A stretch of DNA of 64,000 nucleotides from an uncultured virus (IMG/VR IMGVR_UViG_3300029913_001576) (lineage: Duplodnaviria; Heunggongvirae; Uroviricota; Caudoviricetes): IMG/VR virus record IMGVR_UViG_3300029913_001576; one strand, 5' to 3'. A program made the translations under genes and the position numbers. Of the stretch, positions 1-64,000 are shown one piece after another; within the stretch, counting starts at the first letter, position 1, and each line of letters begins with the position of its first letter. Under the pieces are notes generated by a model. The model worked only from the letters and a program-made list of their open reading frames with translations, was not told the DNA's origin and did no database searches.

Positions 1-373
1 CCTGAATCGCCTGTTGGGGGGTCATCCGGGAAGCTCGTTGGCCACCCATCCACCCCCACTTGGCCATTGCCAGCCAAAGTGCAGCGCTCGTCACGAAAAA
101 GAAGGTAATCGCGGCAAACACGACCAGTTGCCACGCAAGCGGAACGCCCCTCATTTGCCACTGCATCCACTCGATGGCCTCGGCTGTAGCTGCGGCGGAC
201 AGGTAAAACCCCACCAACGAGCCGACTGCGGAGGCGGCAATAGCGGCCAAGGTCGCGAAAAATAGCGAAGCACTCGCAAAAAACGTGCCTACGGCGAGGA
301 TGAATGACTCAAGGTGCTCCATGCTGTAAATTATGGGGGATCTCGGGGCACTGCTACCGGGACCTCGCACCGG

Positions 374-607
374 TTATCGGAGGCAGGGATCGCCGGCGGC
401 AAGCCTTTTGGCGATGTCCACGGCCTGCGACTCCACGCCAAGCCAGTCGTCGTAAGCCTCAGTTGCGGGAAACCCGTTCGCCTGGGATGTGACGATCCAA
501 GCGCCCTCACCGTCGCTCTCTGCCCAGAAGAACAGACCGGGCTGGGACGTTGACTCGAATTTGATCGGCTCCTTCGAGGGACTGGCGACGGCCGGGGATA
601 CGCTCAT
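374..607 (-). CDS. hypothetical protein
   Basis: 77-aa ORF; class-1 motif 4 nt upstream of ATG. Confidence 0.7.
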   Translation of the reverse strand: MSVSPAVASPSKEPIKFESTSQPGLFFWAESDGEGAWIVTSQANGFPATEAYDDWLGVESQAVDIAKRLAAGDPCLR

Positions 608-980
608 GGGGCAAGATGGCTGCGGAAAGTCTCGCTAGGGCGCCGCAAACGGGCAAGAAAGCCCGATAACGCCCTCAAATGGACCAAGTGGCTACTCCTC
701 CAGGCTTCGTCGATCAAATGCCCCAGCGGGGGGCGTGGAATGCCCCTGTGAGCGAGCCTGAGCCCTGTAGCTGGGACAATCAGGTCCTGTTGCCTGACGG
801 GAGGACAAGCTACGGGGTGTTCATGCCGGGAGCCGGATGGTACGTCCGGGACCGGTTCCTAGACGTTCTCGGGTGGCGGAAGCTGGACAACCGGCAGATC
901 ACCTGCGGGCGCGACCTGCGATCCCTCTAAGGAGGCCCCCCGGGGGGTGGGTAAACGGAGGGCGAAACGCCCACAGGCGT

Positions 981-1325
981 TCAAACCGGGTGCGAGTCCA
1001 GTTCCTCAATCGCCCTGCGGGCGTCGTGAGCGGACATCGTGGGGCGCACGTAACCGGCAGTCTGGATGCGGTTCCGGAACTCGGTCTTGACGGCGAGAAA
1101 CTTGTCAGCGCCCAGCATTTCAAGCTCGGAGGCAAAAAGGCCCTCCTGTGCGTGGTACCCCTCGACCTGCTCTAGCGCCCGGCGGTACTTCGCCGCCAGC
1201 TCGCGATTGCGCTCGCGGTACTTCTGGAGACGCTCGGAACTGCCCGCAGCGAGCCATGTGAAGAAGCCAGAGGCCAAGGCCGCAGCTACCGCGGAGCCCC
1301 CAGTGACAATGTTCGGGTCAATCAT
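981..1325 (-). CDS. small membrane-anchored coiled-coil protein
   Basis: N-terminal hydrophobic helix then charged helix; class-1 motif. Confidence 0.7.
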   Translation of the reverse strand: MIDPNIVTGGSAVAAALASGFFTWLAAGSSERLQKYRERNRELAAKYRRALEQVEGYHAQEGLFASELEMLGADKFLAVKTEFRNRIQTAGYVRPTMSAHDARRAIEELDSHPV

Positions 1326-2041
1326 ACCCCAAGATGGGAGGCGTCGGAATAGAGGTACAAATGCCGCAGGTCCCTCTCCCGCTCAACGGTCGCCGGAGAG
1401 AAGTCTCCCATGGCTGGCATGTCGAACCGCACGACCGCCTTTCCGTGACGCGTGCCGACGACCGTGCCGCAAAGGACCCCCGAGCGATTGAAGACGGGCG
1501 CAAGCCGAGGATCGCGGCACACAAAATGGACAAGGTTTCCGATGAGTGCGACCGGGTCGCCGGACGCAGGGACCATGTCGGCGCCGAACGTGTCGTGCGA
1601 ATGCCTGTCGGGCTGCATCAGGGCCTCGTCAGTGACAAGGATTGGGCTCGTGTAGTTCGAGAGGTTTTCGCCGCCATCGGCCTGCTGCACGACCTCTACG
1701 GGCAACGGATGCCCGTAGGTCGTGCCGTAGCGCTCATTGTAGCCCAGGAAGCGGATGCCGGTGAGGGCTTCCCATGCGCACGAGGTGGTGTGAAATGTGG
1801 ACTCGCGATTGATGAACCTCACGCGCCCGTCGATGGTGATGACCGCGCTCGACGCACTCATGCTGCTCCACAGCGTGAACCGGCGACCGGCGATGATAAC
1901 GTCATACCGGCTGTGCCAACCTGGGGCGGGGAAAGACGAAGGGACCTTGTGCCCGTTCAACCGCATCGTGCGGGTGTGCCATGCAAGCAGCCTTAGCGTC
2001 GGCACCGTGATCGTCCTGGGGCGGATGACTGTAGCGCTCAT
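1322..2041 (-). CDS. hypothetical protein
   Basis: 239 aa; CCCATAATTG-N4-ATG upstream; reads through the next class-1 motif. Confidence 0.65.
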   Translation of the reverse strand: MSATVIRPRTITVPTLRLLAWHTRTMRLNGHKVPSSFPAPGWHSRYDVIIAGRRFTLWSSMSASSAVITIDGRVRFINRESTFHTTSCAWEALTGIRFLGYNERYGTTYGHPLPVEVVQQADGGENLSNYTSPILVTDEALMQPDRHSHDTFGADMVPASGDPVALIGNLVHFVCRDPRLAPVFNRSGVLCGTVVGTRHGKAVVRFDMPAMGDFSPATVERERDLRHLYLYSDASHLGV

Positions 2042-2076
2042 GAGACAATTATGGGAGAACGGTGCGTGGATCGGGT

Positions 2077-2352
2077 TCAGGATGATACCCGTGGGCTGTC
2101 CTTGGAACGGGTTCCATTCCAGCGGTCGGCAAGTACCTGCCTCGCAAACTGCCAGTCCCTGCCGTCAAACCAGAAGTCTTGAACGAAGACCTTGCGAAAA
2201 ACTTCCCCGAACGAACAAACCCACTTCGCCAGGGCCACGATCAGCCCCCATGCAAGCGCGAGCAGGTAAACCACGGCGATCCCGATTGCGGCCAGAATAA
2301 CGAGTGCGCGGTGCCCCATAAGGGACGCATCGACTGAGGAAGTGGCGTGCAT
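2077..2352 (-). CDS. small membrane protein
   Basis: one TM stretch; class-1 motif. Confidence 0.6.
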   Translation of the reverse strand: MHATSSVDASLMGHRALVILAAIGIAVVYLLALAWGLIVALAKWVCSFGEVFRKVFVQDFWFDGRDWQFARQVLADRWNGTRSKDSPRVSS

Positions 2353-2355
2353 GAA

Positions 2356-2730
2356 TCAAGATGGCCTGACTGCGCGAAGCTCCAGAACGAGGGCGTCTCG
2401 GAGGAGGGCGCGGGCAACTTTGTCAGCCGCTCTCAAGACCCGCCGGCGGTTACCTGGGACCATAGGGGTCACGTCGGCCACGGGTTCCCACGAGGAATCG
2501 TCGCCAAGCCTGGAATATCGGGCTGCCTTCGCCTGCCTACCCACCTCGCCCTCCTCGGCCCCGTAGGCGTCGAGGTAAATCTGGGTGTGAGGGACCCTGA
2601 AAATCGAATGAAGCACGGCGCCATCGCTGCGAAGCGTCAGGCATTCGCCCGCCGGAGCCAAACGTGCAAGAGCCGCCGTAAGGGCGTGGCAATGGCCATT
2701 CGCGAAGTCGAACGTGAGGGAGGTATTCAC
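2356..2730 (-). CDS. hypothetical protein, possible Cys-His-Asp (papain-like) fold
   Basis: GTG start fixed by motif; FANGHCHALTAAL...VLHS...YLDAYG. Confidence 0.6.
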   Translation of the reverse strand: MNTSLTFDFANGHCHALTAALARLAPAGECLTLRSDGAVLHSIFRVPHTQIYLDAYGAEEGEVGRQAKAARYSRLGDDSSWEPVADVTPMVPGNRRRVLRAADKVARALLRDALVLELRAVRPS

Positions 2731-2755
2731 TCCCCAAGATGGCCGCCTCTCGGAA

Positions 2756-3124
2756 TCAGACCGCGAGAAGCAATTGGCCTGCCCGTTCGGGAACCTCTTC
2801 GCCGGGTGAGGAACTCCACATCGAGACACCGTGGCGAACCTTCGGGAGTAGCTCCAAAGCCTGTTCCACCGTCAAGGGCGTCATGTATGCCCGGTTATCT
2901 CGTGTCTGCGCCATGAGGTCGCCGTACGACTTGAACCGGGCGTGAGCCTCCGCGCTAAGCAGCAGGGATGCCGCCGTCTTGCTGGTATCGGCAGCGACGA
3001 CGCCCTCAATCCAGTCAGACTCCCCAACGACCTCGAACGAGACATGGAAGTAGCGTTCGCCGGAGCCAAGAATCGGAAGGCCGTCGGCGCGGTCAGTGCG
3101 GAAAGGGAGCGTCTTTGAGGGCAT
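2756..3124 (-). CDS. hypothetical protein
   Basis: start re-called to MPSKTLPF by class-1 motif. Confidence 0.65.
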   Translation of the reverse strand: MPSKTLPFRTDRADGLPILGSGERYFHVSFEVVGESDWIEGVVAADTSKTAASLLLSAEAHARFKSYGDLMAQTRDNRAYMTPLTVEQALELLPKVRHGVSMWSSSPGEEVPERAGQLLLAV

Positions 3125-3137
3125 GGCGCAAGATGGG

Positions 3138-3797
3138 TCACTCGTCACAGGTCCTCGAAACAAGGTTAAGGATACGCTGGAATAGCCCCACCCTGGGGGC
3201 GCTGTAGCGCAAGGGGTCAAGGGTCTCGTCCCAGTAGATGCCGTCGATCATCGGCGCAGAAGCGTCAAGCAACGCGGTAACCGCCGCGTCAAGCGTGTCG
3301 CAAAGCGCAACCGTGGTGCCTGGGTGTCGCTGACCCCAGTATGTGCAAAGCTGAACCGTGGGTGCCCAGCACAGGCACTCGCGCAAGCGGCCGCCCTCAA
3401 CAAGCTCGGCATGGGCCTCCGCCTTGGTGAGGTGCATCGTGAAACACGGTTCCCCGTCCTCGTTTGTCGCCCAACACTTGAATGCAAGGCGGCGCTCAAC
3501 TAACCCGCGAGCGGCGGCGATAGCCGTCAGTTGGTGCTTCGGGATGCTGTAGTAGTCCGCGAGGACGAACCCCCCGGGCTTAACGAGACTCCAAAGGGGG
3601 CGACCCCCAAGCTCTGCGATCATGAGCCAGGCGTCAGCAGTCTCCTCGTCGATGGAACAGGAAAGGCACGGCCCCTCATTGCTCGCGCCCCGCGTTGGCG
3701 CCAGAGGATTGTCGAGGAATCCGTAATGGAGCAGCGCTCCATCGTGGCAAACCGTCGGAATCTTCAGACCTGCTAGTGCAGGGGCGATAACGGGCAT
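3138..3797 (-). CDS. hypothetical protein (weak ART-like pattern)
   Basis: 219 aa; class-1 motif; LLHYG...CLSCS. Confidence 0.65.
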   Translation of the reverse strand: MPVIAPALAGLKIPTVCHDGALLHYGFLDNPLAPTRGASNEGPCLSCSIDEETADAWLMIAELGGRPLWSLVKPGGFVLADYYSIPKHQLTAIAAARGLVERRLAFKCWATNEDGEPCFTMHLTKAEAHAELVEGGRLRECLCWAPTVQLCTYWGQRHPGTTVALCDTLDAAVTALLDASAPMIDGIYWDETLDPLRYSAPRVGLFQRILNLVSRTCDE

Positions 3798-3824
3798 GGC
3801 GCAAGATGGCGCCTACTATGCCGC

Positions 3825-4046
3825 TTACCTGTCGCTGCGTATGCCAGCGAGGAAAGTTCCGTCGATAAATCCAGCCTCTGAGAAGAAGCAGGCGACCGCG
3901 GAAACGATAACCGCCAAAAGGGAGACGACGGCAGCGACGATCATGAGAGCGTGCGGCGCGGTTCCGTGTGAGGCCCTGAGGATGGTCACTGCGCTGAACA
4001 GGAGCACAAGGGAGAGGGAGGCGAAAAGCCAGGTGGTCTTCTTCAT
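3825..4046 (-). CDS. small two-TM membrane protein
   Basis: MKKTTWLFASL...; two hydrophobic helices. Confidence 0.55.
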   Translation of the reverse strand: MKKTTWLFASLSLVLLFSAVTILRASHGTAPHALMIVAAVVSLLAVIVSAVACFFSEAGFIDGTFLAGIRSDR

Positions 4047-4111
4047 GAGGGGGAGGGAATAGGGGAGATTGCGGTGCGAGAGACAGAGATGCGAGGCCGG
4101 AATCGGCGGGA

Positions 4112-4327
4112 TCAGGCGGCCCTCCGCTGGTGCGGAAGCCGGTGGTGGGCGAAGTCGCGGATGCGCTTCTTCCATTCCGCGTCCTTGTCCTTCTTGCGCT
4201 GGGGACCGCCGAAAGCGCCCTTGGTCGTGGGGCGGGGACCGGACGGGCCGGACGGGCTGCGCCAGAACGCCTCAGAGCCGAAGAAGTGGTCGCAGGACGG
4301 GTACGCGCGAATGAGGTACGGGTTCAT
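4112..4327 (-). CDS. small basic hypothetical protein
   Basis: class-1 motif then ACG-ATG. Confidence 0.5.
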   Translation of the reverse strand: MNPYLIRAYPSCDHFFGSEAFWRSPSGPSGPRPTTKGAFGGPQRKKDKDAEWKKRIRDFAHHRLPHQRRAA

Positions 4328-4353
4328 CGTGAGACAAGATGGCGGAGGTTCGC

Positions 4354-4644
4354 CTACCAGTTGGTCTGGTTGATGAAGACCCACTTATCGGCGGGTGCCG
4401 GGTCTCCCGGGCGGCGCATCTGGTCGCGGCCGAAAATGGTAACTGCGCCGGGATCGGCCGGCCAGATGATGACGACCAGGTCGCCACCAAAGCCAACGCC
4501 ATCCGTCATGTAGCCTCGAACGAGGCCGACAACGGGGTTGTGGGCAGCGACCTCCTCGTAGGTTTCGCCCGTGTGCTCGGCGTAAGCCCGGGCAACAGCG
4601 TCCTTGATGTCCTGAGGGCAGGGTTCGAACTTTGAGGCGCTCAC
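4354..4644 (-). CDS. hypothetical protein
   Basis: GTG start overlaps upstream TGA. Confidence 0.6.
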   Translation of the reverse strand: MSASKFEPCPQDIKDAVARAYAEHTGETYEEVAAHNPVVGLVRGYMTDGVGFGGDLVVIIWPADPGAVTIFGRDQMRRPGDPAPADKWVFINQTNW

Positions 4645-5082
4645 GAAATTGATCCTTCAGCGTAGGCAATAGCTTCCTCTACTGCGGTTCTGATCTCGGC
4701 ATTCAGACTCACCAAAGGCAGTCCGGAGCCTTCGTCGTGAGCTTCGATGGTGGCGTTATCGTCGGCCAACACGAGCCTGAGCGCGAGCAGCAGTTTCCGT
4801 TTGGCCACAAATTCGTTCCACTGGTGCGCGAGAACAGAGTTCTCAAGGTGCTCAGCGTTGAAGTGAGCCTCGCGCCACCGGGCGTCCTGTTTGCGCCCCT
4901 GGGGAATCCCGAGCGCCGTCTGCCAGAATGGGTTGTCCTTGGTGTAGTCGATGAACGCGGCGTCATCGTACGCAGCAACGTCCATGAAGTCCGGGATGCG
5001 GACGAAACCGGGGCGGACAGGGCGGGATTGGTCGAGGTGATTATCCCTTGAAGACATGTAAGGAACGTGATTGATTAGGTGC

Positions 5083-5961
5083 ATGAAATACAGCCTGATG
5101 GACTTCCAAGACCAATTCCCCGATGACCGCAGCGTGCTGGACTACCTGTTTGCCAGCCGCTTCCCGAAGTCGTTTCCCTGCCCTGAGTGCGGCAAGACAG
5201 ACTGCTTTTACCCAGTTGAGAAACGCCGCTCTTACTCCTGCTCTTGGTGCGGCCATCAGGTCTATCCGACCGCTGGCACGATCTTCCACAAGTCCAGCAC
5301 TAGCCTGCGCCTCTGGTTCTTCGCCATCTTCCTGATGTCCAACTCTCGCAACGGGGTGGCCGCTAAGGAACTGGAAAGGCAACTCGGCGTCACCTACAAG
5401 ACCGCGTGGCGCATGGCCCACGAGATTCGCAAGCTGACGGGTGGCAGGCCCCCGAAGTTCAAGGGTGAGGTCGAAGCCGACGAAACCTACATTGGCGGCA
5501 AGCGGAAGGGAAAGCGTGGCCGTGGAGCCGCTGGCAAGACGGCGGTCGTTGGCGTGGTCAACCGCTCCGGTGGCGTCGTCGCTGTGGTCGCTCCTGTCGT
5601 CAATACGGCCCACGCTATGTCCAACCTGCTCAAGACCACGGAGCAGGGCGCAACGGTCCACACGGACGAACTGAACGTCTATAACCTCGTTGGGAAGCTC
5701 GGGTTCAAGCACCACGTTGTCAGGCACGGCTCTGGCGAGTACGTGCGCGGCAACTGCCACACCAACTCCATCGAAGGGTTTTGGAGCCAACTCAAGCGGT
5801 CGATTGACGGGACGCATCATCATGTCAGCGCGAAGCATCTCCAGAAGTACGTGAACGAGTTCGCTTTCCGGTACTCGAACCGCTACGCGAGCGAGGACGG
5901 GACAACGATGTTCGCTTTGATGGCGGGTAGGGCACCTTTGCCGCGAGACGCAGCAGCTTGA
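5083..5961 (+). CDS. tnp: IS1595-family DDE transposase
   Basis: Zn ribbon CPECG...CSWC; VEADETYIGG, VHTDE, HTNSIEGFWSQLKR, YVNEFAFRY. Confidence 0.95.
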   Translation: MKYSLMDFQDQFPDDRSVLDYLFASRFPKSFPCPECGKTDCFYPVEKRRSYSCSWCGHQVYPTAGTIFHKSSTSLRLWFFAIFLMSNSRNGVAAKELERQLGVTYKTAWRMAHEIRKLTGGRPPKFKGEVEADETYIGGKRKGKRGRGAAGKTAVVGVVNRSGGVVAVVAPVVNTAHAMSNLLKTTEQGATVHTDELNVYNLVGKLGFKHHVVRHGSGEYVRGNCHTNSIEGFWSQLKRSIDGTHHHVSAKHLQKYVNEFAFRYSNRYASEDGTTMFALMAGRAPLPRDAAA

Positions 5962-5982
5962 AGAAACGTGTTTTTGATGCGC

Positions 5983-6507
5983 TCACGTTCCCACCTCCGC
6001 AATGCAGATAGTGTCATTGTGAGCGCCACCGTGAGCAACCATCAGGATTTCAACGATTTCAAACCCACGCTCTTTGCCCATTCCCGCGCTATTCCAGCCA
6101 AAGGACAAGACGGTTGCTCCGCGCCTAAGGCACCCCATCGCCGCATCCCTGGTTCGCTTGTAGAGCGCCCCATTTTGGGTTTGCTGCATCGACGCCCGTA
6201 TTCCAACGGAATCGTAGCATTCGGACATCTGGCGCGGGGAATAAGGTGGGTCGAAAAGCAAGAGGTCGGCGCTGACTCCATCGGCTTGCAGCACGTTAAG
6301 AAACTCCCACGATTCAAGATGCCGTTTGGCCCTGGTCTTGGGGTTCAGATCGTTTGTGAGCGTCGCCAAATCACAATTGCGAGCGAACGGATCGACGCTG
6401 ATCTTGCTGGCAGCGAGGTAGCGGCTTACAAACTCCCTGATGGGAGGAATGCTGAACGTGTCGGCGTTAGGCATCGCCCAAACGCGATTGAATTTAATGG
6501 CGGTCAT
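5983..6507 (-). CDS. putative amino (N6-adenine/N4-cytosine) DNA methyltransferase, IS passenger
   Basis: VDPFA SAM-binding motif, catalytic DPPY, phage-type WAMPN and HGGAHNDTI motifs. Confidence 0.75.
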   Translation of the reverse strand: MTAIKFNRVWAMPNADTFSIPPIREFVSRYLAASKISVDPFARNCDLATLTNDLNPKTRAKRHLESWEFLNVLQADGVSADLLLFDPPYSPRQMSECYDSVGIRASMQQTQNGALYKRTRDAAMGCLRRGATVLSFGWNSAGMGKERGFEIVEILMVAHGGAHNDTICIAEVGT

Positions 6508-6602
6508 GGCCTTCAATGTATCATGCCTTGTTACGTGTCGCAATGGGATACTCGCCTTGGTCGAAGTCGTTCATAGGCGCGTGGGCGTGGAGCAAGATGG
6601 GG

Positions 6603-7466
6603 TCAGTCCTTGGTCGCCGCCGTGATTCCGGCGCGGGCCAGCGTCAGGATACCCTTGAGCTTCAGCGTGCGCTGCGCCTCGGTGTCGCTTAGGGCGTCTA
6701 CGGCAACGGTCTCGATGTTGCGAAACAGCCCGAGGAGCTTGGCGTGGGCGTTGCAGGCGCGGATGATGAAGTCTGCCTTCGCGGGATTGGCGTAGCAAAG
6801 TAGCTCGCCCTGCTCACGGTCCTGAATCTCTGCCACCTCTTCCGAGCGGGGAGGTTTTTCGTTCGTCAGCAAAGCCTCGTAGGAGTCGAGCACCGCATAA
6901 GCGGCGATCACTCCAATTGCAGCGCGCGGCCCGGTGGCCAGTGCGTCGGCGGTAGCTGCCTCCTGGGTCGTGGCGAAGGGATTCGCCGCGTCGAAACCGC
7001 GCAGGAACTCCAAGACGCTAGGATATTCCCGAAAGCTGTCCATCTCCCGTTTCACGTTGCTCGAAAGCGTGCAGGGCGAGTCGAGGCTGACAGGGAGTGC
7101 TGCGTCGTCCGTCACAAGGAACTCGATCTCGCCGATGGTTCGCGAGTACGCCTCGCATCCTCCGCCTGTGGCCATGGAGGCGAACCGCTTGCTGGCCATC
7201 GCGACTGCAACCGCGAGATAGCCAACGGACAGGTCGGCGGGAAAAGTAGATAGGGTGTCCGTGGTTTTTCCGGAGACATACTGCACCCCTACGTTGAACG
7301 CATCGCCGTCGAACCCGGCTGCGACATACGCGTCCGCGTCGGCGTCAACGGGGAGCGACAGGAAGAACGGGTACTCGATGTTGGCCCTGAACCCGGCATC
7401 GCTAAGGACGGCGGCAATTGAGCGCAGTCGGGTCTCGTTGTCGGGCCGTGTGGCGGAAGTGGGCAT
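6603..7466 (-). CDS. hypothetical protein
   Basis: 287 aa; C-terminal ADFIIRACNAH phage-type motif. Confidence 0.7.
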   Translation of the reverse strand: MPTSATRPDNETRLRSIAAVLSDAGFRANIEYPFFLSLPVDADADAYVAAGFDGDAFNVGVQYVSGKTTDTLSTFPADLSVGYLAVAVAMASKRFASMATGGGCEAYSRTIGEIEFLVTDDAALPVSLDSPCTLSSNVKREMDSFREYPSVLEFLRGFDAANPFATTQEAATADALATGPRAAIGVIAAYAVLDSYEALLTNEKPPRSEEVAEIQDREQGELLCYANPAKADFIIRACNAHAKLLGLFRNIETVAVDALSDTEAQRTLKLKGILTLARAGITAATKD

Positions 7467-7508
7467 GGGAGGGGGGCGGAACTACGGCAAGATGGTTCGG
7501 GCGAGAGG

Positions 7509-7775
7509 TCAGACGGGCTCGCAGGAGAGGAGGTCGTAATGGGGAACCGAAACCTCGCTCCGGGGCACACGCTTGCCGGAGAGCGTGAGCGATTCCTTCG
7601 CCGCGTTCCACGTGGCGACCACATCGGCGGCCACTGGAGCGGTGAACACGAAGCACTTCATGCCGAAGGTCCGGCGCTTCTCCGACCACTTGAAGATTCG
7701 CACGAAGGCCCGGGCCTGGCCCTTGATCTTCACGCGGTAGCGAGTGGCGGGTTTAAGGGGAAGGGTTGGGCTCAT
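7509..7775 (-). CDS. hypothetical protein
   Basis: 88 aa; class-1 motif 29 nt upstream. Confidence 0.6.
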   Translation of the reverse strand: MSPTLPLKPATRYRVKIKGQARAFVRIFKWSEKRRTFGMKCFVFTAPVAADVVATWNAAKESLTLSGKRVPRSEVSVPHYDLLSCEPV

Positions 7776-7832
7776 GGAGGAGGTGGTGGGGTTGCGTTCT
7801 GGAGCAAGATGGCGCGGCTAATGCCCCGCGCC

Positions 7833-10040
7833 CTAGCGAAGCTCGTAGATTTCCACAAGTGCGACGCCCGTTGCGCCGTTCGCACCCGTCACCTGCGCCG
7901 TGTAGGCCCCCGTGGGGAGCGTCACGACTATTGCCGAGTCGTTGGAGCCGGAAGTCAGGGCGAAAGCGCCAACCTTCGCGGAAAGGGCTGCCGTGAGCGG
8001 TTGTATCACAATCCCGCCTGTCGCGGCGTTGCCCGCCGTGGGAGCGTTGTTCCACCCGCTGTTAATGGCAACCGTGCCCGCGCCGTTCGAGAGAGTCAGA
8101 GTCGCGTTCGTGAGCGCACCGGAGAGCCCGAAACCCGCAAGGGCGGGACCGTCGCCACGAATGATGACCGTCTGCGGCGTGTTGCCCCCGATCACGAAGC
8201 CGCCAATCAGGATGTTTGCCCCTGTGCCGACATAGGCGCGGGCCGAAATGTTTATCAGGCGGCTGGCGGGTGCGCCTGAATCGGCGTCGTAAATCTCGGC
8301 AAGGGCGACCCCGTTGTTGCTGGTCGATGAGGCGACTTGCGCTGTGTACGCACCGGGAGCGAGCGTCTCAAGCAACGCCGTGTCGTGCGACCCGGAGGTT
8401 AAGCCAAAGGCCCCCACCTGTGCAAATGTGCCATTCAGGGAGGTGGACCAATCGGCTGTGGCCGCAACCGTCGTGTTACCCTCAACGAGCGTAAGCGTCG
8501 GGTCAGCGAGGTAGTCTGAGATGCTGAACGCAGCGAGGGAAGGACCGTCGCCGCGAATCAGTACGGACTTGGCAGAGGCGCCAGTGGTCACAAACCCCGC
8601 GATTAGCTCGTTTGCGCCTGTCTCCGCATAGGCGCGGGCTGAGAGGTTCACAAGCCATGCGTCGGTCGTCACCGTGAGCGTTCCGGCGTCAGTCGAGACG
8701 GAAGCCTCGGTGGCGCTTGAAGCGGCAACCGTGTAGTCGCCTTGGTTGGCGGCTGTGGGGTTGACCGTCCATTGGTATGAAGTGGCCCCCGCGATAGCGG
8801 CTCCATTCAAGTACCACTGGAAGCTCGTCGGGTTTCCCGTTGTCGTGGCAGTAAGGGTGATCGGCGAGGAACCGTTCGTTACGGAACCAGAGGGAAGAGG
8901 CTGAGCAACCGACACCGTGATCGGCGCTACAGGCGGCGTGAACGTGCCCTTGCTGATCGTGTTGCCGCTGCTGTTGGTGACATAGATGTTTCCATTCTGG
9001 TCGATGGCGATGCCACACGGGGAACTGAAGCCTGCCTTGGGACCTGCACCCTGGTCGCCGTCCGTCATTCCCGGCTCTCCTGCGCAGGTGGTGACGACAG
9101 CGTCGGGAGTGATCCGGCGGACAAGCTCGCCATCGGAGTCGGTGACAAGCAGGTTGCCGTTCGTGTCGAAGGCGAGGAAGGCCGGACCCGCAAAGGAAGC
9201 CGCCGAACCGGTTCCATCTTGGCAAATCTGCATATCCCGGGCCGTGCCCGCGAAAGTCGTCACGACGCCTGCCGGGGTCAGCTTGCGGATCGTGTTGTTG
9301 CCCGTGTCGGTGATGAAGAGGTTGCCAGCGGCGTCGAGAGCCAAACCGCCCGGCTCGTAGAAGCTCGCCGCCGAACCTGTGCCGTCTGAACTGCCCTTTA
9401 CGCCAGCGGTGCCCGCGATGGTGGTTACGACACCTCCAGCCGTGACTTTGCGGATCGTGTTGTTGCCGCTGTCGGCAACGTAGATCGTCCCATTGGCGTC
9501 AATCGCCATGCCACCCGGGGAGTTGAACTGAGCGGCTGCGCCCGTTCCATCTGCGCCACCAACGGTGTTCAATGTGCCCGCGAAGAGCGCGATTGTTCCC
9601 GCAGGGGAAATCTTCCAGATGACGTTCTGCATGGTGTCTGTCGCATAGACATTGCCAGCGGCGTCGAGCTTAACGTCCGAGATGAGTTGCAGGGGGCCGA
9701 TGCCCGCGAAGGTCGTGACGACGCCCGCCGGGGTGACCTTGCGAATCCGAAAGTTGCCTCCATCCGCGACGTAGATGTTGCCTGCGGCGTCGAGGCCGAT
9801 GCCCTGCGGCCCGTTAAAAGCAGCCGTCGTGCCGGTGCCGTCGAGGTAATGGGGGGCGCTGAAGGGGCCGGAGCCTCCGCCCGCTAGCGTCGAGAACGTG
9901 TACGTCGGCGTATAGGTGAGCGAGCCCGTGACCACAGTGGGGCTCTCGGAAATGGGCTTGCTGCCGACTGCGGCGTCAACCAGTGAGGCAGACACCGTGA
10001 GAAGGAAGGCGACCAGTGAAATGCGAAGGGTAGCGTTCAT
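7833..10040 (-). CDS. secreted NHL-repeat beta-propeller / Ig-domain protein with Opitutaceae-type tandem C-terminal domains
   Basis: Signal peptide; repeats PxGIxxDxxGNxYVADxxNxxIRKxT; FQWYLNG...GDYTV Ig domain; two L(V/I)N(L/I)SARA...GVALxEIY domains; start re-called by motif. Confidence 0.9.
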   Translation of the reverse strand: MNATLRISLVAFLLTVSASLVDAAVGSKPISESPTVVTGSLTYTPTYTFSTLAGGGSGPFSAPHYLDGTGTTAAFNGPQGIGLDAAGNIYVADGGNFRIRKVTPAGVVTTFAGIGPLQLISDVKLDAAGNVYATDTMQNVIWKISPAGTIALFAGTLNTVGGADGTGAAAQFNSPGGMAIDANGTIYVADSGNNTIRKVTAGGVVTTIAGTAGVKGSSDGTGSAASFYEPGGLALDAAGNLFITDTGNNTIRKLTPAGVVTTFAGTARDMQICQDGTGSAASFAGPAFLAFDTNGNLLVTDSDGELVRRITPDAVVTTCAGEPGMTDGDQGAGPKAGFSSPCGIAIDQNGNIYVTNSSGNTISKGTFTPPVAPITVSVAQPLPSGSVTNGSSPITLTATTTGNPTSFQWYLNGAAIAGATSYQWTVNPTAANQGDYTVAASSATEASVSTDAGTLTVTTDAWLVNLSARAYAETGANELIAGFVTTGASAKSVLIRGDGPSLAAFSISDYLADPTLTLVEGNTTVAATADWSTSLNGTFAQVGAFGLTSGSHDTALLETLAPGAYTAQVASSTSNNGVALAEIYDADSGAPASRLINISARAYVGTGANILIGGFVIGGNTPQTVIIRGDGPALAGFGLSGALTNATLTLSNGAGTVAINSGWNNAPTAGNAATGGIVIQPLTAALSAKVGAFALTSGSNDSAIVVTLPTGAYTAQVTGANGATGVALVEIYELR

Positions 10041-10080
10041 GTAAGGCAAGATGGGAGGGCGCAGGAAGAGGGCCTGCGGG

Positions 10081-10410
10081 CTAGTACCGAAAGTCCCGAA
10101 AAGGGGGCAGTTCAACCCCCTCCTTGGCGACAAGGTGGAACAGGCGGTTCACAAAATGGAAACCCGGACTCACGTACCAAGCCCCACCCTCTCCCTCGAT
10201 CACAGTGGCGACCCGACGCGGCGACGTTTTCGTCAACTCGCGAACAAACAAGTCCTCGGCGTCGAAAGTCTCGTACGCGTGGCCATCCATCTGACGGGAC
10301 GCTGGAGGAACGATGTGGTTCTGCTGGAAAAGCTCAGGCAGGCGGTCCAAGAAGTTCTGACCGTTCAACGTGCGAAAGCGGCGAACAGGGGCGGTGGCGA
10401 CGGCATTCAT
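10081..10410 (-). CDS. phage-type hypothetical protein
   Basis: class-1 motif; GFHFVNR motif. Confidence 0.7.
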   Translation of the reverse strand: MNAVATAPVRRFRTLNGQNFLDRLPELFQQNHIVPPASRQMDGHAYETFDAEDLFVRELTKTSPRRVATVIEGEGGAWYVSPGFHFVNRLFHLVAKEGVELPPFRDFRY

Positions 10411-10721
10411 GTTTCAAGATGGAGCACCCGCACCCGGCGTAATCGAATCAGGCGGCGGCCAGTTAGTACCCGGCCAGTCGTAACCCGCGAAGCGGGCTCA
10501 GGAAGTAGCGGCCGCCTTGAGCGACTGTGCCTTTTGGCGTAACGCGGCCGTCTTCGGGTAGATCGTTACCTTCTCCAAGTGTACCCCCAAATGGCCCCCG
10601 CGAACGTGATAAAAGCCTGGGACGTTCTTGTCGCCTCGTCTGACAGGGAAGTGCTTCTTGAGCCACGAGTCGCGGACGGACGTGGAAGAGTGGACGATAA
10701 CGACGTTCTCAGGGGAGGTGT

Positions 10722-10976
10722 TCATCGAGGCGCAAAGTTGTGACAAGGGGGGCTCGCCCAAAGAACGCCGACTCCGAACTCGCCAAAGTCGAGGGCGGCG
10801 GGGAGGGGAAACGATCCGGACACGTTTGCCGCCGCTATGCGCCTCGCGCTGGCGACCTTTCGGGAGTCGTCCGCAAGGCGGTGATTGCCGGCCGCCGCCT
10901 GCATGACAGCCATCCGCTCATGGAGGGTTGCCGCATTCGCGAGGTGCGAGCGATAGAACTGGTCAAGCTGTGTCAT
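10722..10976 (-). CDS. hypothetical protein ending in a C5-methyltransferase-like WASPPC remnant
   Basis: class-1 motif; VLWASPPC. Confidence 0.5.
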   Translation of the reverse strand: MTQLDQFYRSHLANAATLHERMAVMQAAAGNHRLADDSRKVASARRIAAANVSGSFPLPAALDFGEFGVGVLWASPPCHNFAPR

Positions 10977-10989
10977 GGGTCAAGATGGG

Positions 10990-11325
10990 TCAGCCGAGAA
11001 CTGTCTGGCTCCGCTTGAAATACTCAAAATGCCGGTCGGACTTGTCGATGGCGGGGTCGTATTCCCGCCAGAAGTAGCCCTTGCGGTCCTCGGGCGTCAT
11101 TTCCTCAAGCGACCAAACATAGGTCACGAGCAAGGAATCGGAGGCGCGGTTGTATGCCTCGACCTTTTGCCATCTGCCGTTCGGGCCATCGCGGGACGGG
11201 AGGGCGTCGGCCGCATTCGTCCAACCGTTCTCGCGCTGGGGAGGAGTGCGGCGACACAGGATGCGGAGGCGTGCGAGAACCTTCTCCCTGAGGGGCCGCC
11301 AAGCGTTAGTGAGGCGGGTTCTCAT
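10990..11325 (-). CDS. hypothetical protein
   Basis: class-1 motif. Confidence 0.65.
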   Translation of the reverse strand: MRTRLTNAWRPLREKVLARLRILCRRTPPQRENGWTNAADALPSRDGPNGRWQKVEAYNRASDSLLVTYVWSLEEMTPEDRKGYFWREYDPAIDKSDRHFEYFKRSQTVLG

Positions 11326-11328
11326 GGC

Positions 11329-11628
11329 TCAAGATGGGGAGAGCACTGCCCTCCCGGCGTCGGTGATCCGTCGGGTGTCCCGAAACTCCTCGACAAAGGC
11401 GTTGGTGCGTTCGACCCACCCACGCCGCTCCATCGCACGGATGGTCTGCACGTCGGACCAGACTTCGCTGAGCGGTTGGCCAGGGGCATGGCTCGGTGAA
11501 CCGCGAGCATCAAGGGGAATGTCACCGGAGATCCAGAAGCCCCCTGGGATGCGACGCACCGTGCCATCCGCCGCAACCATCCGGCGAAGGGTGATTATTT
11601 GGGTCGGCGAGGGTTTCGGGGTAGCCAT
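11329..11628 (-). CDS. possible winged-helix protein
   Basis: TIRAMERRGWV...RITDAGR; stop lies inside the next motif. Confidence 0.6.
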   Translation of the reverse strand: MATPKPSPTQIITLRRMVAADGTVRRIPGGFWISGDIPLDARGSPSHAPGQPLSEVWSDVQTIRAMERRGWVERTNAFVEEFRDTRRITDAGRAVLSPS

Positions 11629-11871
11629 GCTCCAAGATGGGGAAGGCTCAACCTGTGGCCGGCGACAGTCGAGTCGCCTTTCGAGCCCGTTTTGCCTCAG
11701 CGGCGGCGATAGTCTCCGCTTCGATGCGCCGGCTTCTTGCCTCCTGCTCGGGCGAAGGTCTCGCATAGGGGCGGCGGCTCGATCCAGATGGGAAGGGATA
11801 GCCGCTGGCGGCAGCAAGACCTGCCATGACGGCAATCGCCACGACTCCTGGGCGGCGCTGGGTGTAAAGGC

Positions 11872-12258
11872 TCACCGTGCGAGAACTCCGTCGGTGGGGC
11901 GAGCGGTAATGGGGGCTACGGCTGCGGAAGTCGCCTTGGCGTGTTCCGCCCGGGCCATGGCAACCGCGTGCGCCACGTGGTTGCGGGCGTCGGGGTGACA
12001 GACGATGCAGTCGGCGTACTTGAGTAGCCCCTCCAGCGAGGAAACAAGCCCGTCGTGGGAGTTGACGGCCACGCAGATGAAATCGGCGTGAGCCTTAACC
12101 GTGGCTGCGCTCAAGCCCTCGACCGCGACCGTGACAGCGGCAGGAGCGCCAATCTCGCCCAGGATGACGCCTGCGCGCTGGCGCGTGTCGGCGGCGGAGC
12201 GCCGCAGGATGAGCCGCATCGGGGGCCAAGGGGCCGGCGTGACTTTTGCAGGTTCCAT
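11872..12258 (-). CDS. TPxPW-family phage-type hypothetical protein
   Basis: TPAPW...FICVAVNSHDGL; class-1 motif. Confidence 0.65.
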   Translation of the reverse strand: MEPAKVTPAPWPPMRLILRRSAADTRQRAGVILGEIGAPAAVTVAVEGLSAATVKAHADFICVAVNSHDGLVSSLEGLLKYADCIVCHPDARNHVAHAVAMARAEHAKATSAAVAPITARPTDGVLAR

Positions 12259-12271
12259 AACCCAAGATGGG

Positions 12272-12700
12272 TTAGCACTTCGGCGCTTCGCCCTGGTAGG
12301 CGCGCCAGAAGAAGTTGAAATCGTTTCGCGACTGAGCGCGTTGCCACCGCGCAATGCAGTTGCCGGGCGTGGCGGCGGCCAACTCGGCTGCCGTGACCCT
12401 GTTCTCTGGGTCATAAAGGAAGTCGGTCCACGCGCTCGGACAGTCCCGGAGGCGTCCGTGGTCGGAAACCTCCGCAATCTCGGAATTGCCACCCAGGCCC
12501 CACATGTCGTCGAAGGCCCAGACGATGGCGAAGTGGCGGCCCGTGATCTCCTTAATTTCGCCCAGTGTGCTAGTGGCGTCGTCATCGGTATGGCCGTTGC
12601 GAAACGTACCGCGGAAAGTTTCAAGCCTGTCCATCTGCTCGTCAGTGATGACGCCGGACGGAGCGGAGCCTGCGAGGGCGGGAAGGGTTGTGGTGCTCAT
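12272..12700 (-). CDS. hypothetical protein
   Basis: class-1 motif. Confidence 0.65.
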   Translation of the reverse strand: MSTTTLPALAGSAPSGVITDEQMDRLETFRGTFRNGHTDDDATSTLGEIKEITGRHFAIVWAFDDMWGLGGNSEIAEVSDHGRLRDCPSAWTDFLYDPENRVTAAELAAATPGNCIARWQRAQSRNDFNFFWRAYQGEAPKC

Positions 12701-12717
12701 GTGGGGCAAGATGGGGC

Positions 12718-13137
12718 TTAGGCCGCCATCAGCATCTCGGGTTCATCAATCCCCCAGATGGCGCGGTAGTCGCGAAGCGCGGCGGTCTGGCAGTCTGCTG
12801 GAAGATCGGCGAACCGGATGCGCGTTCCGAGGTGGTTCTTGCGGCCAAGGGCCGGAGGCCACACGTAACCGCCGCCGGGCCGGATCGTGTCGCACGCCTG
12901 CCCCTCGGTCTCGCCGTGCTGGCAGAAGCCATTCGGCTGGAAGGGCGAACCCCCCATGGCCAGATAGGGGTAGTGATTTGGGGCTCCCTCAAGCCGGAGC
13001 GTGGCCGCCTGCCCTGTGAAAACCACAGTGTAGCGATCAGCGGTCTCGCCCTCGTTGTCGTAAACGCGGACATAGCGGGGAGTAGTGCTCGTCGGGAGGA
13101 AGCGGGCGATGCGGGAAGCAAGGGTGGTCGGGCTCAT
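12718..13137 (-). CDS. phage/plasmid-type hypothetical protein
   Basis: YDNEGETADRYTVV...HLGTRIRFADLP; class-1 motif. Confidence 0.7.
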   Translation of the reverse strand: MSPTTLASRIARFLPTSTTPRYVRVYDNEGETADRYTVVFTGQAATLRLEGAPNHYPYLAMGGSPFQPNGFCQHGETEGQACDTIRPGGGYVWPPALGRKNHLGTRIRFADLPADCQTAALRDYRAIWGIDEPEMLMAA

Positions 13138-13156
13138 ATAGGGCAAGATGGAGCGG

Positions 13157-14218
13157 TTAGAGAGCGAGGAGTGCCTGGCCCTGGGTGGTGTGGGGCGCGG
13201 TCCTGAAAGAGGGATGGGCCGCCAATGCACGAGTGCGCCACGTTCCTGAGACGGCGATCTTCGCGTACTTCTCTGCGTAAACAGACCAGAGTTCGTTTAG
13301 CATGGCGTTCATGGTGAATGCCTCATCGTCGGACGTGTCCTCGTCGCCGCCGCACGACACGAGCCGGGGAAGCATCTCCCGGGCCTTGTCCTCGGAGATA
13401 CCCATGGTCTCTGCAAAGGCGCGAAGGGCTACGGGGTCGTCTGCGTTCAGAAGGGGGGACAGTTCGGTGTGGTCGATTTCCTGCGTGTCGAGTGCCTCCA
13501 GGGCCGCGTCGTGGATCTTCTCGGGCGAGCGACCGATTTCTCCACAGATCGCCCGGAGAACTGTGGCGTCATAGGTGAACCGGGTTGAAGGCGACACCGC
13601 CCTAACGTCGGCCAAGAGAGCCTGGAACCGCTTGTTGTAGGCGGCCCCGAGGAAGTGAACCATGGGCGGATGCGCGGCGCGGACGAACTCCATGACTTCG
13701 TCCGACCCAAGGGCGGCAGCGCACGAGGGAAGCCCTGCGCAGATCGCGTAGGGTGAAAGGATCGACTGGGCCAGGGCGTAGAACTCGGCAATGGGGAGGC
13801 TGCCTTTTTGGAGCGGCACAATGAGCACGGCGCCCGTGTCGCAAATCTCGGTGAGCTGGGATGCGTAGCGCCTCAATAGCTCGATGGTCGCGCCCTGGTC
13901 AGCAATCACGTCCGGGGAAACAGCAAAGAGGCATCCGGGCTGCGCGAGCCTGGCAAGGTCGAGGCAAATACGGATATGCCGGGCAAACTCGGTGTCGCCC
14001 ATGCGCTCACCGCGCCGGAAGGCTCCAAAAGCCCCGGAGTCCACAAACACGTGGCCACCATTAGACAGGTAGTCGGCGGCGACCTTCAGGACATTCCCGG
14101 AGGTGACGGCTAGCGAGATGCCTACCGGTACCCCAGCGCGAACCGCCGCGTGGAAGTCGGCGATGTTTGAGCACCCTGACCTAAAGAAGAGAGGGGCTGT
14201 ATCGGTAGCGGAAGGCAT
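13157..14218 (-). CDS. TGT/DpdA-like (queuine tRNA-ribosyltransferase fold) protein
   Basis: VFVDSGAF, PDVIAD, VHFLG and TYD motifs in TGT-superfamily order. Confidence 0.6.
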   Translation of the reverse strand: MPSATDTAPLFFRSGCSNIADFHAAVRAGVPVGISLAVTSGNVLKVAADYLSNGGHVFVDSGAFGAFRRGERMGDTEFARHIRICLDLARLAQPGCLFAVSPDVIADQGATIELLRRYASQLTEICDTGAVLIVPLQKGSLPIAEFYALAQSILSPYAICAGLPSCAAALGSDEVMEFVRAAHPPMVHFLGAAYNKRFQALLADVRAVSPSTRFTYDATVLRAICGEIGRSPEKIHDAALEALDTQEIDHTELSPLLNADDPVALRAFAETMGISEDKAREMLPRLVSCGGDEDTSDDEAFTMNAMLNELWSVYAEKYAKIAVSGTWRTRALAAHPSFRTAPHTTQGQALLAL

Positions 14219-14236
14219 GCCCCAAGATGGGGCTGA

Positions 14237-14629
14237 CTACGCACGACGGAGCCCGCCAGACGCGACGGGCACCTCGAAGCGGACTGCGTTGGACCGCTCC
14301 AGCACCCCGAAAGCTCCATCAAGGACCTCGTCGTCGATAGGGGTCCATTCTTGCTCGGCAAGCGGGACGTTGCGGAAGGTGCGTGTCGTGCAGGTGAGGG
14401 CTTTCAGGGAGTCCTGAAGGTCATGGTGAATGTTGCACGCATGGACGATGAAGAGGAGGTTAGGAAGAGCCTCCTTCGCGTCACCATGGATAGTGGCGAT
14501 CAACCGGCCATCGGCGGCCAGAATGTCGAAATAGCTTCCGTGGCGCACGTTGGTCCACGGGGTCGGAGCGTGGGTAAACACGGGCGCTCCGAGATGGACG
14601 GGTCGGAAAGGTGAGGGCTTATCGGGCAT
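14237..14629 (-). CDS. TPxPW-family hypothetical protein
   Basis: APTPW...FIVHACNIHHDL; class-1 motif. Confidence 0.65.
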   Translation of the reverse strand: MPDKPSPFRPVHLGAPVFTHAPTPWTNVRHGSYFDILAADGRLIATIHGDAKEALPNLLFIVHACNIHHDLQDSLKALTCTTRTFRNVPLAEQEWTPIDDEVLDGAFGVLERSNAVRFEVPVASGGLRRA

Positions 14630-14646
14630 CGTGCGCCAAGATGGCC

Positions 14647-17076
14647 TCAGGCCGAGGCAGCAAGCTGCTCGGCGGGGGCCGGGGCGGGCATGGGCTCGAC
14701 TGTAGCGTCCTTGATGCGGAGAAGGGTGAGCAGTTCCATCAGATCCTCCTCTGCGTCCTTCTCGCAATACCATGAGGTGCGGATGATGAAGGCGACCTTG
14801 ACGGCAAGGGAGGTGTTCAGGACGCCATCCCGGTAAAGCTTCGTGAGTTCCTTCAAGGAGGCAAGGTACTCGCGGTAGTTGTCGAGGTTCTCCTTTGATC
14901 CAAACATGTCCTCCTTGAGGCGGACCCGGATAGCCTTGCGGAGCGACTTGCCGCTGTCGTTGTCCCCGGAGAGCTTGGCCCAGTCGCCGTTCAGCGTGGC
15001 CCGGAGGTAGTCGAGGAGGGAGGTGTGAGCCGACTCCGTCATGTCTCGGAGGGTCTCGGAAATCTCAACCTGCTCCCCAACGACCGCGAACACCTTCTTG
15101 ATGTCGGCACGCGTCAGCTTGCCGCGAAGATCGCTGATCGCCTCGTGGCGGTGGTACTGCTCCGTGATCGGATCGAAGTCGATGCCGCAGGAAGCTCCGT
15201 TGGCCTCCCCAAGGCTGTCGAGCCACGTGGCGGCGTGTCCGATAAAGAAGGACGCCATCTGCTGCTTGGTCGGGCCGCCCTTCTGGAGGAAGTTGGATAG
15301 TTCCCAGCGGGTGCCAAACACGGCATCCTGGGCGTTGCGTTCAACCTGCTCCATGTACCGGGGAGCCTGCGACCGAAGGACCTCGTAGAAGAGGTGGCGA
15401 CCGTCCGCCATCTGTCGCTCAAACTCGCTCGGGCTGCGAACGCCGATGCACTTGAGCATCGCGCCGCTCATGCCGTTGATGAGTCCCGTCTGGGTGCGGG
15501 TGCCGATGACGGCGGGCTCGTCCGTGACCGCGACGATCAAGCGGTCCGGATTCGACCGGTCGGCGAATACATAGCTCAAGATTTTCGGGAACGCACTTTC
15601 GCCGGTAATCCCCATCCCGAGCATGTGAGCCAAGTTGAGGTCGGCCTGCTCGTCGTCGCAGTGAGCCGCGAACGCTGCGAGCGACATGCCACTCCCCATC
15701 GACTTCGTGAAGTCTCCCGCGAGTTCGCCATAGGCGACAAAGAAGGGGACCGGGTCACCTACGCAACCGTCCGTAAGCCACTGGTAGGCGTCGCTGCGCG
15801 CATCAGCGGGCGTGACCGTGAAAATCCCGTGCCTCTGCCAGCGGCGCTCGATCCACGCGAGCTGCTCGTCAGTCAACTGGCGCTCGCCGGACTCGATCTC
15901 CGCAGCCATCAGGATCACGAGCATGATGTAGCGCTCCGTGAACGTGAACCCCTTCGGGAAAACCTGATTGGGCGTCAGCCCCGTAGCCTTCACGGCGAGC
16001 GGGCGGGCGTGGACAAGGTCCTGGTGGCGATTGATGCGCTGCTGGAGACGATAAGTGAGGCCGTAGCGCTTCTGGTCCTTTTCAGCCAAATTCTTGAGAG
16101 CGTTGTTGACGCTCTTGAGGCATATCTGGCAACCCGAACGAACGCCCGTAAGGAGGTTCGAGCAACCACCGGCGAAGCTGCCATCGGCCGCGCGCTGGAT
16201 CGAGCACTCGGTGGCCTCGACGCCGGGCTTGTCGCCGGCCATGTCGCGGTAGATTTGCTCCAACTCCAGATTGCCCATCGGGCGGTAGGCCGGCATCGCA
16301 TTGTGGACGAAGTCGCGAACGTGGGTGATCGTGAAATGCCCAATGGCATTCAGGCCGATGAAGCGGGGGTCAACCTCGTCCGCGTCACGAGCGGCCATGC
16401 GCGTGAGGCCAAAGGGCATCCCCTCCGAGTATTTGTTCATCGAGGCGCCGCGAGCCGTGCTCTCATCCGAACGTGAGCCGAGGACCTGGATAACGAGGGG
16501 CGCGATCTCCGCCGCACGCTCAACCGCGAGGTCGAGCAGCGATTTCTTAACTCTCGAAACGCACCAATTGCTGATCGAACTGATCGCGATTTTATCGTTG
16601 TTCGCGCGAGGTGGGAGGGCAAGACCGGCCCCAAGAAGCTCGCACATCACCGTATGCTTCGCGTGCGGCGTAACGATCTCAGCCGTGAAGCCGTAGTCAA
16701 CACCCCATTTATTGAGGGCCTCGATCTCATTCTTCTGGCGAATATCTATCGCCGCGAACTCATGCTGCGTCGAAGAGCAGATGGCTGAACCGGTCACGTA
16801 CCGCTTGGAAGCTGCGACGCGGGCGAGGATGCTTTCCGTGAAGTAGTAAAGCGCAGTGCTCGAATCCTTGCCGCCGGAATACATCAGGGCGACCTTCGCG
16901 CCCTCAGGAGCCGCGTCGTGAACCGCCTCATACATCGCCATCGTTAGCGCCACGGCATTCTCGGTAGAGGGGTTGCCATCAAACCGCTCCTTCGCACCGG
17001 ATGCCGCAAGGGATTTGGCATAGGCAGCGACGAACTGCGCGTGCAGGTTGTCGTTGAAGCTGAAGAACAAGTCCAT
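14647..17076 (-). CDS. PAPS-reductase/DndC-like PP-loop protein with long C-terminal extension
   Basis: YSGGKDSS PP-loop; WCVSRVK, LGSRSDESTAR, RSGCQIC motifs as in DndC. Confidence 0.8.
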   Translation of the reverse strand: MDLFFSFNDNLHAQFVAAYAKSLAASGAKERFDGNPSTENAVALTMAMYEAVHDAAPEGAKVALMYSGGKDSSTALYYFTESILARVAASKRYVTGSAICSSTQHEFAAIDIRQKNEIEALNKWGVDYGFTAEIVTPHAKHTVMCELLGAGLALPPRANNDKIAISSISNWCVSRVKKSLLDLAVERAAEIAPLVIQVLGSRSDESTARGASMNKYSEGMPFGLTRMAARDADEVDPRFIGLNAIGHFTITHVRDFVHNAMPAYRPMGNLELEQIYRDMAGDKPGVEATECSIQRAADGSFAGGCSNLLTGVRSGCQICLKSVNNALKNLAEKDQKRYGLTYRLQQRINRHQDLVHARPLAVKATGLTPNQVFPKGFTFTERYIMLVILMAAEIESGERQLTDEQLAWIERRWQRHGIFTVTPADARSDAYQWLTDGCVGDPVPFFVAYGELAGDFTKSMGSGMSLAAFAAHCDDEQADLNLAHMLGMGITGESAFPKILSYVFADRSNPDRLIVAVTDEPAVIGTRTQTGLINGMSGAMLKCIGVRSPSEFERQMADGRHLFYEVLRSQAPRYMEQVERNAQDAVFGTRWELSNFLQKGGPTKQQMASFFIGHAATWLDSLGEANGASCGIDFDPITEQYHRHEAISDLRGKLTRADIKKVFAVVGEQVEISETLRDMTESAHTSLLDYLRATLNGDWAKLSGDNDSGKSLRKAIRVRLKEDMFGSKENLDNYREYLASLKELTKLYRDGVLNTSLAVKVAFIIRTSWYCEKDAEEDLMELLTLLRIKDATVEPMPAPAPAEQLAASA

Positions 17077-17153
17077 GAGCTAAGATGGGGGACCCTTTGG
17101 GGGACACGGTGCAGGGCAACAGATGCCGGCGACCCACCCTTACACCGACCCGA

Positions 17154-17600
17154 TCAGTCCCGGTTAATCTGAATCTTCGTCTTGCCGTCCCGGGTGGCGT
17201 AGGATTTCTCGCCTCCGAAGTCGTGGTGAGGAAGCGTGAACAGGACGCTCTCGCCGCGCTGCGACACATGCCACTCGAACCAGGTGTTCGAGACGGTAAG
17301 CATCCTGTCGGGGTTTGTGCTCGCCCATGCGTAAGCGAGCTGCTGCCAAAGGGTCAGGGGCGAGCGGTGGGACTTGATAAAGTCGTCCATCGAGGTCTGC
17401 TTTGAGACAAGAGAGTTCTTCCCTTCAGCCAGGAGCGCGTCCCACTTAGCGTACCTGTCGTCCACGAGGGTGGCGTAGTGGTTGGCATGAACCCGTACGC
17501 GGTAGCCTTCTGAGGGAAATCCCCGGCGGGTGGCCTCCTCGATCCTGCGAATAGCGGGGTCGAGTCCTGAACCGATGAAGCTGGGGGATGCGGTGTCCAT
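17154..17600 (-). CDS. hypothetical protein
   Basis: class-1 motif. Confidence 0.65.
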   Translation of the reverse strand: MDTASPSFIGSGLDPAIRRIEEATRRGFPSEGYRVRVHANHYATLVDDRYAKWDALLAEGKNSLVSKQTSMDDFIKSHRSPLTLWQQLAYAWASTNPDRMLTVSNTWFEWHVSQRGESVLFTLPHHDFGGEKSYATRDGKTKIQINRD

Positions 17601-17615
17601 TGTGGGTCAAGATGG

Positions 17616-17921
17616 TCAGGCGGCGGTAGCCATGAAGTTCTCAGACTGAAGGCGCCCGATTCCGGAGGGGCGTTTCACCTGGCCCGCCCGGCGTGCAAGA
17701 GCGTAGGCTTCGGTCCTGGACAGGAATCGCCCCGTGGATGAGAGGAACCCGCACGTGTAGAGGTCGGAATCGAGGGGAATCTCAACCCCGGTACGGCTCC
17801 GGTAGTCGCAAACAATATCCGCATGGCATGACGAACCGTGAATGGACCAAACAATGTCGCCGGGAAATATGACCGCTGGGCGGTCAACGTATTCAGCCGA
17901 GGCTGAGAGCAGCGCATTCAC
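17616..17921 (-). CDS. phage-type hypothetical protein
   Basis: GFLSSTGRFLSRTEA...GQ motif; class-1 motif. Confidence 0.7.
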   Translation of the reverse strand: MNALLSASAEYVDRPAVIFPGDIVWSIHGSSCHADIVCDYRSRTGVEIPLDSDLYTCGFLSSTGRFLSRTEAYALARRAGQVKRPSGIGRLQSENFMATAA

Positions 17922-17945
17922 GCCCCAAGATGGGGCAGGAGCGCG

Positions 17946-18599
17946 CTAGCGCTGGACCCACGTGGGCTTGCCATCGAAGTCGAACCCGACGCGCGAGTGC
18001 CCGACGGTCATGCCGTACAGTCGGTGGACTTGGTAGCCGGGCGCTCGTAGCGCCTCCTCAAGGATGCCAACGGCTTTGCCGTATTGCTCCACGTCATAGC
18101 CTCTGTCATCTCGCCGCGAATAATGCTCTGTAACGGGAAGGTTAAACCGGGGCGTGAGCGTGTCGGCCTCCCGAAGGACGGGGGTGTCCACGAAGAGCAT
18201 TCCGCCGGCAAGAAGGGAGTCCTGGCAGAAATGGAAGAGGGCCTCCCAGAACTCGACTGGATATGGCGGGGGCTTCGGCGGATTCTTCGGCGCTCGGCGC
18301 ACGGTGACATCCACCCACTCGTCAACGGTCTCGAACTGGATCTTCAGGGCCGGGAAATCGGCACGCAACTCACTCGCCAATTTGCGGCCATCGGCGATGT
18401 CGCCCTCGCCAGCGGTTTCGTCGCCTACGGACCCGCCGTCCCGGGTGGACATGGAGAATAGCGTCACAGCGTCTTCAAGGTCGAAGCGACCCTTCCGCCC
18501 CTTTCGGCAGGCTTCAAAGCAGGCTGCGTACTGGGCCGCAATCACGGCTTCGCTCGGAGGCGCAGGCGGGGTCCATGTCGGGATGGATGGGGCAGGCAT
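17946..18599 (-). CDS. hypothetical protein
   Basis: class-1 motif. Confidence 0.7.
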   Translation of the reverse strand: MPAPSIPTWTPPAPPSEAVIAAQYAACFEACRKGRKGRFDLEDAVTLFSMSTRDGGSVGDETAGEGDIADGRKLASELRADFPALKIQFETVDEWVDVTVRRAPKNPPKPPPYPVEFWEALFHFCQDSLLAGGMLFVDTPVLREADTLTPRFNLPVTEHYSRRDDRGYDVEQYGKAVGILEEALRAPGYQVHRLYGMTVGHSRVGFDFDGKPTWVQR

Positions 18600-18629
18600 G
18601 CGCCAAGATGGCGTCCCATGCGAGGAGGG

Positions 18630-19277
18630 TTAGGTTTTCGGCCTGTATGGTGCCAACTTCGTTGCCGACTCGGCGATCTTTAGGACCGCTTGGCGGGAAA
18701 GCTCAACCAATGCGAACTGCTTGGCGGCAACCGCGAGTTTCTTTACAGCAAGTTCCTCTGCCGTGGTGGTTTGTCGAGCGGCAATGGACTGCAACTCTGC
18801 CCATGCGGTCGTCACCAGCTGATATTGGGCGTGCATCTCCGCATTGATGGCCGAGATCGACTTGTGCGGCTCGACACCGTTCGCCGATTGCATCCAATCG
18901 TAGAGCTGCGAGACGCCACTGTCTGTCCACGCTGCCATGACGCGGTCCACGGCTCCAGCGCCCTCTCTCGCCAACCGTTGACGCGTCCGAAGATCCGCGA
19001 GGTAGGCGGCGACCTTGCCGGTTGCAGCCTCTTCCTGGACCAACGCTAGAAGCGCTGAGGTGAGCGTCGGAGCAAGGACGCCGCTTCCTCCGCATCCAAA
19101 GCAAAGAGAGTGGGTGCCATTGAAGCTGTAATGCCCTCCCCCGCCGCACCGTTCACAGGTGACGCCGTGGCCCATCTTGGCGAGGCGGGTCCCCACCCGC
19201 TGTTCACGCTTCAGCGTGGTCTTGATCTCAAGAGCCTTGCAGAAAGCGTCGAGGAGAGATGACGGGTTGCTTTCCAT
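18630..19277 (-). CDS. DnaJ-type zinc-finger protein
   Basis: CERCGGGG and CFGCGGSG repeats. Confidence 0.7.
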   Translation of the reverse strand: MESNPSSLLDAFCKALEIKTTLKREQRVGTRLAKMGHGVTCERCGGGGHYSFNGTHSLCFGCGGSGVLAPTLTSALLALVQEEAATGKVAAYLADLRTRQRLAREGAGAVDRVMAAWTDSGVSQLYDWMQSANGVEPHKSISAINAEMHAQYQLVTTAWAELQSIAARQTTTAEELAVKKLAVAAKQFALVELSRQAVLKIAESATKLAPYRPKT

Positions 19278-19309
19278 ACCTGCAAGATGGAGCCCCGATG
19301 GCGTAATCG

Positions 19310-19618
19310 CTAGCCCCCTTTGACCCACGAGACCAGCAGTTGCTCAAGGTTCCCCTTGATGTCTGCACCCCGGGTAAGTTCGGCCCCGAAGTCGGGGTCG
19401 TTCCGGAAACTGCGCAGGAAGCGGTTCTTAAGGTCCTCCTTGAGATTCAACTTCTGACTGATCGTCCCTGAGAAGCCCGCGCGCCAGAAGGCATTGTCGA
19501 GTGCTTCACCAATTGTGGTCTTGAACTGCATCTCCACGAGCGCCTCGGGCGACATCGCGATCACAGTTGGCTGAAGCCGATCATCTTCGGCTTCGAGGGA
19601 AAAGAGGTCCTGTGGCAT
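19310..19618 (-). CDS. hypothetical protein
   Basis: CCATTCTTG variant upstream. Confidence 0.6.
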   Translation of the reverse strand: MPQDLFSLEAEDDRLQPTVIAMSPEALVEMQFKTTIGEALDNAFWRAGFSGTISQKLNLKEDLKNRFLRSFRNDPDFGAELTRGADIKGNLEQLLVSWVKGG

Positions 19619-19633
19619 AACCAAGAATGGCGC

Positions 19634-20047
19634 TCAGAAAGGGACGGGTAGACCCGCCTCCTCAAGCGTCCGCCGAAGAGGAGCGATGAAGTCGTCCTTG
19701 AAGGTTCCGAAATTGATCTCCACGTCGAAGAACTCCCCTGCACCCGACTTCGTCAGGTCGTCGGCAAGGTCCCTGAGGTCCACAAGGTCACGGAACACCT
19801 GCTCCGTCTTCACGGGGGTCCATCCGTGGGTAGGTTGCTTCACGCTGACATGCAGCGCGAACCTGTTGGACCTGTCGTTGTCCTCGGAGAAAGCGATGAT
19901 GCCGGAGTTCAAACCAGCAGACAGAAATATCTGCCAGTAGGTGGCGAGCCCAATGTGCGCCTCGATCATGCGGAGCACCTTGTGGTCATCCATGATGGCG
20001 TTCTTTCGGGCGCAAATGGATGCGGCGGATGTGAGTGTGGTCGGCAT
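19634..20047 (-). CDS. hypothetical protein
   Basis: class-1 motif. Confidence 0.65.
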   Translation of the reverse strand: MPTTLTSAASICARKNAIMDDHKVLRMIEAHIGLATYWQIFLSAGLNSGIIAFSEDNDRSNRFALHVSVKQPTHGWTPVKTEQVFRDLVDLRDLADDLTKSGAGEFFDVEINFGTFKDDFIAPLRRTLEEAGLPVPF

Positions 20048-20070
20048 GAGACAAGATGGGGGCGCTCCCC

Positions 20071-20571
20071 TTAGTTGTAGGTCTTAAGGATTCGGACCGC
20101 CTCGTTAGCGTCCTTCTCCGTGAGGCCGGTGGCGGGATCGACGTAGACGACTCGCGGGAAACCGGGGCCAGCCCCGTAGGCGACATAAGCGTCATCGAGG
20201 GTCACGTGGCTTCGGACTGCCGCATGCCTCGTGAGCCACGCCCTGATCTCATCGCCCTTCTTCGGGGCCGGGGCGTTCTGCTGCGGTTCGATAGCAGGCG
20301 TGGTACCTACGATGGCAGTCCTGGGGACGCCGAACTTGCTGAGGAACGTCCCAAGGCGGGTCAGGGTGCGGGGGTTGAAGCAATCCTCTGAAGTAACGAT
20401 GACGGCGAGGCTCGGGACGGAATCGACAATTCGCTTCAGTGCGTACCCGCAGGACTGCGGGATGTTGAACTCGTCAGAGGTAGCGTCAGGGCCTATGGCA
20501 ACCGTGCCGGCGAGGTCGAGAAAGAGGACGGGACCTGAGCCAACGTACCGGGAAGCGGCTTCTGCATTCAT
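20071..20571 (-). CDS. HAD-superfamily protein (RNA-repair 'Swiss Army knife'-like)
   Basis: VLFLDLAGT, VIVTS, KGDEIRAWL, TLDD. Confidence 0.75.
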   Translation of the reverse strand: MNAEAASRYVGSGPVLFLDLAGTVAIGPDATSDEFNIPQSCGYALKRIVDSVPSLAVIVTSEDCFNPRTLTRLGTFLSKFGVPRTAIVGTTPAIEPQQNAPAPKKGDEIRAWLTRHAAVRSHVTLDDAYVAYGAGPGFPRVVYVDPATGLTEKDANEAVRILKTYN

Positions 20572-20591
20572 GATACAAGAATGGCGACCAC

Positions 20592-21248
20592 TTAAGCGGC
20601 CATCGGCGCGAGTCGAACAACGTCACTCCACTCGTTTTGTCGTACAACCTGATCGAGGGATGCCTGAAACCTCCTACACCCCGAATGCGTAAGGGCAATT
20701 TCGGCCTCCGAGCGCGCCGGTCCGCTCCAGCTGCCGTCAGGTCGAAGGTGCTTGTAGCAGCAGGGCCAGACAAAGGCGTCAAGGCCCTCGGGCAAGTGCT
20801 GCCATGCCGACGCAAGGTCGTCGTCCGCAATGGCGTTTGCGTCAAAACCGCGAGCCTCAAACCACGCCTCGACCTCGGCGCGCGTGTCCTCGTCCGGATC
20901 GCCGGTGGCGGTGCCAATCACGAAGCTCGCATGGATGGCCCCAAGAAAGAGGCAAGTCGGTAGCGGAACGCTATTGGCCGCAAGCCCGCTGTCCCCAGAC
21001 TCTTCGCTAAACAGGCGGAGGACATTGTCATTGGGAGAAACGCAAAACCAGTCGCCTCCGAGGATGGAGTGCGTCTGAGGTTCAATGCCGCAAGAAAGCA
21101 TGCCGTCGATCTCGGCGCTGGGCGTTCCGTGGTAGAGGTCAAGGGTCAATGCCCCTAAAAGGGGCCGGTCCAGCCTATAGGGCAGGAAGTCCAGGATGGC
21201 GCGGTCAAGCCCGGTTGCCGACTGCACCGCATTGAAGAAAGCGTCCAC
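20592..21248 (-). CDS. ADP-ribosyltransferase-fold protein
   Basis: LYHGT...GIEP...FCVS...EAEI. Confidence 0.55.
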   Translation of the reverse strand: MDAFFNAVQSATGLDRAILDFLPYRLDRPLLGALTLDLYHGTPSAEIDGMLSCGIEPQTHSILGGDWFCVSPNDNVLRLFSEESGDSGLAANSVPLPTCLFLGAIHASFVIGTATGDPDEDTRAEVEAWFEARGFDANAIADDDLASAWQHLPEGLDAFVWPCCYKHLRPDGSWSGPARSEAEIALTHSGCRRFQASLDQVVRQNEWSDVVRLAPMAA

Positions 21249-21272
21249 GGTCCAAGATGGACCTCGGCAAAC

Positions 21273-22382
21273 CTACCTGCCGTCGATGGCGGCTTGAAGA
21301 CGGGTCCAGAACTCCGGAACGAATTCCGGGGGAATGGGCTCGTACCCTTTGGCGCGCTTCTCGCTCAACTTCCCGTAGCCGGAACCGTCCGCCGCCATGG
21401 ACTGGAACCTGCCGGAAGAGAAGCGACCCCAGACAAAGACGCTCCGGCCATTGAGCCGGGCGTAGGCGTAGACCTTGTTCGAGGTGCCTTCAATCTTGTG
21501 GAGCACCTCGACCCGTTGGACACCCGCCGGCTGGACTCCGGGGGCAACGAAAGACTGGCCATAGGCTGGGAAGCCCGAACTGAGCCCTTCCGGGCCGTCG
21601 AAACGAGGTAGGGTGCGCCTCGCCAGACGGTCGCCCAATTCGCTCCACCCTGCCCTCACAAAACCAGTGTTGCCCCGGACCCTCCCGTCCGACGACAGAA
21701 GCAGCATGAGGCGACAGGAATCCGGGTACTCCCTGGCAGGCTCGCGAACCTCCACGCGGATGGTTCCTAGGTGCTCGGAGACCTCGCAAATCTCGCGCGG
21801 GGATAAACGGGACGCCACGTCCGCGATACTGGCGGAAATCTGATCCTCTCCGGGCATGCGGTCAAGGAGTGCCTTGCCTTCAAGGGTGATCGTGCAGCGG
21901 TCCGCGAGGACGATGGACTTGACGGGTTCCTCTGATGCGTACCAGTAGTCCCCATCGAGGGCGTTTTGGATCTGCTTCGAGCATTCGTCCAGAGAGGGGT
22001 AGAAATGGGAACGGCTGCCGAGGCCACTGCCCCACATGATTGGGGAAAATCCGGGGTTGGCGTTCGCGATCTTGCCGATCAAGGCCCATGCGGCGCTCGG
22101 GATTCGCTTTGCCTTCTTCCACGCCGGTGAGGGAATCTCCATGTAGGAGTCCTCGGCGCCGTCCTTGCCCTCTTTGACCAGGCGGTCATTGGGGACGTAT
22201 TCGGAGAGGAAGAATCGGGACGCTGAAGAGGAAGAGGGGACCTTGCCTGCAACGACCTCGATTGCGGTGGGGCCGCGCAGTTCGCGGACCTCAAATCGCC
22301 TGCTGGTCGCAGAGTCGGCGTACTCCCACTCGGCTACGGACGAACTGCCCTTGCTAACGGTAGACGGGATGAATGAGAGCAT
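21273..22382 (-). CDS. protein with C-terminal WGR domain
   Basis: SNKVY...VWGRF...EKRAKGY. Confidence 0.7.
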   Translation of the reverse strand: MLSFIPSTVSKGSSSVAEWEYADSATSRRFEVRELRGPTAIEVVAGKVPSSSSASRFFLSEYVPNDRLVKEGKDGAEDSYMEIPSPAWKKAKRIPSAAWALIGKIANANPGFSPIMWGSGLGSRSHFYPSLDECSKQIQNALDGDYWYASEEPVKSIVLADRCTITLEGKALLDRMPGEDQISASIADVASRLSPREICEVSEHLGTIRVEVREPAREYPDSCRLMLLLSSDGRVRGNTGFVRAGWSELGDRLARRTLPRFDGPEGLSSGFPAYGQSFVAPGVQPAGVQRVEVLHKIEGTSNKVYAYARLNGRSVFVWGRFSSGRFQSMAADGSGYGKLSEKRAKGYEPIPPEFVPEFWTRLQAAIDGR

Positions 22383-22403
22383 GGGAAGTAACCCAAGATG
22401 GGC

Positions 22404-22787
22404 CTAGGCTGCGGCCTCCAGTGCGGGTTGGGCGACCTCGACCGGGGCCGGGAGCATCGGCGTGATGTCGGCCGGGTTCAGGTAAAGGGTGCCGTACTGC
22501 CGGGTCCCGGCGTAGTGGCGGACCGCGAGAGCGAACCCGCTCGGCAACTCGGACAGTTCGAGGTTCCTGGCATCATACGGCGTGCCGTTCTGCTGCACAT
22601 TGGCGAGTGTCTTGCCGGTGGTGATCTCGACAACGACAAAGTAGTCGCGGTAGCCGCTGTCCCAGTAACTGTTCAGGGACATCGGCCCCTTGAACGGGGA
22701 GACGTGCAATTTCCGGAACTTCGTGTCGGGAAAGGCGGACCTGAACACTTGAAGCGCATGGCGGTCGGTCGTCTGGATCGTGCTCAT
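22404..22787 (-). CDS. hypothetical protein
   Basis: SYWDSGYRD motif; class-1 motif. Confidence 0.7.
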   Translation of the reverse strand: MSTIQTTDRHALQVFRSAFPDTKFRKLHVSPFKGPMSLNSYWDSGYRDYFVVVEITTGKTLANVQQNGTPYDARNLELSELPSGFALAVRHYAGTRQYGTLYLNPADITPMLPAPVEVAQPALEAAA

Positions 22788-22818
22788 AGTGCCCCAAGAT
22801 GGGCGTACGCCGGAGCGG

Positions 22819-23295
22819 TCAGGCGCGCAAAATCGTTGCAGCTTCGGCAGCCGCCGGGGAGTCGAGCCCGACAGTCGAAACGACATAGATCACTGGGCCG
22901 AGCTTCGCTCCAACCGAGCTGCTCACGTTGCTGTCGTCTATGACAACATGCCGAGTCACCTTGGGGTGTTGCGCAAGCCACGCGGCGATCTCATCGCCCC
23001 TGCGGCCATTGCGGACTGAGGGGGTCACGCCTGCGACGACTGAGCGCGGCATTCCGTACTCCCGAAGAAAACTTCCGAAGCGGGAAACCGTGCGTCTGTC
23101 GAACCGGGCGTCTGAAGTGATGACGATGGCGAGGCCGGGGACGTTCTTGAGTAGCGTGGCGAGGGCGAGAAAACAGGTGTGCGTCCCGACAAAGAATTCC
23201 TTCTCGCTGTCAGGTCCGATAGACATGGTCCCCTTGAGGTCGAGAAAGAGGATGGGGCCTGAACCTTCGTATGCCGGCTCGTCAGGGTCCATCAT
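22819..23295 (-). CDS. HAD-superfamily protein, paralog of 20071-20571
   Basis: ILFLDLKGT, RGDEIAAWL, VIDD. Confidence 0.75.
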   Translation of the reverse strand: MMDPDEPAYEGSGPILFLDLKGTMSIGPDSEKEFFVGTHTCFLALATLLKNVPGLAIVITSDARFDRRTVSRFGSFLREYGMPRSVVAGVTPSVRNGRRGDEIAAWLAQHPKVTRHVVIDDSNVSSSVGAKLGPVIYVVSTVGLDSPAAAEAATILRA

Positions 23296-23749
23296 GGGGC
23301 AAGATGGGTTGGCTCGACAGGATAACGATTTGGTCTGGGGCAAAGGCCACCCACCACACCTGGCTATCGGTACCCCCTTTGTGGAAGTCGCGGACATAGG
23401 CAATCCGCATGCCGTCGTGGCCAAGGCGCTTAATCCGACGCAAGAAGCTCTCGCATTCGCGGCGGCGGGCATCGCGGAGGAAATAGCTGAATTCTACGGC
23501 AGGCATGTCGTACGGCCGCTCGATCTGCACGCGAGCCGAGAGAATGAACGCGTCCGGACAGGTGCGCCTATAGTCGATCCACCTCCGCGCCCCGGCAACG
23601 GTTTCCGTGAAGTAGGCGCCCCACAGTGTGGTGGGATTATCGACGTTCGAGCCCAGTGTGGAGAAATCGAACCGCTCGAAGGATCGCCTGGTCCCGTGGT
23701 AAACGGGATCGGGGCAGAGTGTCGGGCAGCTACTGCTCGGCGAGTTCAC
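23282..23749 (-). CDS. ART-PolyVal-like ADP-ribosyltransferase
   Basis: VYHGT..F..F...GAYFT...A...GHDG...WVAFAPDQI; start uncertain. Confidence 0.7.
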   Translation of the reverse strand: MNSPSSSCPTLCPDPVYHGTRRSFERFDFSTLGSNVDNPTTLWGAYFTETVAGARRWIDYRRTCPDAFILSARVQIERPYDMPAVEFSYFLRDARRRECESFLRRIKRLGHDGMRIAYVRDFHKGGTDSQVWWVAFAPDQIVILSSQPILPHDGP

Positions 23750-23885
23750 TGCACCGGTTGCACAACCGCTCGTCCGAGGGAATCCCGTCTGACAGTTGCG
23801 GGAGTTCGACCGGAAGTCCGCAATTGGGGCATGGTAGCCGCTCGGTCGTGGCAAGCTGGCACCGCAGTGACGATAGGGTTGTCAT
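23730..23885 (-). CDS. small zinc-ribbon protein
   Basis: CPNC...CNRC; class-1 motif. Confidence 0.55.
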   Translation of the reverse strand: MTTLSSLRCQLATTERLPCPNCGLPVELPQLSDGIPSDERLCNRCSELAEQ

Positions 23886-23917
23886 AGGGCAAGATGGACG
23901 GTTCCGCCTGGACTCGA

Positions 23918-24643
23918 TCAAAACGCTGGCTTCACCCCGGCCTCTTTCAGGCGGGACCGGCAGTCCTGTGTCAGGAGTCGGACAGTTGCCTTCGGAGTCG
24001 TAGCGACCCGGGAAGGGTCACCGCTTACCGTGGCAGTCACCTTGCCGTCGCTCTCCCTGGTCACGACGACCCACGGGGCTTCGCCGATGGGGCTAAGGCG
24101 CCAGTATTGGGTGATGTGGTCCACGCCGATGGACCCCTCGAAGCGCTCCAGGGGAAGCGCGGCGGTGGCAAGCTGATCGACGGCGGCCATGAACTCCTCC
24201 TTGGTCGGGCCGGTCTTGCTGTTGCGGCTGGCGGAGATGATCTCGGCCAAACTCAGCCGGAGTCCAAAAGGCATCTTCAATGCGCCTGTGCTCAGCATGC
24301 CCGCCCACCGGGAACCGTAGAGATCCTTGAGCCCCTCGGCAGCCTCGATGGCGGTCGGTTGATAGCGATGATCCTCTCCCCACCTCGCCACCTGGATCGC
24401 ATTTCGTCCGGCCTGCCCGTTGCAGAGCCATGTGAAGCCGCGACCACGCACCTTCTCCCGGATCACGCTTCGAACAATCGGCGTGATCGGGCCGTTGTAG
24501 CAGACGATGGCCACCATGCGCAGTTTGTCGTCCCTGCAAAGTAGGGCTCCGCCGCGCGTCTCTGTCGGATTTGCGAGGGCGGACTTGGGGCCAAGTTCGC
24601 GGTTTACCTGGGCAACGATGCCGTTAGCGATTGAAGGGACCAT
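23918..24643 (-). CDS. hypothetical protein, paralog of 24662-25045
   Basis: shared QVNR.L...CRDD...PI.RSVIR.KV.G...NG.AGRNA. Confidence 0.7.
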   Translation of the reverse strand: MVPSIANGIVAQVNRELGPKSALANPTETRGGALLCRDDKLRMVAIVCYNGPITPIVRSVIREKVRGRGFTWLCNGQAGRNAIQVARWGEDHRYQPTAIEAAEGLKDLYGSRWAGMLSTGALKMPFGLRLSLAEIISASRNSKTGPTKEEFMAAVDQLATAALPLERFEGSIGVDHITQYWRLSPIGEAPWVVVTRESDGKVTATVSGDPSRVATTPKATVRLLTQDCRSRLKEAGVKPAF

Positions 24644-24661
24644 GTTAGTGGTAAGATGGGG

Positions 24662-25045
24662 CTATGCCGCATGCTGGCGTAGACCGCCGCCGGCCGCTGC
24701 GAACTGAGGGAAAAGGGAAGGCTGATACTCCTCGACATGCGCATGCTCAGGAAGTTGCGGGACCGTCCACGGGCACCCGCGAGCATTGGGCCAGAATTTG
24801 AGTTCTTCGGCGTTCCGACCGGCCTCGCCGTTGTCCTTGCAGGTGAAAACGAGCCCCGGGACCTTCTGTCGGATCACACTGCGGATGATCGGCCGGCCAA
24901 GTCCCCCGAAAAACACGATCATGACTTGCCTGCCCTCGTCGTCCCGGCAAATGACCAGGCTCCCATTGACCGCCTCGTAGGCAAGTCGCATGGATAGCGC
25001 GCGATTGACCTGCTGGACGATGCTGCGGGCTACAGGATGAATCAT
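24662..25045 (-). CDS. hypothetical protein, paralog of 23918-24643
   Basis: same shared motif. Confidence 0.7.
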   Translation of the reverse strand: MIHPVARSIVQQVNRALSMRLAYEAVNGSLVICRDDEGRQVMIVFFGGLGRPIIRSVIRQKVPGLVFTCKDNGEAGRNAEELKFWPNARGCPWTVPQLPEHAHVEEYQPSLFPQFAAAGGGLRQHAA

Positions 25046-25159
25046 GGTAAGTGAAGATGGTGCCGGGGAGATGGGCCGCTCTCAGGGGGCGCAGGGGGGT
25101 TAAGGCGTCCCGGAGAAGGCGTGCAGTGTCCTCTCCGACCGGCCCCCCATAGTTTTAGT

Positions 25160-25543
25160 ATGAACCACGTGGCCATTGCCGACATCCCCTCTCCTGAAAT
25201 CTTCACCCAGGATGTCCGCTCGGACGGGTCAGTCCAATGGTTGCGCAATGGCGTCCCGCACCGGTTGAACGGGCCAGCCATGATCGAGGCAGATGGGACG
25301 CTGGTTTACATGGAGTACGGGTTGGAGCATCGCCTCAATGGACCGGCTGTCGTGCGACTGGACGGAACATCGGACTATTACCTTCAGGGGAAGCGCCTCT
25401 CCCAGGATGAATTCGAAAAGGTGACGGGGGTGAAAACGGCCCATGCTTCAGAGGAGAAAGGCCCCCCGGGGGGTATCGGATCTGGCTTAAGGCCACTACC
25501 CGTTCCCGTCGAATGCGCCCAGGAACGGGTGTTGGTCCACTAG
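25160..25543 (+). CDS. HRxxGPA-repeat protein
   Basis: two HRLNGPA repeats; class-2 motif. Confidence 0.7.
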   Translation: MNHVAIADIPSPEIFTQDVRSDGSVQWLRNGVPHRLNGPAMIEADGTLVYMEYGLEHRLNGPAVVRLDGTSDYYLQGKRLSQDEFEKVTGVKTAHASEEKGPPGGIGSGLRPLPVPVECAQERVLVH

Positions 25544-25546
25544 GGG

Positions 25547-25909
25547 CTACGGCCAGAGGATGGCCGGCCGAACCAGTTTCCCCTCGTCGGTGATGCGGTA
25601 CGATTCGCCGCCAAACGCGCCCGGCTCAAGCCGGTCGCATGAGTAGGCGCAACCGATCTCCAAGTGGGACATGTTCGCGGCGCGGAGCAACCCCGCAAGC
25701 GCTGCCATGAACGGCTCGGGAAGGTATTCGGGATGTGCCGAGTATTCGGCAAAGAGGAACGCCCCTTTGCCGTAGGGCTCCACCTTGAACCCGTGGGTCT
25801 CGGCATCGTTGGCCGGCGGGGCGTTGAGGAGCGTAGCAAGCTCAGCGCACTGGGCGGGCGTGCAGGGGACGGCGGATTCCGCCGCGGACTTGGCGTATGA
25901 GTTCGACAT
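25547..25909 (-). CDS. hypothetical protein
   Basis: AYSCDRLEPGAFGG motif. Confidence 0.6.
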   Translation of the reverse strand: MSNSYAKSAAESAVPCTPAQCAELATLLNAPPANDAETHGFKVEPYGKGAFLFAEYSAHPEYLPEPFMAALAGLLRAANMSHLEIGCAYSCDRLEPGAFGGESYRITDEGKLVRPAILWP

Positions 25910-25928
25910 TGGGGTGTAGTGTGGCTGT

Positions 25929-26324
25929 TCAGATCGTGATTTCCTTGTGGTCCGGGCTGCCCCAAGGGGCGGGAGTCCAGCAGCGGCCGTTGTACGAAAT
26001 TTGGGCGATGACGATGCCGTCGGCGCGCACCTCTCCACCGGTCCAATTACCGCCCCCGAGGCCGTACTTCTCGATGAAGTCCTGGCAGACATTCGAGGCT
26101 TCCGCGAGGCTTTTCACCTCGACGATCTTCGCGCCGGCGGGAGGGACATCCTCCCAGTATCCGCCTGAGCGGATGTCGGGATTCGGCGCGTGATCGAGTT
26201 TTACGGTGAGCTTGCGCGCCGCCGGGACCTCTTTGAGGACCAGCGTGTTCTGTGCAGCGGCTTCAAGCGCCCGGGTAAGGGCGTTCGGTTGCGAGGCGGT
26301 TCCAGTGACGACGGCGATGTTCAT
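25929..26324 (-). CDS. phage/plasmid-type hypothetical protein
   Basis: GLGGGNWTGG...ISYNGR. Confidence 0.7.
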   Translation of the reverse strand: MNIAVVTGTASQPNALTRALEAAAQNTLVLKEVPAARKLTVKLDHAPNPDIRSGGYWEDVPPAGAKIVEVKSLAEASNVCQDFIEKYGLGGGNWTGGEVRADGIVIAQISYNGRCWTPAPWGSPDHKEITI

Positions 26325-26812
26325 GGGGGCGAGAGTGGATGCGATGGTAAGGCAAGATGGCGCGGCCCTGCATCGCCCCGATAGCGCACCCCATACTTGA
26401 AGAACGGCCAGACACGCACGTCGCGGAGATTCGGCCCTCGAAAAGAAGATTCATGAAAAACGCATCGTCGGGCGGTCAAACGCAACGTGGGGCAAGCACA
26501 GTGGGGAGCGCGGGGCGAACAGCCGTGCCGGAATTCCGCGGAACTGGATTGCAGGAACCGGGGCGCATCTCCCCTGGCTCCCTTCGAAACGGGATCATTT
26601 GTGTTCCTTCAGGCTCACGCTCTGGAAAAACGCACAGGTCGAAAGACCTCCTACGCCTGAGCGGATCGGGTCCGGGGCCGGAAGTTGTATGCTCCGGCCA
26701 CCGCAATCCGCGAGGGGCATCGAGTGTCGTGTGCCTGCGAGACATCGGGCGATTCGCCAACGACTAGCGGAGAGGAGCGTAAAACAGGGGTCCGCCGCCC
26801 CATAATTAGGAG

Positions 26813-27331
26813 ATGAACGCGTTCGAATTCTTTCACCCTATGGCGGTGTCACAAAGCTTGCTGGTGAGCCTTTACCTCGCCGGGGTTGTTTCCCTGGTCG
26901 TCGGGATGGTCGCCGCCTTCTGCGTGGCGAAGAGAGCTAAGCCTAGGAAGGTCTTCCTCGTCGCATTCATTCCTCTATGGGCTGCTGGCACTGCCGGGTT
27001 GAGCCTCAATGCGTGGACGGCCGGATACCGGGATGCGAGCGAGAGGAACGAGATCGCGGCGGCATGGCTCAAGGCGGACAGTTCGCATGCTCGAATCGGC
27101 CTGGTTAAGGTGGCTGTTTTGGATGGGCCGGAACTGCGGAACGAAGAATTGCCGATAGGCTTGAGGGTCGCAGTTTGCGGGTGGGCACCGGACGGCGGCA
27201 ACATTCACGAAAAGACCCTCGTGATGGAGCGGGACGAATTTCGGGAGTTCACCTCGTATCTGAAGACCATGTATCCGTCCATTTGGTCGGCGAAGCCCGA
27301 GTTGCAGAGGCCGATCACCAAATTCCTGTAG
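26813..27331 (+). CDS. membrane protein
   Basis: two TM helices; CCCCATAATTAGGAG upstream. Confidence 0.65.
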   Translation: MNAFEFFHPMAVSQSLLVSLYLAGVVSLVVGMVAAFCVAKRAKPRKVFLVAFIPLWAAGTAGLSLNAWTAGYRDASERNEIAAAWLKADSSHARIGLVKVAVLDGPELRNEELPIGLRVAVCGWAPDGGNIHEKTLVMERDEFREFTSYLKTMYPSIWSAKPELQRPITKFL

Positions 27332-27340
27332 GGCGGCCGG

Positions 27341-27859
27341 TCAGTCGGCTTGGTTGAGGGCCTCGGTCCGGAATACAACGACCTGCTTTGACGCGGGACA
27401 GCTTGGGATCACGTGCGGCACCACGTAGCCGGCCACGGCGGGCGATTTCTCGGCCATGATGGTCGAAAGGAGGGTCAGGCCCCAAAAAGAGCGCTGGAAA
27501 GCCCGCCTGGACCATTTGCAGGGGCTTCCGCAGGCCGTGGCGTAGTCGGTTAGGATCTGGCAGACCCGTCCGACGACCTTTGGATGGGTAAGGTCAATGA
27601 GGAGGCCCCCCGGGGGGAGGGTGATCTGGGCCAGACGGCGGGCACCGGCATCGCGCCCGGCGTAGTGGGCGGACATGGGCCTGTCCTGGGCGAAAAAGAA
27701 GTAGACCCCCCTGCCCGCTTCGCCGTCGGCGACGGTCAGGCCCTCGACCTTCAACTCCCAGCGACCCAGCGCGGAGCCCTGGCGAACAGCCTCGGGCGGC
27801 ACCTCGGCAAGGAACCGCTCGGCCTCGGCGTGGATTTCGGGGACAGTCTTGACGGGCAT
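27341..27859 (-). CDS. possible ART-fold protein
   Basis: GRGVYFF...HYA...QVVVF; class-1 motif. Confidence 0.55.
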   Translation of the reverse strand: MPVKTVPEIHAEAERFLAEVPPEAVRQGSALGRWELKVEGLTVADGEAGRGVYFFFAQDRPMSAHYAGRDAGARRLAQITLPPGGLLIDLTHPKVVGRVCQILTDYATACGSPCKWSRRAFQRSFWGLTLLSTIMAEKSPAVAGYVVPHVIPSCPASKQVVVFRTEALNQAD

Positions 27860-27907
27860 GTCCCAAGATGGGCGGACCCGGCCCCGTGAATAATAATCCT
27901 CGAAACC

Positions 27908-27984
27908 TGATTCAAAAAGGCGGTTTGTGACTCAACGAGTCGGAAAGGTGACTCAAAACGGCGGGGAAGTGACTTTTCAAGTCA
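27908..27984. repeat. four degenerate TGA(C/T)TCAA...GnCGG units at 20-21 bp period
   Basis: units start at 27908, 27928, 27949, 27970; the fourth is the most degenerate. Confidence 0.6.
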
Positions 27985-28259
27985 TCTGCCCGAGTTGGTC
28001 AACCGGCGGGTGTCGGAGCCTGCGGCTGAGCGAGAAGCTTGCTCTTCCATGCATTGGCTGCCCACGCGAGCGCGCGATTCTTCTCCCGCTCGGTCGAATG
28101 CATCATCTCCGAGGGTGTCGAGAACCGGAGCGCCCAATAGTCCGTGCGTTGCAGCTCGACGGTGAAGAACCCTGCGGCAGCAATCCGGATCGCCAGCGAG
28201 TACGGGCCGTGGAACGTGATGTAGAACCCATGCGGGTGACCTTCGCAGGAGAACTGCGA

Positions 28260-28460
28260 CTACGCCCCGAGGGCCGCAAGCGCCATGACGAAGAAGTTGA
28301 CCCCGGGCTCAAGCTGCTCGCCCGCCGCGTTATAGTCGGCGCGCACGAGGCGGACATGGCAGGCGGCCTTCCACGGCGTATCGGAGGACAGGATCACCTT
28401 GAATGCGTCGGCCTCTTCGGAGGACGTAAGGACGCGGACGGGACTCTTCTTGCTGGGCAT
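28260..28460 (-). CDS. small hypothetical protein
   Basis: class-1 motif. Confidence 0.55.
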   Translation of the reverse strand: MPSKKSPVRVLTSSEEADAFKVILSSDTPWKAACHVRLVRADYNAAGEQLEPGVNFFVMALAALGA

Positions 28461-28744
28461 GCCCCAAGATGGACCGACATCGGGACGGGTCGGAAACCAG
28501 CAAAGCCCCGCCCGCCTAGGGCCGGGCTCCGCCGCCCCCGCAGGCCGTCCGGCGAGGTTTCTGGGTGCCCTGGCTGACGGCTCCGAAAAAGGTCCCCCGT
28601 CTCTCCGGGAGGGGAGTTTTAAGGAGCGGGCATCAGGCGTGCTTGCGTCCAGCCTCCGTCATGTCCCGGGAGCTACCTCGGGACCGGCAGGCGGTCGCCA
28701 GCGTGAGCGGCTGCGCGCTCGGGCGTCGGTGCTGTGAGGGAGGG

Positions 28745-29203
28745 TTACTGCATCAGGGCACCTCCCATACCATCGCATATTTTGATGGAGTCGTTTCCGG
28801 ACCCGAGCGCCATCGGCGCGGGGGGTTCGGGGAAGATCCGCACGCTGCCCAGGAGCTGGAGCACGTCGTCGCGGGTCAAAAGGGGTGTCACGGGCAGGGT
28901 CTCCCGGGCCATGGCATCGGCCTCAGGCACCGTAAGGAGGTGTGCCTCTGGCTCGGAGAGCGGCATGGGCAGGTTCGGGTCAACGACGCACAGGAGGCGG
29001 TTGACCCGCAGACCCGGGGCGTCGAGGGCGCTCGCGGCGCGGTCGGCGCCGGACTGCGTCCCAAGGAAGTGGAACGTGGGTTCGTCCCGGGGTCCGGAGG
29101 CGACAAGGTGGGGGTATTCGATCCCCCGCTTGCGCAAGGCCCATGCGGTGCGCAGCCGGTAGTTCGATGCCCCGTGGAGCCGAGGGTCGAGGAAGAGGGG
29201 CAT
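28745..29203 (-). CDS. hypothetical protein
   Basis: 152-aa ORF following 29212-29469. Confidence 0.55.
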   Translation of the reverse strand: MPLFLDPRLHGASNYRLRTAWALRKRGIEYPHLVASGPRDEPTFHFLGTQSGADRAASALDAPGLRVNRLLCVVDPNLPMPLSEPEAHLLTVPEADAMARETLPVTPLLTRDDVLQLLGSVRIFPEPPAPMALGSGNDSIKICDGMGGALMQ

Positions 29204-29211
29204 GATAGGCG

Positions 29212-29469
29212 TCAGCTAAACTCCGCGGCGGCCGCCTGGGCGTCGGGTACGTGCTTCAGGATCTCGGCAACGTAAGGATCGACGGCGCCGACCGTGCCGG
29301 TGCTCTTGAGGTAGCTCTTGACGTTCCGCGGGGTGGGTTTCCTGCCGGTCTTCACGAACTCGGTCACGTCCCTGTAGAGGCACGGGCGGAGGTCGTTCAG
29401 CCGCCTGCGGGCGGCGGCACCGGCATAGCCCTGGCGGACGCGTTGATCGTAGGAGAGGAGTTTCTTCAT
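29212..29469 (-). CDS. hypothetical protein
   Basis: class-1 motif. Confidence 0.65.
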   Translation of the reverse strand: MKKLLSYDQRVRQGYAGAAARRRLNDLRPCLYRDVTEFVKTGRKPTPRNVKSYLKSTGTVGAVDPYVAEILKHVPDAQAAAAEFS

Positions 29470-29483
29470 GGCTCAAGATGGGT

Positions 29484-30101
29484 TCAGGCGCGGATCAGGA
29501 AGGAGTCCGGGAGGGCCGCGAGGGCGGCCTTCTGGTAGGACCGCAGGCCCTTCGGCCCCCGGTAGAGGCCGTGCATGGTGGCGGTCTCGGGCTGGCCCTC
29601 GATCACGCGCGGGGCTCCTACCCAGTAGCGCAGGTCAGCGTGGTGAGGGTGGTCCTGGCTCGACAGGTAGTTGAGGCCGCTGGCGACACGCTCCGCCACG
29701 TCCCGGGTGTCGTAGTTCGACATCCATCCTGCGGTGGGGGCGGTGTACCTGGCCCGTATCTGCTTCCACGAGGCTTCGGTGAGGGTTGCTCGGCCATCGG
29801 CGACCCCGTGGGCCATGAGGAAGGCGTCCAGAGCCTCCTCAAAGGTGACATCGAAGGGACCCTTGTGGATGGCATGGTCGGGGCATTCGCTGGCCTCCAC
29901 GATGCCGTCGCTGCTGTGCTGCGAGTCCCGTAGGGCGAGGAGGGACGCGTAGTCGTAGCCGAGGAGGGCCATGGTGGCGTCAAAGGCCACGTCCCGCAGG
30001 GTCTCAAGGGTCTTCTGCTTCCACCCGCTCCACTGCTGGAGGGCGACGGAGGCGATGATCCGGGGCAGGCTGGCGGCGGGCTCTGTCGAAGGGGTGTCCA
30101 T
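29484..30101 (-). CDS. hypothetical protein
   Basis: class-1 motif. Confidence 0.7.
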   Translation of the reverse strand: MDTPSTEPAASLPRIIASVALQQWSGWKQKTLETLRDVAFDATMALLGYDYASLLALRDSQHSSDGIVEASECPDHAIHKGPFDVTFEEALDAFLMAHGVADGRATLTEASWKQIRARYTAPTAGWMSNYDTRDVAERVASGLNYLSSQDHPHHADLRYWVGAPRVIEGQPETATMHGLYRGPKGLRSYQKAALAALPDSFLIRA

Positions 30102-30114
30102 GGACCAAGATGGC

Positions 30115-30351
30115 TCAGGCGGCGACGGCGACCGGGGATGCCTCGGCCGCGACCTTCACCGCGGTGGTCACCCGGAACTGGTGCGCACCGGCCTTGTTGC
30201 CGAAATAGGCCATGTTACCATGGTCCCCCCGGAGGGCCTTGCGGTAGTCCGCCGTGGTCACGACCTTGCCCTGTGTCATCGACCAGCAAAAGACGTAGGC
30301 CCAACCGGTGGGCGTGAGGATCTGAAGGACGGGCGTGCGTGAGGTAATCAT
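30115..30351 (-). CDS. small hypothetical protein
   Basis: start re-called by motif. Confidence 0.6.
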   Translation of the reverse strand: MITSRTPVLQILTPTGWAYVFCWSMTQGKVVTTADYRKALRGDHGNMAYFGNKAGAHQFRVTTAVKVAAEASPVAVAA

Positions 30352-30514
30352 GAGGCAAGATGGGGTCGCGGGTACTTCGGGCGCCGGGTCTGGGCTTCGA
30401 GCGCGGCCGCGTAGTCGCACCAGAGGCGGCACACGAGGGCCTGGGGCTTTCCGAGGTGCTCGGCCCAAGCGATGGCGCTCCTGAGGCGGGTGATGTCGGC
30501 GTCCATGGCGTGCC

Positions 30515-30808
30515 TTAGTGGCCCCGGCTGTCGCCGACCTTGACGTTGCGGACCCCGAGGCAGTCGCGGACGATGATCTCCGTCACCCCCCGGCGAAGCA
30601 GCTCGGCCCCTATGGCGTTCTCCCAGCGGCGGGCGTTGCCGCCGAAGACGCGGTCGAAGCCGGCGAAGGATTGGACACAGTCGAGGTACACCTGTTGCAG
30701 GTCCTCCAGCGTCTCCTTGCCGAGGGCCTCCTTCAGGGCACCGCTCTTCTCTCCTGCGGTGGTAAACTGCTGGCGGCTGCGGATCTCAAGCGGGGCGGTG
30801 GTGGGCAT
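30515..30808 (-). CDS. hypothetical protein, paralog of 32061-32357
   Basis: LG.ET.E.L...YLD...IG.ELLRRG. Confidence 0.7.
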   Translation of the reverse strand: MPTTAPLEIRSRQQFTTAGEKSGALKEALGKETLEDLQQVYLDCVQSFAGFDRVFGGNARRWENAIGAELLRRGVTEIIVRDCLGVRNVKVGDSRGH

Positions 30809-30847
30809 GGGCTAAGATGGGGGGGTCCCCCGGGGGTGGGTGATCTT

Positions 30848-31315
30848 TCAGGACACCCCCAGCCATCCGGCGAGGGTCGTGAGCTGCTGTGAGTCGAGCC
30901 GGTTCGCGAGGACGTTGACCACGATCACCGCCTCGTCATCGGCAAGCTCGTCCGCGATGGGGCGGGCCTGGAGCATGCGGGCCTTCAGGGCAGCCTCCCG
31001 GGCCTCGGTCAGGGCGCGCTCAGCGGCCTCCGACTCCTTGGCCTGGGCGATGTGCGCCGGATTCGCGCTGAGGTAGGCCACGGGGCCGTAGAGGTGCGCA
31101 AGGGTGCGTCCGGTGCCGGGGGCGTAAGCGCCGACATAGTGCGGCGAGCCCGCGCGGCGGGTGCGGATGCGGGCCGGCTCCACGCTGGAGACGAAGCAGG
31201 TCCGCCCGAGGGTGACGGCGCCGGCGGAGTCCACGAAGACGGAGACGACCTCGGAGCCAGGCTGAAGAATGGCGAGGTTGCCGAGGTCGGGTGCTGGGGC
31301 GTCGGTGGTGGACAT
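30848..31315 (-). CDS. hypothetical protein
   Basis: start re-called by motif. Confidence 0.65.
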   Translation of the reverse strand: MSTTDAPAPDLGNLAILQPGSEVVSVFVDSAGAVTLGRTCFVSSVEPARIRTRRAGSPHYVGAYAPGTGRTLAHLYGPVAYLSANPAHIAQAKESEAAERALTEAREAALKARMLQARPIADELADDEAVIVVNVLANRLDSQQLTTLAGWLGVS

Positions 31316-31341
31316 GCCCCAAGATGGGGCCTTTCCGCGGT

Positions 31342-32001
31342 TCAGCCCTCTTTGCTCACTCGTTCGAGATCGCTTACGATGGAGAGCACCGTGGCGCGGA
31401 TCGCGGCCGATCCGTACCGCACAACGACCTCCAGCTCTTCCTTGCCCTCTTGGTCGGCCATGGGGGACTGTCGAAGGTTCGCGAGCCGGCGCTTCAGGAG
31501 CCAGACCACAAAGCGGGCCATGACCCTCCGGCAGAGAAGCCGGACGTAGGCGGTCACGACCATGATGAAGGGGAAGGCGGGCAGGCTGACCAGTGCGCTG
31601 AGCCACACCGGGGCGCCCAAGCGCACGCAGATGCCCACCAGTGCCGCCCCGAATACGGCCATGGGGCCGATGACAGCGACCCCCTTCTTCAAGTCCGGAC
31701 TGTGCAGAAGCTCTTCGTTCCTTTCGGCATACCGGTTCAACGCGTCCAACTGCTCCGACAGGGTCTGGTCAAGTTGCGCGTTGGCCCGAACGCCTGACAG
31801 GTCATGGTGGGCATCGGCGAGAGTCCGGAGGGTCGGGGCGAGCTTGTCCCCTGCCGGCTTTGGCCCGCGCCATTTTTCGAAGAAGGCAACCACGGCCTCG
31901 GCTGAGTGCCGGTACGCCTCGGGCGGGCTGTCTTCGCGAAGGGTTTCGGCGGCGGTCCGCAATTGGGCGATGGCGTCTTTCGGGGGGAAGGTGGTGCTCA
32001 T
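31342..32001 (-). CDS. membrane protein
   Basis: two TM helices; class-2 motif. Confidence 0.65.
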   Translation of the reverse strand: MSTTFPPKDAIAQLRTAAETLREDSPPEAYRHSAEAVVAFFEKWRGPKPAGDKLAPTLRTLADAHHDLSGVRANAQLDQTLSEQLDALNRYAERNEELLHSPDLKKGVAVIGPMAVFGAALVGICVRLGAPVWLSALVSLPAFPFIMVVTAYVRLLCRRVMARFVVWLLKRRLANLRQSPMADQEGKEELEVVVRYGSAAIRATVLSIVSDLERVSKEG

Positions 32002-32060
32002 GATCGGTGGTTCCTAAAAGTATGTGGAGGGGCGGTCCAAATATCCGCCAAGCAGGCGCC

Positions 32061-32357
32061 CTATTGGGGCAGGGCGCCGAAGACCTCCACGATGTGGGGA
32101 TCGCCGCCATGGGTCGTCACCTTCAGCCTGTTGATGCCCCTGCGGAGGAGTTCGCCCCCGATCATGGACTTGAGCCTGCGGGCAGTGCGCTCGCTGCCAT
32201 GTCTCTCCCAGCAATAGCCACAAGCAAAGTCGAGGTAGCTGTAGGCAAGGGCCTCGGGTGTCTCGGCCCCGAGCGTTGCATTGAGGGGGGCGACCTGCGT
32301 CCCGGTGGCGGCGAGCCGCTCCTGGCCGCGAAGCTCAATTCGAATGTTGGATGGCAT
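32061..32357 (-). CDS. hypothetical protein, paralog of 30515-30808
   Basis: same shared motif; class-1 motif. Confidence 0.7.
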   Translation of the reverse strand: MPSNIRIELRGQERLAATGTQVAPLNATLGAETPEALAYSYLDFACGYCWERHGSERTARRLKSMIGGELLRRGINRLKVTTHGGDPHIVEVFGALPQ

Positions 32358-32529
32358 GCCCCAAGATGGGGTGGTGGACGGCGGTAACTAATTGGGGGCC
32401 AACGGATAGGGGTCCAATGTCAACTTTACCGGAAAACTTTACTTTCGCGGCGGGAAGGGTTGGCAGGCACCCGGAAGCACAGCGAGCGGGAGGCATTCGG
32501 TGGGTGCCGTCCCCCATACTTTAAGAACC

Positions 32530-32976
32530 ATGCAAATCGTAAGTTTCACCCAGTCCCGCGCCGTTGCCGTTCTCTCCGTCAACCTCACAGCCATCGTTGC
32601 CTTTGAGGCAAGAGACAAAGGTCCCAAGGGCAGCCCGGAAACCCGCCTTACAGTCATGGGCGGTGATGAGTATTTCGTCGCCGACACACCTGATGAGATC
32701 CAAAACGGGCTTCGCAAGTGCCTCGGTACGGTATTCGCAAAACTCACAAACGAGGATGGCAAGACGATCTATCTCAATCCCGCACTATTGGTAGCATTTG
32801 AGCGCAAGGCGCCCCAGGGGGCGCGCAGGGTGGTGACCGCGATCACCATGGCCGGTGCCAAAATGGGGGCCATTTCAATCAATGTCTTCGCTCATCCGTA
32901 TCGCGTGCGCGAGGACAGCGATCAAGTCGCCGTCGCCTTCAATGAGGCGAACCTGGCCGCTGTAGGAGGCGCTTGA
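32530..32976 (+). CDS. tandem FlbD-like domain protein
   Basis: FAKLT..DGKTIYLNP.L...E and V.(D/E)(T/D)..E(I/V) patterns twice; class-2 motif. Confidence 0.55.
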   Translation: MQIVSFTQSRAVAVLSVNLTAIVAFEARDKGPKGSPETRLTVMGGDEYFVADTPDEIQNGLRKCLGTVFAKLTNEDGKTIYLNPALLVAFERKAPQGARRVVTAITMAGAKMGAISINVFAHPYRVREDSDQVAVAFNEANLAAVGGA

Positions 32977-33054
32977 CCCATTGGCGCCGTCGCCAGTGTC
33001 CGTCCCCTCGCCTGCCTTGTGAGTGCCTTGCAACCATCCGGACGCCCCGAGGGG

Positions 33055-33705
33055 ATGAGCTTTCGGCCGATCATCGGAGAAAAGGACCTGGAGGCCGTTT
33101 ATCGGGCTGACGTGGCGGCCTACGCAGAAGAAGCGCTGCCGAAGGCACGTATCGCCGAGTGGTTGGCGAAATACCCGGACGGTGCCCTGATTGCCTGGGA
33201 CAACGACCGAGTCGCCGCCAGCATCGGCGTTTGGCCGCTGACTGAGGCCGCTTACCGCGGTCTGATCGACGGCACCCTGCACGAGGCGGACATCCAGCCC
33301 GAGAAATTCCCAGTGGTCACGAAAGAGAGCCCATGCGCGTATTGGACTTTGGCCGCCGTCTACGTCCATCCCGACTACAGGGGGTCTGATCTCCTCCCGG
33401 AACTCATGGCCCGCCGGTTCAGGCACCTTGCGCAGTCCGGCCACGCCTCGGAGCGAACCCACCTCCTCGGCCTGGCTCTAAGCGCAGGAGGGGAGCGCGT
33501 TCTTGCGAGGCTCGGATTCAAGCCCTCGGGACACGTGCGAGAGCACTTGCCGCCGCACGAACTTGCTTTCGACCACGAACAGCTCAGCGCGATGCCGCAG
33601 CGGATTCTGTCGGCCTATGCGCATCGAGCTGCCGAGCTTCGGCCGTTGCCGACCCCAAACAGTGCTCTTGCCCGAGCACTGAGCCCGGCCCAGTCCATCA
33701 GCTAA
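33055..33705 (+). CDS. GNAT-family acetyltransferase-like protein
   Basis: AVYVHPDYRG...LARLGF. Confidence 0.7.
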   Translation: MSFRPIIGEKDLEAVYRADVAAYAEEALPKARIAEWLAKYPDGALIAWDNDRVAASIGVWPLTEAAYRGLIDGTLHEADIQPEKFPVVTKESPCAYWTLAAVYVHPDYRGSDLLPELMARRFRHLAQSGHASERTHLLGLALSAGGERVLARLGFKPSGHVREHLPPHELAFDHEQLSAMPQRILSAYAHRAAELRPLPTPNSALARALSPAQSIS

Positions 33706-33746
33706 ACCGACACGCTGCCGGGCCTCCAGCGGGCGCCATGCCAGTG

Positions 33747-34904
33747 TCAGGCCGCTAGACCCGTTGCCGCTTGCAAACCCATCGCAGGCGTTACCCTCCA
33801 CTTGCGGTAAGGGGAGAATACTGTGCGGGCGCAGGGATGTAGCTCGAATGCGGCAACAAGCCCTAGCTTTCCATTGCCTCCCTTGGCGGCAACCCGCACC
33901 TCGGGGCTCATGAGGCCCGTCACGGCAAAAAGCCCTGTGGAGTCGTAGATGTCGATCTCGGAGCGGGCCGGCTCGGACGTGAACCGCGGCGTATTGAGCA
34001 TGATTCCGCAAAGGTCACTGTCCCTCCCGTAGATTCGAAAACCGGCATCGCCACATGAGAAGGTGCGCACCACCCGGTGGTTTTTGAGCAGGAACTGGGT
34101 GACAAGGTCCTGCATGAATTCTGCGTTCTCCTCAAACACGTTGGTCGCGAGTTGCGACTTCGTTAGCTCCCAAGCAAGAATGGTCTCGCCGCCATAGTGA
34201 CGACCAATCCCGTCAGGCCATCGCCAAAGCCCGAGGCTTAAGGTCTGCTGCACGACTAACCCGAGGTCCTGACGGAACGTGTAGGCAAACTCAAGAGGGT
34301 ACCCCTTTAGTTCGATGGTCCGGTAGCATGTCGGAGGGCCAAACCTCTTCTTCGCCTCGTCGAGTGCCGCGATCCTTAGAGGTAGCCCGTGCCCATCTTC
34401 CCACCTGTAAGCAGAGAAGGATGCCTCCTCTAGCGCCTTGTTTGTCGTCTTCCATCGCTCGGTAAGGGGGTAGTAGACCTCCGGCATGATAAAGAGCGGC
34501 TTAGCGTCTTCACGGACGACGATTGCGATAGGGTGCAGGTGCCTACTGCCCGTGACTTTTTCGAGCATCAAGGAAAACTGACATTGGGTGCCGGTAACGC
34601 CCTTCTCGTCGGATGCAGCATCACGGTTGTAATTTTCAGAGGTTGCCTCAAGCGAAACCGGAAGCACGGGGACCGTGTCCCCGCTTGGCGTGTCATGCGC
34701 ATGCATCGAGAATACGATGTCGAAACCGGTCTTCTTACGGTTGGAAGGCATGAGCCACGGGATGAAAATGTCGCAGCTCATGAGTTCCCAAAGAGCATCG
34801 TGGTCGATCTCCCCGATTTCGGCGGCCCTTGAGAACCGCTGCTTAAGGGTTTCAGACGCGGTATAGATTGCTGAGTGACCCTGTTTGGGTGCGGGGGAAG
34901 ACAT
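33747..34904 (-). CDS. hypothetical protein
   Basis: 385-aa ORF. Confidence 0.7.
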   Translation of the reverse strand: MSSPAPKQGHSAIYTASETLKQRFSRAAEIGEIDHDALWELMSCDIFIPWLMPSNRKKTGFDIVFSMHAHDTPSGDTVPVLPVSLEATSENYNRDAASDEKGVTGTQCQFSLMLEKVTGSRHLHPIAIVVREDAKPLFIMPEVYYPLTERWKTTNKALEEASFSAYRWEDGHGLPLRIAALDEAKKRFGPPTCYRTIELKGYPLEFAYTFRQDLGLVVQQTLSLGLWRWPDGIGRHYGGETILAWELTKSQLATNVFEENAEFMQDLVTQFLLKNHRVVRTFSCGDAGFRIYGRDSDLCGIMLNTPRFTSEPARSEIDIYDSTGLFAVTGLMSPEVRVAAKGGNGKLGLVAAFELHPCARTVFSPYRKWRVTPAMGLQAATGLAA

Positions 34905-34937
34905 AAGGGTGAAGAGGTGAAGGGTTATGGTAGGGGT

Positions 34938-35546
34938 TCAATAGCTCCGAAATGCGGGATCATGGACGGCGCCATCTGGTTCAACATAGGTGCTCCGGTA
35001 GTAAGCGGCTCCTCTTTGGATCGTCTCAGGGCCAACAGGGCACTCGGGGAAAATCAGCGCCCAATGTGCAGCTATCAGGTGCTCGCCTTCGGCTAAGTTG
35101 TCTTCAGAAGAAACCGGGAGGCATTTGATGCATTTTCCGCTCGGTTTCGTCCGGAGGCGCCATGAGGACGCCAAAGGGGCTTCAGAGGCGGATACCGTGC
35201 TGAGACGGTAGAAATTGGGTGCGTCGGGGCGTGCAGTTCCGGCAGCGAACCTGGTAGAAGGGATCGCGACCGACACGGCAGCGCAGTGGTTCAGTTCGGC
35301 CAACCGTCGTAGTTCCCGAGCCATAAGCTCGCCTGGGATGCTCATCTCGGCCGCCCGCAACATCCTGAAGGTGATTGGCAGTCCCGGTTTGCCAAAAACC
35401 TGAAGCGCTGGCACCCAACGGTCGTCGCGGAAGAAGCTCGTGACCAATTGGAGGACTTTGTCGTGGAGATCGCGCGGCGTTGTGTACTCGGACCCCGCGA
35501 GGCGGTTCATCATCGAGGCTGTCGATGGGTTAAGGGAGGCTGCCAT
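34938..35546 (-). CDS. hypothetical protein
   Basis: class-2 motif. Confidence 0.65.
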   Translation of the reverse strand: MAASLNPSTASMMNRLAGSEYTTPRDLHDKVLQLVTSFFRDDRWVPALQVFGKPGLPITFRMLRAAEMSIPGELMARELRRLAELNHCAAVSVAIPSTRFAAGTARPDAPNFYRLSTVSASEAPLASSWRLRTKPSGKCIKCLPVSSEDNLAEGEHLIAAHWALIFPECPVGPETIQRGAAYYRSTYVEPDGAVHDPAFRSY

Positions 35547-35597
35547 ATAAGAAGTATGGGGGGCGCTGTGGGGTGAATTGATGCCGGCCGACGCATC

Positions 35598-36332
35598 TCA
35601 GGGGGCTATGGCGTGGGCTTCGGGGGAGGGGGTCGTCTCATTCGTGGCGGGGGTGTGTTCGGCAGTGGCCTCCCCGGATGACGGCTCTGCGGCGGCTTGT
35701 GCAGGTGCAGCGGTCGGATCTATCTTGGACCTCCTCGGCTTTGTGGCCTTTTTCACGGGTGTGTTTCCGGTACGCATCGGCATCAGAATCCCTCCGGGGA
35801 TCTCAGCCATCCGATCCCACGCGGCATCCCTATCGTGGATAAGAATTGCTGACGTGGAATCCTTCATTTTTAGGGTGATATGGGTGGTGCCAAGGGCAGC
35901 TGCGACCTCCTGGAGAAGCTCGATGTCGATAGACACGGAATGCCGGTATCCGCGTGCGTCGGGAATCACATAGGGCCGCCAAGGCTTCGGTTGCGGCCAG
36001 GGGATGGTAGAATCCTTCGTAGCAACGGCCCTGGGTTCTGTGGTCATGTTTCGGTGGACTATGCGTTCCATGGCCAGAAGCTCAGCAGGCTTGTCCGGCT
36101 CACTGAGTTTCCGGGCCGTCTCCAATGCACTTGCTGGGATAAACCCGGACGTGTCGCCGTCCTCCACTTCAACCGGAAAGCACACAATATGGCGGCCGGA
36201 TGTCGCGACGATGTGGCCTTTCCTCGTCCCGCGCGCACCTTGCTGTGAGATTTCCAGGTACGGCGCAGCTATCGTGCGTTCGAGGCGGTCTGTGATGAGG
36301 CTCTCTGGCTTGAGGTGTTTTGGGATTTTCAT
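35598..36332 (-). CDS. truncated beta-clamp (DnaN)-like protein
   Basis: IVATSGRHI (cf. VATDGHRL); C-terminal IDIELLQEV...ITLKMKDSTSAILI...ILMPMR. Confidence 0.55.
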   Translation of the reverse strand: MKIPKHLKPESLITDRLERTIAAPYLEISQQGARGTRKGHIVATSGRHIVCFPVEVEDGDTSGFIPASALETARKLSEPDKPAELLAMERIVHRNMTTEPRAVATKDSTIPWPQPKPWRPYVIPDARGYRHSVSIDIELLQEVAAALGTTHITLKMKDSTSAILIHDRDAAWDRMAEIPGGILMPMRTGNTPVKKATKPRRSKIDPTAAPAQAAAEPSSGEATAEHTPATNETTPSPEAHAIAP

Positions 36333-36992
36333 GACGCGTGTTCTTAAAAGTATGGGGAGCTTCTCCTAGGGAATCGTTCAGAGGGTAGCCCAACCGGTTG
36401 CGACACGTCGTGTTGCGTTACTTGTTACAATCCGTTCGGTACACGCAGGTTCGGGCTTTTAGGAGCCGATGGCGCGTCGCTGCTTCATCCCCCAACAGGG
36501 CAAATGGCCGAAAAAATCCTCGGATTTTCCAGCGATTCTACGCATTGGGGGTGGGCTCCGCGGAGAGCTGCTGGTCCACAAGCGAGCCATTCACGCTCTG
36601 GCGCAGTTTGCGCGCTCGTAGGCGGAGCATCTCGATGTCCTCCCCGGGCAATCGGGTGACTTCAAACCAGTTCTCTGCGCCCTCCAGAATCGCGATGAGA
36701 TGGAGGGAGCGTGTGTGAGAAAGCGGGAGAGTGAACCTTCCGCTGTTAACCAATGAGGCTAAGGAAGCCCCGTCGTATAGTGTTTTCATGTGCGTAGCGT
36801 GACGGCTCTCGCTGGCGATGCGCTTCCCTGCACCTCAGCTCAAACCGTCCTAGCTAGCAGATGAGAACGAATGGTTTGGTCAGTCCTTCTTGTCCGGTCC
36901 CTTTCGGGTGGAAGCGGTGGAGGCGAAGGCGACCTTAAAGGAAGCAAAAAGCGCCAGAGGAGCAGTAGTCGAGAAAAAACGAGCCAGCGTCG

Positions 36993-37730
36993 TCAGTCTG
37001 GAGCATTGTCTGCCTCGACGGATTCAACCCGGACACGGAGTATTGCCACCAGCTTCCATATCCCGTCGGAAGGGAAATCCCTCGCCTTGATTCGGCAGCG
37101 ACTCGTACGCGCAGTTATATAGGGGTTGGTTCTGGGGGAGCGGATAACAAGCTTTTCCTCCCACCCCTCCGCAATAATCTGTTCAGGGTCATTGAGGTCG
37201 AGGTAGGTGATCTCGACCGGCGAGCCGTGCTTCGGATGTGTCAGTCTTACGGACTTCCCACCAAATCCGCCCAGTTCGAATACAGGGTCGCCGCACTGTT
37301 TGTTCCATCGGCCGGCAAGCAATTTGAGACGGTCCAGTGCAACCTTCTTGCTGGCGACCTCCACGTCCTTGCTTAGGACCGCGGCGTTCGGATGCCTCGC
37401 AAAGCCATGAGCCCAGTAGTAGGCACCTCCCAGCTCGATGACGATGTCGAGGAACCCGTCCTCGTGCTGAATCGGCGTCACCCACCCAAAAGCCTTCGCG
37501 CCATCCCGCAAGAGCCCAAAACTCGGGCCGCCTTCGTGCTGCTTCCGGTCCATCCCTGCTCCGAAATCAAGATCGGATTCACGCAACCGTACCAGCGCCA
37601 TCTCATAGAGCAGTCGGGTCTCGATGTCGGATTCGGCAACCAGCTCGGTCACCCGCACCTTGTCGTTCATCTTGAGCGGCTCATCGCGCATCCATACGGA
37701 GATATTTATATCACGGGGTTGTGTCTTCAC
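36993..37730 (-). CDS. hypothetical protein
   Basis: 245-aa ORF. Confidence 0.65.
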   Translation of the reverse strand: MKTQPRDINISVWMRDEPLKMNDKVRVTELVAESDIETRLLYEMALVRLRESDLDFGAGMDRKQHEGGPSFGLLRDGAKAFGWVTPIQHEDGFLDIVIELGGAYYWAHGFARHPNAAVLSKDVEVASKKVALDRLKLLAGRWNKQCGDPVFELGGFGGKSVRLTHPKHGSPVEITYLDLNDPEQIIAEGWEEKLVIRSPRTNPYITARTSRCRIKARDFPSDGIWKLVAILRVRVESVEADNAPD

Positions 37731-37867
37731 GGGTGGGAATCGTTGAATTCAAGCCGCGCGGCAGGCAAACATAACCAACCTCGGTCCGCAGTAAGGAGTG
37801 CAGTGTTCATTAGCCCAAGTTGGGATAGTTGGCCCGCGCGATTGCAAAGCGACAAAGCGTGCAGGTG

Positions 37868-40093
37868 TCAGGCAGCTGCGTCCGCAGCGCTCTCGGGCTT
37901 GTTGACGTAGATGGGCCAAATGAAGATCCGCTTCGTGAGGGTGCGCCCCGGGCCATGCGGCTGCTGGCGATGGTGACCCCGGCGCCAGTGTGGCGTCACC
38001 GTAGTTCCCCTCCGGGCGTCCCTGGCGCTTTGCGCCAGGTCGTTGCGCAGGGTCGCCGTCCCGGGTGTCTTGGGGATAGATAGCACGCGCGGGCTATAGA
38101 GCGCCTCTTTTACGACAGCGTTGCCATGACGCTTCTCGTGTCGAAGCAGATGCTCGGCGCCTGTAGCCGCAGGAAAGTGCATCAGGAACACGAGTGCCTT
38201 GAATGCGAGAAGCACCGCCTTAAGCCTGTCATCGTTTTCGGCGCGCGTGCAACCCTCCGCGATTTTGCCGAGCTTGTGGTAATCGGGGCAAATGCTGCGA
38301 ATCTCGTTCCGGTCTGCTTCACTATAGCCAAACGCCACCCAATCGGAGGTTTCGGGGCGTATTTTTGGACCCCTGTGGGTTACGGGTCCAACGCACCCCT
38401 CTTCGATTTCATCCCCCTTGTCGAACCGTGCCAGGGTGATCCACGACTTGCCAGCACTCGACCCCTCCGAGAAGCAGAAGGTGATACCGGGGAAGGGCCA
38501 CGGTTCAGACAGGATGTCCAGATCAGTGTCGAAGTCGGTTAGGTCCAGCACCTTGGCGAGCGACTCGCTGACATGCACGATCTGGTTGCCCGTTCGCAAG
38601 GCAATCGCCGTCGCCGTATAACCCAGGTGGTCATTCATATCTAGGTCCTCGATCACCCGGGCAGAGTCCCGAAGAGTCATAGACTGACGAAAGTAGATTT
38701 CAGAGGGCGTAGGGAACCCTTTTGCCACCCTAAGCCTCTTCGGCTCGATGTGTTTCGCGAATCCGTTATATCTTTCGCGGAGACCCTTCCAGCAGTCTCG
38801 CAGGCTCGAATCGGAGAATGTTCCCCTGGATGCATCGCCGACCCGAAAGAGCAGGTGAAACCCAATAAGCGCCGCAGCTCTGCACATCGCTGTGTCTCCA
38901 TTGTGGGAATGGTTGCCGGGGTCCGCAGCCTGGGCATGGAGATCGCCTTCGATGGGGCACTCAAAAGAGATGCTACCTTTGAGCTGCCCAGGTCCTACAG
39001 GCATGAACATGGCGAAAAAATGACTCCGCTTAGCGGTGAAAAAAGGCGCCCCCATGTGCGCCGTGGGGAACCGAAACCGGTCACCGGCTACGACCATGCA
39101 CGCGTGGAGTAGTCCAGGTTGGCCAAACGGATTCTCCGTATCGGAGAGCCACACGCTCAATGCATCAGAATCCTCAACAGCGTTGAACCATTGAGCGGTG
39201 CGAGTCGGGAGGTCCTTCTCGATCTGCGCGAACTGGTCGCGGCCAATAGGCCCGCACCTTCCAACCTTTTTCGAGCAAAGCACCGAGGCTACGCGTACGT
39301 AAGCGCGAGGGTTTAGGGCGATTCCTTCGCGCTCCTCCGCTATTTCACCCACAAAGTCACGAAATCGCTCCCTTGCTGACGCCGGCCCGTTGACGTTGTA
39401 GCACCCGAGATATGAGGCCGCGCTAATGCTGGACACGAGGGAGAGAGTCTTTTCGAGCGGAACAGAGTGTCGCGCGCAGAATACCTCGGCGTGCGCTCTT
39501 GTGAGGTTAACTGCGGCGTGGAGGTTACGCAGGGCGACTAAATCGTTCCCTGTGGCTCCGTTGTGATTACTTGCAAATGCGGATTCGAAGGCACCCCTAA
39601 CAATCTGCTCCGGGAGAACGCTCTCGGGATGCAAGTCGCCAAAAGCCACGCGTTCCCGAGTGATCTGGTCAGTGGTGTTCGAGAGATAGGACCCAGAGTC
39701 TTCTTCCCAAAAATCGTTTGCGCGGTCATCCATGATCTTGCCGCCAGGGACGCTGTTCTTGATATACTCGCGGGCAGCGGATGTCCCAAGGGCGTTGTCA
39801 ACATCGTCTGCGGCGACTGCAATAGCGCCGTCCGAGTGGCGCCCGCGAGGCAACCTCGGGTGCTGATCGAGCGTAGATATGTAGTCCTTGATATGGGAGA
39901 TCCTCCAGACACCTTGGATTTCGGCGGGCACACCATGGCTTGATCCCACGAGGATCGGATTGGGGATGCAGACAAGGGCAGGCAGCCGCTCGATTGCCTG
40001 TGCCAGGGCCTCGACGTTCCCTCCGAGAACCGCCTGCTCAATTGCTTTACGAACAGGTGACGCGATATGTTTTGAAATTATTGGGGAATTCAT
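37868..40093 (-). CDS. large hypothetical protein with C-terminal HWRRGH motif
   Basis: PHWRRGHHRQQPHGP...IWP; start re-called near motif at 40111. Confidence 0.7.
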   Translation of the reverse strand: MNSPIISKHIASPVRKAIEQAVLGGNVEALAQAIERLPALVCIPNPILVGSSHGVPAEIQGVWRISHIKDYISTLDQHPRLPRGRHSDGAIAVAADDVDNALGTSAAREYIKNSVPGGKIMDDRANDFWEEDSGSYLSNTTDQITRERVAFGDLHPESVLPEQIVRGAFESAFASNHNGATGNDLVALRNLHAAVNLTRAHAEVFCARHSVPLEKTLSLVSSISAASYLGCYNVNGPASARERFRDFVGEIAEEREGIALNPRAYVRVASVLCSKKVGRCGPIGRDQFAQIEKDLPTRTAQWFNAVEDSDALSVWLSDTENPFGQPGLLHACMVVAGDRFRFPTAHMGAPFFTAKRSHFFAMFMPVGPGQLKGSISFECPIEGDLHAQAADPGNHSHNGDTAMCRAAALIGFHLLFRVGDASRGTFSDSSLRDCWKGLRERYNGFAKHIEPKRLRVAKGFPTPSEIYFRQSMTLRDSARVIEDLDMNDHLGYTATAIALRTGNQIVHVSESLAKVLDLTDFDTDLDILSEPWPFPGITFCFSEGSSAGKSWITLARFDKGDEIEEGCVGPVTHRGPKIRPETSDWVAFGYSEADRNEIRSICPDYHKLGKIAEGCTRAENDDRLKAVLLAFKALVFLMHFPAATGAEHLLRHEKRHGNAVVKEALYSPRVLSIPKTPGTATLRNDLAQSARDARRGTTVTPHWRRGHHRQQPHGPGRTLTKRIFIWPIYVNKPESAADAAA

Positions 40094-40197
40094 GAGAAGA
40101 GCGCTCGGTTTAAGATGGTAGAGTGCTGGCGAGGGATTTCCCCAGATGGTGAAAAGGGAGGAATGGCGTATTGTCGTCCGTAAGGGGGCGTCGGCTC

Positions 40198-40935
40198 CTA
40201 ATGTGTCATGCACCACGTCCCAAAGATCCCGACGACCTTTGCGTAGATAAGGGCGCCCTTGGCAATTGCGCGGATGTCGCGGCGTATCTCGCGATAATAA
40301 GGCCCGTCGATCCACGCTGAAGTGCCTGTGTTTCCGCGCGTCAGTGCGTAGTAGACGTGGTCCATGTCCATAAGTGTCTCGTGGCAATCGTATCTACCAC
40401 TGCCATCGTCCTTGCGCCGGACGTATTTTAGGAGTTCCGCGCCCGCGCGGCTAAAGGAGGCCAGTGTCCCGCGCGCGCCCGCCAAGGAGGGTTCATCTGC
40501 GGGGACGGACACGAGAAGTTTGTCCAGCGTCTTATGCGCAGCGAGAAGCGCGGCCGCGTCGGTGAAACGCTTCTCGTTGATTACGGCGGTCCGCTTGTCG
40601 GCCGGGACGAAGTGAACCCCGTGCGTTTCCAGGAGGGCACGGAGCTTGTCTGCGTGCCATTTCCAGTAGGTCGAGGGGCGGGGCTTATCGGGGTTGGTGA
40701 CGTAGCCAAGGCCGGCGTCCTCGTGCAAGGCGAACTGGTAGGCAATGTGGTCGCGAATTGCCTCCTCAGAGGGAATGCCGCCCTTGCGCGAGCGAATGCC
40801 AAGATCATCGAGGACTTTCAAAAACGCGGGGGAGGTCATCCCGTAGGCACGGGCCTGGGAAGTAATCGACTTGTATCGAGCGGCGTCGGCGGGAGGCGGT
40901 GGAACGACGGGCGGATGTGGTTCTGGGAGGTACAT
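40198..40935 (-). CDS. hypothetical protein
   Basis: CCCATAATT upstream of MYLPEPH. Confidence 0.65.
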   Translation of the reverse strand: MYLPEPHPPVVPPPPADAARYKSITSQARAYGMTSPAFLKVLDDLGIRSRKGGIPSEEAIRDHIAYQFALHEDAGLGYVTNPDKPRPSTYWKWHADKLRALLETHGVHFVPADKRTAVINEKRFTDAAALLAAHKTLDKLLVSVPADEPSLAGARGTLASFSRAGAELLKYVRRKDDGSGRYDCHETLMDMDHVYYALTRGNTGTSAWIDGPYYREIRRDIRAIAKGALIYAKVVGIFGTWCMTH

Positions 40936-40988
40936 GATAGGAATTATGGGGGGATTCACATGGGGAATCGCGCAGGAGTGCCATCCAA

Positions 40989-41203
40989 CCGGTTGGCGAC
41001 TAGTCGCTTAGTGTTACTTGTCACAACCCGTTAACTTCATGGAGCTTCCGGCCTTACCGCGCCCAGCGGGCCTTGCTGTTAACCCCGACAAGCCCCCCGG
41101 GAGAGAAAAAGGTGTCCCCGAGGTGTCGGGGGTGGGCTCCGCGGTTCCATGGGTTGACGTTGTTAGTTAGGGGGACATGCAAACACGTCCCGCCAGCCAA
41201 CCG
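40989..41203 (+). ncRNA. candidate structured RNA (long interrupted hairpin)
   Basis: Nested pairings 40989-40997/41195-41203, 41011-41022/41174-41186, 41029-41045/41144-41159 (3 G-U), 41083-41090/41124-41131. Confidence 0.5.
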
Positions 41204-41406
41204 GAGGTCAGGCATCCCCTGCCCTACTCATCAAAACAGCCAAGCTCGAAGCAGGCTCCAAACACCTGGCCCTCGCGCCGAGTGCCGCAGATCCGGCGCT
41301 CCAAGGGCCTGGCGTTCGCGGCGAAGTACCGCGCGAGGAGGCTCTAAGGCGCTTCGGCAATTGCTAGCTTCCTCGCATCCCTCCCGCCCCTGCACCAGTC
41401 TTCCGT

Positions 41407-41727
41407 TCAGGGCGAAGCAGTAACCGACTCGCGCACCCTCACCTGGCTCTTGCCTGACGCGTGAAGCGCCCAGACACGGTGGTGCCCATTCGAGACCTGG
41501 GTGCCATGGAGCACAATCGGCACACGCTGGCGTTTGGCGACGCTCCGCTTGAAAGCCGCCCAGTAGGCCGGGGCGAAAGCCTCATGCTCCCGCTCGATCT
41601 CGCCGAAAACAAGCCTCCATAGCTCGGGATTCGAAACGCCCTCATGTGTCCCACCAGGGATCATGTCCGTGGGGCTGAAGTCGCGAAGGACTTCGGCAAG
41701 AGGTATCGAGCGCACAGGCGAACACAT
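41407..41727 (-). CDS. ParB/Srx-like N-terminal domain protein
   Basis: VPIVL...VSNGHHRVWAL. Confidence 0.65.
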   Translation of the reverse strand: MCSPVRSIPLAEVLRDFSPTDMIPGGTHEGVSNPELWRLVFGEIEREHEAFAPAYWAAFKRSVAKRQRVPIVLHGTQVSNGHHRVWALHASGKSQVRVRESVTASP

Positions 41728-41771
41728 GCGGCAAGATGGAGAATGGTCGCTAAGGCGTGTCCGATTTTACT

Positions 41772-41901
41772 GCGAAAAATGTGACATCTCGTGGTGACCA
41801 TCACTATTTTCCGAGTGAAACTGGCCTCCATCTTCGGGCATGAAAACACCCACGAAAGCGTCATCCATCCCACTGTCCGCGGAAAATGTGACATCTTGTG
41901 G
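41772..41901. repeat. 23-bp direct repeat pair GCG(A/G)AAAATGTGACATCT(C/T)GTGG
   Basis: 41772-41794 and 41879-41901; 21/23 identical; intergenic. Confidence 0.75.
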
Positions 41902-41915
41902 GTACGCGCGGTCGC

Positions 41916-42338
41916 TCAGGCGGGACCAGTCTGAGGGGCTCCCGCAAGGGCAATGAGCCCCGTCGCCGGCTCACCGACCCGGTAGGCGGAGCAAATCCAA
42001 CCCTGGCGAGTGCGAGTGATCTCCTCGTCGCGGCTGTAGTCGCACAGCTTGATGGGCTGCCCGTCCGCGTGTCCCGGTTTGAACCCCCAGAGGACGTAAG
42101 GCCCGCCGGAGACATCGGAACCCGCGTTATGAGCCGTGAGGTTGTCGCGCAGCCAGCGGTCGCCCACAACACGAGCCGTGTGCTCGACGGATTCCCAGAG
42201 TTTCGGGCGGCTCTCGGACTTGAAGCACCCTGCCTCAAAGAGGAAGCCAGTCAGGACGACGCGCAATCGCCAGTGAGGAATAGGAGTGGTGCAGCGCACA
42301 GCCTCGAACTCAACCCCGCCGATGGTTCGTTTATCCAT
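41916..42338 (-). CDS. hypothetical protein
   Basis: start re-called by motif. Confidence 0.65.
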   Translation of the reverse strand: MDKRTIGGVEFEAVRCTTPIPHWRLRVVLTGFLFEAGCFKSESRPKLWESVEHTARVVGDRWLRDNLTAHNAGSDVSGGPYVLWGFKPGHADGQPIKLCDYSRDEEITRTRQGWICSAYRVGEPATGLIALAGAPQTGPA

Positions 42339-42440
42339 AGCGCAAGATGGCGGCTGCCGGATGGCCGGTCGCATGCTCGGACTTGCTGAAGGCTCCTCAG
42401 GAGCGCCCTCCCCATACTTTTAAGGAGACACCTCCCATCC

Positions 42441-42866
42441 ATGCCAACCCCAGCCTTCACCAAACGCACGACCCCTGAACTGCGCACACCCGCTCCATGG
42501 ACCTTCGAGGCCCAGGGGGACGCCTGCTGCTATGCTATCACAAGCCCGAACGGGCGTTGGCTCGCCACCATCCGATTCAACGGAGAGCACACGGAGGAGC
42601 AGGACTTGGCGAACCTCGCCCTTTTCGACGTTGCGAGCCGGACGCACGAAAGGACGGTCACGACGCTTGAGGAAAGCACCCGGATGCTCGACATGTGCCG
42701 CGAACTGCTTGCCGACACAAAACACGTGGCGAAAGCCGAGTTCATAGAGCAACAGCTCGTGCTGAACCGAGGTCTTCTTGAAGAGATAAAGGCTGGGAGC
42801 ATAAGCCGACCGGCGCTTCGAACGCTGCCCTCTCCCACCGCGCAGAAACCCGAACTGATGAGGTAG
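42441..42866 (+). CDS. TPxPW-family hypothetical protein
   Basis: TPAPW...ANLAL; class-2 motif. Confidence 0.65.
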   Translation: MPTPAFTKRTTPELRTPAPWTFEAQGDACCYAITSPNGRWLATIRFNGEHTEEQDLANLALFDVASRTHERTVTTLEESTRMLDMCRELLADTKHVAKAEFIEQQLVLNRGLLEEIKAGSISRPALRTLPSPTAQKPELMR

Positions 42867-42869
42867 GGC

Positions 42870-43811
42870 TTAAGCCGGCAACACGCTTCCGGCCATAAAC
42901 GGCTCGATCCAAATCGTCTCGTAACGAGGGGTGTCGCGGGGGCCGTAAGGCTGTTGGCGATAGTGGCCGCGCACCCAATGCAATCGCTTCGCCGTGCCAT
43001 GTTCGCCATCGCCAGCGTCCGATCCGTCCACACGGGTAGCGTAATTGCCGCCGATGACATTGGGGCTCCACAGTTCAGACCTGACGCGGCCGTGCTTGCA
43101 CTTTGCCGATCGCAATTGGGACCCCATAACGACCAACTCAGGACGGGCATTAAGGGCCAAGATGAGTTTAAGCGCAACTTCGCGAGTTAGCCCGCAGACA
43201 TCGGTTGGTACCCCAGGCAAGTTAAGTGCATCGGTTTTGTCGATCACCGCATCGGTGGTCGCTTCCAGAACGGGCTGCGTATCTGTGATCGTAATTGCGT
43301 TCGCCGTGCTCAGGCCATCCTCGGTGCCTGCCGTCAAGGAGAGAACCTCCTCTTCGTACCTCACGCCCGGAAGCAGAGGGGAAGCTGGTTGAACAACGCC
43401 AGGTGTGTGGTGAGCGTACGCGACGTAGGAAAACTCCTGTCCGTCAGAAAGCTTAACCGAACCACGCGGAAGAATAAAAAGCATGCTTTCGAGCGGCCAC
43501 CGCAGCGCGCTCCAGCGGAAATTCGCGGGGATAGTCGTGGCGAGGGCGGCTTTCAATAGCGCTGGGGCAACGAAATAGGTTGGAACCTGCATGCATGCGA
43601 GCTGATGCATGACATCGTATTCATGGGGGTTCGATAGAGGGGCTCCGTCGCGCACTGCCCGATGGGCGTCGAGCAGACAGCCTAGCACGGCGGCCGACGC
43701 GCCGATTTGCGAATGGAAGCGCCCATCACCGCAATAGCGTTTTGGGCACGCCAACGATGTCAGTTCGGGGACCAGGGGTGCGGCGAGGGTCCAGACTTCA
43801 GTAAGTTTCAC
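42870..43811 (-). CDS. hypothetical protein with C-terminal HWVRGH motif
   Basis: LHWVRGHYRQQPYGP...IWIEP; CCAACTTA-N4-GTG variant. Confidence 0.7.
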   Translation of the reverse strand: MKLTEVWTLAAPLVPELTSLACPKRYCGDGRFHSQIGASAAVLGCLLDAHRAVRDGAPLSNPHEYDVMHQLACMQVPTYFVAPALLKAALATTIPANFRWSALRWPLESMLFILPRGSVKLSDGQEFSYVAYAHHTPGVVQPASPLLPGVRYEEEVLSLTAGTEDGLSTANAITITDTQPVLEATTDAVIDKTDALNLPGVPTDVCGLTREVALKLILALNARPELVVMGSQLRSAKCKHGRVRSELWSPNVIGGNYATRVDGSDAGDGEHGTAKRLHWVRGHYRQQPYGPRDTPRYETIWIEPFMAGSVLPA

Positions 43812-43834
43812 GGGATAAGTTGGGGTTAAGAATA

Positions 43835-44770
43835 CTAACGCCGGATCTTTCGTAAACCAACAAGGTCTCCTTCGATGTCGGTCATGAACGCTCTGTCGCG
43901 AGTGAGCTGCCGAAGTCGCTGCATGCTCGCCGACCGCTCCATTGCCACGCGGAACCAGTTGTGGAATTTGCGGTAGAGGGATCGGATATGCGCGGCTTCC
44001 GGATGGCTGGCCTGGAAATCGGGGTGCGCGCAGAGGATGCGGTAAAGGAAAGGTATCTCGTGAGCAGATGCCGCACTCAACTCCTGCTCTCCTATCAAGA
44101 ACGCAGAGGAGGCATCCGCTAGTGCGAAGGCATGCACCTCGGTCGGGTTGGTGTAATAGGAATCGTCGTAATCATGTCCTTCCTTGTGCGGAAAGCGGTG
44201 AGCCTCGCGCCATGACCAGTCTTGGTGGACATGAGCCATCTCGTGGAAAGTAGTGTTGGTTATCCAGTGGACCCACCTCTCCCCGCGCGCGCCGGCACGG
44301 GCGAGGCACATTTTTTCGATAAATGAAGCCGACAGGCCGATGGCATCCCGCCCAGCAGCTGCGAATGCGTTGAACGACTTCTCCGGATGAGTCGTCACCG
44401 TTAAAAGAAAGCGACCTCCGCAGTCGAGGCTGACGCACCCAGGAACGTCGAAGGGGCCACCAAAAAGGGCCAGCGCACGGTTGTAGATCCCGCAAACCTG
44501 TATGCGGTATTCCTCGTTATCGAAGAGCGGCTTGAGATTGTAACCGGCACTGCGAGCGCGCAGTGAAAGCATTTCTCTGTGAGAAATGCACGCTGCCAGG
44601 GCCAGAACCTCAGTAAGGCTTGCCGACACGGTTAGGAGCGTTCCAAAACTGACCCGCCTTGGGTTAGGTCGCGGAGTCCGAGATCCGCCGCTGGCCAACG
44701 GATTTGCGACAATCAAGCGAGCGAGGTCTATTGTGGTCGATTCTGCCGCTGGGGCTACGAGCATGTTCAT
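43835..44770 (-). CDS. zincin-like metallopeptidase
   Basis: FHEMAHVHQ (HEXXH) and YYTNPTEVHA. Confidence 0.7.
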   Translation of the reverse strand: MNMLVAPAAESTTIDLARLIVANPLASGGSRTPRPNPRRVSFGTLLTVSASLTEVLALAACISHREMLSLRARSAGYNLKPLFDNEEYRIQVCGIYNRALALFGGPFDVPGCVSLDCGGRFLLTVTTHPEKSFNAFAAAGRDAIGLSASFIEKMCLARAGARGERWVHWITNTTFHEMAHVHQDWSWREAHRFPHKEGHDYDDSYYTNPTEVHAFALADASSAFLIGEQELSAASAHEIPFLYRILCAHPDFQASHPEAAHIRSLYRKFHNWFRVAMERSASMQRLRQLTRDRAFMTDIEGDLVGLRKIRR

Positions 44771-44810
44771 TGGGCGTTGCCTCTACGGGTACGAGGAAAT
44801 CAGCAACGCG

Positions 44811-46805
44811 TTAGGCCGCCGATGCTTTCTTCCAGTCCCGTCGCGCGAAGGCGTGGAAGATCACGGCGTCCTTCCGGACCCTGATGAAGATTCTATCTTG
44901 GCCTCGCTTCAGCTTGTGAAACGAGTACGACCCTACGCGCTCCTTGTTCCAGGTCAGATGGTGCTCGATAGGCGTTTCGAGGGCGAAATGGACGACTGCT
45001 CTGGCTAGACTGTGAGCAGGCTCCGTTACGTCTGCATGGTGCCCTATGATGGTAGCGACAACCCCCTCGACCTCTGAGAAATCGCATTCGCGCAGGACGG
45101 TACGCGGGTGTCGGCTTTCGGGATTCATGACGTATTCAAGGCGGATTGTTCGCTTGGCAGAGACAAAGGGGGCCGCGGAGGTGACGATTGGCCCGACTAC
45201 TTCACGCGATGGTTTAGGCACAACGGGCTCTCGCTCGATTCGCTGCGGCTTCGCATCCGGGATTGATTCCACAGGCAAGGCAACGGGCCGGAAAGGGATG
45301 ATGACCCGGGGCGGTGTTGCCGCGATGAGTTCCGTGTCACTCTTGCACAGCACGGGTTCGAAGCGATTGGGGAACTTGGCGTAAAGGTAGATCGCCTCGG
45401 TCAGTACCTTCTCCTTGCAACGGAGAAACGACGCAGTGAGATCATTGTGCTCGTCAGTCAAAATCTGGGCTACACAACAGTCGCCTACCGAGCAGAGAAT
45501 TTGCTCGATGGTGGATGACGGGTCGCGCAATAGCCCAACGAGTGAAGTAACGGCCCTGGCTGTACGGGTGGCCTTGAAGAAACTGGCCAGCTTGCGAACA
45601 GCCTTGGCTGCGGGCTCGTCAGCCTTGGAGACCTGAACCCTCTTAAACGTCCACGGCGATTCGACAAGGGCGAGAAGCAATTCGCGAAATCTTGGGGTGT
45701 CCTCGAACTCGCCCATGAGGTCAGAAACCCACATTCTGATCGTGATCGGGTTTAGGACCAACTCGTCCGGCAACTCCGTATTTCCGTCGTAGCGTATTTC
45801 GTAGACCGCCTGGTCCTCAATCACGTCGAGGTACGCGTCGATCCCCGGAATCAATGGGCGGCCTCCAGGGGCCGGCAAGGATCGCAGGTTTTCCAGAACC
45901 GGCGAAAGCTCGTTGCGGAAATCTTCGACAAAGCGGTCGATTCGCATGACTGACGGGATCGTCTTTATCTCAGCTTCCAAGGTCCGCGTAGTATCGAAGC
46001 ATTTCATGGCGGCGATAAAGTCGGACTCTGCTGATGATGTGACCGCTGCCGCCAGTTCCCCTTTCCATGAAAGGAACCTCGCCCTTGAGACATCTATGTC
46101 GCGATTAAAGGGTATTGTGACCGTGAGCATGACCAAGGTCTCGTCCGAAAGGGCCATGAGAACAGGAATGGCGTCGGCTTTCACCGGCCCAAAAATCATG
46201 CTTAAAGGGTCGGAGGGCTTGTAATCGGTCCACCTTGCAAGAACCTCTTCGCGAATAAGGCGCGCGGCCGTTGCGATCTGTTCCAACCCCCCTAAGGGGA
46301 GCCTGTTCATGGCGTAGGCGACAAAATCCAGGTCGTCCGTATAACCTTCGAAACCCGCCGCCACGTATTCGAGAGTCGAAGCCTTTCGGATAAAAGAATC
46401 GTCGGACTCATTTCCCCAAAGACGGCAGGCGATCCGGGCGCATAGCAGTTCGGATGCGTTCGCAAGCGCTGGATAAAAAGATTCACGGAACCTCCGTCCC
46501 GCCATGAGTCGCTCGGCAAGGTCCTCCTTGAGGTTGGCAGCCTTCAAAACCCGCTCGCTGAGCACGCGTTGAAGCCGCGCGACGGCGTCGAACGCTTCTT
46601 GCGTCGGACAGGGCACAAGGCAACGACTCTCGTCGGAGAAAGCTGGAGGGTCAAAATAGTCGTCCTCCGAGTCATACGGCCCAACCGAATCTTCCGAATC
46701 GTCGTCCGCATCTGAGGTAACGCCGTCCATGAACGACGGAGCCCTGAAGTCGGCCCAGGATAGGAGTGGGTGTCCAGAGCCGGTCAAAGGGGTCGAAGAT
46801 GGCAT
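44811..46805 (-). CDS. large protein with C-terminal RelE-like domain; paralog of 49247-51205
   Basis: FHKLKRG.DRIFIRVR.D.VIFHAFAR.DWKK; class-2 motif. Confidence 0.7.
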   Translation of the reverse strand: MPSSTPLTGSGHPLLSWADFRAPSFMDGVTSDADDDSEDSVGPYDSEDDYFDPPAFSDESRCLVPCPTQEAFDAVARLQRVLSERVLKAANLKEDLAERLMAGRRFRESFYPALANASELLCARIACRLWGNESDDSFIRKASTLEYVAAGFEGYTDDLDFVAYAMNRLPLGGLEQIATAARLIREEVLARWTDYKPSDPLSMIFGPVKADAIPVLMALSDETLVMLTVTIPFNRDIDVSRARFLSWKGELAAAVTSSAESDFIAAMKCFDTTRTLEAEIKTIPSVMRIDRFVEDFRNELSPVLENLRSLPAPGGRPLIPGIDAYLDVIEDQAVYEIRYDGNTELPDELVLNPITIRMWVSDLMGEFEDTPRFRELLLALVESPWTFKRVQVSKADEPAAKAVRKLASFFKATRTARAVTSLVGLLRDPSSTIEQILCSVGDCCVAQILTDEHNDLTASFLRCKEKVLTEAIYLYAKFPNRFEPVLCKSDTELIAATPPRVIIPFRPVALPVESIPDAKPQRIEREPVVPKPSREVVGPIVTSAAPFVSAKRTIRLEYVMNPESRHPRTVLRECDFSEVEGVVATIIGHHADVTEPAHSLARAVVHFALETPIEHHLTWNKERVGSYSFHKLKRGQDRIFIRVRKDAVIFHAFARRDWKKASAA

Positions 46806-47649
46806 ACTTAAAAGTATGGGGGATCTGACCCTGGGAAACCCCAGGGGAGAGGTTAACGGGGGCTGGGATCGTCGGCCTCTCTCCATCTCCACTGACGGCG
46901 CGTGGATTGATGCAGGTTCTTCCGGTGGAGGGCGATAAGCCGCTGAATAAGCGCTTCCGCATGGGCAACGCCCTGGGCTCTGGCTACTTCGACAACGTCG
47001 AAAGCCGTAAACGGCCCGCCCTTCATCCTGATGAGGCACGCCTCGATCTGGCCCAGCGTGACCTGTTCCGTGAAAACCCTCATGGCATTTAGAAGGCCCG
47101 CCAAACGAAACGTAAGGCTGAACCAAGCTCTGGGTGCGCCCACATCCAAGGCTCACCGTTCGGACCTGTGATGACGAACCGTTCGCCTCGGGTGGCAGAG
47201 CCACCAAAGAAGGCCCTGGCCTTGGTCTTGCAGTGGTCGCCACTGTTCCCTGGGCAAAGCGCTGTGTACCGTGTCCCAACGATCACCCAAAGCGTCCAAA
47301 TCAGAGGACGGTCATGGATTGCCAAAACCGTCGAGCGCAGCTCGGAAGCCGCTTGAGAGACGCGTTCAGGGAAGTTCATTTGAAGCGGGGGGCGTTTGGG
47401 TAGTGCATGCCATGTCCCCATGCATGGATTTCAGCGCGAAGGCGCCGGAGAACTGCATTGCGGGTTCGACCCGAAAGGCCGACGAAAGACTCGGCTGCAA
47501 TGTATTTTTTCACGAGCGCCAGGAGGTCCCGCGCCCCATCGCGATCCTCGGCTTGCGACCTCTTGACAGCGGTCAATCGCAGATAGGAGCCGTGCGGGCT
47601 CGGGGTGCGCGCAAAGTGGAGTTGAGCCATGGCCGGTGTTAGGTGTGTG

Positions 47650-47916
47650 TCACCTTGTTGACGTGGCGTAATGAAGCGGAACCCCCACTTCGCCAAGAAT
47701 CGTTCGAATGAGACTATCAGCCTCGGCCCGCGGAGTCTTCGACGCCTCAGCGACCACTCGCATGGCGGCGGTGTAGGCAGCGCAGGCCGCGTCGTTTCGG
47801 TGCTCGGCAACCTCATTGGCCCGGGGGCCAGACTTGAAGCGCTCGGAGGCCACAAAGGACTGCGAGGCTTTCCGGGCAAGCGGACGAAGGAGGGCGCTCA
47901 ACTCTGGGTGACTCAT
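47650..47916 (-). CDS. hypothetical protein
   Basis: class-1 motif. Confidence 0.55.
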   Translation of the reverse strand: MSHPELSALLRPLARKASQSFVASERFKSGPRANEVAEHRNDAACAAYTAAMRVVAEASKTPRAEADSLIRTILGEVGVPLHYATSTR

Positions 47917-48104
47917 ACGGACAAGATGGAGCGGACGGTGAAACCCCTTCCCTTCGGAGTGAGGGCGTATTCGCAGATTTACAGAAAATTAGAACATGCA
48001 GCGAGTGTCGCTCACGTGCGCTCAAATGAGCCCAGATGCGCTTAAATTCGCCCACGTGCGATTAGTGCCGGACTGTTGCAAGGCGCGCTGTCTCTGGAAG
48101 AATA

Positions 48105-48686
48105 ATGCGTGTTGAAAAACGCGGGAAAAGTGCGAATGGGTTCTGCATGGAAACAAAACGTGCTCGGTTTGCAGGTCTGAAAATGGTGTTCGGGCTCCAC
48201 TTCGTGGAAGCCTTGTTTGCGATCAAGGTAACGGTGTTTATCGGGTTAGCGCTGATGTGCCTTTGCCTGTGGAACGATTTCCCGAAATGGGCATCCTTCA
48301 ACCTCTCCTACGGTGTGGCCGTTGTTATCGGCATGGGCTTCGTCGCCTATCGAGCTTGGGCCGGGTCGCCCACCAGGTGGACGGTCAACGACGAACGGCC
48401 AGGAAAGGAATTCTCGATCAACGGCGATGCCTCTCCATGGGTGAGCGGTCTAGCGGTAATCGTGACCCTCTTCTTTGTGCCGTACTTCTCCTTAGCCCGC
48501 TCCGGAAGCGCTGGGGTGACTACGACAGATGAGCGTTTCGAGTTGTCGAGTAGCGATGCGTTGGCGGAACCACAACCGACAACAGAGGCTCCTCTGCCGC
48601 GCTCTCTCCACGCAACAAAACAGCGCGTTCACCTCCAAGATGAAGACGAAATGGACACGCCCGTCCCTTCATCGCGAAAGCCTTGA
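48105..48686 (+). CDS. membrane protein
   Basis: three hydrophobic helices; start uncertain. Confidence 0.55.
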   Translation: MRVEKRGKSANGFCMETKRARFAGLKMVFGLHFVEALFAIKVTVFIGLALMCLCLWNDFPKWASFNLSYGVAVVIGMGFVAYRAWAGSPTRWTVNDERPGKEFSINGDASPWVSGLAVIVTLFFVPYFSLARSGSAGVTTTDERFELSSSDALAEPQPTTEAPLPRSLHATKQRVHLQDEDEMDTPVPSSRKP

Positions 48687-48912
48687 GGGACTCCTAGTCC
48701 TGCGTGCGGCCATTAAGCCGCATCATTGACGGTCAAGTAGGCTTCCTCGATCCACTCGCGAACGGCGCGCAGGTCCGCAACCGCATGATACATTCCGTGG
48801 TAGTTTGGGGTGGCGTGGCGTGAGAAGTATTCGAGGGTCGTGGCCGCGGTTGCTTTAATGCAACGGTGCTGGCCGTGTGCAACCTCGATAACATAGTTCC
48901 TGGCCGCGTGGG

Positions 48913-49206
48913 CTACTGCTCTAACCATGTAGGGCGGTAGCCGACCACCTGCGCGCCAAGACGCGCGACGGCATAAACGCTGCGCACGTGATAGGTCTCG
49001 GAACTGCGCCGCCTAAAAACCTTAATGCTGTAGGGACCGCAAGTGCGCGAGCCGACAATCCGGCCAGAGCAACCGCGCAACCCGAGCGCACTCGGCATGC
49101 GCCGAACGCGCACGGTGTTATTTATTTCTTGGCAAGCCAGAGCTGCGTCGAGAAAGGGCCAGCTGGAGGTCGCGCTTGCTGGTGCCAAGAGTGGGGATTG
49201 TGGCAT
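48913..49206 (-). CDS. hypothetical protein
   Basis: start re-called by motif. Confidence 0.55.
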   Translation of the reverse strand: MPQSPLLAPASATSSWPFLDAALACQEINNTVRVRRMPSALGLRGCSGRIVGSRTCGPYSIKVFRRRSSETYHVRSVYAVARLGAQVVGYRPTWLEQ

Positions 49207-49246
49207 GGGACAAGATGGGGTTTGGCAGGTTGCAAAGGCAGAGACT

Positions 49247-51205
49247 CTACGCCGCAAACGCCTTCTTCCAATCCTTGCGAGCGAATGCGTGAAAGATAAC
49301 CGTATCACCGCGAACGCGGATGAAGATGCGGTCAGCCCCCCTCTTGAGTTTGTGGAACGAATAGAACCCGACGCGCTCCTTGTTCCATGTGCGATAGTGC
49401 TCAACAGGCGTTTCGAATGCGAAGTGGACGATGGCTCTCGCGATGCTGTTAGCGGGCTCAGTGATGTCAGCGCGTTCTGATAGGATGGATGCCACAGTCT
49501 TTTCGGCACAGGATAGGTCACAATCGACGATATAGGAGCGAGGAGACCGGCTCTCTGGATTCACCACATAATCAAGCCGAATGGTCCGCCTTGCAGGTTC
49601 CTGGAGGACTTTAGGCGGCTCGATACGCGAAGGCTGCTTTACCGCGGGAGCAGCGGACGCCTGCTTCGCGACCGACGGCGAAGTTCCCGTTTGGATTACT
49701 TGGGGCGCGACCGAAACCTCTCGCTCGGGCAGTACGATCCGGGACGCAATACGGGCCTCGCGCTCAAATACGCTTGGTTGGACCACTGGAAGCAACCTTT
49801 CCCGAAATAATGTGCTCACATCCATCAATTCCGAGAGAAGCTTCTCTTCGCAACTGGAGAACGCGTCCGTGAGGTCATTCGGCTCATCGGTGAGGATCTG
49901 AGCAATACAGCAATCGCCTAATGCGCAAAAGAGTTGAGCCTCTGTCGATTTAGGGTCTCGAAGAAGCTGAAGAAGCGTGGGGAGTGCTTTAGATGGCGTG
50001 GTCACCTTGAAAAAGGTGCCTAGCTTGCGCACGCAACGCCACGCAGACATATCCGCCTTCGGAATCACGAGCTTCTTAAAGGCCCACGGTGACTCGGCGA
50101 GGGAAAGCATGAGCGCTCTGTGCCGTGGCGAGTCTTCGTAATCCCATAGTAGGTCGGCTAGCCACAACCGGACGGTGATCGGATTCAGCAGGAGATCGTC
50201 CGGTATGTCGGAATTCTCGCGAAACGGAGCGTTGTAGATCGCGAAATCCTCTAAAGCGTCGAGGAATGGATGAAGACACGTCGTTGTCTGGTCATCGTGT
50301 GCGTCAATAAGGGTCCTAAGGCGTGTGAGATTGGGGATGAGTTCGCCATGGAATTTTGCCACTTGCTCCTCGATTCGCACGATTTCAGGCAGTGTCTTGA
50401 GTTTAGCCTCAAGTAGGCGGCTGTCCTTGAAGAGGTCCAACGCTTCCTGGAGGTCTTGTTCGGGCGTGGCTTTAGACGCAGCAGCCACTTCCCGCTTCCA
50501 GGCAAGGAGCACTGCGTCGTCAGTGAAGCTCGTATTGCACAGCGCGGGGTTTACCGGAAGCATTACGAGCACTTCGTCAGGCAATCCCATTAGAATCGGG
50601 ATTAGGTCACGCCGGCCGATGTTGGCAGGGTGATCGGGAGCCATAGGAGCCTTGAAATCCCTCCAGCTTGGCAACGCCTTTGTCCGGATGAAAGCAGCTG
50701 TAGATTTGATTTGATCGCGAACCTCGTCTGTGCAGCGGCCCATAGCAATTGCGTGACGGTCAAGGTCTCCTGTGTAGAGGACCAATGACGATGAAAGAAA
50801 CGCGAGGGACGATGCTTTCGGAAGAAAAACCTCGTCAGGATCGCTGCCCCACAGCCGACACGCAATACGCGCACAAAGCAGTTCGGCGGCTCTATAAAAT
50901 GCAGGCTGCACCAGTTTCGTTAAGGACTCCACAGCCCTGTTGCGCTCTTCAAAATCAGCATCGTTGGCGTCGGTCACCTGCTGTGGTTTGCTCATGGTCG
51001 CACAAACCGCAGTCAATGCGTCAAGAACCTCCCTGTTCGGGCACGGGAAATGGATTTTCAGGTTCCTTGCGAAAAAAGGCCGCTCAAGTTCCACCTCCTC
51101 CTCGTCCATGGCCGGGCCAATTCTGGCAACTCCTCGTGTAGCCTCTAGCGCCCCGGCGATGAATGGCCGGAATGCCGAAAAAGTCGCCCTTGAGGAAAAC
51201 GTCAT
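49247..51205 (-). CDS. large protein with C-terminal RelE-like domain; paralog of 44811-46805
   Basis: colinear similarity (ELLCARIACRLWG, LLNPIT.R.W, QILTDE.NDLT); class-2 motif. Confidence 0.75.
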   Translation of the reverse strand: MTFSSRATFSAFRPFIAGALEATRGVARIGPAMDEEEVELERPFFARNLKIHFPCPNREVLDALTAVCATMSKPQQVTDANDADFEERNRAVESLTKLVQPAFYRAAELLCARIACRLWGSDPDEVFLPKASSLAFLSSSLVLYTGDLDRHAIAMGRCTDEVRDQIKSTAAFIRTKALPSWRDFKAPMAPDHPANIGRRDLIPILMGLPDEVLVMLPVNPALCNTSFTDDAVLLAWKREVAAASKATPEQDLQEALDLFKDSRLLEAKLKTLPEIVRIEEQVAKFHGELIPNLTRLRTLIDAHDDQTTTCLHPFLDALEDFAIYNAPFRENSDIPDDLLLNPITVRLWLADLLWDYEDSPRHRALMLSLAESPWAFKKLVIPKADMSAWRCVRKLGTFFKVTTPSKALPTLLQLLRDPKSTEAQLFCALGDCCIAQILTDEPNDLTDAFSSCEEKLLSELMDVSTLFRERLLPVVQPSVFEREARIASRIVLPEREVSVAPQVIQTGTSPSVAKQASAAPAVKQPSRIEPPKVLQEPARRTIRLDYVVNPESRSPRSYIVDCDLSCAEKTVASILSERADITEPANSIARAIVHFAFETPVEHYRTWNKERVGFYSFHKLKRGADRIFIRVRGDTVIFHAFARKDWKKAFAA

Positions 51206-51409
51206 ACCTTTAAGTATGGGTTGTGGGTCAGGGGGAATCGCCCCTGGCCCCGCGTTAGCGCCGGCCGCGGTTCTTCAGGGCCATGCGGCGGCACGCGTTG
51301 GAAGTGCCGAACAGGCTGGGAGGATTTCCGAGCCCGTGAATGCGGGGGCTGTACGAACCAGAGAGGAACGGATTCATGGGGCAAGATGGGTGCCTCAGCT
51401 AGAGCGACC

Positions 51410-52057
51410 TCAAACTGGGACGGCCTGAGCAAACGCGGCGCTAATCTCCGCCTTCTGCTTGGCGTGCAAGCCCGGGAGTCGGCCCATGAGTTCGGCGACG
51501 CGCCACCCGGAAAGGCAGTTGCACGCCTCGCGGATGAAGTTTCGCCAGATCGAGACGGCCTCGCGCTGCTGCTCCTTGACGACGTACCCGAGATTGTTCT
51601 GCCAGTCACCCGCCTTGTCGAGGATCGGGCGCTTCATCTCCGCCTCGGAGACGGCGACGGAAACCGCGGCGGTGAGCTGGTGCCGGTGGATCGCCGCGCG
51701 GCCACGCTCCAGCAGCTCGCGCACCTTGAAGTTATGCGACTCTTGGGCGCGGTCGTCCGAGCCGGGAAGCGGTAGCGGGTCGAAGGCGTAGATGCTCACG
51801 TTAACCACGGCCCGAATGCTCTGGCGCCTGCGCTCCACGCGCGGAGTAGAGGCGAGAAAACCTCGGGCGTAGAGGTAATTGGCACCCTCAAACGCACGGT
51901 AAGCCTGCTTCTTGAGCCCCAGCGCCGCATGGCCATCACCCTGCCGAAGGGATGCGTACGCCGCGCGGAGACACTCGGCGCCCTGGGAAAAGAACGTGTC
52001 GCCCAAATCCACCATGTGGCGGGCGGTAGCCGTGGCTGTGTCAGAATTCATGGTCAT
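51410..52057 (-). CDS. hypothetical protein
   Basis: class-1 motif. Confidence 0.65.
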   Translation of the reverse strand: MTMNSDTATATARHMVDLGDTFFSQGAECLRAAYASLRQGDGHAALGLKKQAYRAFEGANYLYARGFLASTPRVERRRQSIRAVVNVSIYAFDPLPLPGSDDRAQESHNFKVRELLERGRAAIHRHQLTAAVSVAVSEAEMKRPILDKAGDWQNNLGYVVKEQQREAVSIWRNFIREACNCLSGWRVAELMGRLPGLHAKQKAEISAAFAQAVPV

Positions 52058-52308
52058 AAATCAAGATGGGAAACCGTCCTCGCGAACGACCGCGTCACCA
52101 GCCTCATCCACGTCGATCTGGATGCTTCCTCCGAAGACCGAGACTTTGCGGGCTTTGGACCGGCCAAGGGCAGCCCGAGCAATGCGGAGCCCCACCATCT
52201 TCCACTCCTTCACACTAACCTCCCGGGAGGATGAAGTAGTGACTCGGACCTGGAAGTTGAGCGTGTCGGGCATAATGGAGTGGTGTTTACGGGTTAAGAT
52301 GGCGCCGG

Positions 52309-53262
52309 TCAGACGCGCAGCGGCGAAAGCGTCGCCGGCTCACCGTTCGACGGGTCAAAGAAGAATGTCTGCTGACCTTTTAGCGAAGCTGCCGGAGTCA
52401 GCATCACCTGTTTGGGGAACTTGCCCCATTCAGCCAGCACCTCTGGGAGGTCGCATTTGCCCGTCGGCCGTAGGCGGGAATCCCATCCGATCTGCTCTGC
52501 GACGGCCATGAAGATTCCATAGTCGAGGTCGTTGGCCTTAAAGGGACGGTCGGGCTTCTGGAGCACAAGGATGCTCGTCTTGGCACTCGTTCCTGCGTGA
52601 AGGAAGGTCTCCCGGGGAAGTGAGATCACCGCTCGGAGCCAATACTGGGTCAAAAGCGCCTGGCGCTGCTTCTGGCAGCTGCTATTGGCGAGAATCCCGT
52701 CCGGAACCACCATCGCCAGCCAGCCCCCGGGCAGGAGTGCCTGCATGCCCAATTCGATAAAAAACCACGTGGCATCGCGCTGGCCAGTCGCGAACGTGAA
52801 GCCCTCATGGTAGGCCCCCCGGGGGAGGTCCACAAACGGCGGATTGCCGATGCAGTAGTCGAAAGTCTCCCTGAGGGACCCCAACTGGGTGAGCGCGTCG
52901 CCGGGGAGGATGGACGCAGAGGGGCAGAGCAACTGGGCTACCTCTGCCGTCTGGAGGTTTAGCTCCAGCCCGGTGACTCGGCAGGCTGGCGGCAAAGCCC
53001 CGATAAACGCCCCACCCCCGCAGCTGGGCTCCAGGACATCTCCTCCCTTGACCCTGAGGAAGGCGACGATGAAGTCCACGACGACCTTGGGCGTGAAGTA
53101 TTGGCCTCCATCGAAGCGGGACGGTACGAGACCCCCGGAGCCGGTAAAAGAGGCCCGCAACGTGCCCAGCTCCTCGACTGTGAGGGGTCTGGATCGCGAC
53201 AGCTGGACCAGCTTCTCGGCCGTCTCGTTGTTTTCAGAGCGCTGGTACTCTCGTTTTCCCAT
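52309..53262 (-). CDS. N6-adenine DNA methyltransferase (HsdM/N-6 DNA methylase-like), orphan
   Basis: GQYFTP, LEPSCGGG, IGNPPF, VVPDGIL, VISLP...F. Confidence 0.9.
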   Translation of the reverse strand: MGKREYQRSENNETAEKLVQLSRSRPLTVEELGTLRASFTGSGGLVPSRFDGGQYFTPKVVVDFIVAFLRVKGGDVLEPSCGGGAFIGALPPACRVTGLELNLQTAEVAQLLCPSASILPGDALTQLGSLRETFDYCIGNPPFVDLPRGAYHEGFTFATGQRDATWFFIELGMQALLPGGWLAMVVPDGILANSSCQKQRQALLTQYWLRAVISLPRETFLHAGTSAKTSILVLQKPDRPFKANDLDYGIFMAVAEQIGWDSRLRPTGKCDLPEVLAEWGKFPKQVMLTPAASLKGQQTFFFDPSNGEPATLSPLRV

Positions 53263-53326
53263 GTGCCAAGATGGGAGCGGAGCCCTGGAAGGACGTTCCC
53301 CAAGGTTGCGGGCGTTCGAGGGTCCG

Positions 53327-53388
53327 TGTCCCTATGTGTCCCAAAGGTTTCCCTCTGAGCGTGTCCCGGACTGTCCCTCAAATGTCCC
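53327..53388. repeat. phased TGTCCC hexamers
   Basis: TGTCCC at 53327, 53337, 53362, 53372, 53383; TTTCCC at 53348. Confidence 0.65.
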
Positions 53389-53639
53389 GCCATTGACCAA
53401 AAGCGCGGAAAACACCGCCGGGATGCTCTTGGGGTGGGGTCAGGGTGCCTTTTCGGGGTGTTCCGTCGCCCAAACAGGCCCGCGCGCGACGGTTTATGCC
53501 CTTCGCGCCCCGGTTTCTGGCAATCGCGCTGTTTTACAAACAGCTGGCGTCTTCAGGACTTTGTGCCCGGAAAAGCGCCGGATAACATGCCAGGGGGGCC
53601 AACTTGCGCCAGCTGGCGGGCACTTAGAACAAGAGCCTG

Positions 53640-53936
53640 CTAAATCGAAGCGGGCTCGGCAATGACCTGACCGCCAACCTTCCCTCCTTGGAGGAGCCAG
53701 AGGGCCATAGCCGGCCGCTCGATTTTCGTCTGCATGGCCCGATTCAACTCGTGTGCCGTTGCCGACTCGTCCGTCGTCTGGTTCTTCGGCCAGACCTCGT
53801 CCAAGGCCACGTAAGCCTGGAACGACGCCACGTCATGAAGATTGCCGCGCGCCTTCGCATCGGCCCATGTCTGGACGGTAAACGCAACATCGCCCAGGGC
53901 GGCGCGGGCGAGGAGGAATGCTTCTGGGGTGGTCAT
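53640..53936 (-). CDS. hypothetical protein
   Basis: class-1 motif 25 nt upstream. Confidence 0.55.
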   Translation of the reverse strand: MTTPEAFLLARAALGDVAFTVQTWADAKARGNLHDVASFQAYVALDEVWPKNQTTDESATAHELNRAMQTKIERPAMALWLLQGGKVGGQVIAEPASI

Positions 53937-53981
53937 GGAGTGGGCATGTTGAACCGCAACGCAAGATGGCTAGGCGACCCG

Positions 53982-54395
53982 CTAGACCCTCCGCCAATGC
54001 TCGGACTCTTGGACGTAGATGTACAATGCCTCAATGCGCCTTGTCATCGAGAAGGCCGCCCACTCTTTTGGAACCTCGCCAGTCTCCTTGCCGGAGTAGT
54101 ACATGCCGGCAAAACCACCGTCGGTCTCTCCGAGGTGAGTCTGCAACGCGGCGAGGGCCTGGCTGAAGTCGTCGGACAGGACTGAGCGAAGAATTACCGC
54201 TCCAACCGGGTCTGGCCTCTTGCGCACCACGGCAGCATCACCCTCGGTCGGTGTCTCGTAGGCGAACATTGACGGACGGATACGAACGCCATCTGCGACT
54301 TTGACCCACGGCCCGCTCTCATTGACCGGGCAATCGCCCGAAAAGATGAACGTGGCCCCGGCGGGGAGGGAAGAGAACGTGCGGATCTTCGGCAT
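53982..54395 (-). CDS. hypothetical protein
   Basis: class-1 motif. Confidence 0.65.
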   Translation of the reverse strand: MPKIRTFSSLPAGATFIFSGDCPVNESGPWVKVADGVRIRPSMFAYETPTEGDAAVVRKRPDPVGAVILRSVLSDDFSQALAALQTHLGETDGGFAGMYYSGKETGEVPKEWAAFSMTRRIEALYIYVQESEHWRRV

Positions 54396-54398
54396 GAG

Positions 54399-54728
54399 TT
54401 AAGATGGGTTGGGGTTTGCGCCCGGAGGAAGCGGGTGAAGCTTGTCCACGGCCCGCATCGCAGCCAATGCCGACTTGAATCGCCTTGGGGCCGAAAGCCG
54501 GAAGGTGCGACCCCCTGGGCCGGTTCGCGTGCAGCCGACCTCGTGGGAAAGGCAACGCTCGCTCGGGTCAGGCTCCCAAGCCGTCCACATTCTCGCCCGT
54601 GGATTTGCAGGGTTTGGGTGTGGAGAGTTGGCGTCCCACTTGACCGCAGCTCCGTCAGACCGGCGCCATTGCAAGTCAACCACAACACAGGTCCATCCCG
54701 CCGGGCCGACTGGCGCTGTTGGGGGCAC
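54399..54728 (-). CDS. hypothetical protein
   Basis: stop lies inside the motif. Confidence 0.55.
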   Translation of the reverse strand: MPPTAPVGPAGWTCVVVDLQWRRSDGAAVKWDANSPHPNPANPRARMWTAWEPDPSERCLSHEVGCTRTGPGGRTFRLSAPRRFKSALAAMRAVDKLHPLPPGANPNPS

Positions 54729-54739
54729 GGAGTAACGGC

Positions 54740-55423
54740 TCAGTCGCCGTTCGGGTCAGCGATGCCAAATTTCAGGCACCCTGCGTCAAATTTCTGGGTG
54801 CGGCCAAAAGCCCAGACGGCGAACTCCGGGCTGCGGTTCGGCCGCCGCTTTGTGAACGAGTCGATCACCTTCTTTGCCCCTGCAAAATCGTAGAGCGGTT
54901 CATCACTACAGGGGTAGGACAGCAGCTTGGTGGAGCCGGCTGCCTTCCCGGGGCACGGAACGACCACCTTGAATGTGTGCCCGTCGCTCGCTTCCTTGTG
55001 GTTGAACCCCGTGTTCGGGCAGATTGCCCGGAGGTTGCACTGCGCACACACGGCGGGCTCGCAGGTGAGTCCAACCGCCGGCTCGCGGGTCCAGCGATAG
55101 ATCAGCGCGCACAGAACGGGACGCGGGTCGGCCTGGGCCTGGACCCAAGCGGCGAAATCGGGCTCGTTGACAAACTTGTGCGCAAGGCGGGTTGCGAAGC
55201 TATCGGTCAACGCGCGATACTCCTCTTCAGTCGTGAACACGACGCGACAACGCCCGAGAGCGGACTCGACGAACCACTCGGGAACTATCCCGGTGGCGGC
55301 TTCCATGGCGCGTCCGTCCGCTGTGGTCGCAGCGAGTTCTACGGACGGAGTTTCGCGGGCCTCAAGCTCCGGGAACATCCCCAGTTGCTCCATGCCGGAG
55401 CTGCGTTCCAGTGTCGGTGTCAT
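54740..55423 (-). CDS. Cys-rich hypothetical protein
   Basis: class-1 motif; CAQC...CP. Confidence 0.65.
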   Translation of the reverse strand: MTPTLERSSGMEQLGMFPELEARETPSVELAATTADGRAMEAATGIVPEWFVESALGRCRVVFTTEEEYRALTDSFATRLAHKFVNEPDFAAWVQAQADPRPVLCALIYRWTREPAVGLTCEPAVCAQCNLRAICPNTGFNHKEASDGHTFKVVVPCPGKAAGSTKLLSYPCSDEPLYDFAGAKKVIDSFTKRRPNRSPEFAVWAFGRTQKFDAGCLKFGIADPNGD

Positions 55424-55450
55424 AGGTGAAGATGGGGCAGGTTTCCGTGC

Positions 55451-56386
55451 TCAGATCGCCAGCTCCAGCTGCGGCAAAAGCTCACAGGTGCCGTTCGCGT
55501 TAATCCGCATGGACTGGAGCGGATCAACCTGCTTCGGGTAGCGGTCGATCCCCAGGCTGTGCGAGCGCAACACGGGGAGCGATAGGACGGCTTTCTTCTC
55601 CCGTCGGTCGGCCGCCAGGGGAAAAACGAAAAGGTAATTTCCTGCATGGCGCTCTACGCGGAGTGTCGCGAGTGCGCGTTCAACGTACGCGCTCGGCTCC
55701 TCAAGCTCCTCGCGGACGCATCCAGTTGCCTCGGTGAGCATCCGTTCGGCGTAGGCGCGGCCTTCCTCGCCGTTCCTGAGCTTGCTCAGAATTCGGTTCG
55801 CGATAGCCTTGCCGTCGGGCGTGAGGTACAGGGTCTTCGGGCTGGCGCGGCCGCAGAAGAGCGCGTTGCTGGCGGAGTAGACGCCTCCGATATGGCCCGG
55901 AAAAACGATCTTGCCGGCTGCGTTCCGGCGAGGGTGCGGGTCGCTGTAGGACAGGACGACGCGGATTCCGGGGCGTTGGGCCTTGAACAGCCGAAGCGCC
56001 CTGGCGAGAAACCACGTCTCGGCGTTCCCCTCAACCTCATCAAGGAGGACAAACCGCCCAAGTTCGGCGCCCTCTTCAGTGCCGAGCCCGGACCAGCGGG
56101 TGATCGAGTTCGGGTTACTCGGGGTCGAGAAGCTGGCCACGCCAACAAGTCTCGACGCGAGAAAATCCCCGTCCTTACGGAACAGGCCGACGCTGTTCAT
56201 CTCGTACGGGAACGATCCCGAGTAATGATGCTGGATCACGAACGCCTTGGCCTCGGTCTTGCCGATCACCTCAACTCCATGGATCGACGGGTCCATCGGT
56301 TCCTGCGCCGGGCGAAAGAGAGAAGCCCGTGCGCGCCACCTCTGCGCGCTCGTGGCGAGAGCTTGTTGGTTGGTGAGGTCGAGCAT
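55451..56386 (-). CDS. Mom-family adenine-modification (GNAT-fold) protein
   Basis: QHHYS, ELGRFVLLD, NAETWFLARAL, VLSYSDP, GHIGGVYSASN. Confidence 0.85.
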   Translation of the reverse strand: MLDLTNQQALATSAQRWRARASLFRPAQEPMDPSIHGVEVIGKTEAKAFVIQHHYSGSFPYEMNSVGLFRKDGDFLASRLVGVASFSTPSNPNSITRWSGLGTEEGAELGRFVLLDEVEGNAETWFLARALRLFKAQRPGIRVVLSYSDPHPRRNAAGKIVFPGHIGGVYSASNALFCGRASPKTLYLTPDGKAIANRILSKLRNGEEGRAYAERMLTEATGCVREELEEPSAYVERALATLRVERHAGNYLFVFPLAADRREKKAVLSLPVLRSHSLGIDRYPKQVDPLQSMRINANGTCELLPQLELAI

Positions 56387-56389
56387 GCC

Positions 56390-57115
56390 TTAAGATGGGC
56401 AGCCCGGGAGCGTGTCCCACGGACGGTGCAAGCGCGGTCGCGTATCGAACTGCCCCGTCCAGCCCTCGGACATCCACGTTCCCTTCATGCCGGCCCGGAG
56501 ATGGTTGGCCTTCGCCGTAACGACGGGGTAAGCGGCGATGTCGCCCGCGAGCCTTTCCATTGTAGGAAGGGCGTCGTAGGCGAGGTGGAAGACATGTGAG
56601 CGCGAGCCGGGCTCGAACTCTGTGTCGCCGGTCGTGGCGTCGAAATTGGTCGGGCCGGTCGTGCAATAGACCGACACGAGGAGCATCGTGCCGTAGGCGT
56701 CGCGCTTAATGCCGACCCCCTCGGTCTTGCCACGCCCCTTGCTTTGAAGGATTCCCATATCCTCGTCGTGCCCCATGCCTCGCGCGAGGATCGGCGCGTA
56801 ATAACGGTCCACTACGTCGAGGGCCTCCTCCATGGCGTCGGACTGGATCTCTTCGGCCTTGGTGGACGGGCGCCACCCCTGGAACCAGCGGAACGCCCAA
56901 CCGCGCTTGCCGAACCGCTCGCGCTCGAACGCGGCGATGCGACTTGCGGACGTACGCATGCCCTCCATGAAGGCGCTGGCTAGTTCGTCGCGGTCGGCCT
57001 GGGTGAAGTAGACGGTCTCGGACGCACAGGGAAGGATTCCCGTGGCGCGCGTGGCCGCGATGACGCTCGCTGCGTCACTTGTCGGGAGTTCAAGCTGATT
57101 GGCGATGCAGCACAT
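56390..57115 (-). CDS. hypothetical protein
   Basis: class-1 motif; stop inside the next motif. Confidence 0.65.
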   Translation of the reverse strand: MCCIANQLELPTSDAASVIAATRATGILPCASETVYFTQADRDELASAFMEGMRTSASRIAAFERERFGKRGWAFRWFQGWRPSTKAEEIQSDAMEEALDVVDRYYAPILARGMGHDEDMGILQSKGRGKTEGVGIKRDAYGTMLLVSVYCTTGPTNFDATTGDTEFEPGSRSHVFHLAYDALPTMERLAGDIAAYPVVTAKANHLRAGMKGTWMSEGWTGQFDTRPRLHRPWDTLPGCPS

Positions 57116-57148
57116 GGCTCAAGATGGTCGAGCTTTGCACTCCTGGAA

Positions 57149-57454
57149 CTAGGCCGCCGCCAGCTCCTGGACCGGGTTATCCACGGCGAAACAGCCGGCG
57201 ACGATCTGGGTGAGCACCCAGCCCGTGCCGCTGCGATTGTCCGGGTTCTGGAACTTGAAGGCGCGGTCCGCTGCGTCAGTCACGATCACGGCAATCCCGT
57301 GGTCGGAATCCGTGAGCATTTTCCAACCCGTGAGCTTGTTGCGGGTGTCGCGGACGGGTGTTGCCCGCTCTGCCATGATCTGAAGCTCCAGCGTGACAGG
57401 AATCTCAACCGGGGCGGGATGCTCAAGGGACGGGGACGTGTGCGAGGCGTTCAT
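57149..57454 (-). CDS. hypothetical protein
   Basis: class-1 motif. Confidence 0.65.
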   Translation of the reverse strand: MNASHTSPSLEHPAPVEIPVTLELQIMAERATPVRDTRNKLTGWKMLTDSDHGIAVIVTDAADRAFKFQNPDNRSGTGWVLTQIVAGCFAVDNPVQELAAA

Positions 57455-57824
57455 GCCTCAAGATGGCAGAGCGAAAATGCGCCACCCACCCTACCAGCAC
57501 ACCTCGATCAAAAGGTCCCCCCAAACGGAAGCCGCCCCGCCAGCTTCGTTTAGGAGGGCTCCCAACTCCCACCCCCCCCAGACCAGATACCCACGCTCAC
57601 GGACATCAGCCAGATGCGTTGCGTGATTCGGCTAGATCCAACTCAACTCGGGCTGAATCTCGAAGATGTGCGTGCAGTCGTTCCCCAGTACCGATCCTCT
57701 GCACTGAGGTCTCCAACTATGGAGTCGTACTAGGGTTTGCCGAGGAACTCACCCACGACCCGTTGGACGGTTTTGTAGTCGATGGCGTTGACGGAGCGGG
57801 CCTCGCTAGGCCCGGTTAGCGGAC

Positions 57825-58139
57825 CTATTCGATCTCGACCGCGGTGTTGACGTAATCGAGGACCTCCAAGCCAGCGGCCTTCATATCGTGCCCCGTGGAG
57901 ACATCGGTGTAGGTCGATCCCTTGCCGCCGTGGTCCTTCTCGAACGCCAGAACCGGCTTGTAGATATTGCCTGCCTCGTCCTGAAGCCCGCAAACGATCC
58001 CCGAGGGGGCAACATAGGGCTTTAGACCCGTGGCGAGCACAGAGACTTCGAGACTAACGGTGATCGAGATTCGATTGGAGTTGGGCATTGTACCGGAGAG
58101 ATTCGGGGTTGACGGAAAAGGGATAGGTTCGTTGTTCAC
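57825..58139 (-). CDS. hypothetical protein
   Basis: GTG start fixed by motif. Confidence 0.6.
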   Translation of the reverse strand: MNNEPIPFPSTPNLSGTMPNSNRISITVSLEVSVLATGLKPYVAPSGIVCGLQDEAGNIYKPVLAFEKDHGGKGSTYTDVSTGHDMKAAGLEVLDYVNTAVEIE

Positions 58140-58158
58140 GGGGCAAGATGGCGAACGG

Positions 58159-58602
58159 TTACGCTGCCGCCTGGTCCGCGAGGCGGAAGCGCAAGACCGC
58201 GTCTGACTCGACCCTGATGTGCTTCGGCGGAACGACGGAGCTGTAGGCGCACTGCCCGCAAATGCGCAGGCTCTCGCGCCATGAGTATTGGTACCATGGG
58301 CGACCGCGCTCCAAGCGCTCACTCCCGAGGGCGTCTGGAAAGTCGCAATCATCCGGGCCTAGATCGCAGGACCAGAGGCTGCGGACTTCGACGGACAGGA
58401 GGACGGGCTTGCTGATCCGGTCGCCGTGGTGCCCGGCGTAGCCGATGGCCGTGTGCTTGTCGGATGCGAAATAGACCAACTCCGATGCACCCTCTGTCTT
58501 CCTGGGATCGAGGCCGTCCCTCAGGATCGAGGGCAAACGGGATTCGTCTGTCAGATGATAGAGGATCGTTACAGGCTTACGCCTGGGGCGGGTCGTCGGC
58601 AT
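58159..58602 (-). CDS. ART-fold protein (Tpt1/KptA- or DarT-like N-terminus)
   Basis: LYHLT...LPSILRDGL.P...VYFAS...VLLSV. Confidence 0.7.
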   Translation of the reverse strand: MPTTRPRRKPVTILYHLTDESRLPSILRDGLDPRKTEGASELVYFASDKHTAIGYAGHHGDRISKPVLLSVEVRSLWSCDLGPDDCDFPDALGSERLERGRPWYQYSWRESLRICGQCAYSSVVPPKHIRVESDAVLRFRLADQAAA

Positions 58603-58622
58603 GACGGTGGAGTCCTCGGGCC

Positions 58623-59300
58623 TTAGGCTGCAACCGCTGTGGGTTCGACGGCGAAAGTTCCGCCCGGCACGACCAAGGGCATCAGCCACGTGTAGAGTGC
58701 GAGCCTCCCGAGGAGAGATTGGCGGGCCTTGTCCATCTCTGCCTGCGTGGAGCCACCTCGGACAACGAGCATGGCGGAATCGCGGTCGTGCGCAGCGAGG
58801 CTCTCGTGCGTACTGGCAATGCACCCCTCCACGTCGGAAATGGATGTGAACGCCTTCCACCCCGTGAGAAGCGTCGAAAGCGCTTCAGCGGTGATCCCCT
58901 CGGGAATCGTGACGAAAAGGTCAGGGTGGTACCTGCGAACCTTCTGCGGAATATCACGCCCTGCCTTCAGGGCATCCTCGACGATCTGGCGGTGCGTGAG
59001 CCACACCCGCGCCGCAAGCTCCTCCGAAATCAGATAGAAGTCTCCCGGGAACGACTTCGCCAGCGCCTCGGCCGCCATGTACTCCGGGCCAATACCCACC
59101 GTGGCCTTGCGTTTGGTCGGCGTCATCCGTCCGACACGAATCACCTGGCGCTGCACCCGGCTCAGGTAGCCGCCACCTTCCGCCCGGTAGAAGTAGAGAT
59201 TACCGGGAACCAGATCCTCAAACTTCTCGGCCCTGGCAGCCATGAGGAGCACCTCAAGGGCTTGGCCGTATTCGATGGGGGTCAGGGCGTAGGGGATCAT
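58623..59300 (-). CDS. hypothetical protein
   Basis: 225 aa; start overlaps upstream stop. Confidence 0.65.
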   Translation of the reverse strand: MIPYALTPIEYGQALEVLLMAARAEKFEDLVPGNLYFYRAEGGGYLSRVQRQVIRVGRMTPTKRKATVGIGPEYMAAEALAKSFPGDFYLISEELAARVWLTHRQIVEDALKAGRDIPQKVRRYHPDLFVTIPEGITAEALSTLLTGWKAFTSISDVEGCIASTHESLAAHDRDSAMLVVRGGSTQAEMDKARQSLLGRLALYTWLMPLVVPGGTFAVEPTAVAA

Positions 59301-59563
59301 TGCGGGATGTCGATTGCAGGGCGATAGCTCCCTGCAAGATGGCGGACGTAGGCGGCGTATTCGCGATCCTTGGGCTGCCAGTAGTCCGCGTGGTTATTGA
59401 GCCACCTTTGCATGGCCTCGCTGAGCACAAGGTCGCTGCGGACCTGTGCCAAGCGGGACTCCCACTCAGGCTTCAGCCTGGCGTCAATCGAGCCGATCTC
59501 TCGCACGGCGCTCTCAAGAATGTCGAGGAGCCGGAGGCGATGAACTTGTGCGGGCTCGCTCAC
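59297..59563 (-). CDS. hypothetical protein
   Basis: start/stop overlaps on both sides. Confidence 0.55.
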   Translation of the reverse strand: MSEPAQVHRLRLLDILESAVREIGSIDARLKPEWESRLAQVRSDLVLSEAMQRWLNNHADYWQPKDREYAAYVRHLAGSYRPAIDIPQ

Positions 59564-59865
59564 GGAGATACCGGGGTTGCCAGGGGCGGAAGGCTCGTTG
59601 CCTCACTGAATTCCTTGATCGACAGTCCTTCAATCGTAACTAGGTCGAGGACGTTGATCCGATAGGTCCAGGGACTGTTCCGGCTCCACTGCTCGCAGTG
59701 GACATTGAGCTGGTGGTCTTGGCCTTCATCAGGCTCGAACCGGATCGCCCCACCCCGGCGGCAAATTACGCGCCCGGAGGTATCCGGCCAGCGGTCTCCG
59801 CCGGCTCGCCTCGGGTACGGATTCACCGTCACCACCATGCCCGCCTTTATGTCCTTAGGCTTCAT
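59560..59865 (-). CDS. hypothetical protein
   Basis: MKPKDIKAG... Confidence 0.55.
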   Translation of the reverse strand: MKPKDIKAGMVVTVNPYPRRAGGDRWPDTSGRVICRRGGAIRFEPDEGQDHQLNVHCEQWSRNSPWTYRINVLDLVTIEGLSIKEFSEATSLPPLATPVSP

Positions 59866-60157
59866 GTTCGACGATGGTTTCCTCCCCGACGTATTCGCGT
59901 TCCAGAAAGTTAGGAAAGCGTTTCGAGATAGGGCGCATCTCGAACTCCACAATCTTCGCGTAGTGCCATTCAGCCGTCTTCGCTATCTCTTTCGCGAATT
60001 CGGTGGCCAGGTCCAGCGTGTCAAAGTCGCGATGACCATAGGAGGCTCCGTCCATGTCGGCATCCGAGGAGCCGTCGGCGTTGTTGATGATCGGGATGTT
60101 CTTGCACCACTCGACCTCAAAGCCATGCAAGCGCTTGCACTTTGAGCGGGGAATCAT
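59855..60157 (-). CDS. hypothetical protein
   Basis: start re-called by motif. Confidence 0.6.
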   Translation of the reverse strand: MIPRSKCKRLHGFEVEWCKNIPIINNADGSSDADMDGASYGHRDFDTLDLATEFAKEIAKTAEWHYAKIVEFEMRPISKRFPNFLEREYVGEETIVEHEA

Positions 60158-60886
60158 GCCCCAAGATGGTTCGCTTCCTGCCAACGCTTTCCCGCGGTCT
60201 CCGCCTCGCCAGCGGTGTTGAACTTGTGGCGCCCCTGGAACGTGATTGTGGACCCATCCTCGGAGTGGACATAGAAGTGGTTTCCGTCCGGCCACCTGGT
60301 GACCGTGAACTTGCGGTTGGTGAGGTCGGAGTCGGGAACCCACCTCCAACCGGCAAGCATGGCCCGCAGGACAACCCCGTAGGCTACGTCGCGGAGCACA
60401 CCGTCCCGGAAGAATCGGGGGCACCCAGCACCCATCCCGTAGAACCTCCACTTTGCGCCGGCGGGAGAAACAAGAGTGCCGTGCCCAAAGTAGTCCGGCC
60501 GCCCGGCAGTCTTGCTGGCGGCCCACCGGCTCCAGACGCGGTTGTAGGCGTGGTAGCCACAGTCGAACCGTGCAAGGATCGTGGTGGTAGCGCAGGGCAC
60601 GGGATTACCCCCTCCCCCAGGGGAGGGGTGATAAAGCGACGGGAAGGGATAAAGCGAAGGCAGCCTTTTGGGCTTTGTCTGCCCCTCCATTGCCCCACAT
60701 GGCCGTTTCTAGGGCACAGGCGGCCTTAATTCGGCCGAGACAGCCCTCCGCTACCTTGCGGGAAGGGGAAACAACGTAGCGGACCCTGGAAAAGCCGAGG
60801 ATGTCGCCTGCCCGGCCGGTCCCGTTTGGGGTGAAGTCGCCCAGGGGAGGCCCCTGGCGATTGACGGAAATGAAGGTCATGGGCGC

Positions 60887-61117
60887 CTAGACCGGGCTCA
60901 GGCGCTGCCGGAGGGCCGGAGTGTCGCCCTTTTGGGCTGAGCACTTGAGGGAGTCGGACTCGCCGGAGCACACTACCTGCCCATCGGCGACGAAATCGAC
61001 GGCGCGCACGTAGCCAGCGGAAACGACCTCGTCCCCGAGCATCTTCGCGATCTCGGCGTGGCTCTGGGCTTCCTCAAAGAGGACGAAGCCGCGGTTCTGA
61101 AAGCGGATGTACTTCAT
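60887..61117 (-). CDS. phage-type small protein
   Basis: MKYI...H...VSAG.V...GES.SL. Confidence 0.65.
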   Translation of the reverse strand: MKYIRFQNRGFVLFEEAQSHAEIAKMLGDEVVSAGYVRAVDFVADGQVVCSGESDSLKCSAQKGDTPALRQRLSPV

Positions 61118-61128
61118 AGCGGGCAGGC

Positions 61129-61599
61129 TCAGAGGCCCAAGCGCATCAGCATGCCGCCGTTACGAGCCTCGCCATGGTCCTCAAACCCGGCGCCGGCGTA
61201 GAAGTCCGCTGGGTCGCCCTCCTTCGTGGAATCGGTCGAGAGAGCGCACAGGTAAATGGCAGGAACCCTCCACTCGTGGGCAAAGGCAATGAGGCGAGCC
61301 AGGAGCGCGCGGCCCACTCCTTGGTGCCGGAACCTCTTCTCCACCTCGACCCCCGTGATGCAGGCCACCTGCACGTCCTCGTCAACGGTGCCTCCGTCGA
61401 GCGGGGCATCGTAGCTGGCGGGCTCGAAGCTAGCCGCTGTGCCACGCCGGATCTCGGCGGTTGCGATCTCCTTGCCGGCCGCGTCCAAGATCCGAACAGA
61501 GAGGGAGTGACTTGTCGTGGAAGTCTCCACCCGGGAACCGGGAAGCAGGCGCGCGAGGGCGTCCTCGAAGGCAGTCTCGATGCAAGAGGGTGCGAGCAT
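61129..61599 (-). CDS. GNAT acetyltransferase
   Basis: VEVEKRFRHQGVGRALL...FYAGAGF. Confidence 0.85.
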   Translation of the reverse strand: MLAPSCIETAFEDALARLLPGSRVETSTTSHSLSVRILDAAGKEIATAEIRRGTAASFEPASYDAPLDGGTVDEDVQVACITGVEVEKRFRHQGVGRALLARLIAFAHEWRVPAIYLCALSTDSTKEGDPADFYAGAGFEDHGEARNGGMLMRLGL

Positions 61600-61619
61600 G
61601 GAGCAAGATGGCTTAGTGG

Positions 61620-62165
61620 TCAGTCGGAACCATCGCCGCCCGAATCAGATCCGGAGTCGGAGGATGACTCGCTTGAATCGCTCTCTGCGGCCGAAGCCCC
61701 CATCTCGGACGGGCCGAGGTTGCCGCCCTCACCCTCCCAAGTGCTGATCTCGGTAGAGGACACAGGATCGACCTCGATAGGTGCCACGGTTACGTTTCCG
61801 GCCATGCCGGTGGACCCGGTGGGTAGATCAACTGTCGGCACGCCTCCAATCGGAACCGGATCATAAGGAGGAGGGGTGGCCGTGGACTCGGTCATCACGT
61901 ACTGGTTGTTCGTGACGATCATCCAAACCCAGTAGTCGGTCGCCGGGTCGTAGACGACCACCTGGTCTTTGCGCGCCTTGGTCCGGAACACAGGAGCCTT
62001 GTGGTCGATAAGCAGAGGCGTTTTGTGTTTCGCATTCGTCTGCACGAGCCCGGACCGCGTGAGCGGTACCTCAGGGTCGCAGGCGGCAAGCCCGAGGCAT
62101 GCCGCTGCAACGGCGACGACAAATAAGAGTCGGCGTAGGCAGAGGGGTGCGGAGATAGTCTTCAT
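61620..62165 (-). CDS. putative lipoprotein with Ser/Asp-rich tail
   Basis: signal peptide with LAAC lipobox. Confidence 0.65.
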   Translation of the reverse strand: MKTISAPLCLRRLLFVVAVAAACLGLAACDPEVPLTRSGLVQTNAKHKTPLLIDHKAPVFRTKARKDQVVVYDPATDYWVWMIVTNNQYVMTESTATPPPYDPVPIGGVPTVDLPTGSTGMAGNVTVAPIEVDPVSSTEISTWEGEGGNLGPSEMGASAAESDSSESSSDSGSDSGGDGSD

Positions 62166-62176
62166 CGAGCGGCGCG

Positions 62177-62698
62177 TTAAGGGTGCCCCTGGGTGGCGAT
62201 GGCTTCGAGGACTTGAAGCGGCGGGTCACAACCGACATAGGACGAACCGTCGTACGAGGACGACAGGACCTTGCCCGTGGCGGTGTCGATGATGATGAGG
62301 TTCGGGATGCCGCGGCCTGTGGACGCACCCCATCCGCCTGCGTCCCCGCGCATAACCGCCGGAAATTCCATTCGGTGCTGGCGCATGTAGGCCAGCATGT
62401 CGGCCTCGGAACGGTCGTAATTCACCATGAAGAGCTGGAACCACCCCTTCGTCTTGTCCGCATTGCGGTAGAAGTCGGCCAGGTGGGGAGAGAATTGCTG
62501 ACAGGGCGGGCACCACCCGGCACCATGGTAAACGGCAAGGTATCGGCTTGAGCGAGGGACGACGGTCCCGGAAGAACCGTCGGCATGTTCCACTCTGACG
62601 ACCGGGGGGGCCGAGCCGAAGCTCACCGTGGACCCGATGTGGTTGATGACGTAGAACACGCCGATTACCGCGCAGATTCCGAGGATAACCTTTCTCAT
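62177..62698 (-). CDS. membrane-anchored thioredoxin-like (nucleoredoxin-type) protein
   Basis: WCPPC, GIP motif; class-2 motif. Confidence 0.85.
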   Translation of the reverse strand: MRKVILGICAVIGVFYVINHIGSTVSFGSAPPVVRVEHADGSSGTVVPRSSRYLAVYHGAGWCPPCQQFSPHLADFYRNADKTKGWFQLFMVNYDRSEADMLAYMRQHRMEFPAVMRGDAGGWGASTGRGIPNLIIIDTATGKVLSSSYDGSSYVGCDPPLQVLEAIATQGHP

Positions 62699-62762
62699 GG
62701 GAAAAGGGCGGTTGAAGTTGGGCCTGTGCAGCCTTTTACCTTAAAAGTATGGGGGGCGCCCC

Positions 62763-63674
62763 CTAAACCGCAATTGGGAGGGATGCAGGGGCCTCCGGAA
62801 TCGGAAGCTTGCGGCGGAATGCGTAGCGGATGAGGAAGCCTGGGGCCTCCCCGAGCGCGCCACGCCAGCAGGTGTGTTCGCCTTCAGCCTCCTCGATTCC
62901 ACAGATTACGGCCCCGGAATTCCAGAGGCGGATGACAGCCGAACGCATCATGTGGGTTGGCGCAAACATGGAAGCGTTGTTCTTGTAGAGCGCAGGCTCC
63001 CACCTGTCGGACATAGGGTCGAGGTCGAGTTCCTTGACCAGGTCCCTGACCTCAGGACGGCCCGACCAAAACGAGGCAGCGCCCGTAGCTTCCAAGGCTT
63101 GAGACCAGCGCACCCGCTCGTCAAGGGTACACGCATCGGGGCCTTTAGCGGCGTAGGAAGTGAGTTCGGTCCACATGGCCTGCACCGCAGGGTCGCGGTA
63201 AGCGGGGAAGAGGGACTTATCCCCTCGTGCGATGCGCCCCGGGAGATTGAACACCTGTCCCATCTCGCCTGCCTTCGCAGCGAAAGCCGCCTCATCCGCT
63301 GCCCTGCGTTGGGTCCCTTCTGGGCTGAGAACCTCCTTCATGAACGCCTCGAACTTAGGGTCGGCTGGCTTCTTCGCCTCGGCCTCGTGCTGTGCCTTGA
63401 GTCCGGCCACGCGCACAAGCTTCTTGGGGTCGGTCAGAGCCACAAAATCACCCGGAGTGCCAACCTCGAAGGTGCTGGAATACTCACCGCGAGCCTCCTT
63501 GCGCCGCTCGTCTCGGTTGTCGAGTGCGGGGTGGGTCAGCAGTTCAACACCAAGCTTGCCCTCGTCAGGCCACGCCGTGGACACGAAACCGAAAAGTCCT
63601 AGGCAGGTCCGGGCTGTCTGAAGCCGGCCGACAACAAGGACAGCGTCTCCAATGGCGAAGGCAGGAGCGATCAT
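62763..63674 (-). CDS. hypothetical protein
   Basis: CCAGCTTG variant upstream of MIAPAF. Confidence 0.6.
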   Translation of the reverse strand: MIAPAFAIGDAVLVVGRLQTARTCLGLFGFVSTAWPDEGKLGVELLTHPALDNRDERRKEARGEYSSTFEVGTPGDFVALTDPKKLVRVAGLKAQHEAEAKKPADPKFEAFMKEVLSPEGTQRRAADEAAFAAKAGEMGQVFNLPGRIARGDKSLFPAYRDPAVQAMWTELTSYAAKGPDACTLDERVRWSQALEATGAASFWSGRPEVRDLVKELDLDPMSDRWEPALYKNNASMFAPTHMMRSAVIRLWNSGAVICGIEEAEGEHTCWRGALGEAPGFLIRYAFRRKLPIPEAPASLPIAV

Positions 63675-64000
63675 GTGAAGCAAGCTGGCGGACCCTACAA
63701 GGCCCACGTCTCGCGGGCCGGGTCAAAGCTGAGAGCCGGAGAGACCGTTTCACCGGTCTTCATCTTGTGGATAAGGCGGCGGGCGCGGTTCCAGAGCGAC
63801 ATCTGGTGCGTCTTCCACGAAGGCTCGCAGTAGGCGAGGATGTCGGAAAGAAGGGTCGTGGTCTCTCCGTCCCTCGGGTCAGGGACAAAAGGCTGCTCGC
63901 CGGCGGGTTTGGCACTGAAGGCCGCATCAGCGACCTCAACGTCGATCCGGCCGGCCTCAAGCTTCATGCCGAAGGACTCAGCCCACCCATGGGCGTGATA

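Follow-up and report, generated by a model that had tools for sequence, protein, structure and literature searches.

A recurrent gene-head box in a phage-like element from peat, and its reading as a probable promoter of leaderless messages

One box with the same 8 bases, CCATCTTG, was found at the head of most genes in a peat-derived, uncultivated element that is large and phage-like; these genes lie on the minus (coding) strand. The genome of this element comprises at least 158 kb, of which 64 kb is visible and was analysed here as a single stretch (the window); relatives of the element were searched for and none was found. The box is most likely an element-specific promoter from which the message begins at the AUG, without a ribosome-binding site. 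In a more specific form, which we consider reasonably probable, it would act as a -10-type promoter that covers -12 to -5; the A of ATG would be the first base transcribed, and about three quarters of the genes would yield mRNAs without a leader.

The exact 8-mer occurs 54 times in the window. Of these copies, 52 are on the minus strand, from 612-619 to 61604-61611, and the plus strand carries the other 2; across 100 dinucleotide-preserving shuffles, the count averaged 2.06 and reached at most 7. The 7-mer CCATCTT is found 62 times on the minus strand and 6 times on the plus strand, and it is this shorter form that matches the original prediction of about 60 same-strand copies. At real gene heads position 8 alone tolerates change; the other seven are invariant. 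For 49 of the 52 minus-strand 8-mers, an ORF of at least 50 aa begins within 4-34 nt downstream. Since the flanks upstream of the box contain no informative column (at most 0.13 bit) and the approximately 100 proteins of the window include no more than 5 paralogous pairs, the copies are separately maintained rather than duplicated DNA.

A box is borne by about 70 of the 92 minus-strand genes (about three quarters), and at least two box classes are present (Table 1). Genes with a CCATCTT(G) box at their head all lie on the minus strand. Other genes, on the plus as well as the minus strand, are preceded by a second box, CCCATAMTT. In the earlier inference that transcripts are fired from each gene individually, "each" is thus an overstatement.

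Table 1. Boxes in the window, with the distance to the start codon and the downstream ORF. Class I rows are the 52 exact CCATCTTG copies.
Class	Box	Strand	nt to start	Start	ORF	Remarks
I variant CCAGCTTG	63681..63688	-	6	ATG	62763-63674	303 aa
II CCCATACTT (within CCCCATACTTTTAAG)	62745..62753	-	46	ATG	62177-62698	thioredoxin-like
I	61604..61611	-	4	ATG	61129-61599	GNAT
I	60162..60169	-	4	ATG	59855-60157	upstream ORF stops beyond predicted +1
I	59335..59342	-	34	ATG	58623-59300	G at N5
I	58144..58151	-	4	GTG	57825-58139	
I	57459..57466	-	4	ATG	57149-57454	
I	57120..57127	-	4	ATG	56390-57115	
Ib CCATCTTA	56391..56398	-	4	ATG	55451-56386	Mom-like
Ib CCATCTTC	55428..55435	-	4	ATG	54740-55423	
Ib CCATCTTA	54400..54407	-	4	ATG	53982-54395	
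I	53962..53969	-	25	ATG	53640-53936	G at N5
I	53267..53274	-	4	ATG	52309-53262	N6 DNA methylase
Ib CCATCTTA	52295..52302	-	21	ATG	52061-52273	
I	52062..52069	-	4	ATG	51410-52057	
I	51382..51389	-	4	ATG	51255-51377	short ORF (40 aa)
II CCCATACTT	51212..51220	-	6	ATG	49247-51205	large paralogue; GATTCCC 14 nt upstream
I	49211..49218	-	4	ATG	48913-49206	
I	47922..47929	-	5	ATG	47650-47916	
II (CCCCATACTTTTAAG)	46812..46820	-	6	ATG	44811-46805	large paralogue
II (CCCCATACTTTTAAG)	42411..42419	+	21	ATG	42441-42866(+)	
I	42343..42350	-	4	ATG	41916-42338	
I	41732..41739	-	4	ATG	41407-41727	
II CCCATAATT	40942..40950	-	6	ATG	40198-40935	GATTCCC 14 nt upstream
Ib CCATCTTA	40111..40118	-	17	ATG	37868-40093	741 aa
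II (CCCCATACTTTTAAG)	36348..36356	-	15	ATG	35598-36332	GATTCCC 14 nt upstream
II CCCATACTT	35552..35560	-	5	ATG	34938-35546	
II	32513..32521	+	8	ATG	32530-32976(+)	
I	32362..32369	-	4	ATG	32061-32357	
II-like CACATACTT	32018..32026	-	16	ATG	31342-32001	
I	31320..31327	-	4	ATG	30848-31315	
Ib CCATCTTA	30813..30820	-	4	ATG	30515-30808	
I	30356..30363	-	4	ATG	30115-30351	
I	30106..30113	-	4	ATG	29484-30101	
I	29474..29481	-	4	ATG	29212-29469	
I	28465..28472	-	4	ATG	28260-28460	
I	27864..27871	-	4	ATG	27341-27859	
II CCCATAATT	26799..26807	+	5	ATG	26813-27331(+)	
I	26353..26360	-	28	ATG	25929-26324	T-A kept at N4/N5
II-like CCCATAGTT	25146..25154	+	5	ATG	25160-25543(+)	
Ib CCATCTTC	25053..25060	-	7	ATG	24662-25045	
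Ib CCATCTTA	24652..24659	-	8	ATG	23918-24643	
I	23890..23897	-	4	ATG	23730-23885	51 aa
I	23300..23307	-	4	ATG	22819-23295	HAD_SAK_2; box within end of ART-PolyVal ORF
I	22795..22802	-	7	ATG	22404-22787	C-A kept
I	22394..22401	-	11	ATG	21273-22382	T-A kept
I	21253..21260	-	4	GTG	20592-21248	
III CCATTCTTG	20576..20584	-	4	ATG	20071-20571	HAD_SAK_2
I	20052..20059	-	4	ATG	19634-20047	
III CCATTCTTG	19622..19630	-	3	ATG	19310-19618	
I	19283..19290	-	5	ATG	18630-19277	
I	18604..18611	-	4	ATG	17946-18599	
I	17926..17933	-	4	GTG	17616-17921	
I	17608..17615	-	7	ATG	17154-17600	C-A kept
Ib CCATCTTA	17081..17088	-	4	ATG	14647-17076	DndC/PAPS-reductase-like (809 aa)
I	14637..14644	-	7	ATG	14237-14629	C-A kept
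I	14223..14230	-	4	ATG	13157-14218	
I	13144..13151	-	6	ATG	12718-13137	T-A kept
I	12707..12714	-	6	ATG	12272-12700	C-A kept
I	12263..12270	-	4	ATG	11872-12258	
I	11633..11640	-	4	ATG	11329-11628	
I	11330..11337	-	4	ATG	10990-11325	
I	10981..10988	-	4	ATG	10722-10976	
I	10415..10422	-	4	ATG	10081-10410	
I	10047..10054	-	6	ATG	7833-10040	NHL-repeat/Big_7 (735 aa); T-A kept
I	7805..7812	-	29	ATG	7509-7775	C-A kept
I	7488..7495	-	21	ATG	6603-7466	T-A kept
I	6593..6600	-				C-A kept; 17-aa ORF only; next gene DNA methyltransferase 5983-6507, ~85 nt downstream
I	4335..4342	-	7	ATG	4112-4327	C-A kept
I	3802..3809	-	4	ATG	3138-3797	
I	3129..3136	-	4	ATG	2756-3124	
I	2735..2742	-	4	GTG	2356-2730	
I	2357..2364	-	4	ATG	2077-2352	
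II CCCATAATT	2047..2055	-	5	ATG	1322-2041	
I	1330..1337	-	4	ATG	981-1325	upstream ORF stops beyond predicted +1
I	612..619	-	4	ATG	374-607	
II CCCATAATT	329..337	-	6	ATG	1-322	runs to window end

The distance between box and start codon is strongly constrained. ATG or GTG lies exactly 4 nt after the 8-mer in 36 of the 52 copies (32 ATG, 4 GTG), and TTG or CTG is never found at this place. The variants CCATCTT[A/C] add 5 start-codon-spaced copies, giving 41 of 62 for the 7-mer (ATG/GTG exactly 5 nt downstream), which is precisely the figure of about 41 given in the original prediction. Among the 16 exact copies without ATG or GTG at that place, the base found there is A in 12, G in 2 and T in 2, in agreement with the earlier observation that a purine is still found there in most such copies. 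The A is always preceded by C or T, and this pyrimidine-A step is thus kept in 12 of 16 displaced copies against a background of 0.083 (P = 1.3e-10); in the two copies with T, the ATG has moved by one base. Across all 52 copies, the position matrix shows C or T before the start place in 48 and A or G next in 50. Multisubunit RNA polymerases usually start at such a step, with a pyrimidine at -1 and a purine at +1.

These features are consistent with CCATCTT(G) being the core of a -10-type promoter of this mobile element, without a -35 element. With the A of ATG as +1, the box would cover -12 to -5, and CATCTT as the -10 hexamer would retain the A at "-11" and the T at "-7", the bases flipped out by sigma-type factors. 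CATCTT carries C where -10 hexamers carry T at -12. The G+C-rich spacer to the predicted +1 is 5 nt long, counted from the 7-mer core, and has a pyrimidine at its end; this length is at the short end of the range used by bacterial RNA polymerase. Transcription would begin at the purine 5 nt downstream of the core. In 36 of 52 copies this purine would itself open the ATG or GTG, yielding an mRNA without a leader; in the remaining copies the leader would measure 1 to about 30 nt.

Other expression signals were scarce in the window, as originally noted for Shine-Dalgarno sites and a conserved -35. A Shine-Dalgarno-like core was present in -18..-5 of 6 of the 92 genes versus 11.5% of random positions, and no conserved -35 was detected upstream of the box (at most 0.13 bit per column). 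Additionally, sigma-70-type promoters were not enriched (0, 1 and 2 per 20 kb versus about 3.5 after shuffling), and hairpins resembling terminators showed no excess over shuffles. Folding is much weaker in the 40 nt that begin at the predicted +1 than in internal windows (-5.1 versus -10.3 kcal/mol, P = 1.7e-12), and the 5' ends counted from this position are unstructured and accessible. The sole RNA run contributed five pieces of 151-222 nt within 20 kb, contigs of a kind that cannot show starts and that possibly represent DNA carry-over. The 5' ends might instead be made by obligatory RNA cutting at the predicted +1; the evidence is against this, as in 3 cases the upstream ORF stops beyond the predicted +1, an arrangement that suits a promoter and not a cut there.

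The occurrence of the box in bacterial genomes bears on whether the promoter is specific to the element. CCATCTTGNNNNATG is present in 32 copies in the 64-kb window; it reached at most 7 copies in each of 301 genomes from the phylum of an Opitutaceae MAG, and 0-5 in each of 25 genomes drawn from some 20 other lineages. Similarly, CCATCTTGNNNCATG has 27 copies in the window, at most 2 in 121 Acidobacteriota genomes and at most 3 in 81 Planctomycetota genomes. A search of the host chromosome had been named as a check in the original prediction. The box-ATG pattern was enriched in none of the 528 bacterial genomes sampled, which speaks against a general host promoter among them. All of these genomes are bacterial, and a narrow host clade beyond this sample may use the box generally.

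The invariance of 7 of the 8 positions, together with the absence of the pattern from the bacterial genomes sampled, points to a dedicated reader of the box, namely a specificity factor or RNA polymerase, probably encoded by the element, rather than the host housekeeping sigma. Searches with Pfam (including E up to 0.5), PHROGs and NCBIfam recovered no sigma factor, gp55/gp33-like protein or RNA polymerase in the 64-kb window, and the D.DGD motif is absent from every frame. The proposal of a minimal -10-like promoter with leaderless transcripts is partly supported: it was borne out in every sequence-level prediction that could be tested, while the suggested search of the contig for sigma or RNA polymerase genes returned none in the window, which covers 64 kb of an element of at least 158 kb.

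The kind of organisation described here is already known, and the earlier view that no described element shares it was too strong. In PMC1524935, the T4 late promoter TATAAATA is placed at -13..-6 and read by the phage sigma gp55, and PMC7598289 gives jumbo-phage early promoters as about 10 conserved nt centred at -10; both match the box of the peat element in their -10-only geometry. The leaderless genes of phiYS40 are of the same kind as the genes of the peat element, whose leaderless state is predicted, and so are those of Deinococcus, with -10 boxes adjoining ORFs. What is new in the peat element is the sequence of the box, its density and the lack of relatives.

For gene expression in this element, the promoter reading would have a direct consequence. 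On a leaderless mRNA, translation would begin directly at the start codon that forms the 5' end, with no Shine-Dalgarno site involved. Genes are separated by gaps of about 20 nt and no terminators were seen, so that transcripts probably continue into downstream genes. Good translation would be confined to the 5'-most cistron and to any cistron that starts within the stop of the one before it, and this would account for the box of their own that about three quarters of the genes have.

The class I box, the 8-mer CCATCTTG with the 7-mer core CCATCTT, was found in the window in 54 exact copies, 52 on the minus strand (612-619 to 61604-61611) and two on the plus strand, while in 100 dinucleotide-preserving shuffles it averaged 2.06 copies and never exceeded 7. 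The core alone was counted 62 times on the minus strand versus 6 on the plus strand, and an ATG or GTG stands exactly 5 nt past it in 41 of the 62 minus-strand copies. Among the 52 minus-strand copies of the 8-mer, 36 are followed by exactly 4 nt and a start codon (ATG in 32, GTG in 4), and the remaining spacings are 5 nt (n = 2), 6 nt (n = 3), 7 nt (n = 4) and 11-34 nt (n = 7). An ORF of at least 50 aa follows 49 of these 52 copies (median 125 aa), and a start codon follows neither of the two plus-strand copies, both of which were checked. The original prediction had described about 60 copies, about 41 of them in register; this is borne out for CCATCTT, and its observation of a box array is confirmed. 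The density of the box is approximately one per 1.0-1.2 kb.

A gene set obtained with a self-trained codon model comprises 92 genes on the minus strand and 8 on the plus strand of the window, and the genes headed by class I boxes all lie on one strand across the 64 kb. Counted after four mis-called starts had been corrected by hand, about 70 of the 92 minus-strand genes have a box no more than 70 nt away. The statement that each gene has its own box thus holds for these genes and fails for the remaining 22. About half of the 22 begin within 20 nt of the preceding stop codon or overlap it, a layout that suits translational coupling. Duplicated cassette DNA was rejected as the origin of the array: the sequences flanking the boxes show no relationship to one another, and the approximately 100 window proteins include only 5 paralogous pairs. 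The boxes are therefore separately kept sites in unrelated contexts. As a feature of base composition, the minus (coding) strand contains more C (32.3%) than G (29.2%), and plus-strand GC skew stays above zero in each of the sixteen 4-kb bins, an unusual pattern when the opposite strand holds nearly all genes.

In a position matrix of the 52 copies, all 40 columns upstream of the box carry at most 0.13 bit, and in the absence of upstream information there is therefore no -35 element in this matrix. Downstream of the box, three G+C-rich positions are followed by C or T (48 of 52 copies), A (44) or G (6), T and G. Where the ATG is displaced from the fixed place, i.e., the position 4 nt after the 8-mer whose first base is the predicted +1, a pyrimidine-A step is still present there in 12 of 16 copies (background frequency 0.083; binomial P = 1.3e-10). 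The pyrimidine-purine step is therefore tied to the box and not to the start codon; a Y(-1)R(+1) step is the usual signature of transcription initiation. At real gene heads the box varies only at position 8 (G, then A or C), with the exception of one T4-to-G variant before a single gene, and other single changes at positions 1-7 are no commoner than on the opposite strand and do not precede starts.

The most economical reading of the box would be a -10-only promoter, spanning -12 to -5 relative to the A of ATG, with transcription predicted to start at the purine 5 nt past the box. This reading is suggested by the position, which matches the geometry of T4 late promoters (-13 to -6) and of jumbo-phage early promoters, by the link of the Y(-1)R(+1) step to the box, and by a codon at +1 that is solely ATG or GTG. 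Furthermore, there is no Shine-Dalgarno (SD) site, and the gaps, of about 20 nt, contain no further conserved element, so that no other route of expression is visible. Judged from these sequence features, the box is most likely an element-specific leaderless promoter. Promoters of the sigma-70 type with two hexamers number 0, 1 and 2 per 20 kb versus about 3.5 in shuffles. A sigma-54 promoter was rejected because there is no -24 GG, and a Chi- or KOPS-like polar motif because such motifs have no start-codon register.

In phage T4, late promoters consist of the 8-bp element TATAAATA at -13 to -6, without a -35 element, and depend on the phage sigma gp55 (PMC1524935). The box follows this geometry and is likewise a short, conserved 8-bp -10 element present in many copies per phage genome; reading by a dedicated factor in place of the primary sigma of the host would be a further likeness (gp55 with gp33 and the gp45 clamp in T4, a presumed factor here). 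The two differ in that neither TATAAATA nor a variant of it is found at the box, the T4 sequence being unrelated to CCATCTTG of a 62% G+C genome, and in that the start codon lies at +1 and box density is far higher here. T4 late mRNAs carry leaders with SD sites. The early promoters of jumbo phages such as phiKZ and AR9, found by bioinformatics in genomes over 150-200 kb, comprise about 10 conserved nt centred at -10, without a -35 element, before operons of small early genes (PMC7598289). The box shows the same arrangement of about 10 conserved nt centred at -10, and the window resembles the part of a large element that serves takeover or counter-defence. In contrast, the jumbo-phage motifs are AT-rich, their split beta/beta' genes are recognisable while none was seen in this 64 kb, and the account of their early promoters, in the parts that describe them, makes no mention of leaderless starts (PMC7598289).

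Regarding translation, SD-like cores (GGAG, GAGG or AGGA) at -18 to -5 were observed in 6 of the 92 genes compared with 11.5% of random positions, so that a purine-rich core complementary to the 16S 3' end at 5-10 nt before the start is not a feature of these genes. The arrangement is that of leaderless genes, in which a -10-type box lies 5-8 nt before the ATG or GTG opening the ORF (36 of 52 8-mers, 41 of 62 7-mers), and the start codon in the fixed register is ATG or GTG only (36/36). Folding is weak in the 40 nt that begin at the predicted +1 (-5.1 kcal/mol, versus -10.3 kcal/mol in internal windows of the same genes; P = 1.7e-12).

A box placed directly before start codons, in a single orientation, in genes without SD sites and in 30 of 52 cases 0-28 nt after the end of the preceding stop codon could also be a non-SD translation signal in the mRNA, recruiting ribosomes through rRNA pairing or through a host or element protein. 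The precedent is the Start Associated Sequence (SAS) of Cluster K mycobacteriophages, an asymmetric repeat of 13 bp (GGGATAGGAGCCC-like) of which 11-19 copies stand just upstream of the starts of numerous unrelated genes in a single phage. SAS is seldom found in the genome of the host, contains GGAG as an SD-like core and has been suggested to function in translation (PMC3203893). The box resembles SAS in being a short asymmetric repeat with one orientation immediately upstream of start codons, but the likeness is confined to placement: the sequence differs, the SD-like core is absent, the copies number 52-62, and a start-site-like Y-A step is present independently of the ATG. Where the ATG lies 6-34 nt off, the box stays and the Y-A remains fixed to it (12/16), which is not predicted for a ribosome-binding signal. 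The box is not complementary to the anti-SD, and comparison by eye with the 16S rRNA of E. coli gave only a 6-bp match, one G-U pair included, in a buried stretch. Additionally, the restriction to ATG or GTG at the fixed place (36/36) is the rule for 5'-terminal starts, since a 5'-terminal ATG or GTG is required and sufficient for translation in mycobacteria (PMC4633059). We consider a translation signal quite unlikely.

The many short asymmetric copies with one orientation relative to transcription, located in short intergenic gaps, also recall the stoperators of Cluster A mycobacteriophages, which have been contrasted with SAS (PMC3203893). The boxes could accordingly be operator- or stoperator-like sites at which a DNA-binding protein of the element silences or times genes. 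However, stoperators show no fixed start-codon register, compared with 41 of 62 copies exactly in register here. Gaps of about 20 nt with no other conserved element could not accommodate a further promoter or ribosome-binding site, and genes lacking SD sites would be left without visible means of expression. Such a regulator-site array appears very improbable.

Leaderless expression from a -10 box adjoining the ORF is established in Deinococcus (PMC12340547) and, in Thermus phage phiYS40, for middle and late genes (PMC3594737). The promoter reading of the box shares with phiYS40, Deinococcus-Thermus and Actinobacteria a -10 element a few bases before the ORF, an mRNA start at or near the start codon and the lack of an SD site. 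It differs in that their element is a degenerate TANNNT read by host sigma A, whereas here CCATCTT is invariant and not enriched in sampled genomes. The TANNNT pattern is not matched, as the hexamer CATCTT keeps the A and the last T while an invariant C replaces the first T.

These lineages raise the question of a general host promoter, in which the box would be the housekeeping -10 element of a host lineage with leaderless expression, mimicked by the element; -10 boxes a few bases before ORFs are common in Deinococcus-Thermus (PMC12340547) and Actinobacteria (PMC4633059). For the IS1595 transposase encoded in the window, the top genome matches, 58% to an Opitutaceae MAG, 53% to a Planctomycetes MAG and 68% (partial) to a Gemmatimonadales MAG, come from different phyla and are too distant to name the host. 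In the window, CCATCTTGNNNNATG is present in 32 copies, versus at most 7 per genome in 301 genomes of the phylum of an Opitutaceae MAG and 0-5 per genome in 25 genomes of about 20 other lineages. Similarly, CCATCTTGNNNCATG, with 27 copies in the window, reaches at most 2 per genome in 121 Acidobacteriota and at most 3 per genome in 81 Planctomycetota. The original prediction had named equal frequency of the motif before ordinary host genes as a refuting condition. In this bacterial sample no such case was met: none of the 528 sampled genomes is enriched in the box-ATG arrangement (maximum 7 versus 32). Moreover, housekeeping -10 elements are degenerate, compared with 7 of 8 invariant positions here, and a second class of box with its own upstream element, present on both strands, implies at least two promoter types in the element. 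A host promoter therefore seems unlikely to us.

The lack of enrichment in the sampled genomes, together with the invariance of the box, favours a dedicated specificity factor as its putative reader. The sigma factor or RNA polymerase (RNAP) genes that the original prediction had suggested seeking on the contig were not found: Pfam, PHROGs and NCBIfam gave no match in the 64-kb window of this element of at least 158 kb, also for a gp55-like sigma or a gp33-like co-activator, and the RNAP D.DGD motif is absent from the six frames of the window.

Further classes of boxes were identified. Class Ib (CCATCTT[A/C]) precedes 9 genes, 5 of them in exact register, and class III (CCATTCTTG) precedes 2 genes. 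Class II (CCCATAMTT) is a distinct box, four copies of which extend to the exact 15-mer CCCCATACTTTTAAG; on the minus strand it precedes about 10 genes, the largest ones of 33-52 kb included, mostly with the ATG 5-6 nt away, and on the plus strand it precedes four. The sequence GATTCCC lies exactly 14 nt upstream in 3 of the 8 minus-strand class II copies listed and resembles a -35 element. The class II pattern CCCATAMTT-N5-6-ATG occurs 0-6 times per genome, without enrichment, in 15 genomes. In our reading, all classes may be written as CCATnnT or CCATnnnT, so that the A and T would fall at A-11 and T-7 of a -10 hexamer. The region 27000-32000 has raised G+C (0.675 in 28-32 kb), and several of its small box-headed ORFs have a third-position G+C of 0.81-0.89, unlike the 33-52 kb stretch with the large class II-headed genes (0.58-0.60); this region may represent another module or another class of expression.

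The one-strandedness of the box-headed genes over 64 kb and the terminator-like hairpins, which number 11, 12 and 17 and are equal to or below shuffles, would also be compatible with RNA processing. Here, a few promoters (e.g., class II) would give long polycistronic RNA, in which an endoribonuclease reads CCAUCUUG and cuts between the pyrimidine and the A 4 nt downstream, releasing leaderless mRNAs. MazF provides a precedent in E. coli, where cleavage just before AUG yields leaderless mRNA. A ruler-type nuclease would equally suit the fixed distance of the cut from an invariant 8-mer, and the element encodes enzyme domains directed at RNA, namely two of HAD_SAK_2 and, as a weak match, one like Tpt1. 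However, besides the 30 boxes that follow a stop codon, the preceding stop overlaps or lies beyond the box in 5 more of 52 cases, in three of them after the predicted +1, and a cut would precede the stop codon of the upstream ORF in these 3/52, leaving a stop-less mRNA. No nuclease family match was obtained in the window, the Y(-1)/R(+1) step with A far above G is the classic preference of initiation, and the -12 to -5 position equals that of known -10-only phage promoters (PMC1524935, PMC7598289). We regard processing as improbable.

Under the promoter reading, transcripts would probably run on into downstream genes for want of terminators, and good translation would be confined to 5'-terminal or stop-overlapping cistrons, which could account for the presence of one box per gene. 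In a peat metatranscriptome run, 6% of the sampled words of 24000-33999 were present, and comparison of the same run with 20001-40000 gave five pieces of 151-222 nt, which are contigs, carry no start positions and weigh neither for nor against the promoter.

Few window proteins match families in Pfam, PHROGs or NCBIfam. The minus strand contains a cluster of genes of the DNA/RNA-modification and counter-defence type, with matches to two N6-adenine methylases, a Mom-like protein, an ART-PolyVal ADP-ribosyltransferase and two HAD_SAK_2 proteins, along with a DndC/PAPS-reductase-like domain within an 809-aa protein. Other matches comprise GNATs, a thioredoxin-like protein and an NHL-propeller/Big_7 protein. 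The IS1595 insertion sequence sits on the opposite strand within the one-strand gene array, and no clear terminal inverted repeats were found around its transposase. Two large proteins of 664 and 652 aa are 44% identical to each other and have no family match; their conserved C-terminal 60 residues have, by eye only, the look of a RelE/ParE-like toxin. The features are listed in the table.

Coordinates of genes and boxes in the window
Feature	Position	Strand	Remarks
IS1595-family transposase	5083-5961	+	DDE_Tnp_IS1595 E = 1e-39, plus zinc ribbon
Modification/counter-defence gene	5983-6507	-	
Modification/counter-defence gene	14647-17076	-	
Modification/counter-defence gene	20071-20571	-	
Modification/counter-defence gene	22819-23295	-	
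Modification/counter-defence gene	23282-23749	-	
Modification/counter-defence gene	52309-53262	-	
Modification/counter-defence gene	55451-56386	-	
Tpt1/KptA-like (RNA 2'-phosphotransferase)	58159-58602	-	weak: NCBIfam E = 1e-4, Pfam E = 0.02, far under curated cut-offs
Large paralogue, 664 aa	44811-46805	-	class II box 6 nt before ATG
Large paralogue, 652 aa	49247-51205	-	class II box 6 nt before ATG
Gene after T4-to-G box variant	62763-63674		
Gene headed by class II box	25160	+	
Gene headed by class II box	26813	+	
Gene headed by class II box	32530	+	
Gene headed by class II box	42441	+	
Class II box	62745-62753	-	promoter-like second box
Class II box	46812-46820	-	promoter-like second box
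Class II box	36348-36356	-	promoter-like second box
Class II box	42411-42419	+	promoter-like second box

No structural gene was recognised in the window, nor were tRNA genes or Rfam families. The window looks like an early region of a large phage, devoted to takeover or counter-defence; since no structural gene was recognised, the leading region of a conjugative element is a less likely alternative. A halophilic archaeal virus was rejected on the basis of a median pI of 6.8 and the lack of a TATA-like element at -26. A 620-aa window protein is recorded on contigs of up to 158,410 bp, which places the element at 158 kb or more. The DNA of 39250-61109 was found in five separate metagenome contigs, one of them of 90 kb, at 99.96-100% identity, and the element is therefore nearly clonal across samples.

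The metagenome scan gave no relatives beyond the element itself, and a protein scan of IMG/VR with the 809-aa protein gave none. Pattern scans of IMG/VR returned 43 loci for the 15-mer of box, GGGC and ATG, none with a dense box array, 22 loci for the two-box pattern, all chance or repeat-containing coding DNA, and 62 loci for the class II 15-mer, none of them related. Among 5.8 billion proteins, the 652-aa protein matched only itself and its paralogue in the window, and the 385-aa protein gave no usable match in the ESM Atlas (model pLDDT 0.26). Megablast of 1-25000 and 33000-52000 against the phage collection, and of 1-25000 against the plasmid collection, returned nothing. With tblastn, four proteins searched against phages gave promiscuous Mom/methylase relatives at 24-51% identity, or nothing.

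Both -10-only phage promoters with dedicated factors and leaderless mRNAs are known in kind. The original prediction had stated that it knew of no described element with this motif and organisation; this stands insofar as no description of the box was found among the papers listed in full-text searches, and it does not stand for the kind. Among the matches listed for the 8-mer with "promoter" or "bacteriophage" in full text, only eukaryotic sites and primers appeared, and a eukaryotic YY1/initiator site was rejected as the gene organisation is prokaryotic. By its sequence, the box appears to belong to none of the named families (TATAAATA, TANNNT, AT-rich jumbo boxes, SAS). The new features are the sequence of the box, CCATCTT, in which C occupies the "-12" place, the fusion of most copies to a start codon, the density of about 70 boxes for 92 genes, and the near absence of SD sites from a large element without found relatives.

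The box is also of use to annotation, as it pins down the correct start codon in over 60 ORFan genes; the composition-based caller had mis-started several of them. The array also offers a clean test case for distinguishing promoters from RNA-processing sites in metatranscriptomes. If the start-codon-fused promoter were confirmed, it would be the densest case of one leaderless promoter per gene that we know of in a bacterial mobile element. It would provide a compact orthogonal expression module, with 13 nt from box to AUG, and would point to an as yet unseen factor with unusual -10 specificity. It is quite conceivable, if somewhat short of probable, that this is a phage in which nearly every visible gene is a one-gene leaderless unit behind a box of new specificity, read by an element-encoded sigma-like factor or RNAP, with class II serving another time class on both strands. 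In that case an entire bacterial virus would, as a rule, express its genes in monocistronic style and independently of SD sites, and confirmation of the promoter would mean that a whole phage gene set can do without SD sites.

What the first reader, a model, noticed from the sequence alone, without database searches (positions are those of the whole stretch)
1322..60169. Upstream genes end in or against the motif: possible cassette junction / gene-capture system
Seen: five unrelated ORFs end in Pro-Ser-stop because the motif itself (CCA TCT TGA/TAA) supplies the stop (ends at 2356, 11329, 52061, 54399, 56390). Others read through it (1322, 23282, 60154) or stop 0-5 nt before it (3138, 6603, 10990, 12272, 14647, 17616, 22404, 30115). 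There is no room for terminators or -35 boxes. Inference: either strong deletion bias collapses the array to motif+ORF, or the motif is also the crossover point where genes are inserted or shuffled (integron-like but without attC palindromes).
Basis: partly seen in the sequence, partly recalled or inferred. Interest (0 to 1): 0.8.

Follow-up and report, generated by a model that had tools for sequence, protein, structure and literature searches.

The report
Gene-start signal, not a cassette junction
The repeated eight-letter motif sits at a fixed distance in front of about sixty genes of an unknown peat phage-like element and is most likely its own compact promoter, starting each message at the start codon; nothing supports a gene-capture site.

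Summary
CCATCTTG occurs 52 times on the minus strand (2 on plus; about 2 expected on both strands together). Upstream ORFs do end in it (5), read through it, or stop 0-3 nt before it (11).

The motif belongs to the downstream gene. Of 62 minus-strand CCATCTT[G/A/C] sites, 41 have ATG/GTG exactly 4 nt later. The upstream stop ranges from -41 to +79 nt.

A pyrimidine-A pair at a fixed distance (motif+11/+12) is kept in 13 of the 21 sites whose start codon is not at +4 (P about 8e-9). There is no -35 block, no Shine-Dalgarno signal and no excess of terminators. The first 50 nt after the motif are G-poor and unstructured.

Best reading (0.55): a compact single-element promoter with an initiator, giving leaderless or near-leaderless mRNAs. 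A second, bipartite promoter-like motif (CCCATAMTT, 12 copies) also abuts start codons.

Stops made by the motif fit chance plus tight packing: A follows the motif in 9 of 52 sites, and 3 of those 9 are in frame. No integrase or reverse transcriptase was found, only an IS1595 transposase. No palindromes and no joints at the motif were found in 4 DNA runs. No diverged relative could be fetched, so the breakpoint test was not possible. Earlier notes of this scan describe similar promoter signals in other large phages.

The parts
61604..61611 (-). class-1 motif CCATCTTG; ATG at +4, ORF 61129..61599 (GNAT); upstream stop 8 nt before
60162..60169 (-). class-1; ATG +4, ORF 59855..60157; upstream ORF (ends 60154) reads through, ATGA overlap
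59335..59342 (-). class-1; ATG +34, ORF 58623..59300; positions 11-12 GG (no Y-A)
58144..58151 (-). class-1; GTG +4, ORF 57825..58139
57459..57466 (-). class-1; ATG +4, ORF 57149..57454
57120..57127 (-). class-1; ATG +4, ORF 56390..57115
56391..56398 (-). class-1 variant CCATCTTA; ATG +4, ORF 55451..56386 (Mom-like); supplies TAA of upstream ORF (ends 56390)
55428..55435 (-). class-1 variant CCATCTTC; ATG +4, ORF 54740..55423
54400..54407 (-). class-1 variant CCATCTTA; ATG +4, ORF 53982..54395; supplies TAA of upstream ORF (ends 54399)
53962..53969 (-). class-1; ATG +25, ORF 53640..53936
53267..53274 (-). class-1; ATG +4, ORF 52309..53262 (N6 DNA methylase)
52295..52302 (-). class-1 variant CCATCTTA; ATG +21, ORF 52061..52273
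52062..52069 (-). class-1; ATG +4, ORF 51410..52057; supplies TGA of upstream ORF (ends 52061)
51382..51389 (-). class-1; ATG +4, short ORF 51255..51377 (40 aa)
49211..49218 (-). class-1; ATG +4, ORF 48913..49206
47922..47929 (-). class-1; ATG +5, ORF 47650..47916
46795..46802 (-). CCATCTTC inside codons 2-4 of the 664-aa paralogue; probably not a functional site
42343..42350 (-). class-1; ATG +4, ORF 41916..42338
41732..41739 (-). class-1; ATG +4, ORF 41407..41727
41828..41835 (+). only plus-strand start-linked copy: CCATCTTC, ATG +4, small ORF 41840..41956 (38 aa)
40111..40118 (-). class-1 variant CCATCTTA; ATG +17, ORF 37868..40093 (741 aa)
32362..32369 (-). class-1; ATG +4, ORF 32061..32357
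31320..31327 (-). class-1; ATG +4, ORF 30848..31315
30813..30820 (-). class-1 variant CCATCTTA; ATG +4, ORF 30515..30808
30356..30363 (-). class-1; ATG +4, ORF 30115..30351; upstream ORF reads through (ATGA)
30106..30113 (-). class-1; ATG +4, ORF 29484..30101; upstream stop 1 nt before
29474..29481 (-). class-1; ATG +4, ORF 29212..29469; upstream stop 2 nt before
28465..28472 (-). class-1; ATG +4, ORF 28260..28460
27864..27871 (-). class-1; ATG +4, ORF 27341..27859
26353..26360 (-). class-1; ATG +28, ORF 25929..26324; T-A kept at positions 11-12
25053..25060 (-). class-1 variant CCATCTTC; ATG +7, ORF 24662..25045
24652..24659 (-). class-1 variant CCATCTTA; ATG +8, ORF 23918..24643
23890..23897 (-). 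class-1; ATG +4, ORF 23730..23885
23300..23307 (-). class-1; ATG +4, ORF 22819..23295 (HAD_SAK_2); upstream ORF (ends 23282) reads through
22795..22802 (-). class-1; ATG +7, ORF 22404..22787; C-A kept at 11-12
22394..22401 (-). class-1; ATG +11, ORF 21273..22382; upstream stop 2 nt before
21253..21260 (-). class-1; GTG +4, ORF 20592..21248
20052..20059 (-). class-1; ATG +4, ORF 19634..20047
19283..19290 (-). class-1; ATG +5, ORF 18630..19277
18604..18611 (-). class-1; ATG +4, ORF 17946..18599
17926..17933 (-). class-1; GTG +4, ORF 17616..17921
17608..17615 (-). class-1; ATG +7, ORF 17154..17600; upstream stop abuts the motif (0 nt)
17081..17088 (-). class-1 variant CCATCTTA; ATG +4, ORF 14647..17076 (809 aa, DndC/PAPS-reductase-like N-terminus)
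14637..14644 (-). class-1; ATG +7, ORF 14237..14629; upstream stop 2 nt before
14223..14230 (-). class-1; ATG +4, ORF 13157..14218
13144..13151 (-). class-1; ATG +6, ORF 12718..13137
12707..12714 (-). class-1; ATG +6, ORF 12272..12700
12263..12270 (-). class-1; ATG +4, ORF 11872..12258; upstream stop 1 nt before
11633..11640 (-). class-1; ATG +4, ORF 11329..11628
11330..11337 (-). class-1; ATG +4, ORF 10990..11325; supplies TGA of upstream ORF (ends 11329)
10981..10988 (-). class-1; ATG +4, ORF 10722..10976; upstream stop 1 nt before
10415..10422 (-). class-1; ATG +4, ORF 10081..10410
10047..10054 (-). class-1; ATG +6, ORF 7833..10040 (NHL repeats, Ig-like)
7805..7812 (-). class-1; ATG +29, ORF 7509..7775; C-A kept at 11-12
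7488..7495 (-). class-1; ATG +21, ORF 6603..7466; T-A kept at 11-12
6593..6600 (-). class-1; next long ORF 5983..6543 (DNA methyltransferase phrog_11619) starts 49 nt later; C-A kept at 11-12
4335..4342 (-). class-1; ATG +7, ORF 4112..4327
3802..3809 (-). class-1; ATG +4, ORF 3138..3797
3129..3136 (-). class-1; ATG +4, ORF 2756..3124; upstream stop 1 nt before
2735..2742 (-). class-1; GTG +4, ORF 2356..2730
2357..2364 (-). class-1; ATG +4, ORF 2077..2352; supplies TGA of upstream ORF (ends 2356)
1330..1337 (-). class-1; ATG +4, ORF 981..1325; upstream ORF (ends 1322) reads through, ATGA overlap
612..619 (-). class-1; ATG +4, ORF 374..607
62745..62753 (-). class-2 motif CCCATACTT; ATG of thioredoxin-like ORF 62177..62698 lies 45 nt after CATACTT
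51212..51220 (-). class-2; ATG 6 nt after CATACTT, ORF 49247..51205 (paralogue A)
46812..46820 (-). class-2; ATG 6 nt after, ORF 44811..46805 (paralogue B, 664 aa); the spacer upstream carries the only indel seen among contigs (46826-46830)
40942..40950 (-). class-2 (CCCATAATT); ATG 6 nt after, in frame with ORF ending at 40198
36348..36356 (-). class-2; ATG 15 nt after, ORF 35598..36332
35552..35560 (-). class-2; ATG 5 nt after, ORF 34938..35546
32018..32025 (-). class-2 variant ACATACTT; ATG 16 nt after, ORF 31342..32001
2047..2055 (-). class-2 (CCCATAATT); ATG 5 nt after, ORF 1322..2041
329..337 (-). class-2 (CCCATAATT); ATG 6 nt after, ORF running off the window
26799..26807 (+). class-2 on plus strand; ATG 5 nt after, ORF 26813..27331 (+)
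32513..32521 (+). class-2 on plus strand; ATG 8 nt after, plus-strand ORF ending 32976
42411..42419 (+). class-2 on plus strand; ATG 21 nt after, ORF 42441..42866 (+)
26390..26398 (+). class-2 sequence on plus strand without a nearby start codon

Best explanation
CCATCTT[G>A,C]-NNN-Y-A is a gene-start signal of a phage-like element from peat metagenomes. Most likely it is a compact single-element promoter: the octamer lies at -12 to -5, with a pyrimidine at -1 and an A at +1. Because that A is usually the A of the ATG, each gene would be transcribed as a leaderless mRNA, or one with a 1-3 nt leader. The promoter would be read by a phage-specific sigma-like factor or RNA polymerase that was not seen in this window. 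Upstream genes end in or against the motif because the genome is tightly packed and nothing upstream of the octamer is needed. The stop codons inside the motif are by-products. SHOWN: the enrichment, the strand bias, the fixed spacing to start codons, the independent conservation of Y-A, the lack of upstream conservation, the lack of Shine-Dalgarno signals, and the unstructured G-poor downstream region. INFERRED: that the A is a transcription start, and which enzyme reads the motif.
For: (1) 52 minus-strand copies against about 2 expected on both strands. (2) 41 of 62 CCATCTT[GAC] sites have ATG/GTG at exactly +4, and a further 12 have one at +5 to +8, one of which (46795) lies inside a gene. 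(3) Of the 21 sites whose start codon is not at +4, 13 keep pyrimidine-A and 16 keep pyrimidine-purine at motif+11/+12. The expected fractions are 0.10 and 0.25 (binomial P 7.7e-9 and 1.2e-6). So that A is constrained independently of the start codon, as expected for an initiating nucleotide. All 7 exact-motif (CCATCTTG) sites with the ATG at +6 or +7 have Y-A there. (4) No position from -45 to -1 carries information (at most 0.13 bit), so there is no -35 element. (5) Conservation is all-or-none. One-mismatch copies number 35 on the minus and 33 on the plus strand, and the only start-linked ones vary in the last letter. This pattern is typical of protein-DNA recognition. (6) SD-like 4-mers occur upstream of 9 of 106 starts, against 14.6 +/- 3.4 at random positions. 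(7) Terminators and sigma-70 consensus promoters are not above shuffles. (8) The 50 nt after the motif fold weakly (-8.1 against -12.3 kcal/mol, P 4e-10) and are G-poor (0.227). (9) A second motif, CCCATAMTT (12 copies against 0.26 expected), has a -10-like hexamer 6-7 nt before the ATG in 7 of 12 instances and a weak upstream ATTCC block. This is the geometry reported for leaderless genes of Deinococcus (PMC12340547, section 7 read). (10) There is published precedent for 'short motif, fixed spacer, T-A/G(+1)' phage promoters in AR9 (AACA-6N-TA/G, 94 of 118 late starts; PMC5312081, passages read).
Against: No RNA data exist: no listed run is RNA. No RNA polymerase or sigma factor was recognised among the window's ORFs, although only 64 kb of a contig reported as 158 kb was visible. 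The octamer does not fit TANNNT; only the A and the last T match, in the CATCTT register. It occupies the position where a ribosome-binding site would sit. Some genes have neither motif nor SD (for example 43835..44770 and 33747..34904), so internal initiation without a leaderless start must be possible here. About 60 promoters in 64 kb without terminators is unusually dense. For the similar SAS motif, the published reading favours translation (PMC3203893).
Confidence: 0.55

Rival explanations
1. RNA-level translation start signal. Long polycistronic mRNAs start at the class-2 promoters, and CCAUCUUG, 4 nt before each AUG, recruits ribosomes in place of a Shine-Dalgarno sequence. It would do so through a phage factor or a non-canonical rRNA contact, like the start-associated sequences (SAS) of Cluster K mycobacteriophages.
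For: The motif sits at -12 to -5, the usual SD position. Every class-1 gene lies downstream of a same-strand class-2 motif with no excess of terminators between them. No SD exists. SAS show the same picture: 3-7 bp before starts, one orientation, non-structural genes, ATG preferred, and an upstream stop sometimes inside the motif (PMC3203893, passages read).
Against: The motif has no complementarity to the anti-SD; from recall, it resembles the anti-SD itself. There are no graded or wobble variants as base pairing would allow. Y-A at motif+11/+12 is kept when the AUG is 2-30 nt further on, which a ribosome-binding role does not explain. Genes without the motif and without SD are presumably translated as well.
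Confidence: 0.2
2. RNA processing site. A sequence-specific endoribonuclease cuts polycistronic transcripts just before the conserved A, producing leaderless mRNAs.
For: The geometry is the same as for a transcription start. The window encodes two large paralogues whose well-modelled C-terminal domain has a weak Foldseek match to RelE (3bpq_B: probability 0.80, E 0.52, 90 columns).
Against: No such system is documented for phages in what I read. The RelE match is below significance. A promoter is the simpler explanation.
Confidence: 0.07
3. Binding sites of a regulator, like the 'stoperators' of Cluster A mycobacteriophages: asymmetric sites in one orientation in short intergenic gaps, bound by a repressor to block transcription.
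For: There are many identical, strand-specific, intergenic copies. Stoperators are named as the contrast to SAS in PMC3203893 (passage read).
Against: The exact +4 spacing to start codons and the conserved Y-A are not features I know of stoperators (recall). No repressor-like gene was recognised.
Confidence: 0.07
4. Cassette junction or gene-capture site. The motif is the crossover point where genes are inserted, lost or shuffled, either as its main role or as a side effect of being a repeated promoter, as in the PeSL cassettes of T4-type phages.
For: About 60 direct repeats flank small ORFan genes. Several paralogue pairs each carry a motif. Some sites share up to 19 bp. PeSL promoter-terminator repeats do mediate shuffling and mini-circles in T4-type phages (PMC2839356, abstract read).
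Against: The motif is tied to the downstream start, not to gene ends. No integrase, serine recombinase or reverse transcriptase was found in the window. There is no palindrome or conserved flank. Median shared identity between sites is 9 bp. Five metagenome contigs are collinear at 99.96-100% identity, and their only indel lies in a class-2 spacer. The contigs of 4 runs show no joint at a motif. That last test has low power: depth about 5, assembled contigs only, and a near-clonal population.
Confidence: 0.03

Closest known systems
Late promoters of jumbo phage AR9 (AACA-6N-T-A/G, non-virion RNA polymerase) and the highly conserved virion-polymerase promoters of phiKZ-like phages (PMC5312081, passages read)
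   Same: A short, strictly conserved motif; a fixed spacer to a pyrimidine-purine start site; no -35 element; very many copies per genome (159 starts for 293 genes in AR9); strong sensitivity to single deviations.
   Different: AR9 leaders are 26-491 nt long, whereas here the predicted start coincides with the ATG. The motif here is GC-richer and different in sequence. No split beta/beta' polymerase genes were recognised in the window.
T4 late promoters (TATAAATA read by gp55/gp33/gp45); recalled, no paper read here
   Same: A single 8-bp element centred near -10, without a -35 element, in dozens of copies.
   Different: The sequences differ. T4 late mRNAs have leaders with SD sequences. No gp55-like protein was recognised here.
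-10 motif adjacent to ORFs giving leaderless mRNAs in Deinococcus-Thermus (PMC12340547, section 7 read)
   Same: A promoter element 6-7 bp before the ORF, no SD, and a leaderless transcript. The class-2 hexamer CATACT/CATAAT fits this geometry in 7 of 12 instances.
   Different: That motif is a degenerate TANNNT of the host sigma factor, present in about a third of genes. The class-1 octamer here is invariant and is not TANNNT.
Start-associated sequences (SAS) of Cluster K mycobacteriophages (PMC3203893, passages read)
   Same: An asymmetric repeat 3-7 bp before start codons, in one orientation, in non-structural genes, with ATG preferred. The upstream stop codon sometimes lies within the repeat.
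   Different: SAS is 13 bp, contains the SD core AGGAG, and has 11-19 copies per genome. Here the motif is 8 bp, has no SD core, occurs about 60 times in 64 kb, and has a conserved Y-A independent of the ATG.
Integron attC/cassette arrays and PeSL regulatory cassettes of T4-type phages (PMC2839356, abstract read)
   Same: A repeated element between small accessory genes.
   Different: attC sites are imperfect palindromes at the 3' end of promoterless cassettes and need IntI. PeSLs are sigma-70 promoters plus stem-loop terminators. None of these features was found here.

Membership tests
Integron-like gene cassette array | Tyrosine recombinase (IntI) next to the array | tested here: not met
   No integrase, recombinase or reverse-transcriptase family was found among 106 (Pfam), 102 (PHROGs) and 107 (NCBIfam) ORFs of the window. 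The only recombination enzyme is an IS1595 transposase on the plus strand (5071-5958). The rest of the contig was not visible.
Integron-like gene cassette array | attC-type imperfect palindrome at the 3' end of each cassette | tested here: not met
   The octamer is not palindromic. No position outside it is conserved. The 50 nt upstream fold only slightly better than random windows (z -0.41 against -0.06).
Integron-like gene cassette array | Site belongs to the gene end; cassettes are promoterless | tested here: not met
   The distance to the downstream start is fixed (41 of 62 at +4). The distance to the upstream stop ranges from -41 to +79.
Integron-like gene cassette array | Excised circles, or gene content that varies at the site among relatives | tested here: inconclusive
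   No joints were found in the contigs of 4 DNA runs, and 5 contigs are collinear. However, the population is near-clonal, only assembled contigs were available, and no diverged relative could be fetched.
Phage-specific single-element promoter (AR9 late / T4 late type) | Short conserved motif at a fixed distance from a pyrimidine-purine start site, without a -35 element | tested here: met
   CCATCTT[GAC]-NNN-Y-A. Y-R is present at 56 of 62 sites and Y-A at 50 of 62. There is no upstream information.
Phage-specific single-element promoter (AR9 late / T4 late type) | Primary transcript 5' ends at the predicted +1 | not testable with these tools
   No listed run is RNA.
Phage-specific single-element promoter (AR9 late / T4 late type) | Element encodes its own polymerase or sigma-like factor | tested here: inconclusive
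   None was recognised by three HMM libraries, and there is no DxDGD or HDSF motif in the ORFs. Most ORFs match no family, and about 94 kb of the longest reported contig lies outside the window.
Leaderless genes with a -10 box next to the ORF (Deinococcus/Actinobacteria type) | TANNNT hexamer 6-7 nt before the start codon | tested here: not met
   Class-1: CCATCT (6 nt before the ATG) and CATCTT (5 nt) both lack the first T. Class-2: CATACT/CATAAT lies 6-7 nt before the ATG in 7 of 12 instances, which is a partial fit.
Leaderless genes with a -10 box next to the ORF (Deinococcus/Actinobacteria type) | No Shine-Dalgarno sequence before these genes | tested here: met
   9 of 106 starts have an SD-like 4-mer, against 14.6 +/- 3.4 at random positions.
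SAS of Cluster K mycobacteriophages | 13-bp GGGATAGGAGCCC with an SD core, 3-7 bp before starts | tested here: not met
   The position and orientation are alike. The sequence and the SD core are absent.
PeSL cassettes of T4-type phages | Sigma-70-like promoter plus stem-loop terminator | tested here: not met
   Sigma-70-type matches: 0 (3.1 expected) in 10000-29999 and 2 (4.9 expected) in 30000-49999. Terminator-like sites are at shuffle level.

The most novel reading that the evidence does not exclude
The octamer is not, or not only, a promoter. It could be an RNA signal that replaces the Shine-Dalgarno sequence, or a cleavage site that creates leaderless mRNAs, read by a factor of this element. 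Or, as a promoter repeated in front of nearly every accessory gene, it could also serve as the microhomology at which genes are duplicated, lost and exchanged (a minimal PeSL). Either way it would mark a lineage with a private gene-expression code and one start signal per gene.
Probability: 0.25. Interest if true: 0.7.

Novelty: new member of a known kind. Interest (0 to 1): 0.4.

Why it matters
If the reading holds, this uncultured element expresses most of its accessory genes one by one, from about one private promoter per kilobase, as mRNAs without leaders and without ribosome-binding sites. That gives a direct handle for correcting start codons in this lineage. It also predicts an unrecognised promoter-specificity factor or polymerase. 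It adds a GC-rich example to the growing set of large phages with compact promoters for leaderless mRNAs. It also removes a tempting but unsupported 'phage integron' reading.

Tried and rejected
Relatives for a breakpoint test:
- Megablast of 10 kb against the phage collection gave no match.
- Five protein-seeded scans of viral contigs found no relative.
- A double-motif pattern scan of viral contigs found 0 stretches, so not even this element is held there.
- A double-motif scan of genome contigs gave 40 loci, about the number I estimated beforehand for chance. Those with many copies are tandem repeats (L025 31, L033 9, L043 7, L019 6, L012 5) or scattered copies inside genes. None shows the gene-start arrangement.
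- The metagenome scan returned only 5 contigs of the same element at 99.96-100% identity.
- A profile of the two paralogues found 40 distant homologues among 1.84 billion representatives.

RNA evidence: no RNA holder was listed among 24 runs.

Whole genome or whole contig: neither is held.

Other dead ends:
- A literature string search for the octamer returned 2,819 papers. The 15 listed were unrelated to phage promoters or start signals, judged from their titles, and I took the hits for primer sequences.
- There are no tRNA genes and no Rfam family at gathering score.
- The ESM Atlas search of the 385-aa ORF gave no usable hit.
- An AlphaFold model of the 620-aa paralogue (pLDDT 62.7) gave only generic helical-bundle matches and a sub-threshold RelE match.
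- One odd contig in run X23 joins 15567 to 20125 with 9 foreign letters between, at depth 2.7. Neither end is at a motif, so I treated it as an assembly chimera.
- I considered an archaeal-type promoter and rejected it, because there is no TATA or BRE block near -26.

Full report
THE OBSERVATION

CCATCTTG occurs 54 times in the window, 52 on the minus strand. Dinucleotide shuffles give 2.06 on average and never more than 7. Nearly all genes run on the minus strand.

- Five upstream ORFs end with a stop made of the last letters of the motif plus an A. These are TGA at 2356, 11329 and 52061, and TAA at 54399 and 56390 through the variant CCATCTTA.
- ORFs ending at 1322 and 60154 read through the motif and stop in an ATGA overlap with the next gene. 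The ORF ending at 23282 stops 26 nt past the start of the motif.
- The eight 'stop just before' cases lie 0-2 nt from the motif.

Over all 62 minus-strand CCATCTT[G/A/C] sites, the distance from the upstream stop to the motif falls as follows: -41 to -9 in 14, 0-3 in 11, 5-8 in 6, 11-28 in 22, and 40 or more in 9.

WHAT THE MOTIF IS TIED TO

The motif is locked to the gene that follows it, not to the one before.
- Of the 52 exact copies, 36 have an ATG or GTG opening an ORF of at least 40 aa exactly 4 nt later, and 9 more have one at +5 to +7.
- With the last-letter variants included, 41 of 62 sites have a start at +4.
- One copy on the plus strand (41828, CCATCTTC) is followed at +4 by the ATG of a small plus-strand ORF.
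- The position matrix of the 52 sites shows nothing conserved from -45 to -1 (at most 0.13 bit). After three free positions come C/T (48 of 52), A (44), T (37) and G (41).
- Copies with one mismatch are as common on the plus strand (33) as on the minus strand (35). The only start-linked ones differ in the eighth letter. The signal is therefore all-or-none.

THE KEY TEST

I asked whether the conserved C-A before 'TG' is merely the start codon. Of the 21 sites whose start codon is not at +4, 13 still have pyrimidine-A and 16 have pyrimidine-purine at motif+11/+12. The expected fractions are 0.10 and 0.25, giving binomial P of 7.7e-9 and 1.2e-6.

All seven exact-motif (CCATCTTG) sites with the ATG at +6 or +7 read Y-A-N(1-2)-ATG. 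Four of the six exact-motif sites with the ATG 21-49 nt away also keep Y-A.

So an A preceded by a pyrimidine, five positions after the octamer, is a feature in its own right. That is the usual signature of a transcription start. In most genes this A is the A of the ATG, which implies leaderless mRNAs.

SUPPORTING CONTEXT

- SD-like 4-mers precede 9 of 106 starts, against 14.6 +/- 3.4 at random positions.
- Sigma-70-type promoter matches number 0 (3.1 expected) and 2 (4.9 expected) in two 20-kb stretches. Terminator-like sites are at shuffle level.
- The first 50 nt after the motif are G-poor (0.227) and fold weakly (-8.1 against -12.3 kcal/mol, P 4e-10). The 50 nt before it are only slightly more structured than random (z -0.41 against -0.06).

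A SECOND MOTIF

Looking at genes without the octamer, I found a second motif, CCCATAMTT. It has 12 copies against 0.26 expected, plus one ACATACTT copy, and occurs on both strands. It lies in front of the larger genes and the few plus-strand genes.

It has a weak ATTCC block about 14 nt upstream. Its -10-like hexamer CATACT/CATAAT lies 6-7 nt before the ATG in 7 of 12 instances. That is the geometry described for leaderless genes of Deinococcus (PMC12340547, section 7 read).

The two motifs share CCAT and CTT and differ by one inserted base. Two promoter-like classes that both abut start codons make a promoter reading of the octamer more coherent.

WHAT THE ELEMENT IS

Most of the roughly 100 ORFs match no family. 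The hits are:
- a Mom-like protein;
- two DNA methyltransferases;
- a DndC/PAPS-reductase-like domain;
- two HAD_SAK_2 proteins;
- a GNAT protein and a thioredoxin-like protein;
- an NHL/Ig-like protein;
- an IS1595 transposase on the plus strand.

No capsid, portal or terminase was recognised, so 'phage' is a likely label but not a proven one. There are no tRNA genes and no Rfam families.

The same DNA occurs at 99.96-100% identity in five metagenome contigs, and the longest contig on record is 158 kb. 23 of the 24 listed runs, all labelled peat metagenome and none of them RNA, hold half or more of the stretch's sampled words.

WHY GENES END IN OR AGAINST THE MOTIF

Nothing upstream of the octamer is needed, so packing can bring the preceding stop right up to it or past it. 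A follows the motif in 9 of 52 copies (17%, against 19% A on that strand). In 3 of those 9 the TGA is in the frame of the upstream ORF, which is the expected third. The Pro-Ser-stop endings are therefore a by-product.

The same phenomenon is noted for SAS in Cluster K mycobacteriophages, where the upstream stop sometimes lies within the conserved sequence (PMC3203893, figure legend read).

THE CASSETTE IDEA

- Recombinases or reverse transcriptases: none in the window apart from the IS1595 transposase.
- Circles and joints: contigs of four DNA runs laid on 20 kb show no joint at any motif. The power is low, because depth is about 5, only assembled contigs were available, and the population is near-clonal.
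- Variation among contigs: the only indel is a 5-bp deletion at 46826-46830, in the spacer of a class-2 motif.
- Diverged relatives: none could be fetched.
- Shared identity between sites: median 9 bp, at most 19 bp. From recall, I expect this to be far shorter than the PeSL cassettes that mediate shuffling in T4-type phages; I read only the abstract of PMC2839356, which gives no length.
- Paralogue pairs exist and each copy has its own motif. That is what any gene duplication would give.

The cassette reading is not refuted as a side effect, but nothing supports it.

RIVALS

A translation signal of the SAS type (0.2) remains possible, because the motif sits where an SD sequence would and all class-1 genes lie downstream of class-2 motifs. 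It does not explain the Y-A kept at a fixed distance when the ATG moves, or the lack of graded variants.

An RNA cleavage site (0.07) shares the geometry of a transcription start. A stoperator-like regulator site (0.07) does not explain the spacing to start codons.

COMPARISON AND NOVELTY

The closest published systems are:
- AR9 late promoters (AACA-6N-TA/G) and the strictly conserved virion-polymerase promoters of phiKZ-like phages (PMC5312081, passages read);
- T4 late promoters (recalled, no paper read);
- -10 boxes adjacent to ORFs in Deinococcus-Thermus;
- SAS of Cluster K mycobacteriophages.

Earlier notes of this scan describe similar compact promoters for leaderless mRNAs in several other large phages, with different motifs. 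I did not test those notes. They agree with my reading and lower the novelty.

I therefore file this as a new member of a known kind. What is unusual is its density (about one per kilobase), its invariance, its GC-rich sequence and the complete absence of SD signals.

Noticed in passing
window 329-337, 2047-2055, 26390-26398(+), 26799-26807(+), 32018-32025, 32513-32521(+), 35552-35560, 36348-36356, 40942-40950, 42411-42419(+), 46812-46820, 51212-51220, 62745-62753: Second start-linked motif, CCCATAMTT (12 copies against 0.26 expected), with a weak ATTCC block about 14 nt upstream. Its -10-like hexamer lies 6-7 nt before the ATG in 7 of 12 instances. It precedes the larger genes and the plus-strand genes, and is probably a second promoter class.
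   Followed up: partly
window 5071-5958 (+): IS1595-family transposase (NCBIfam E 1.2e-62; phrog_25593) on the opposite strand within the minus-strand gene array. It is probably an insertion sequence; its ends were not defined.
   Followed up: partly
window 49247-51205 and 44811-46805 (-): Two paralogues (44% identity) of a family with no Pfam match. A profile search found 40 distant homologues of about 600 aa among 1.84 billion representatives. The C-terminal domain of about 110 aa is conserved and well modelled (pLDDT about 90), with a sub-threshold Foldseek match to RelE (3bpq_B). Each copy follows a class-2 motif.
   Followed up: partly
window 41776-41789 and 41883-41896 (+): Two exact copies of AAAATGTGACATCT (0.17 expected at up to 2 mismatches) flank the small plus-strand ORF 41840..41956 in a 175-nt intergenic gap. 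This could be an operator pair.
   Followed up: no
window 5983-6543, 14647-17076, 52309-53262, 55451-56386 (-): A concentration of DNA-modification genes: two methyltransferases, a DndC/PAPS-reductase-like 809-aa protein and a Mom-like protein. This suggests heavily modified DNA.
   Followed up: no
window 46826-46830: The only indel among the five near-identical metagenome contigs is a 5-bp deletion in L003. It shortens the spacer between the ATTCC-like block and CCCATACTT in front of paralogue B.
   Followed up: no
window 19623-19630 and 20577-20584 (-): CCATTCTTG, the octamer with one extra T, lies 3-4 nt before the ATGs of ORFs 19310..19624 and 20071..20571. It may be a tolerated variant of the class-1 signal.
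   Followed up: no
L025, L033, L019 (one genome of genome contigs): Tandem arrays containing CCATCTTGTGCCATG in one MAG: copies about 118 bp apart in L025, with pattern matches recurring every 472 bp in L025 and L033. L019 holds 6 copies of the octamer. They were picked up by the pattern scan and are unrelated to this element.
   Followed up: no
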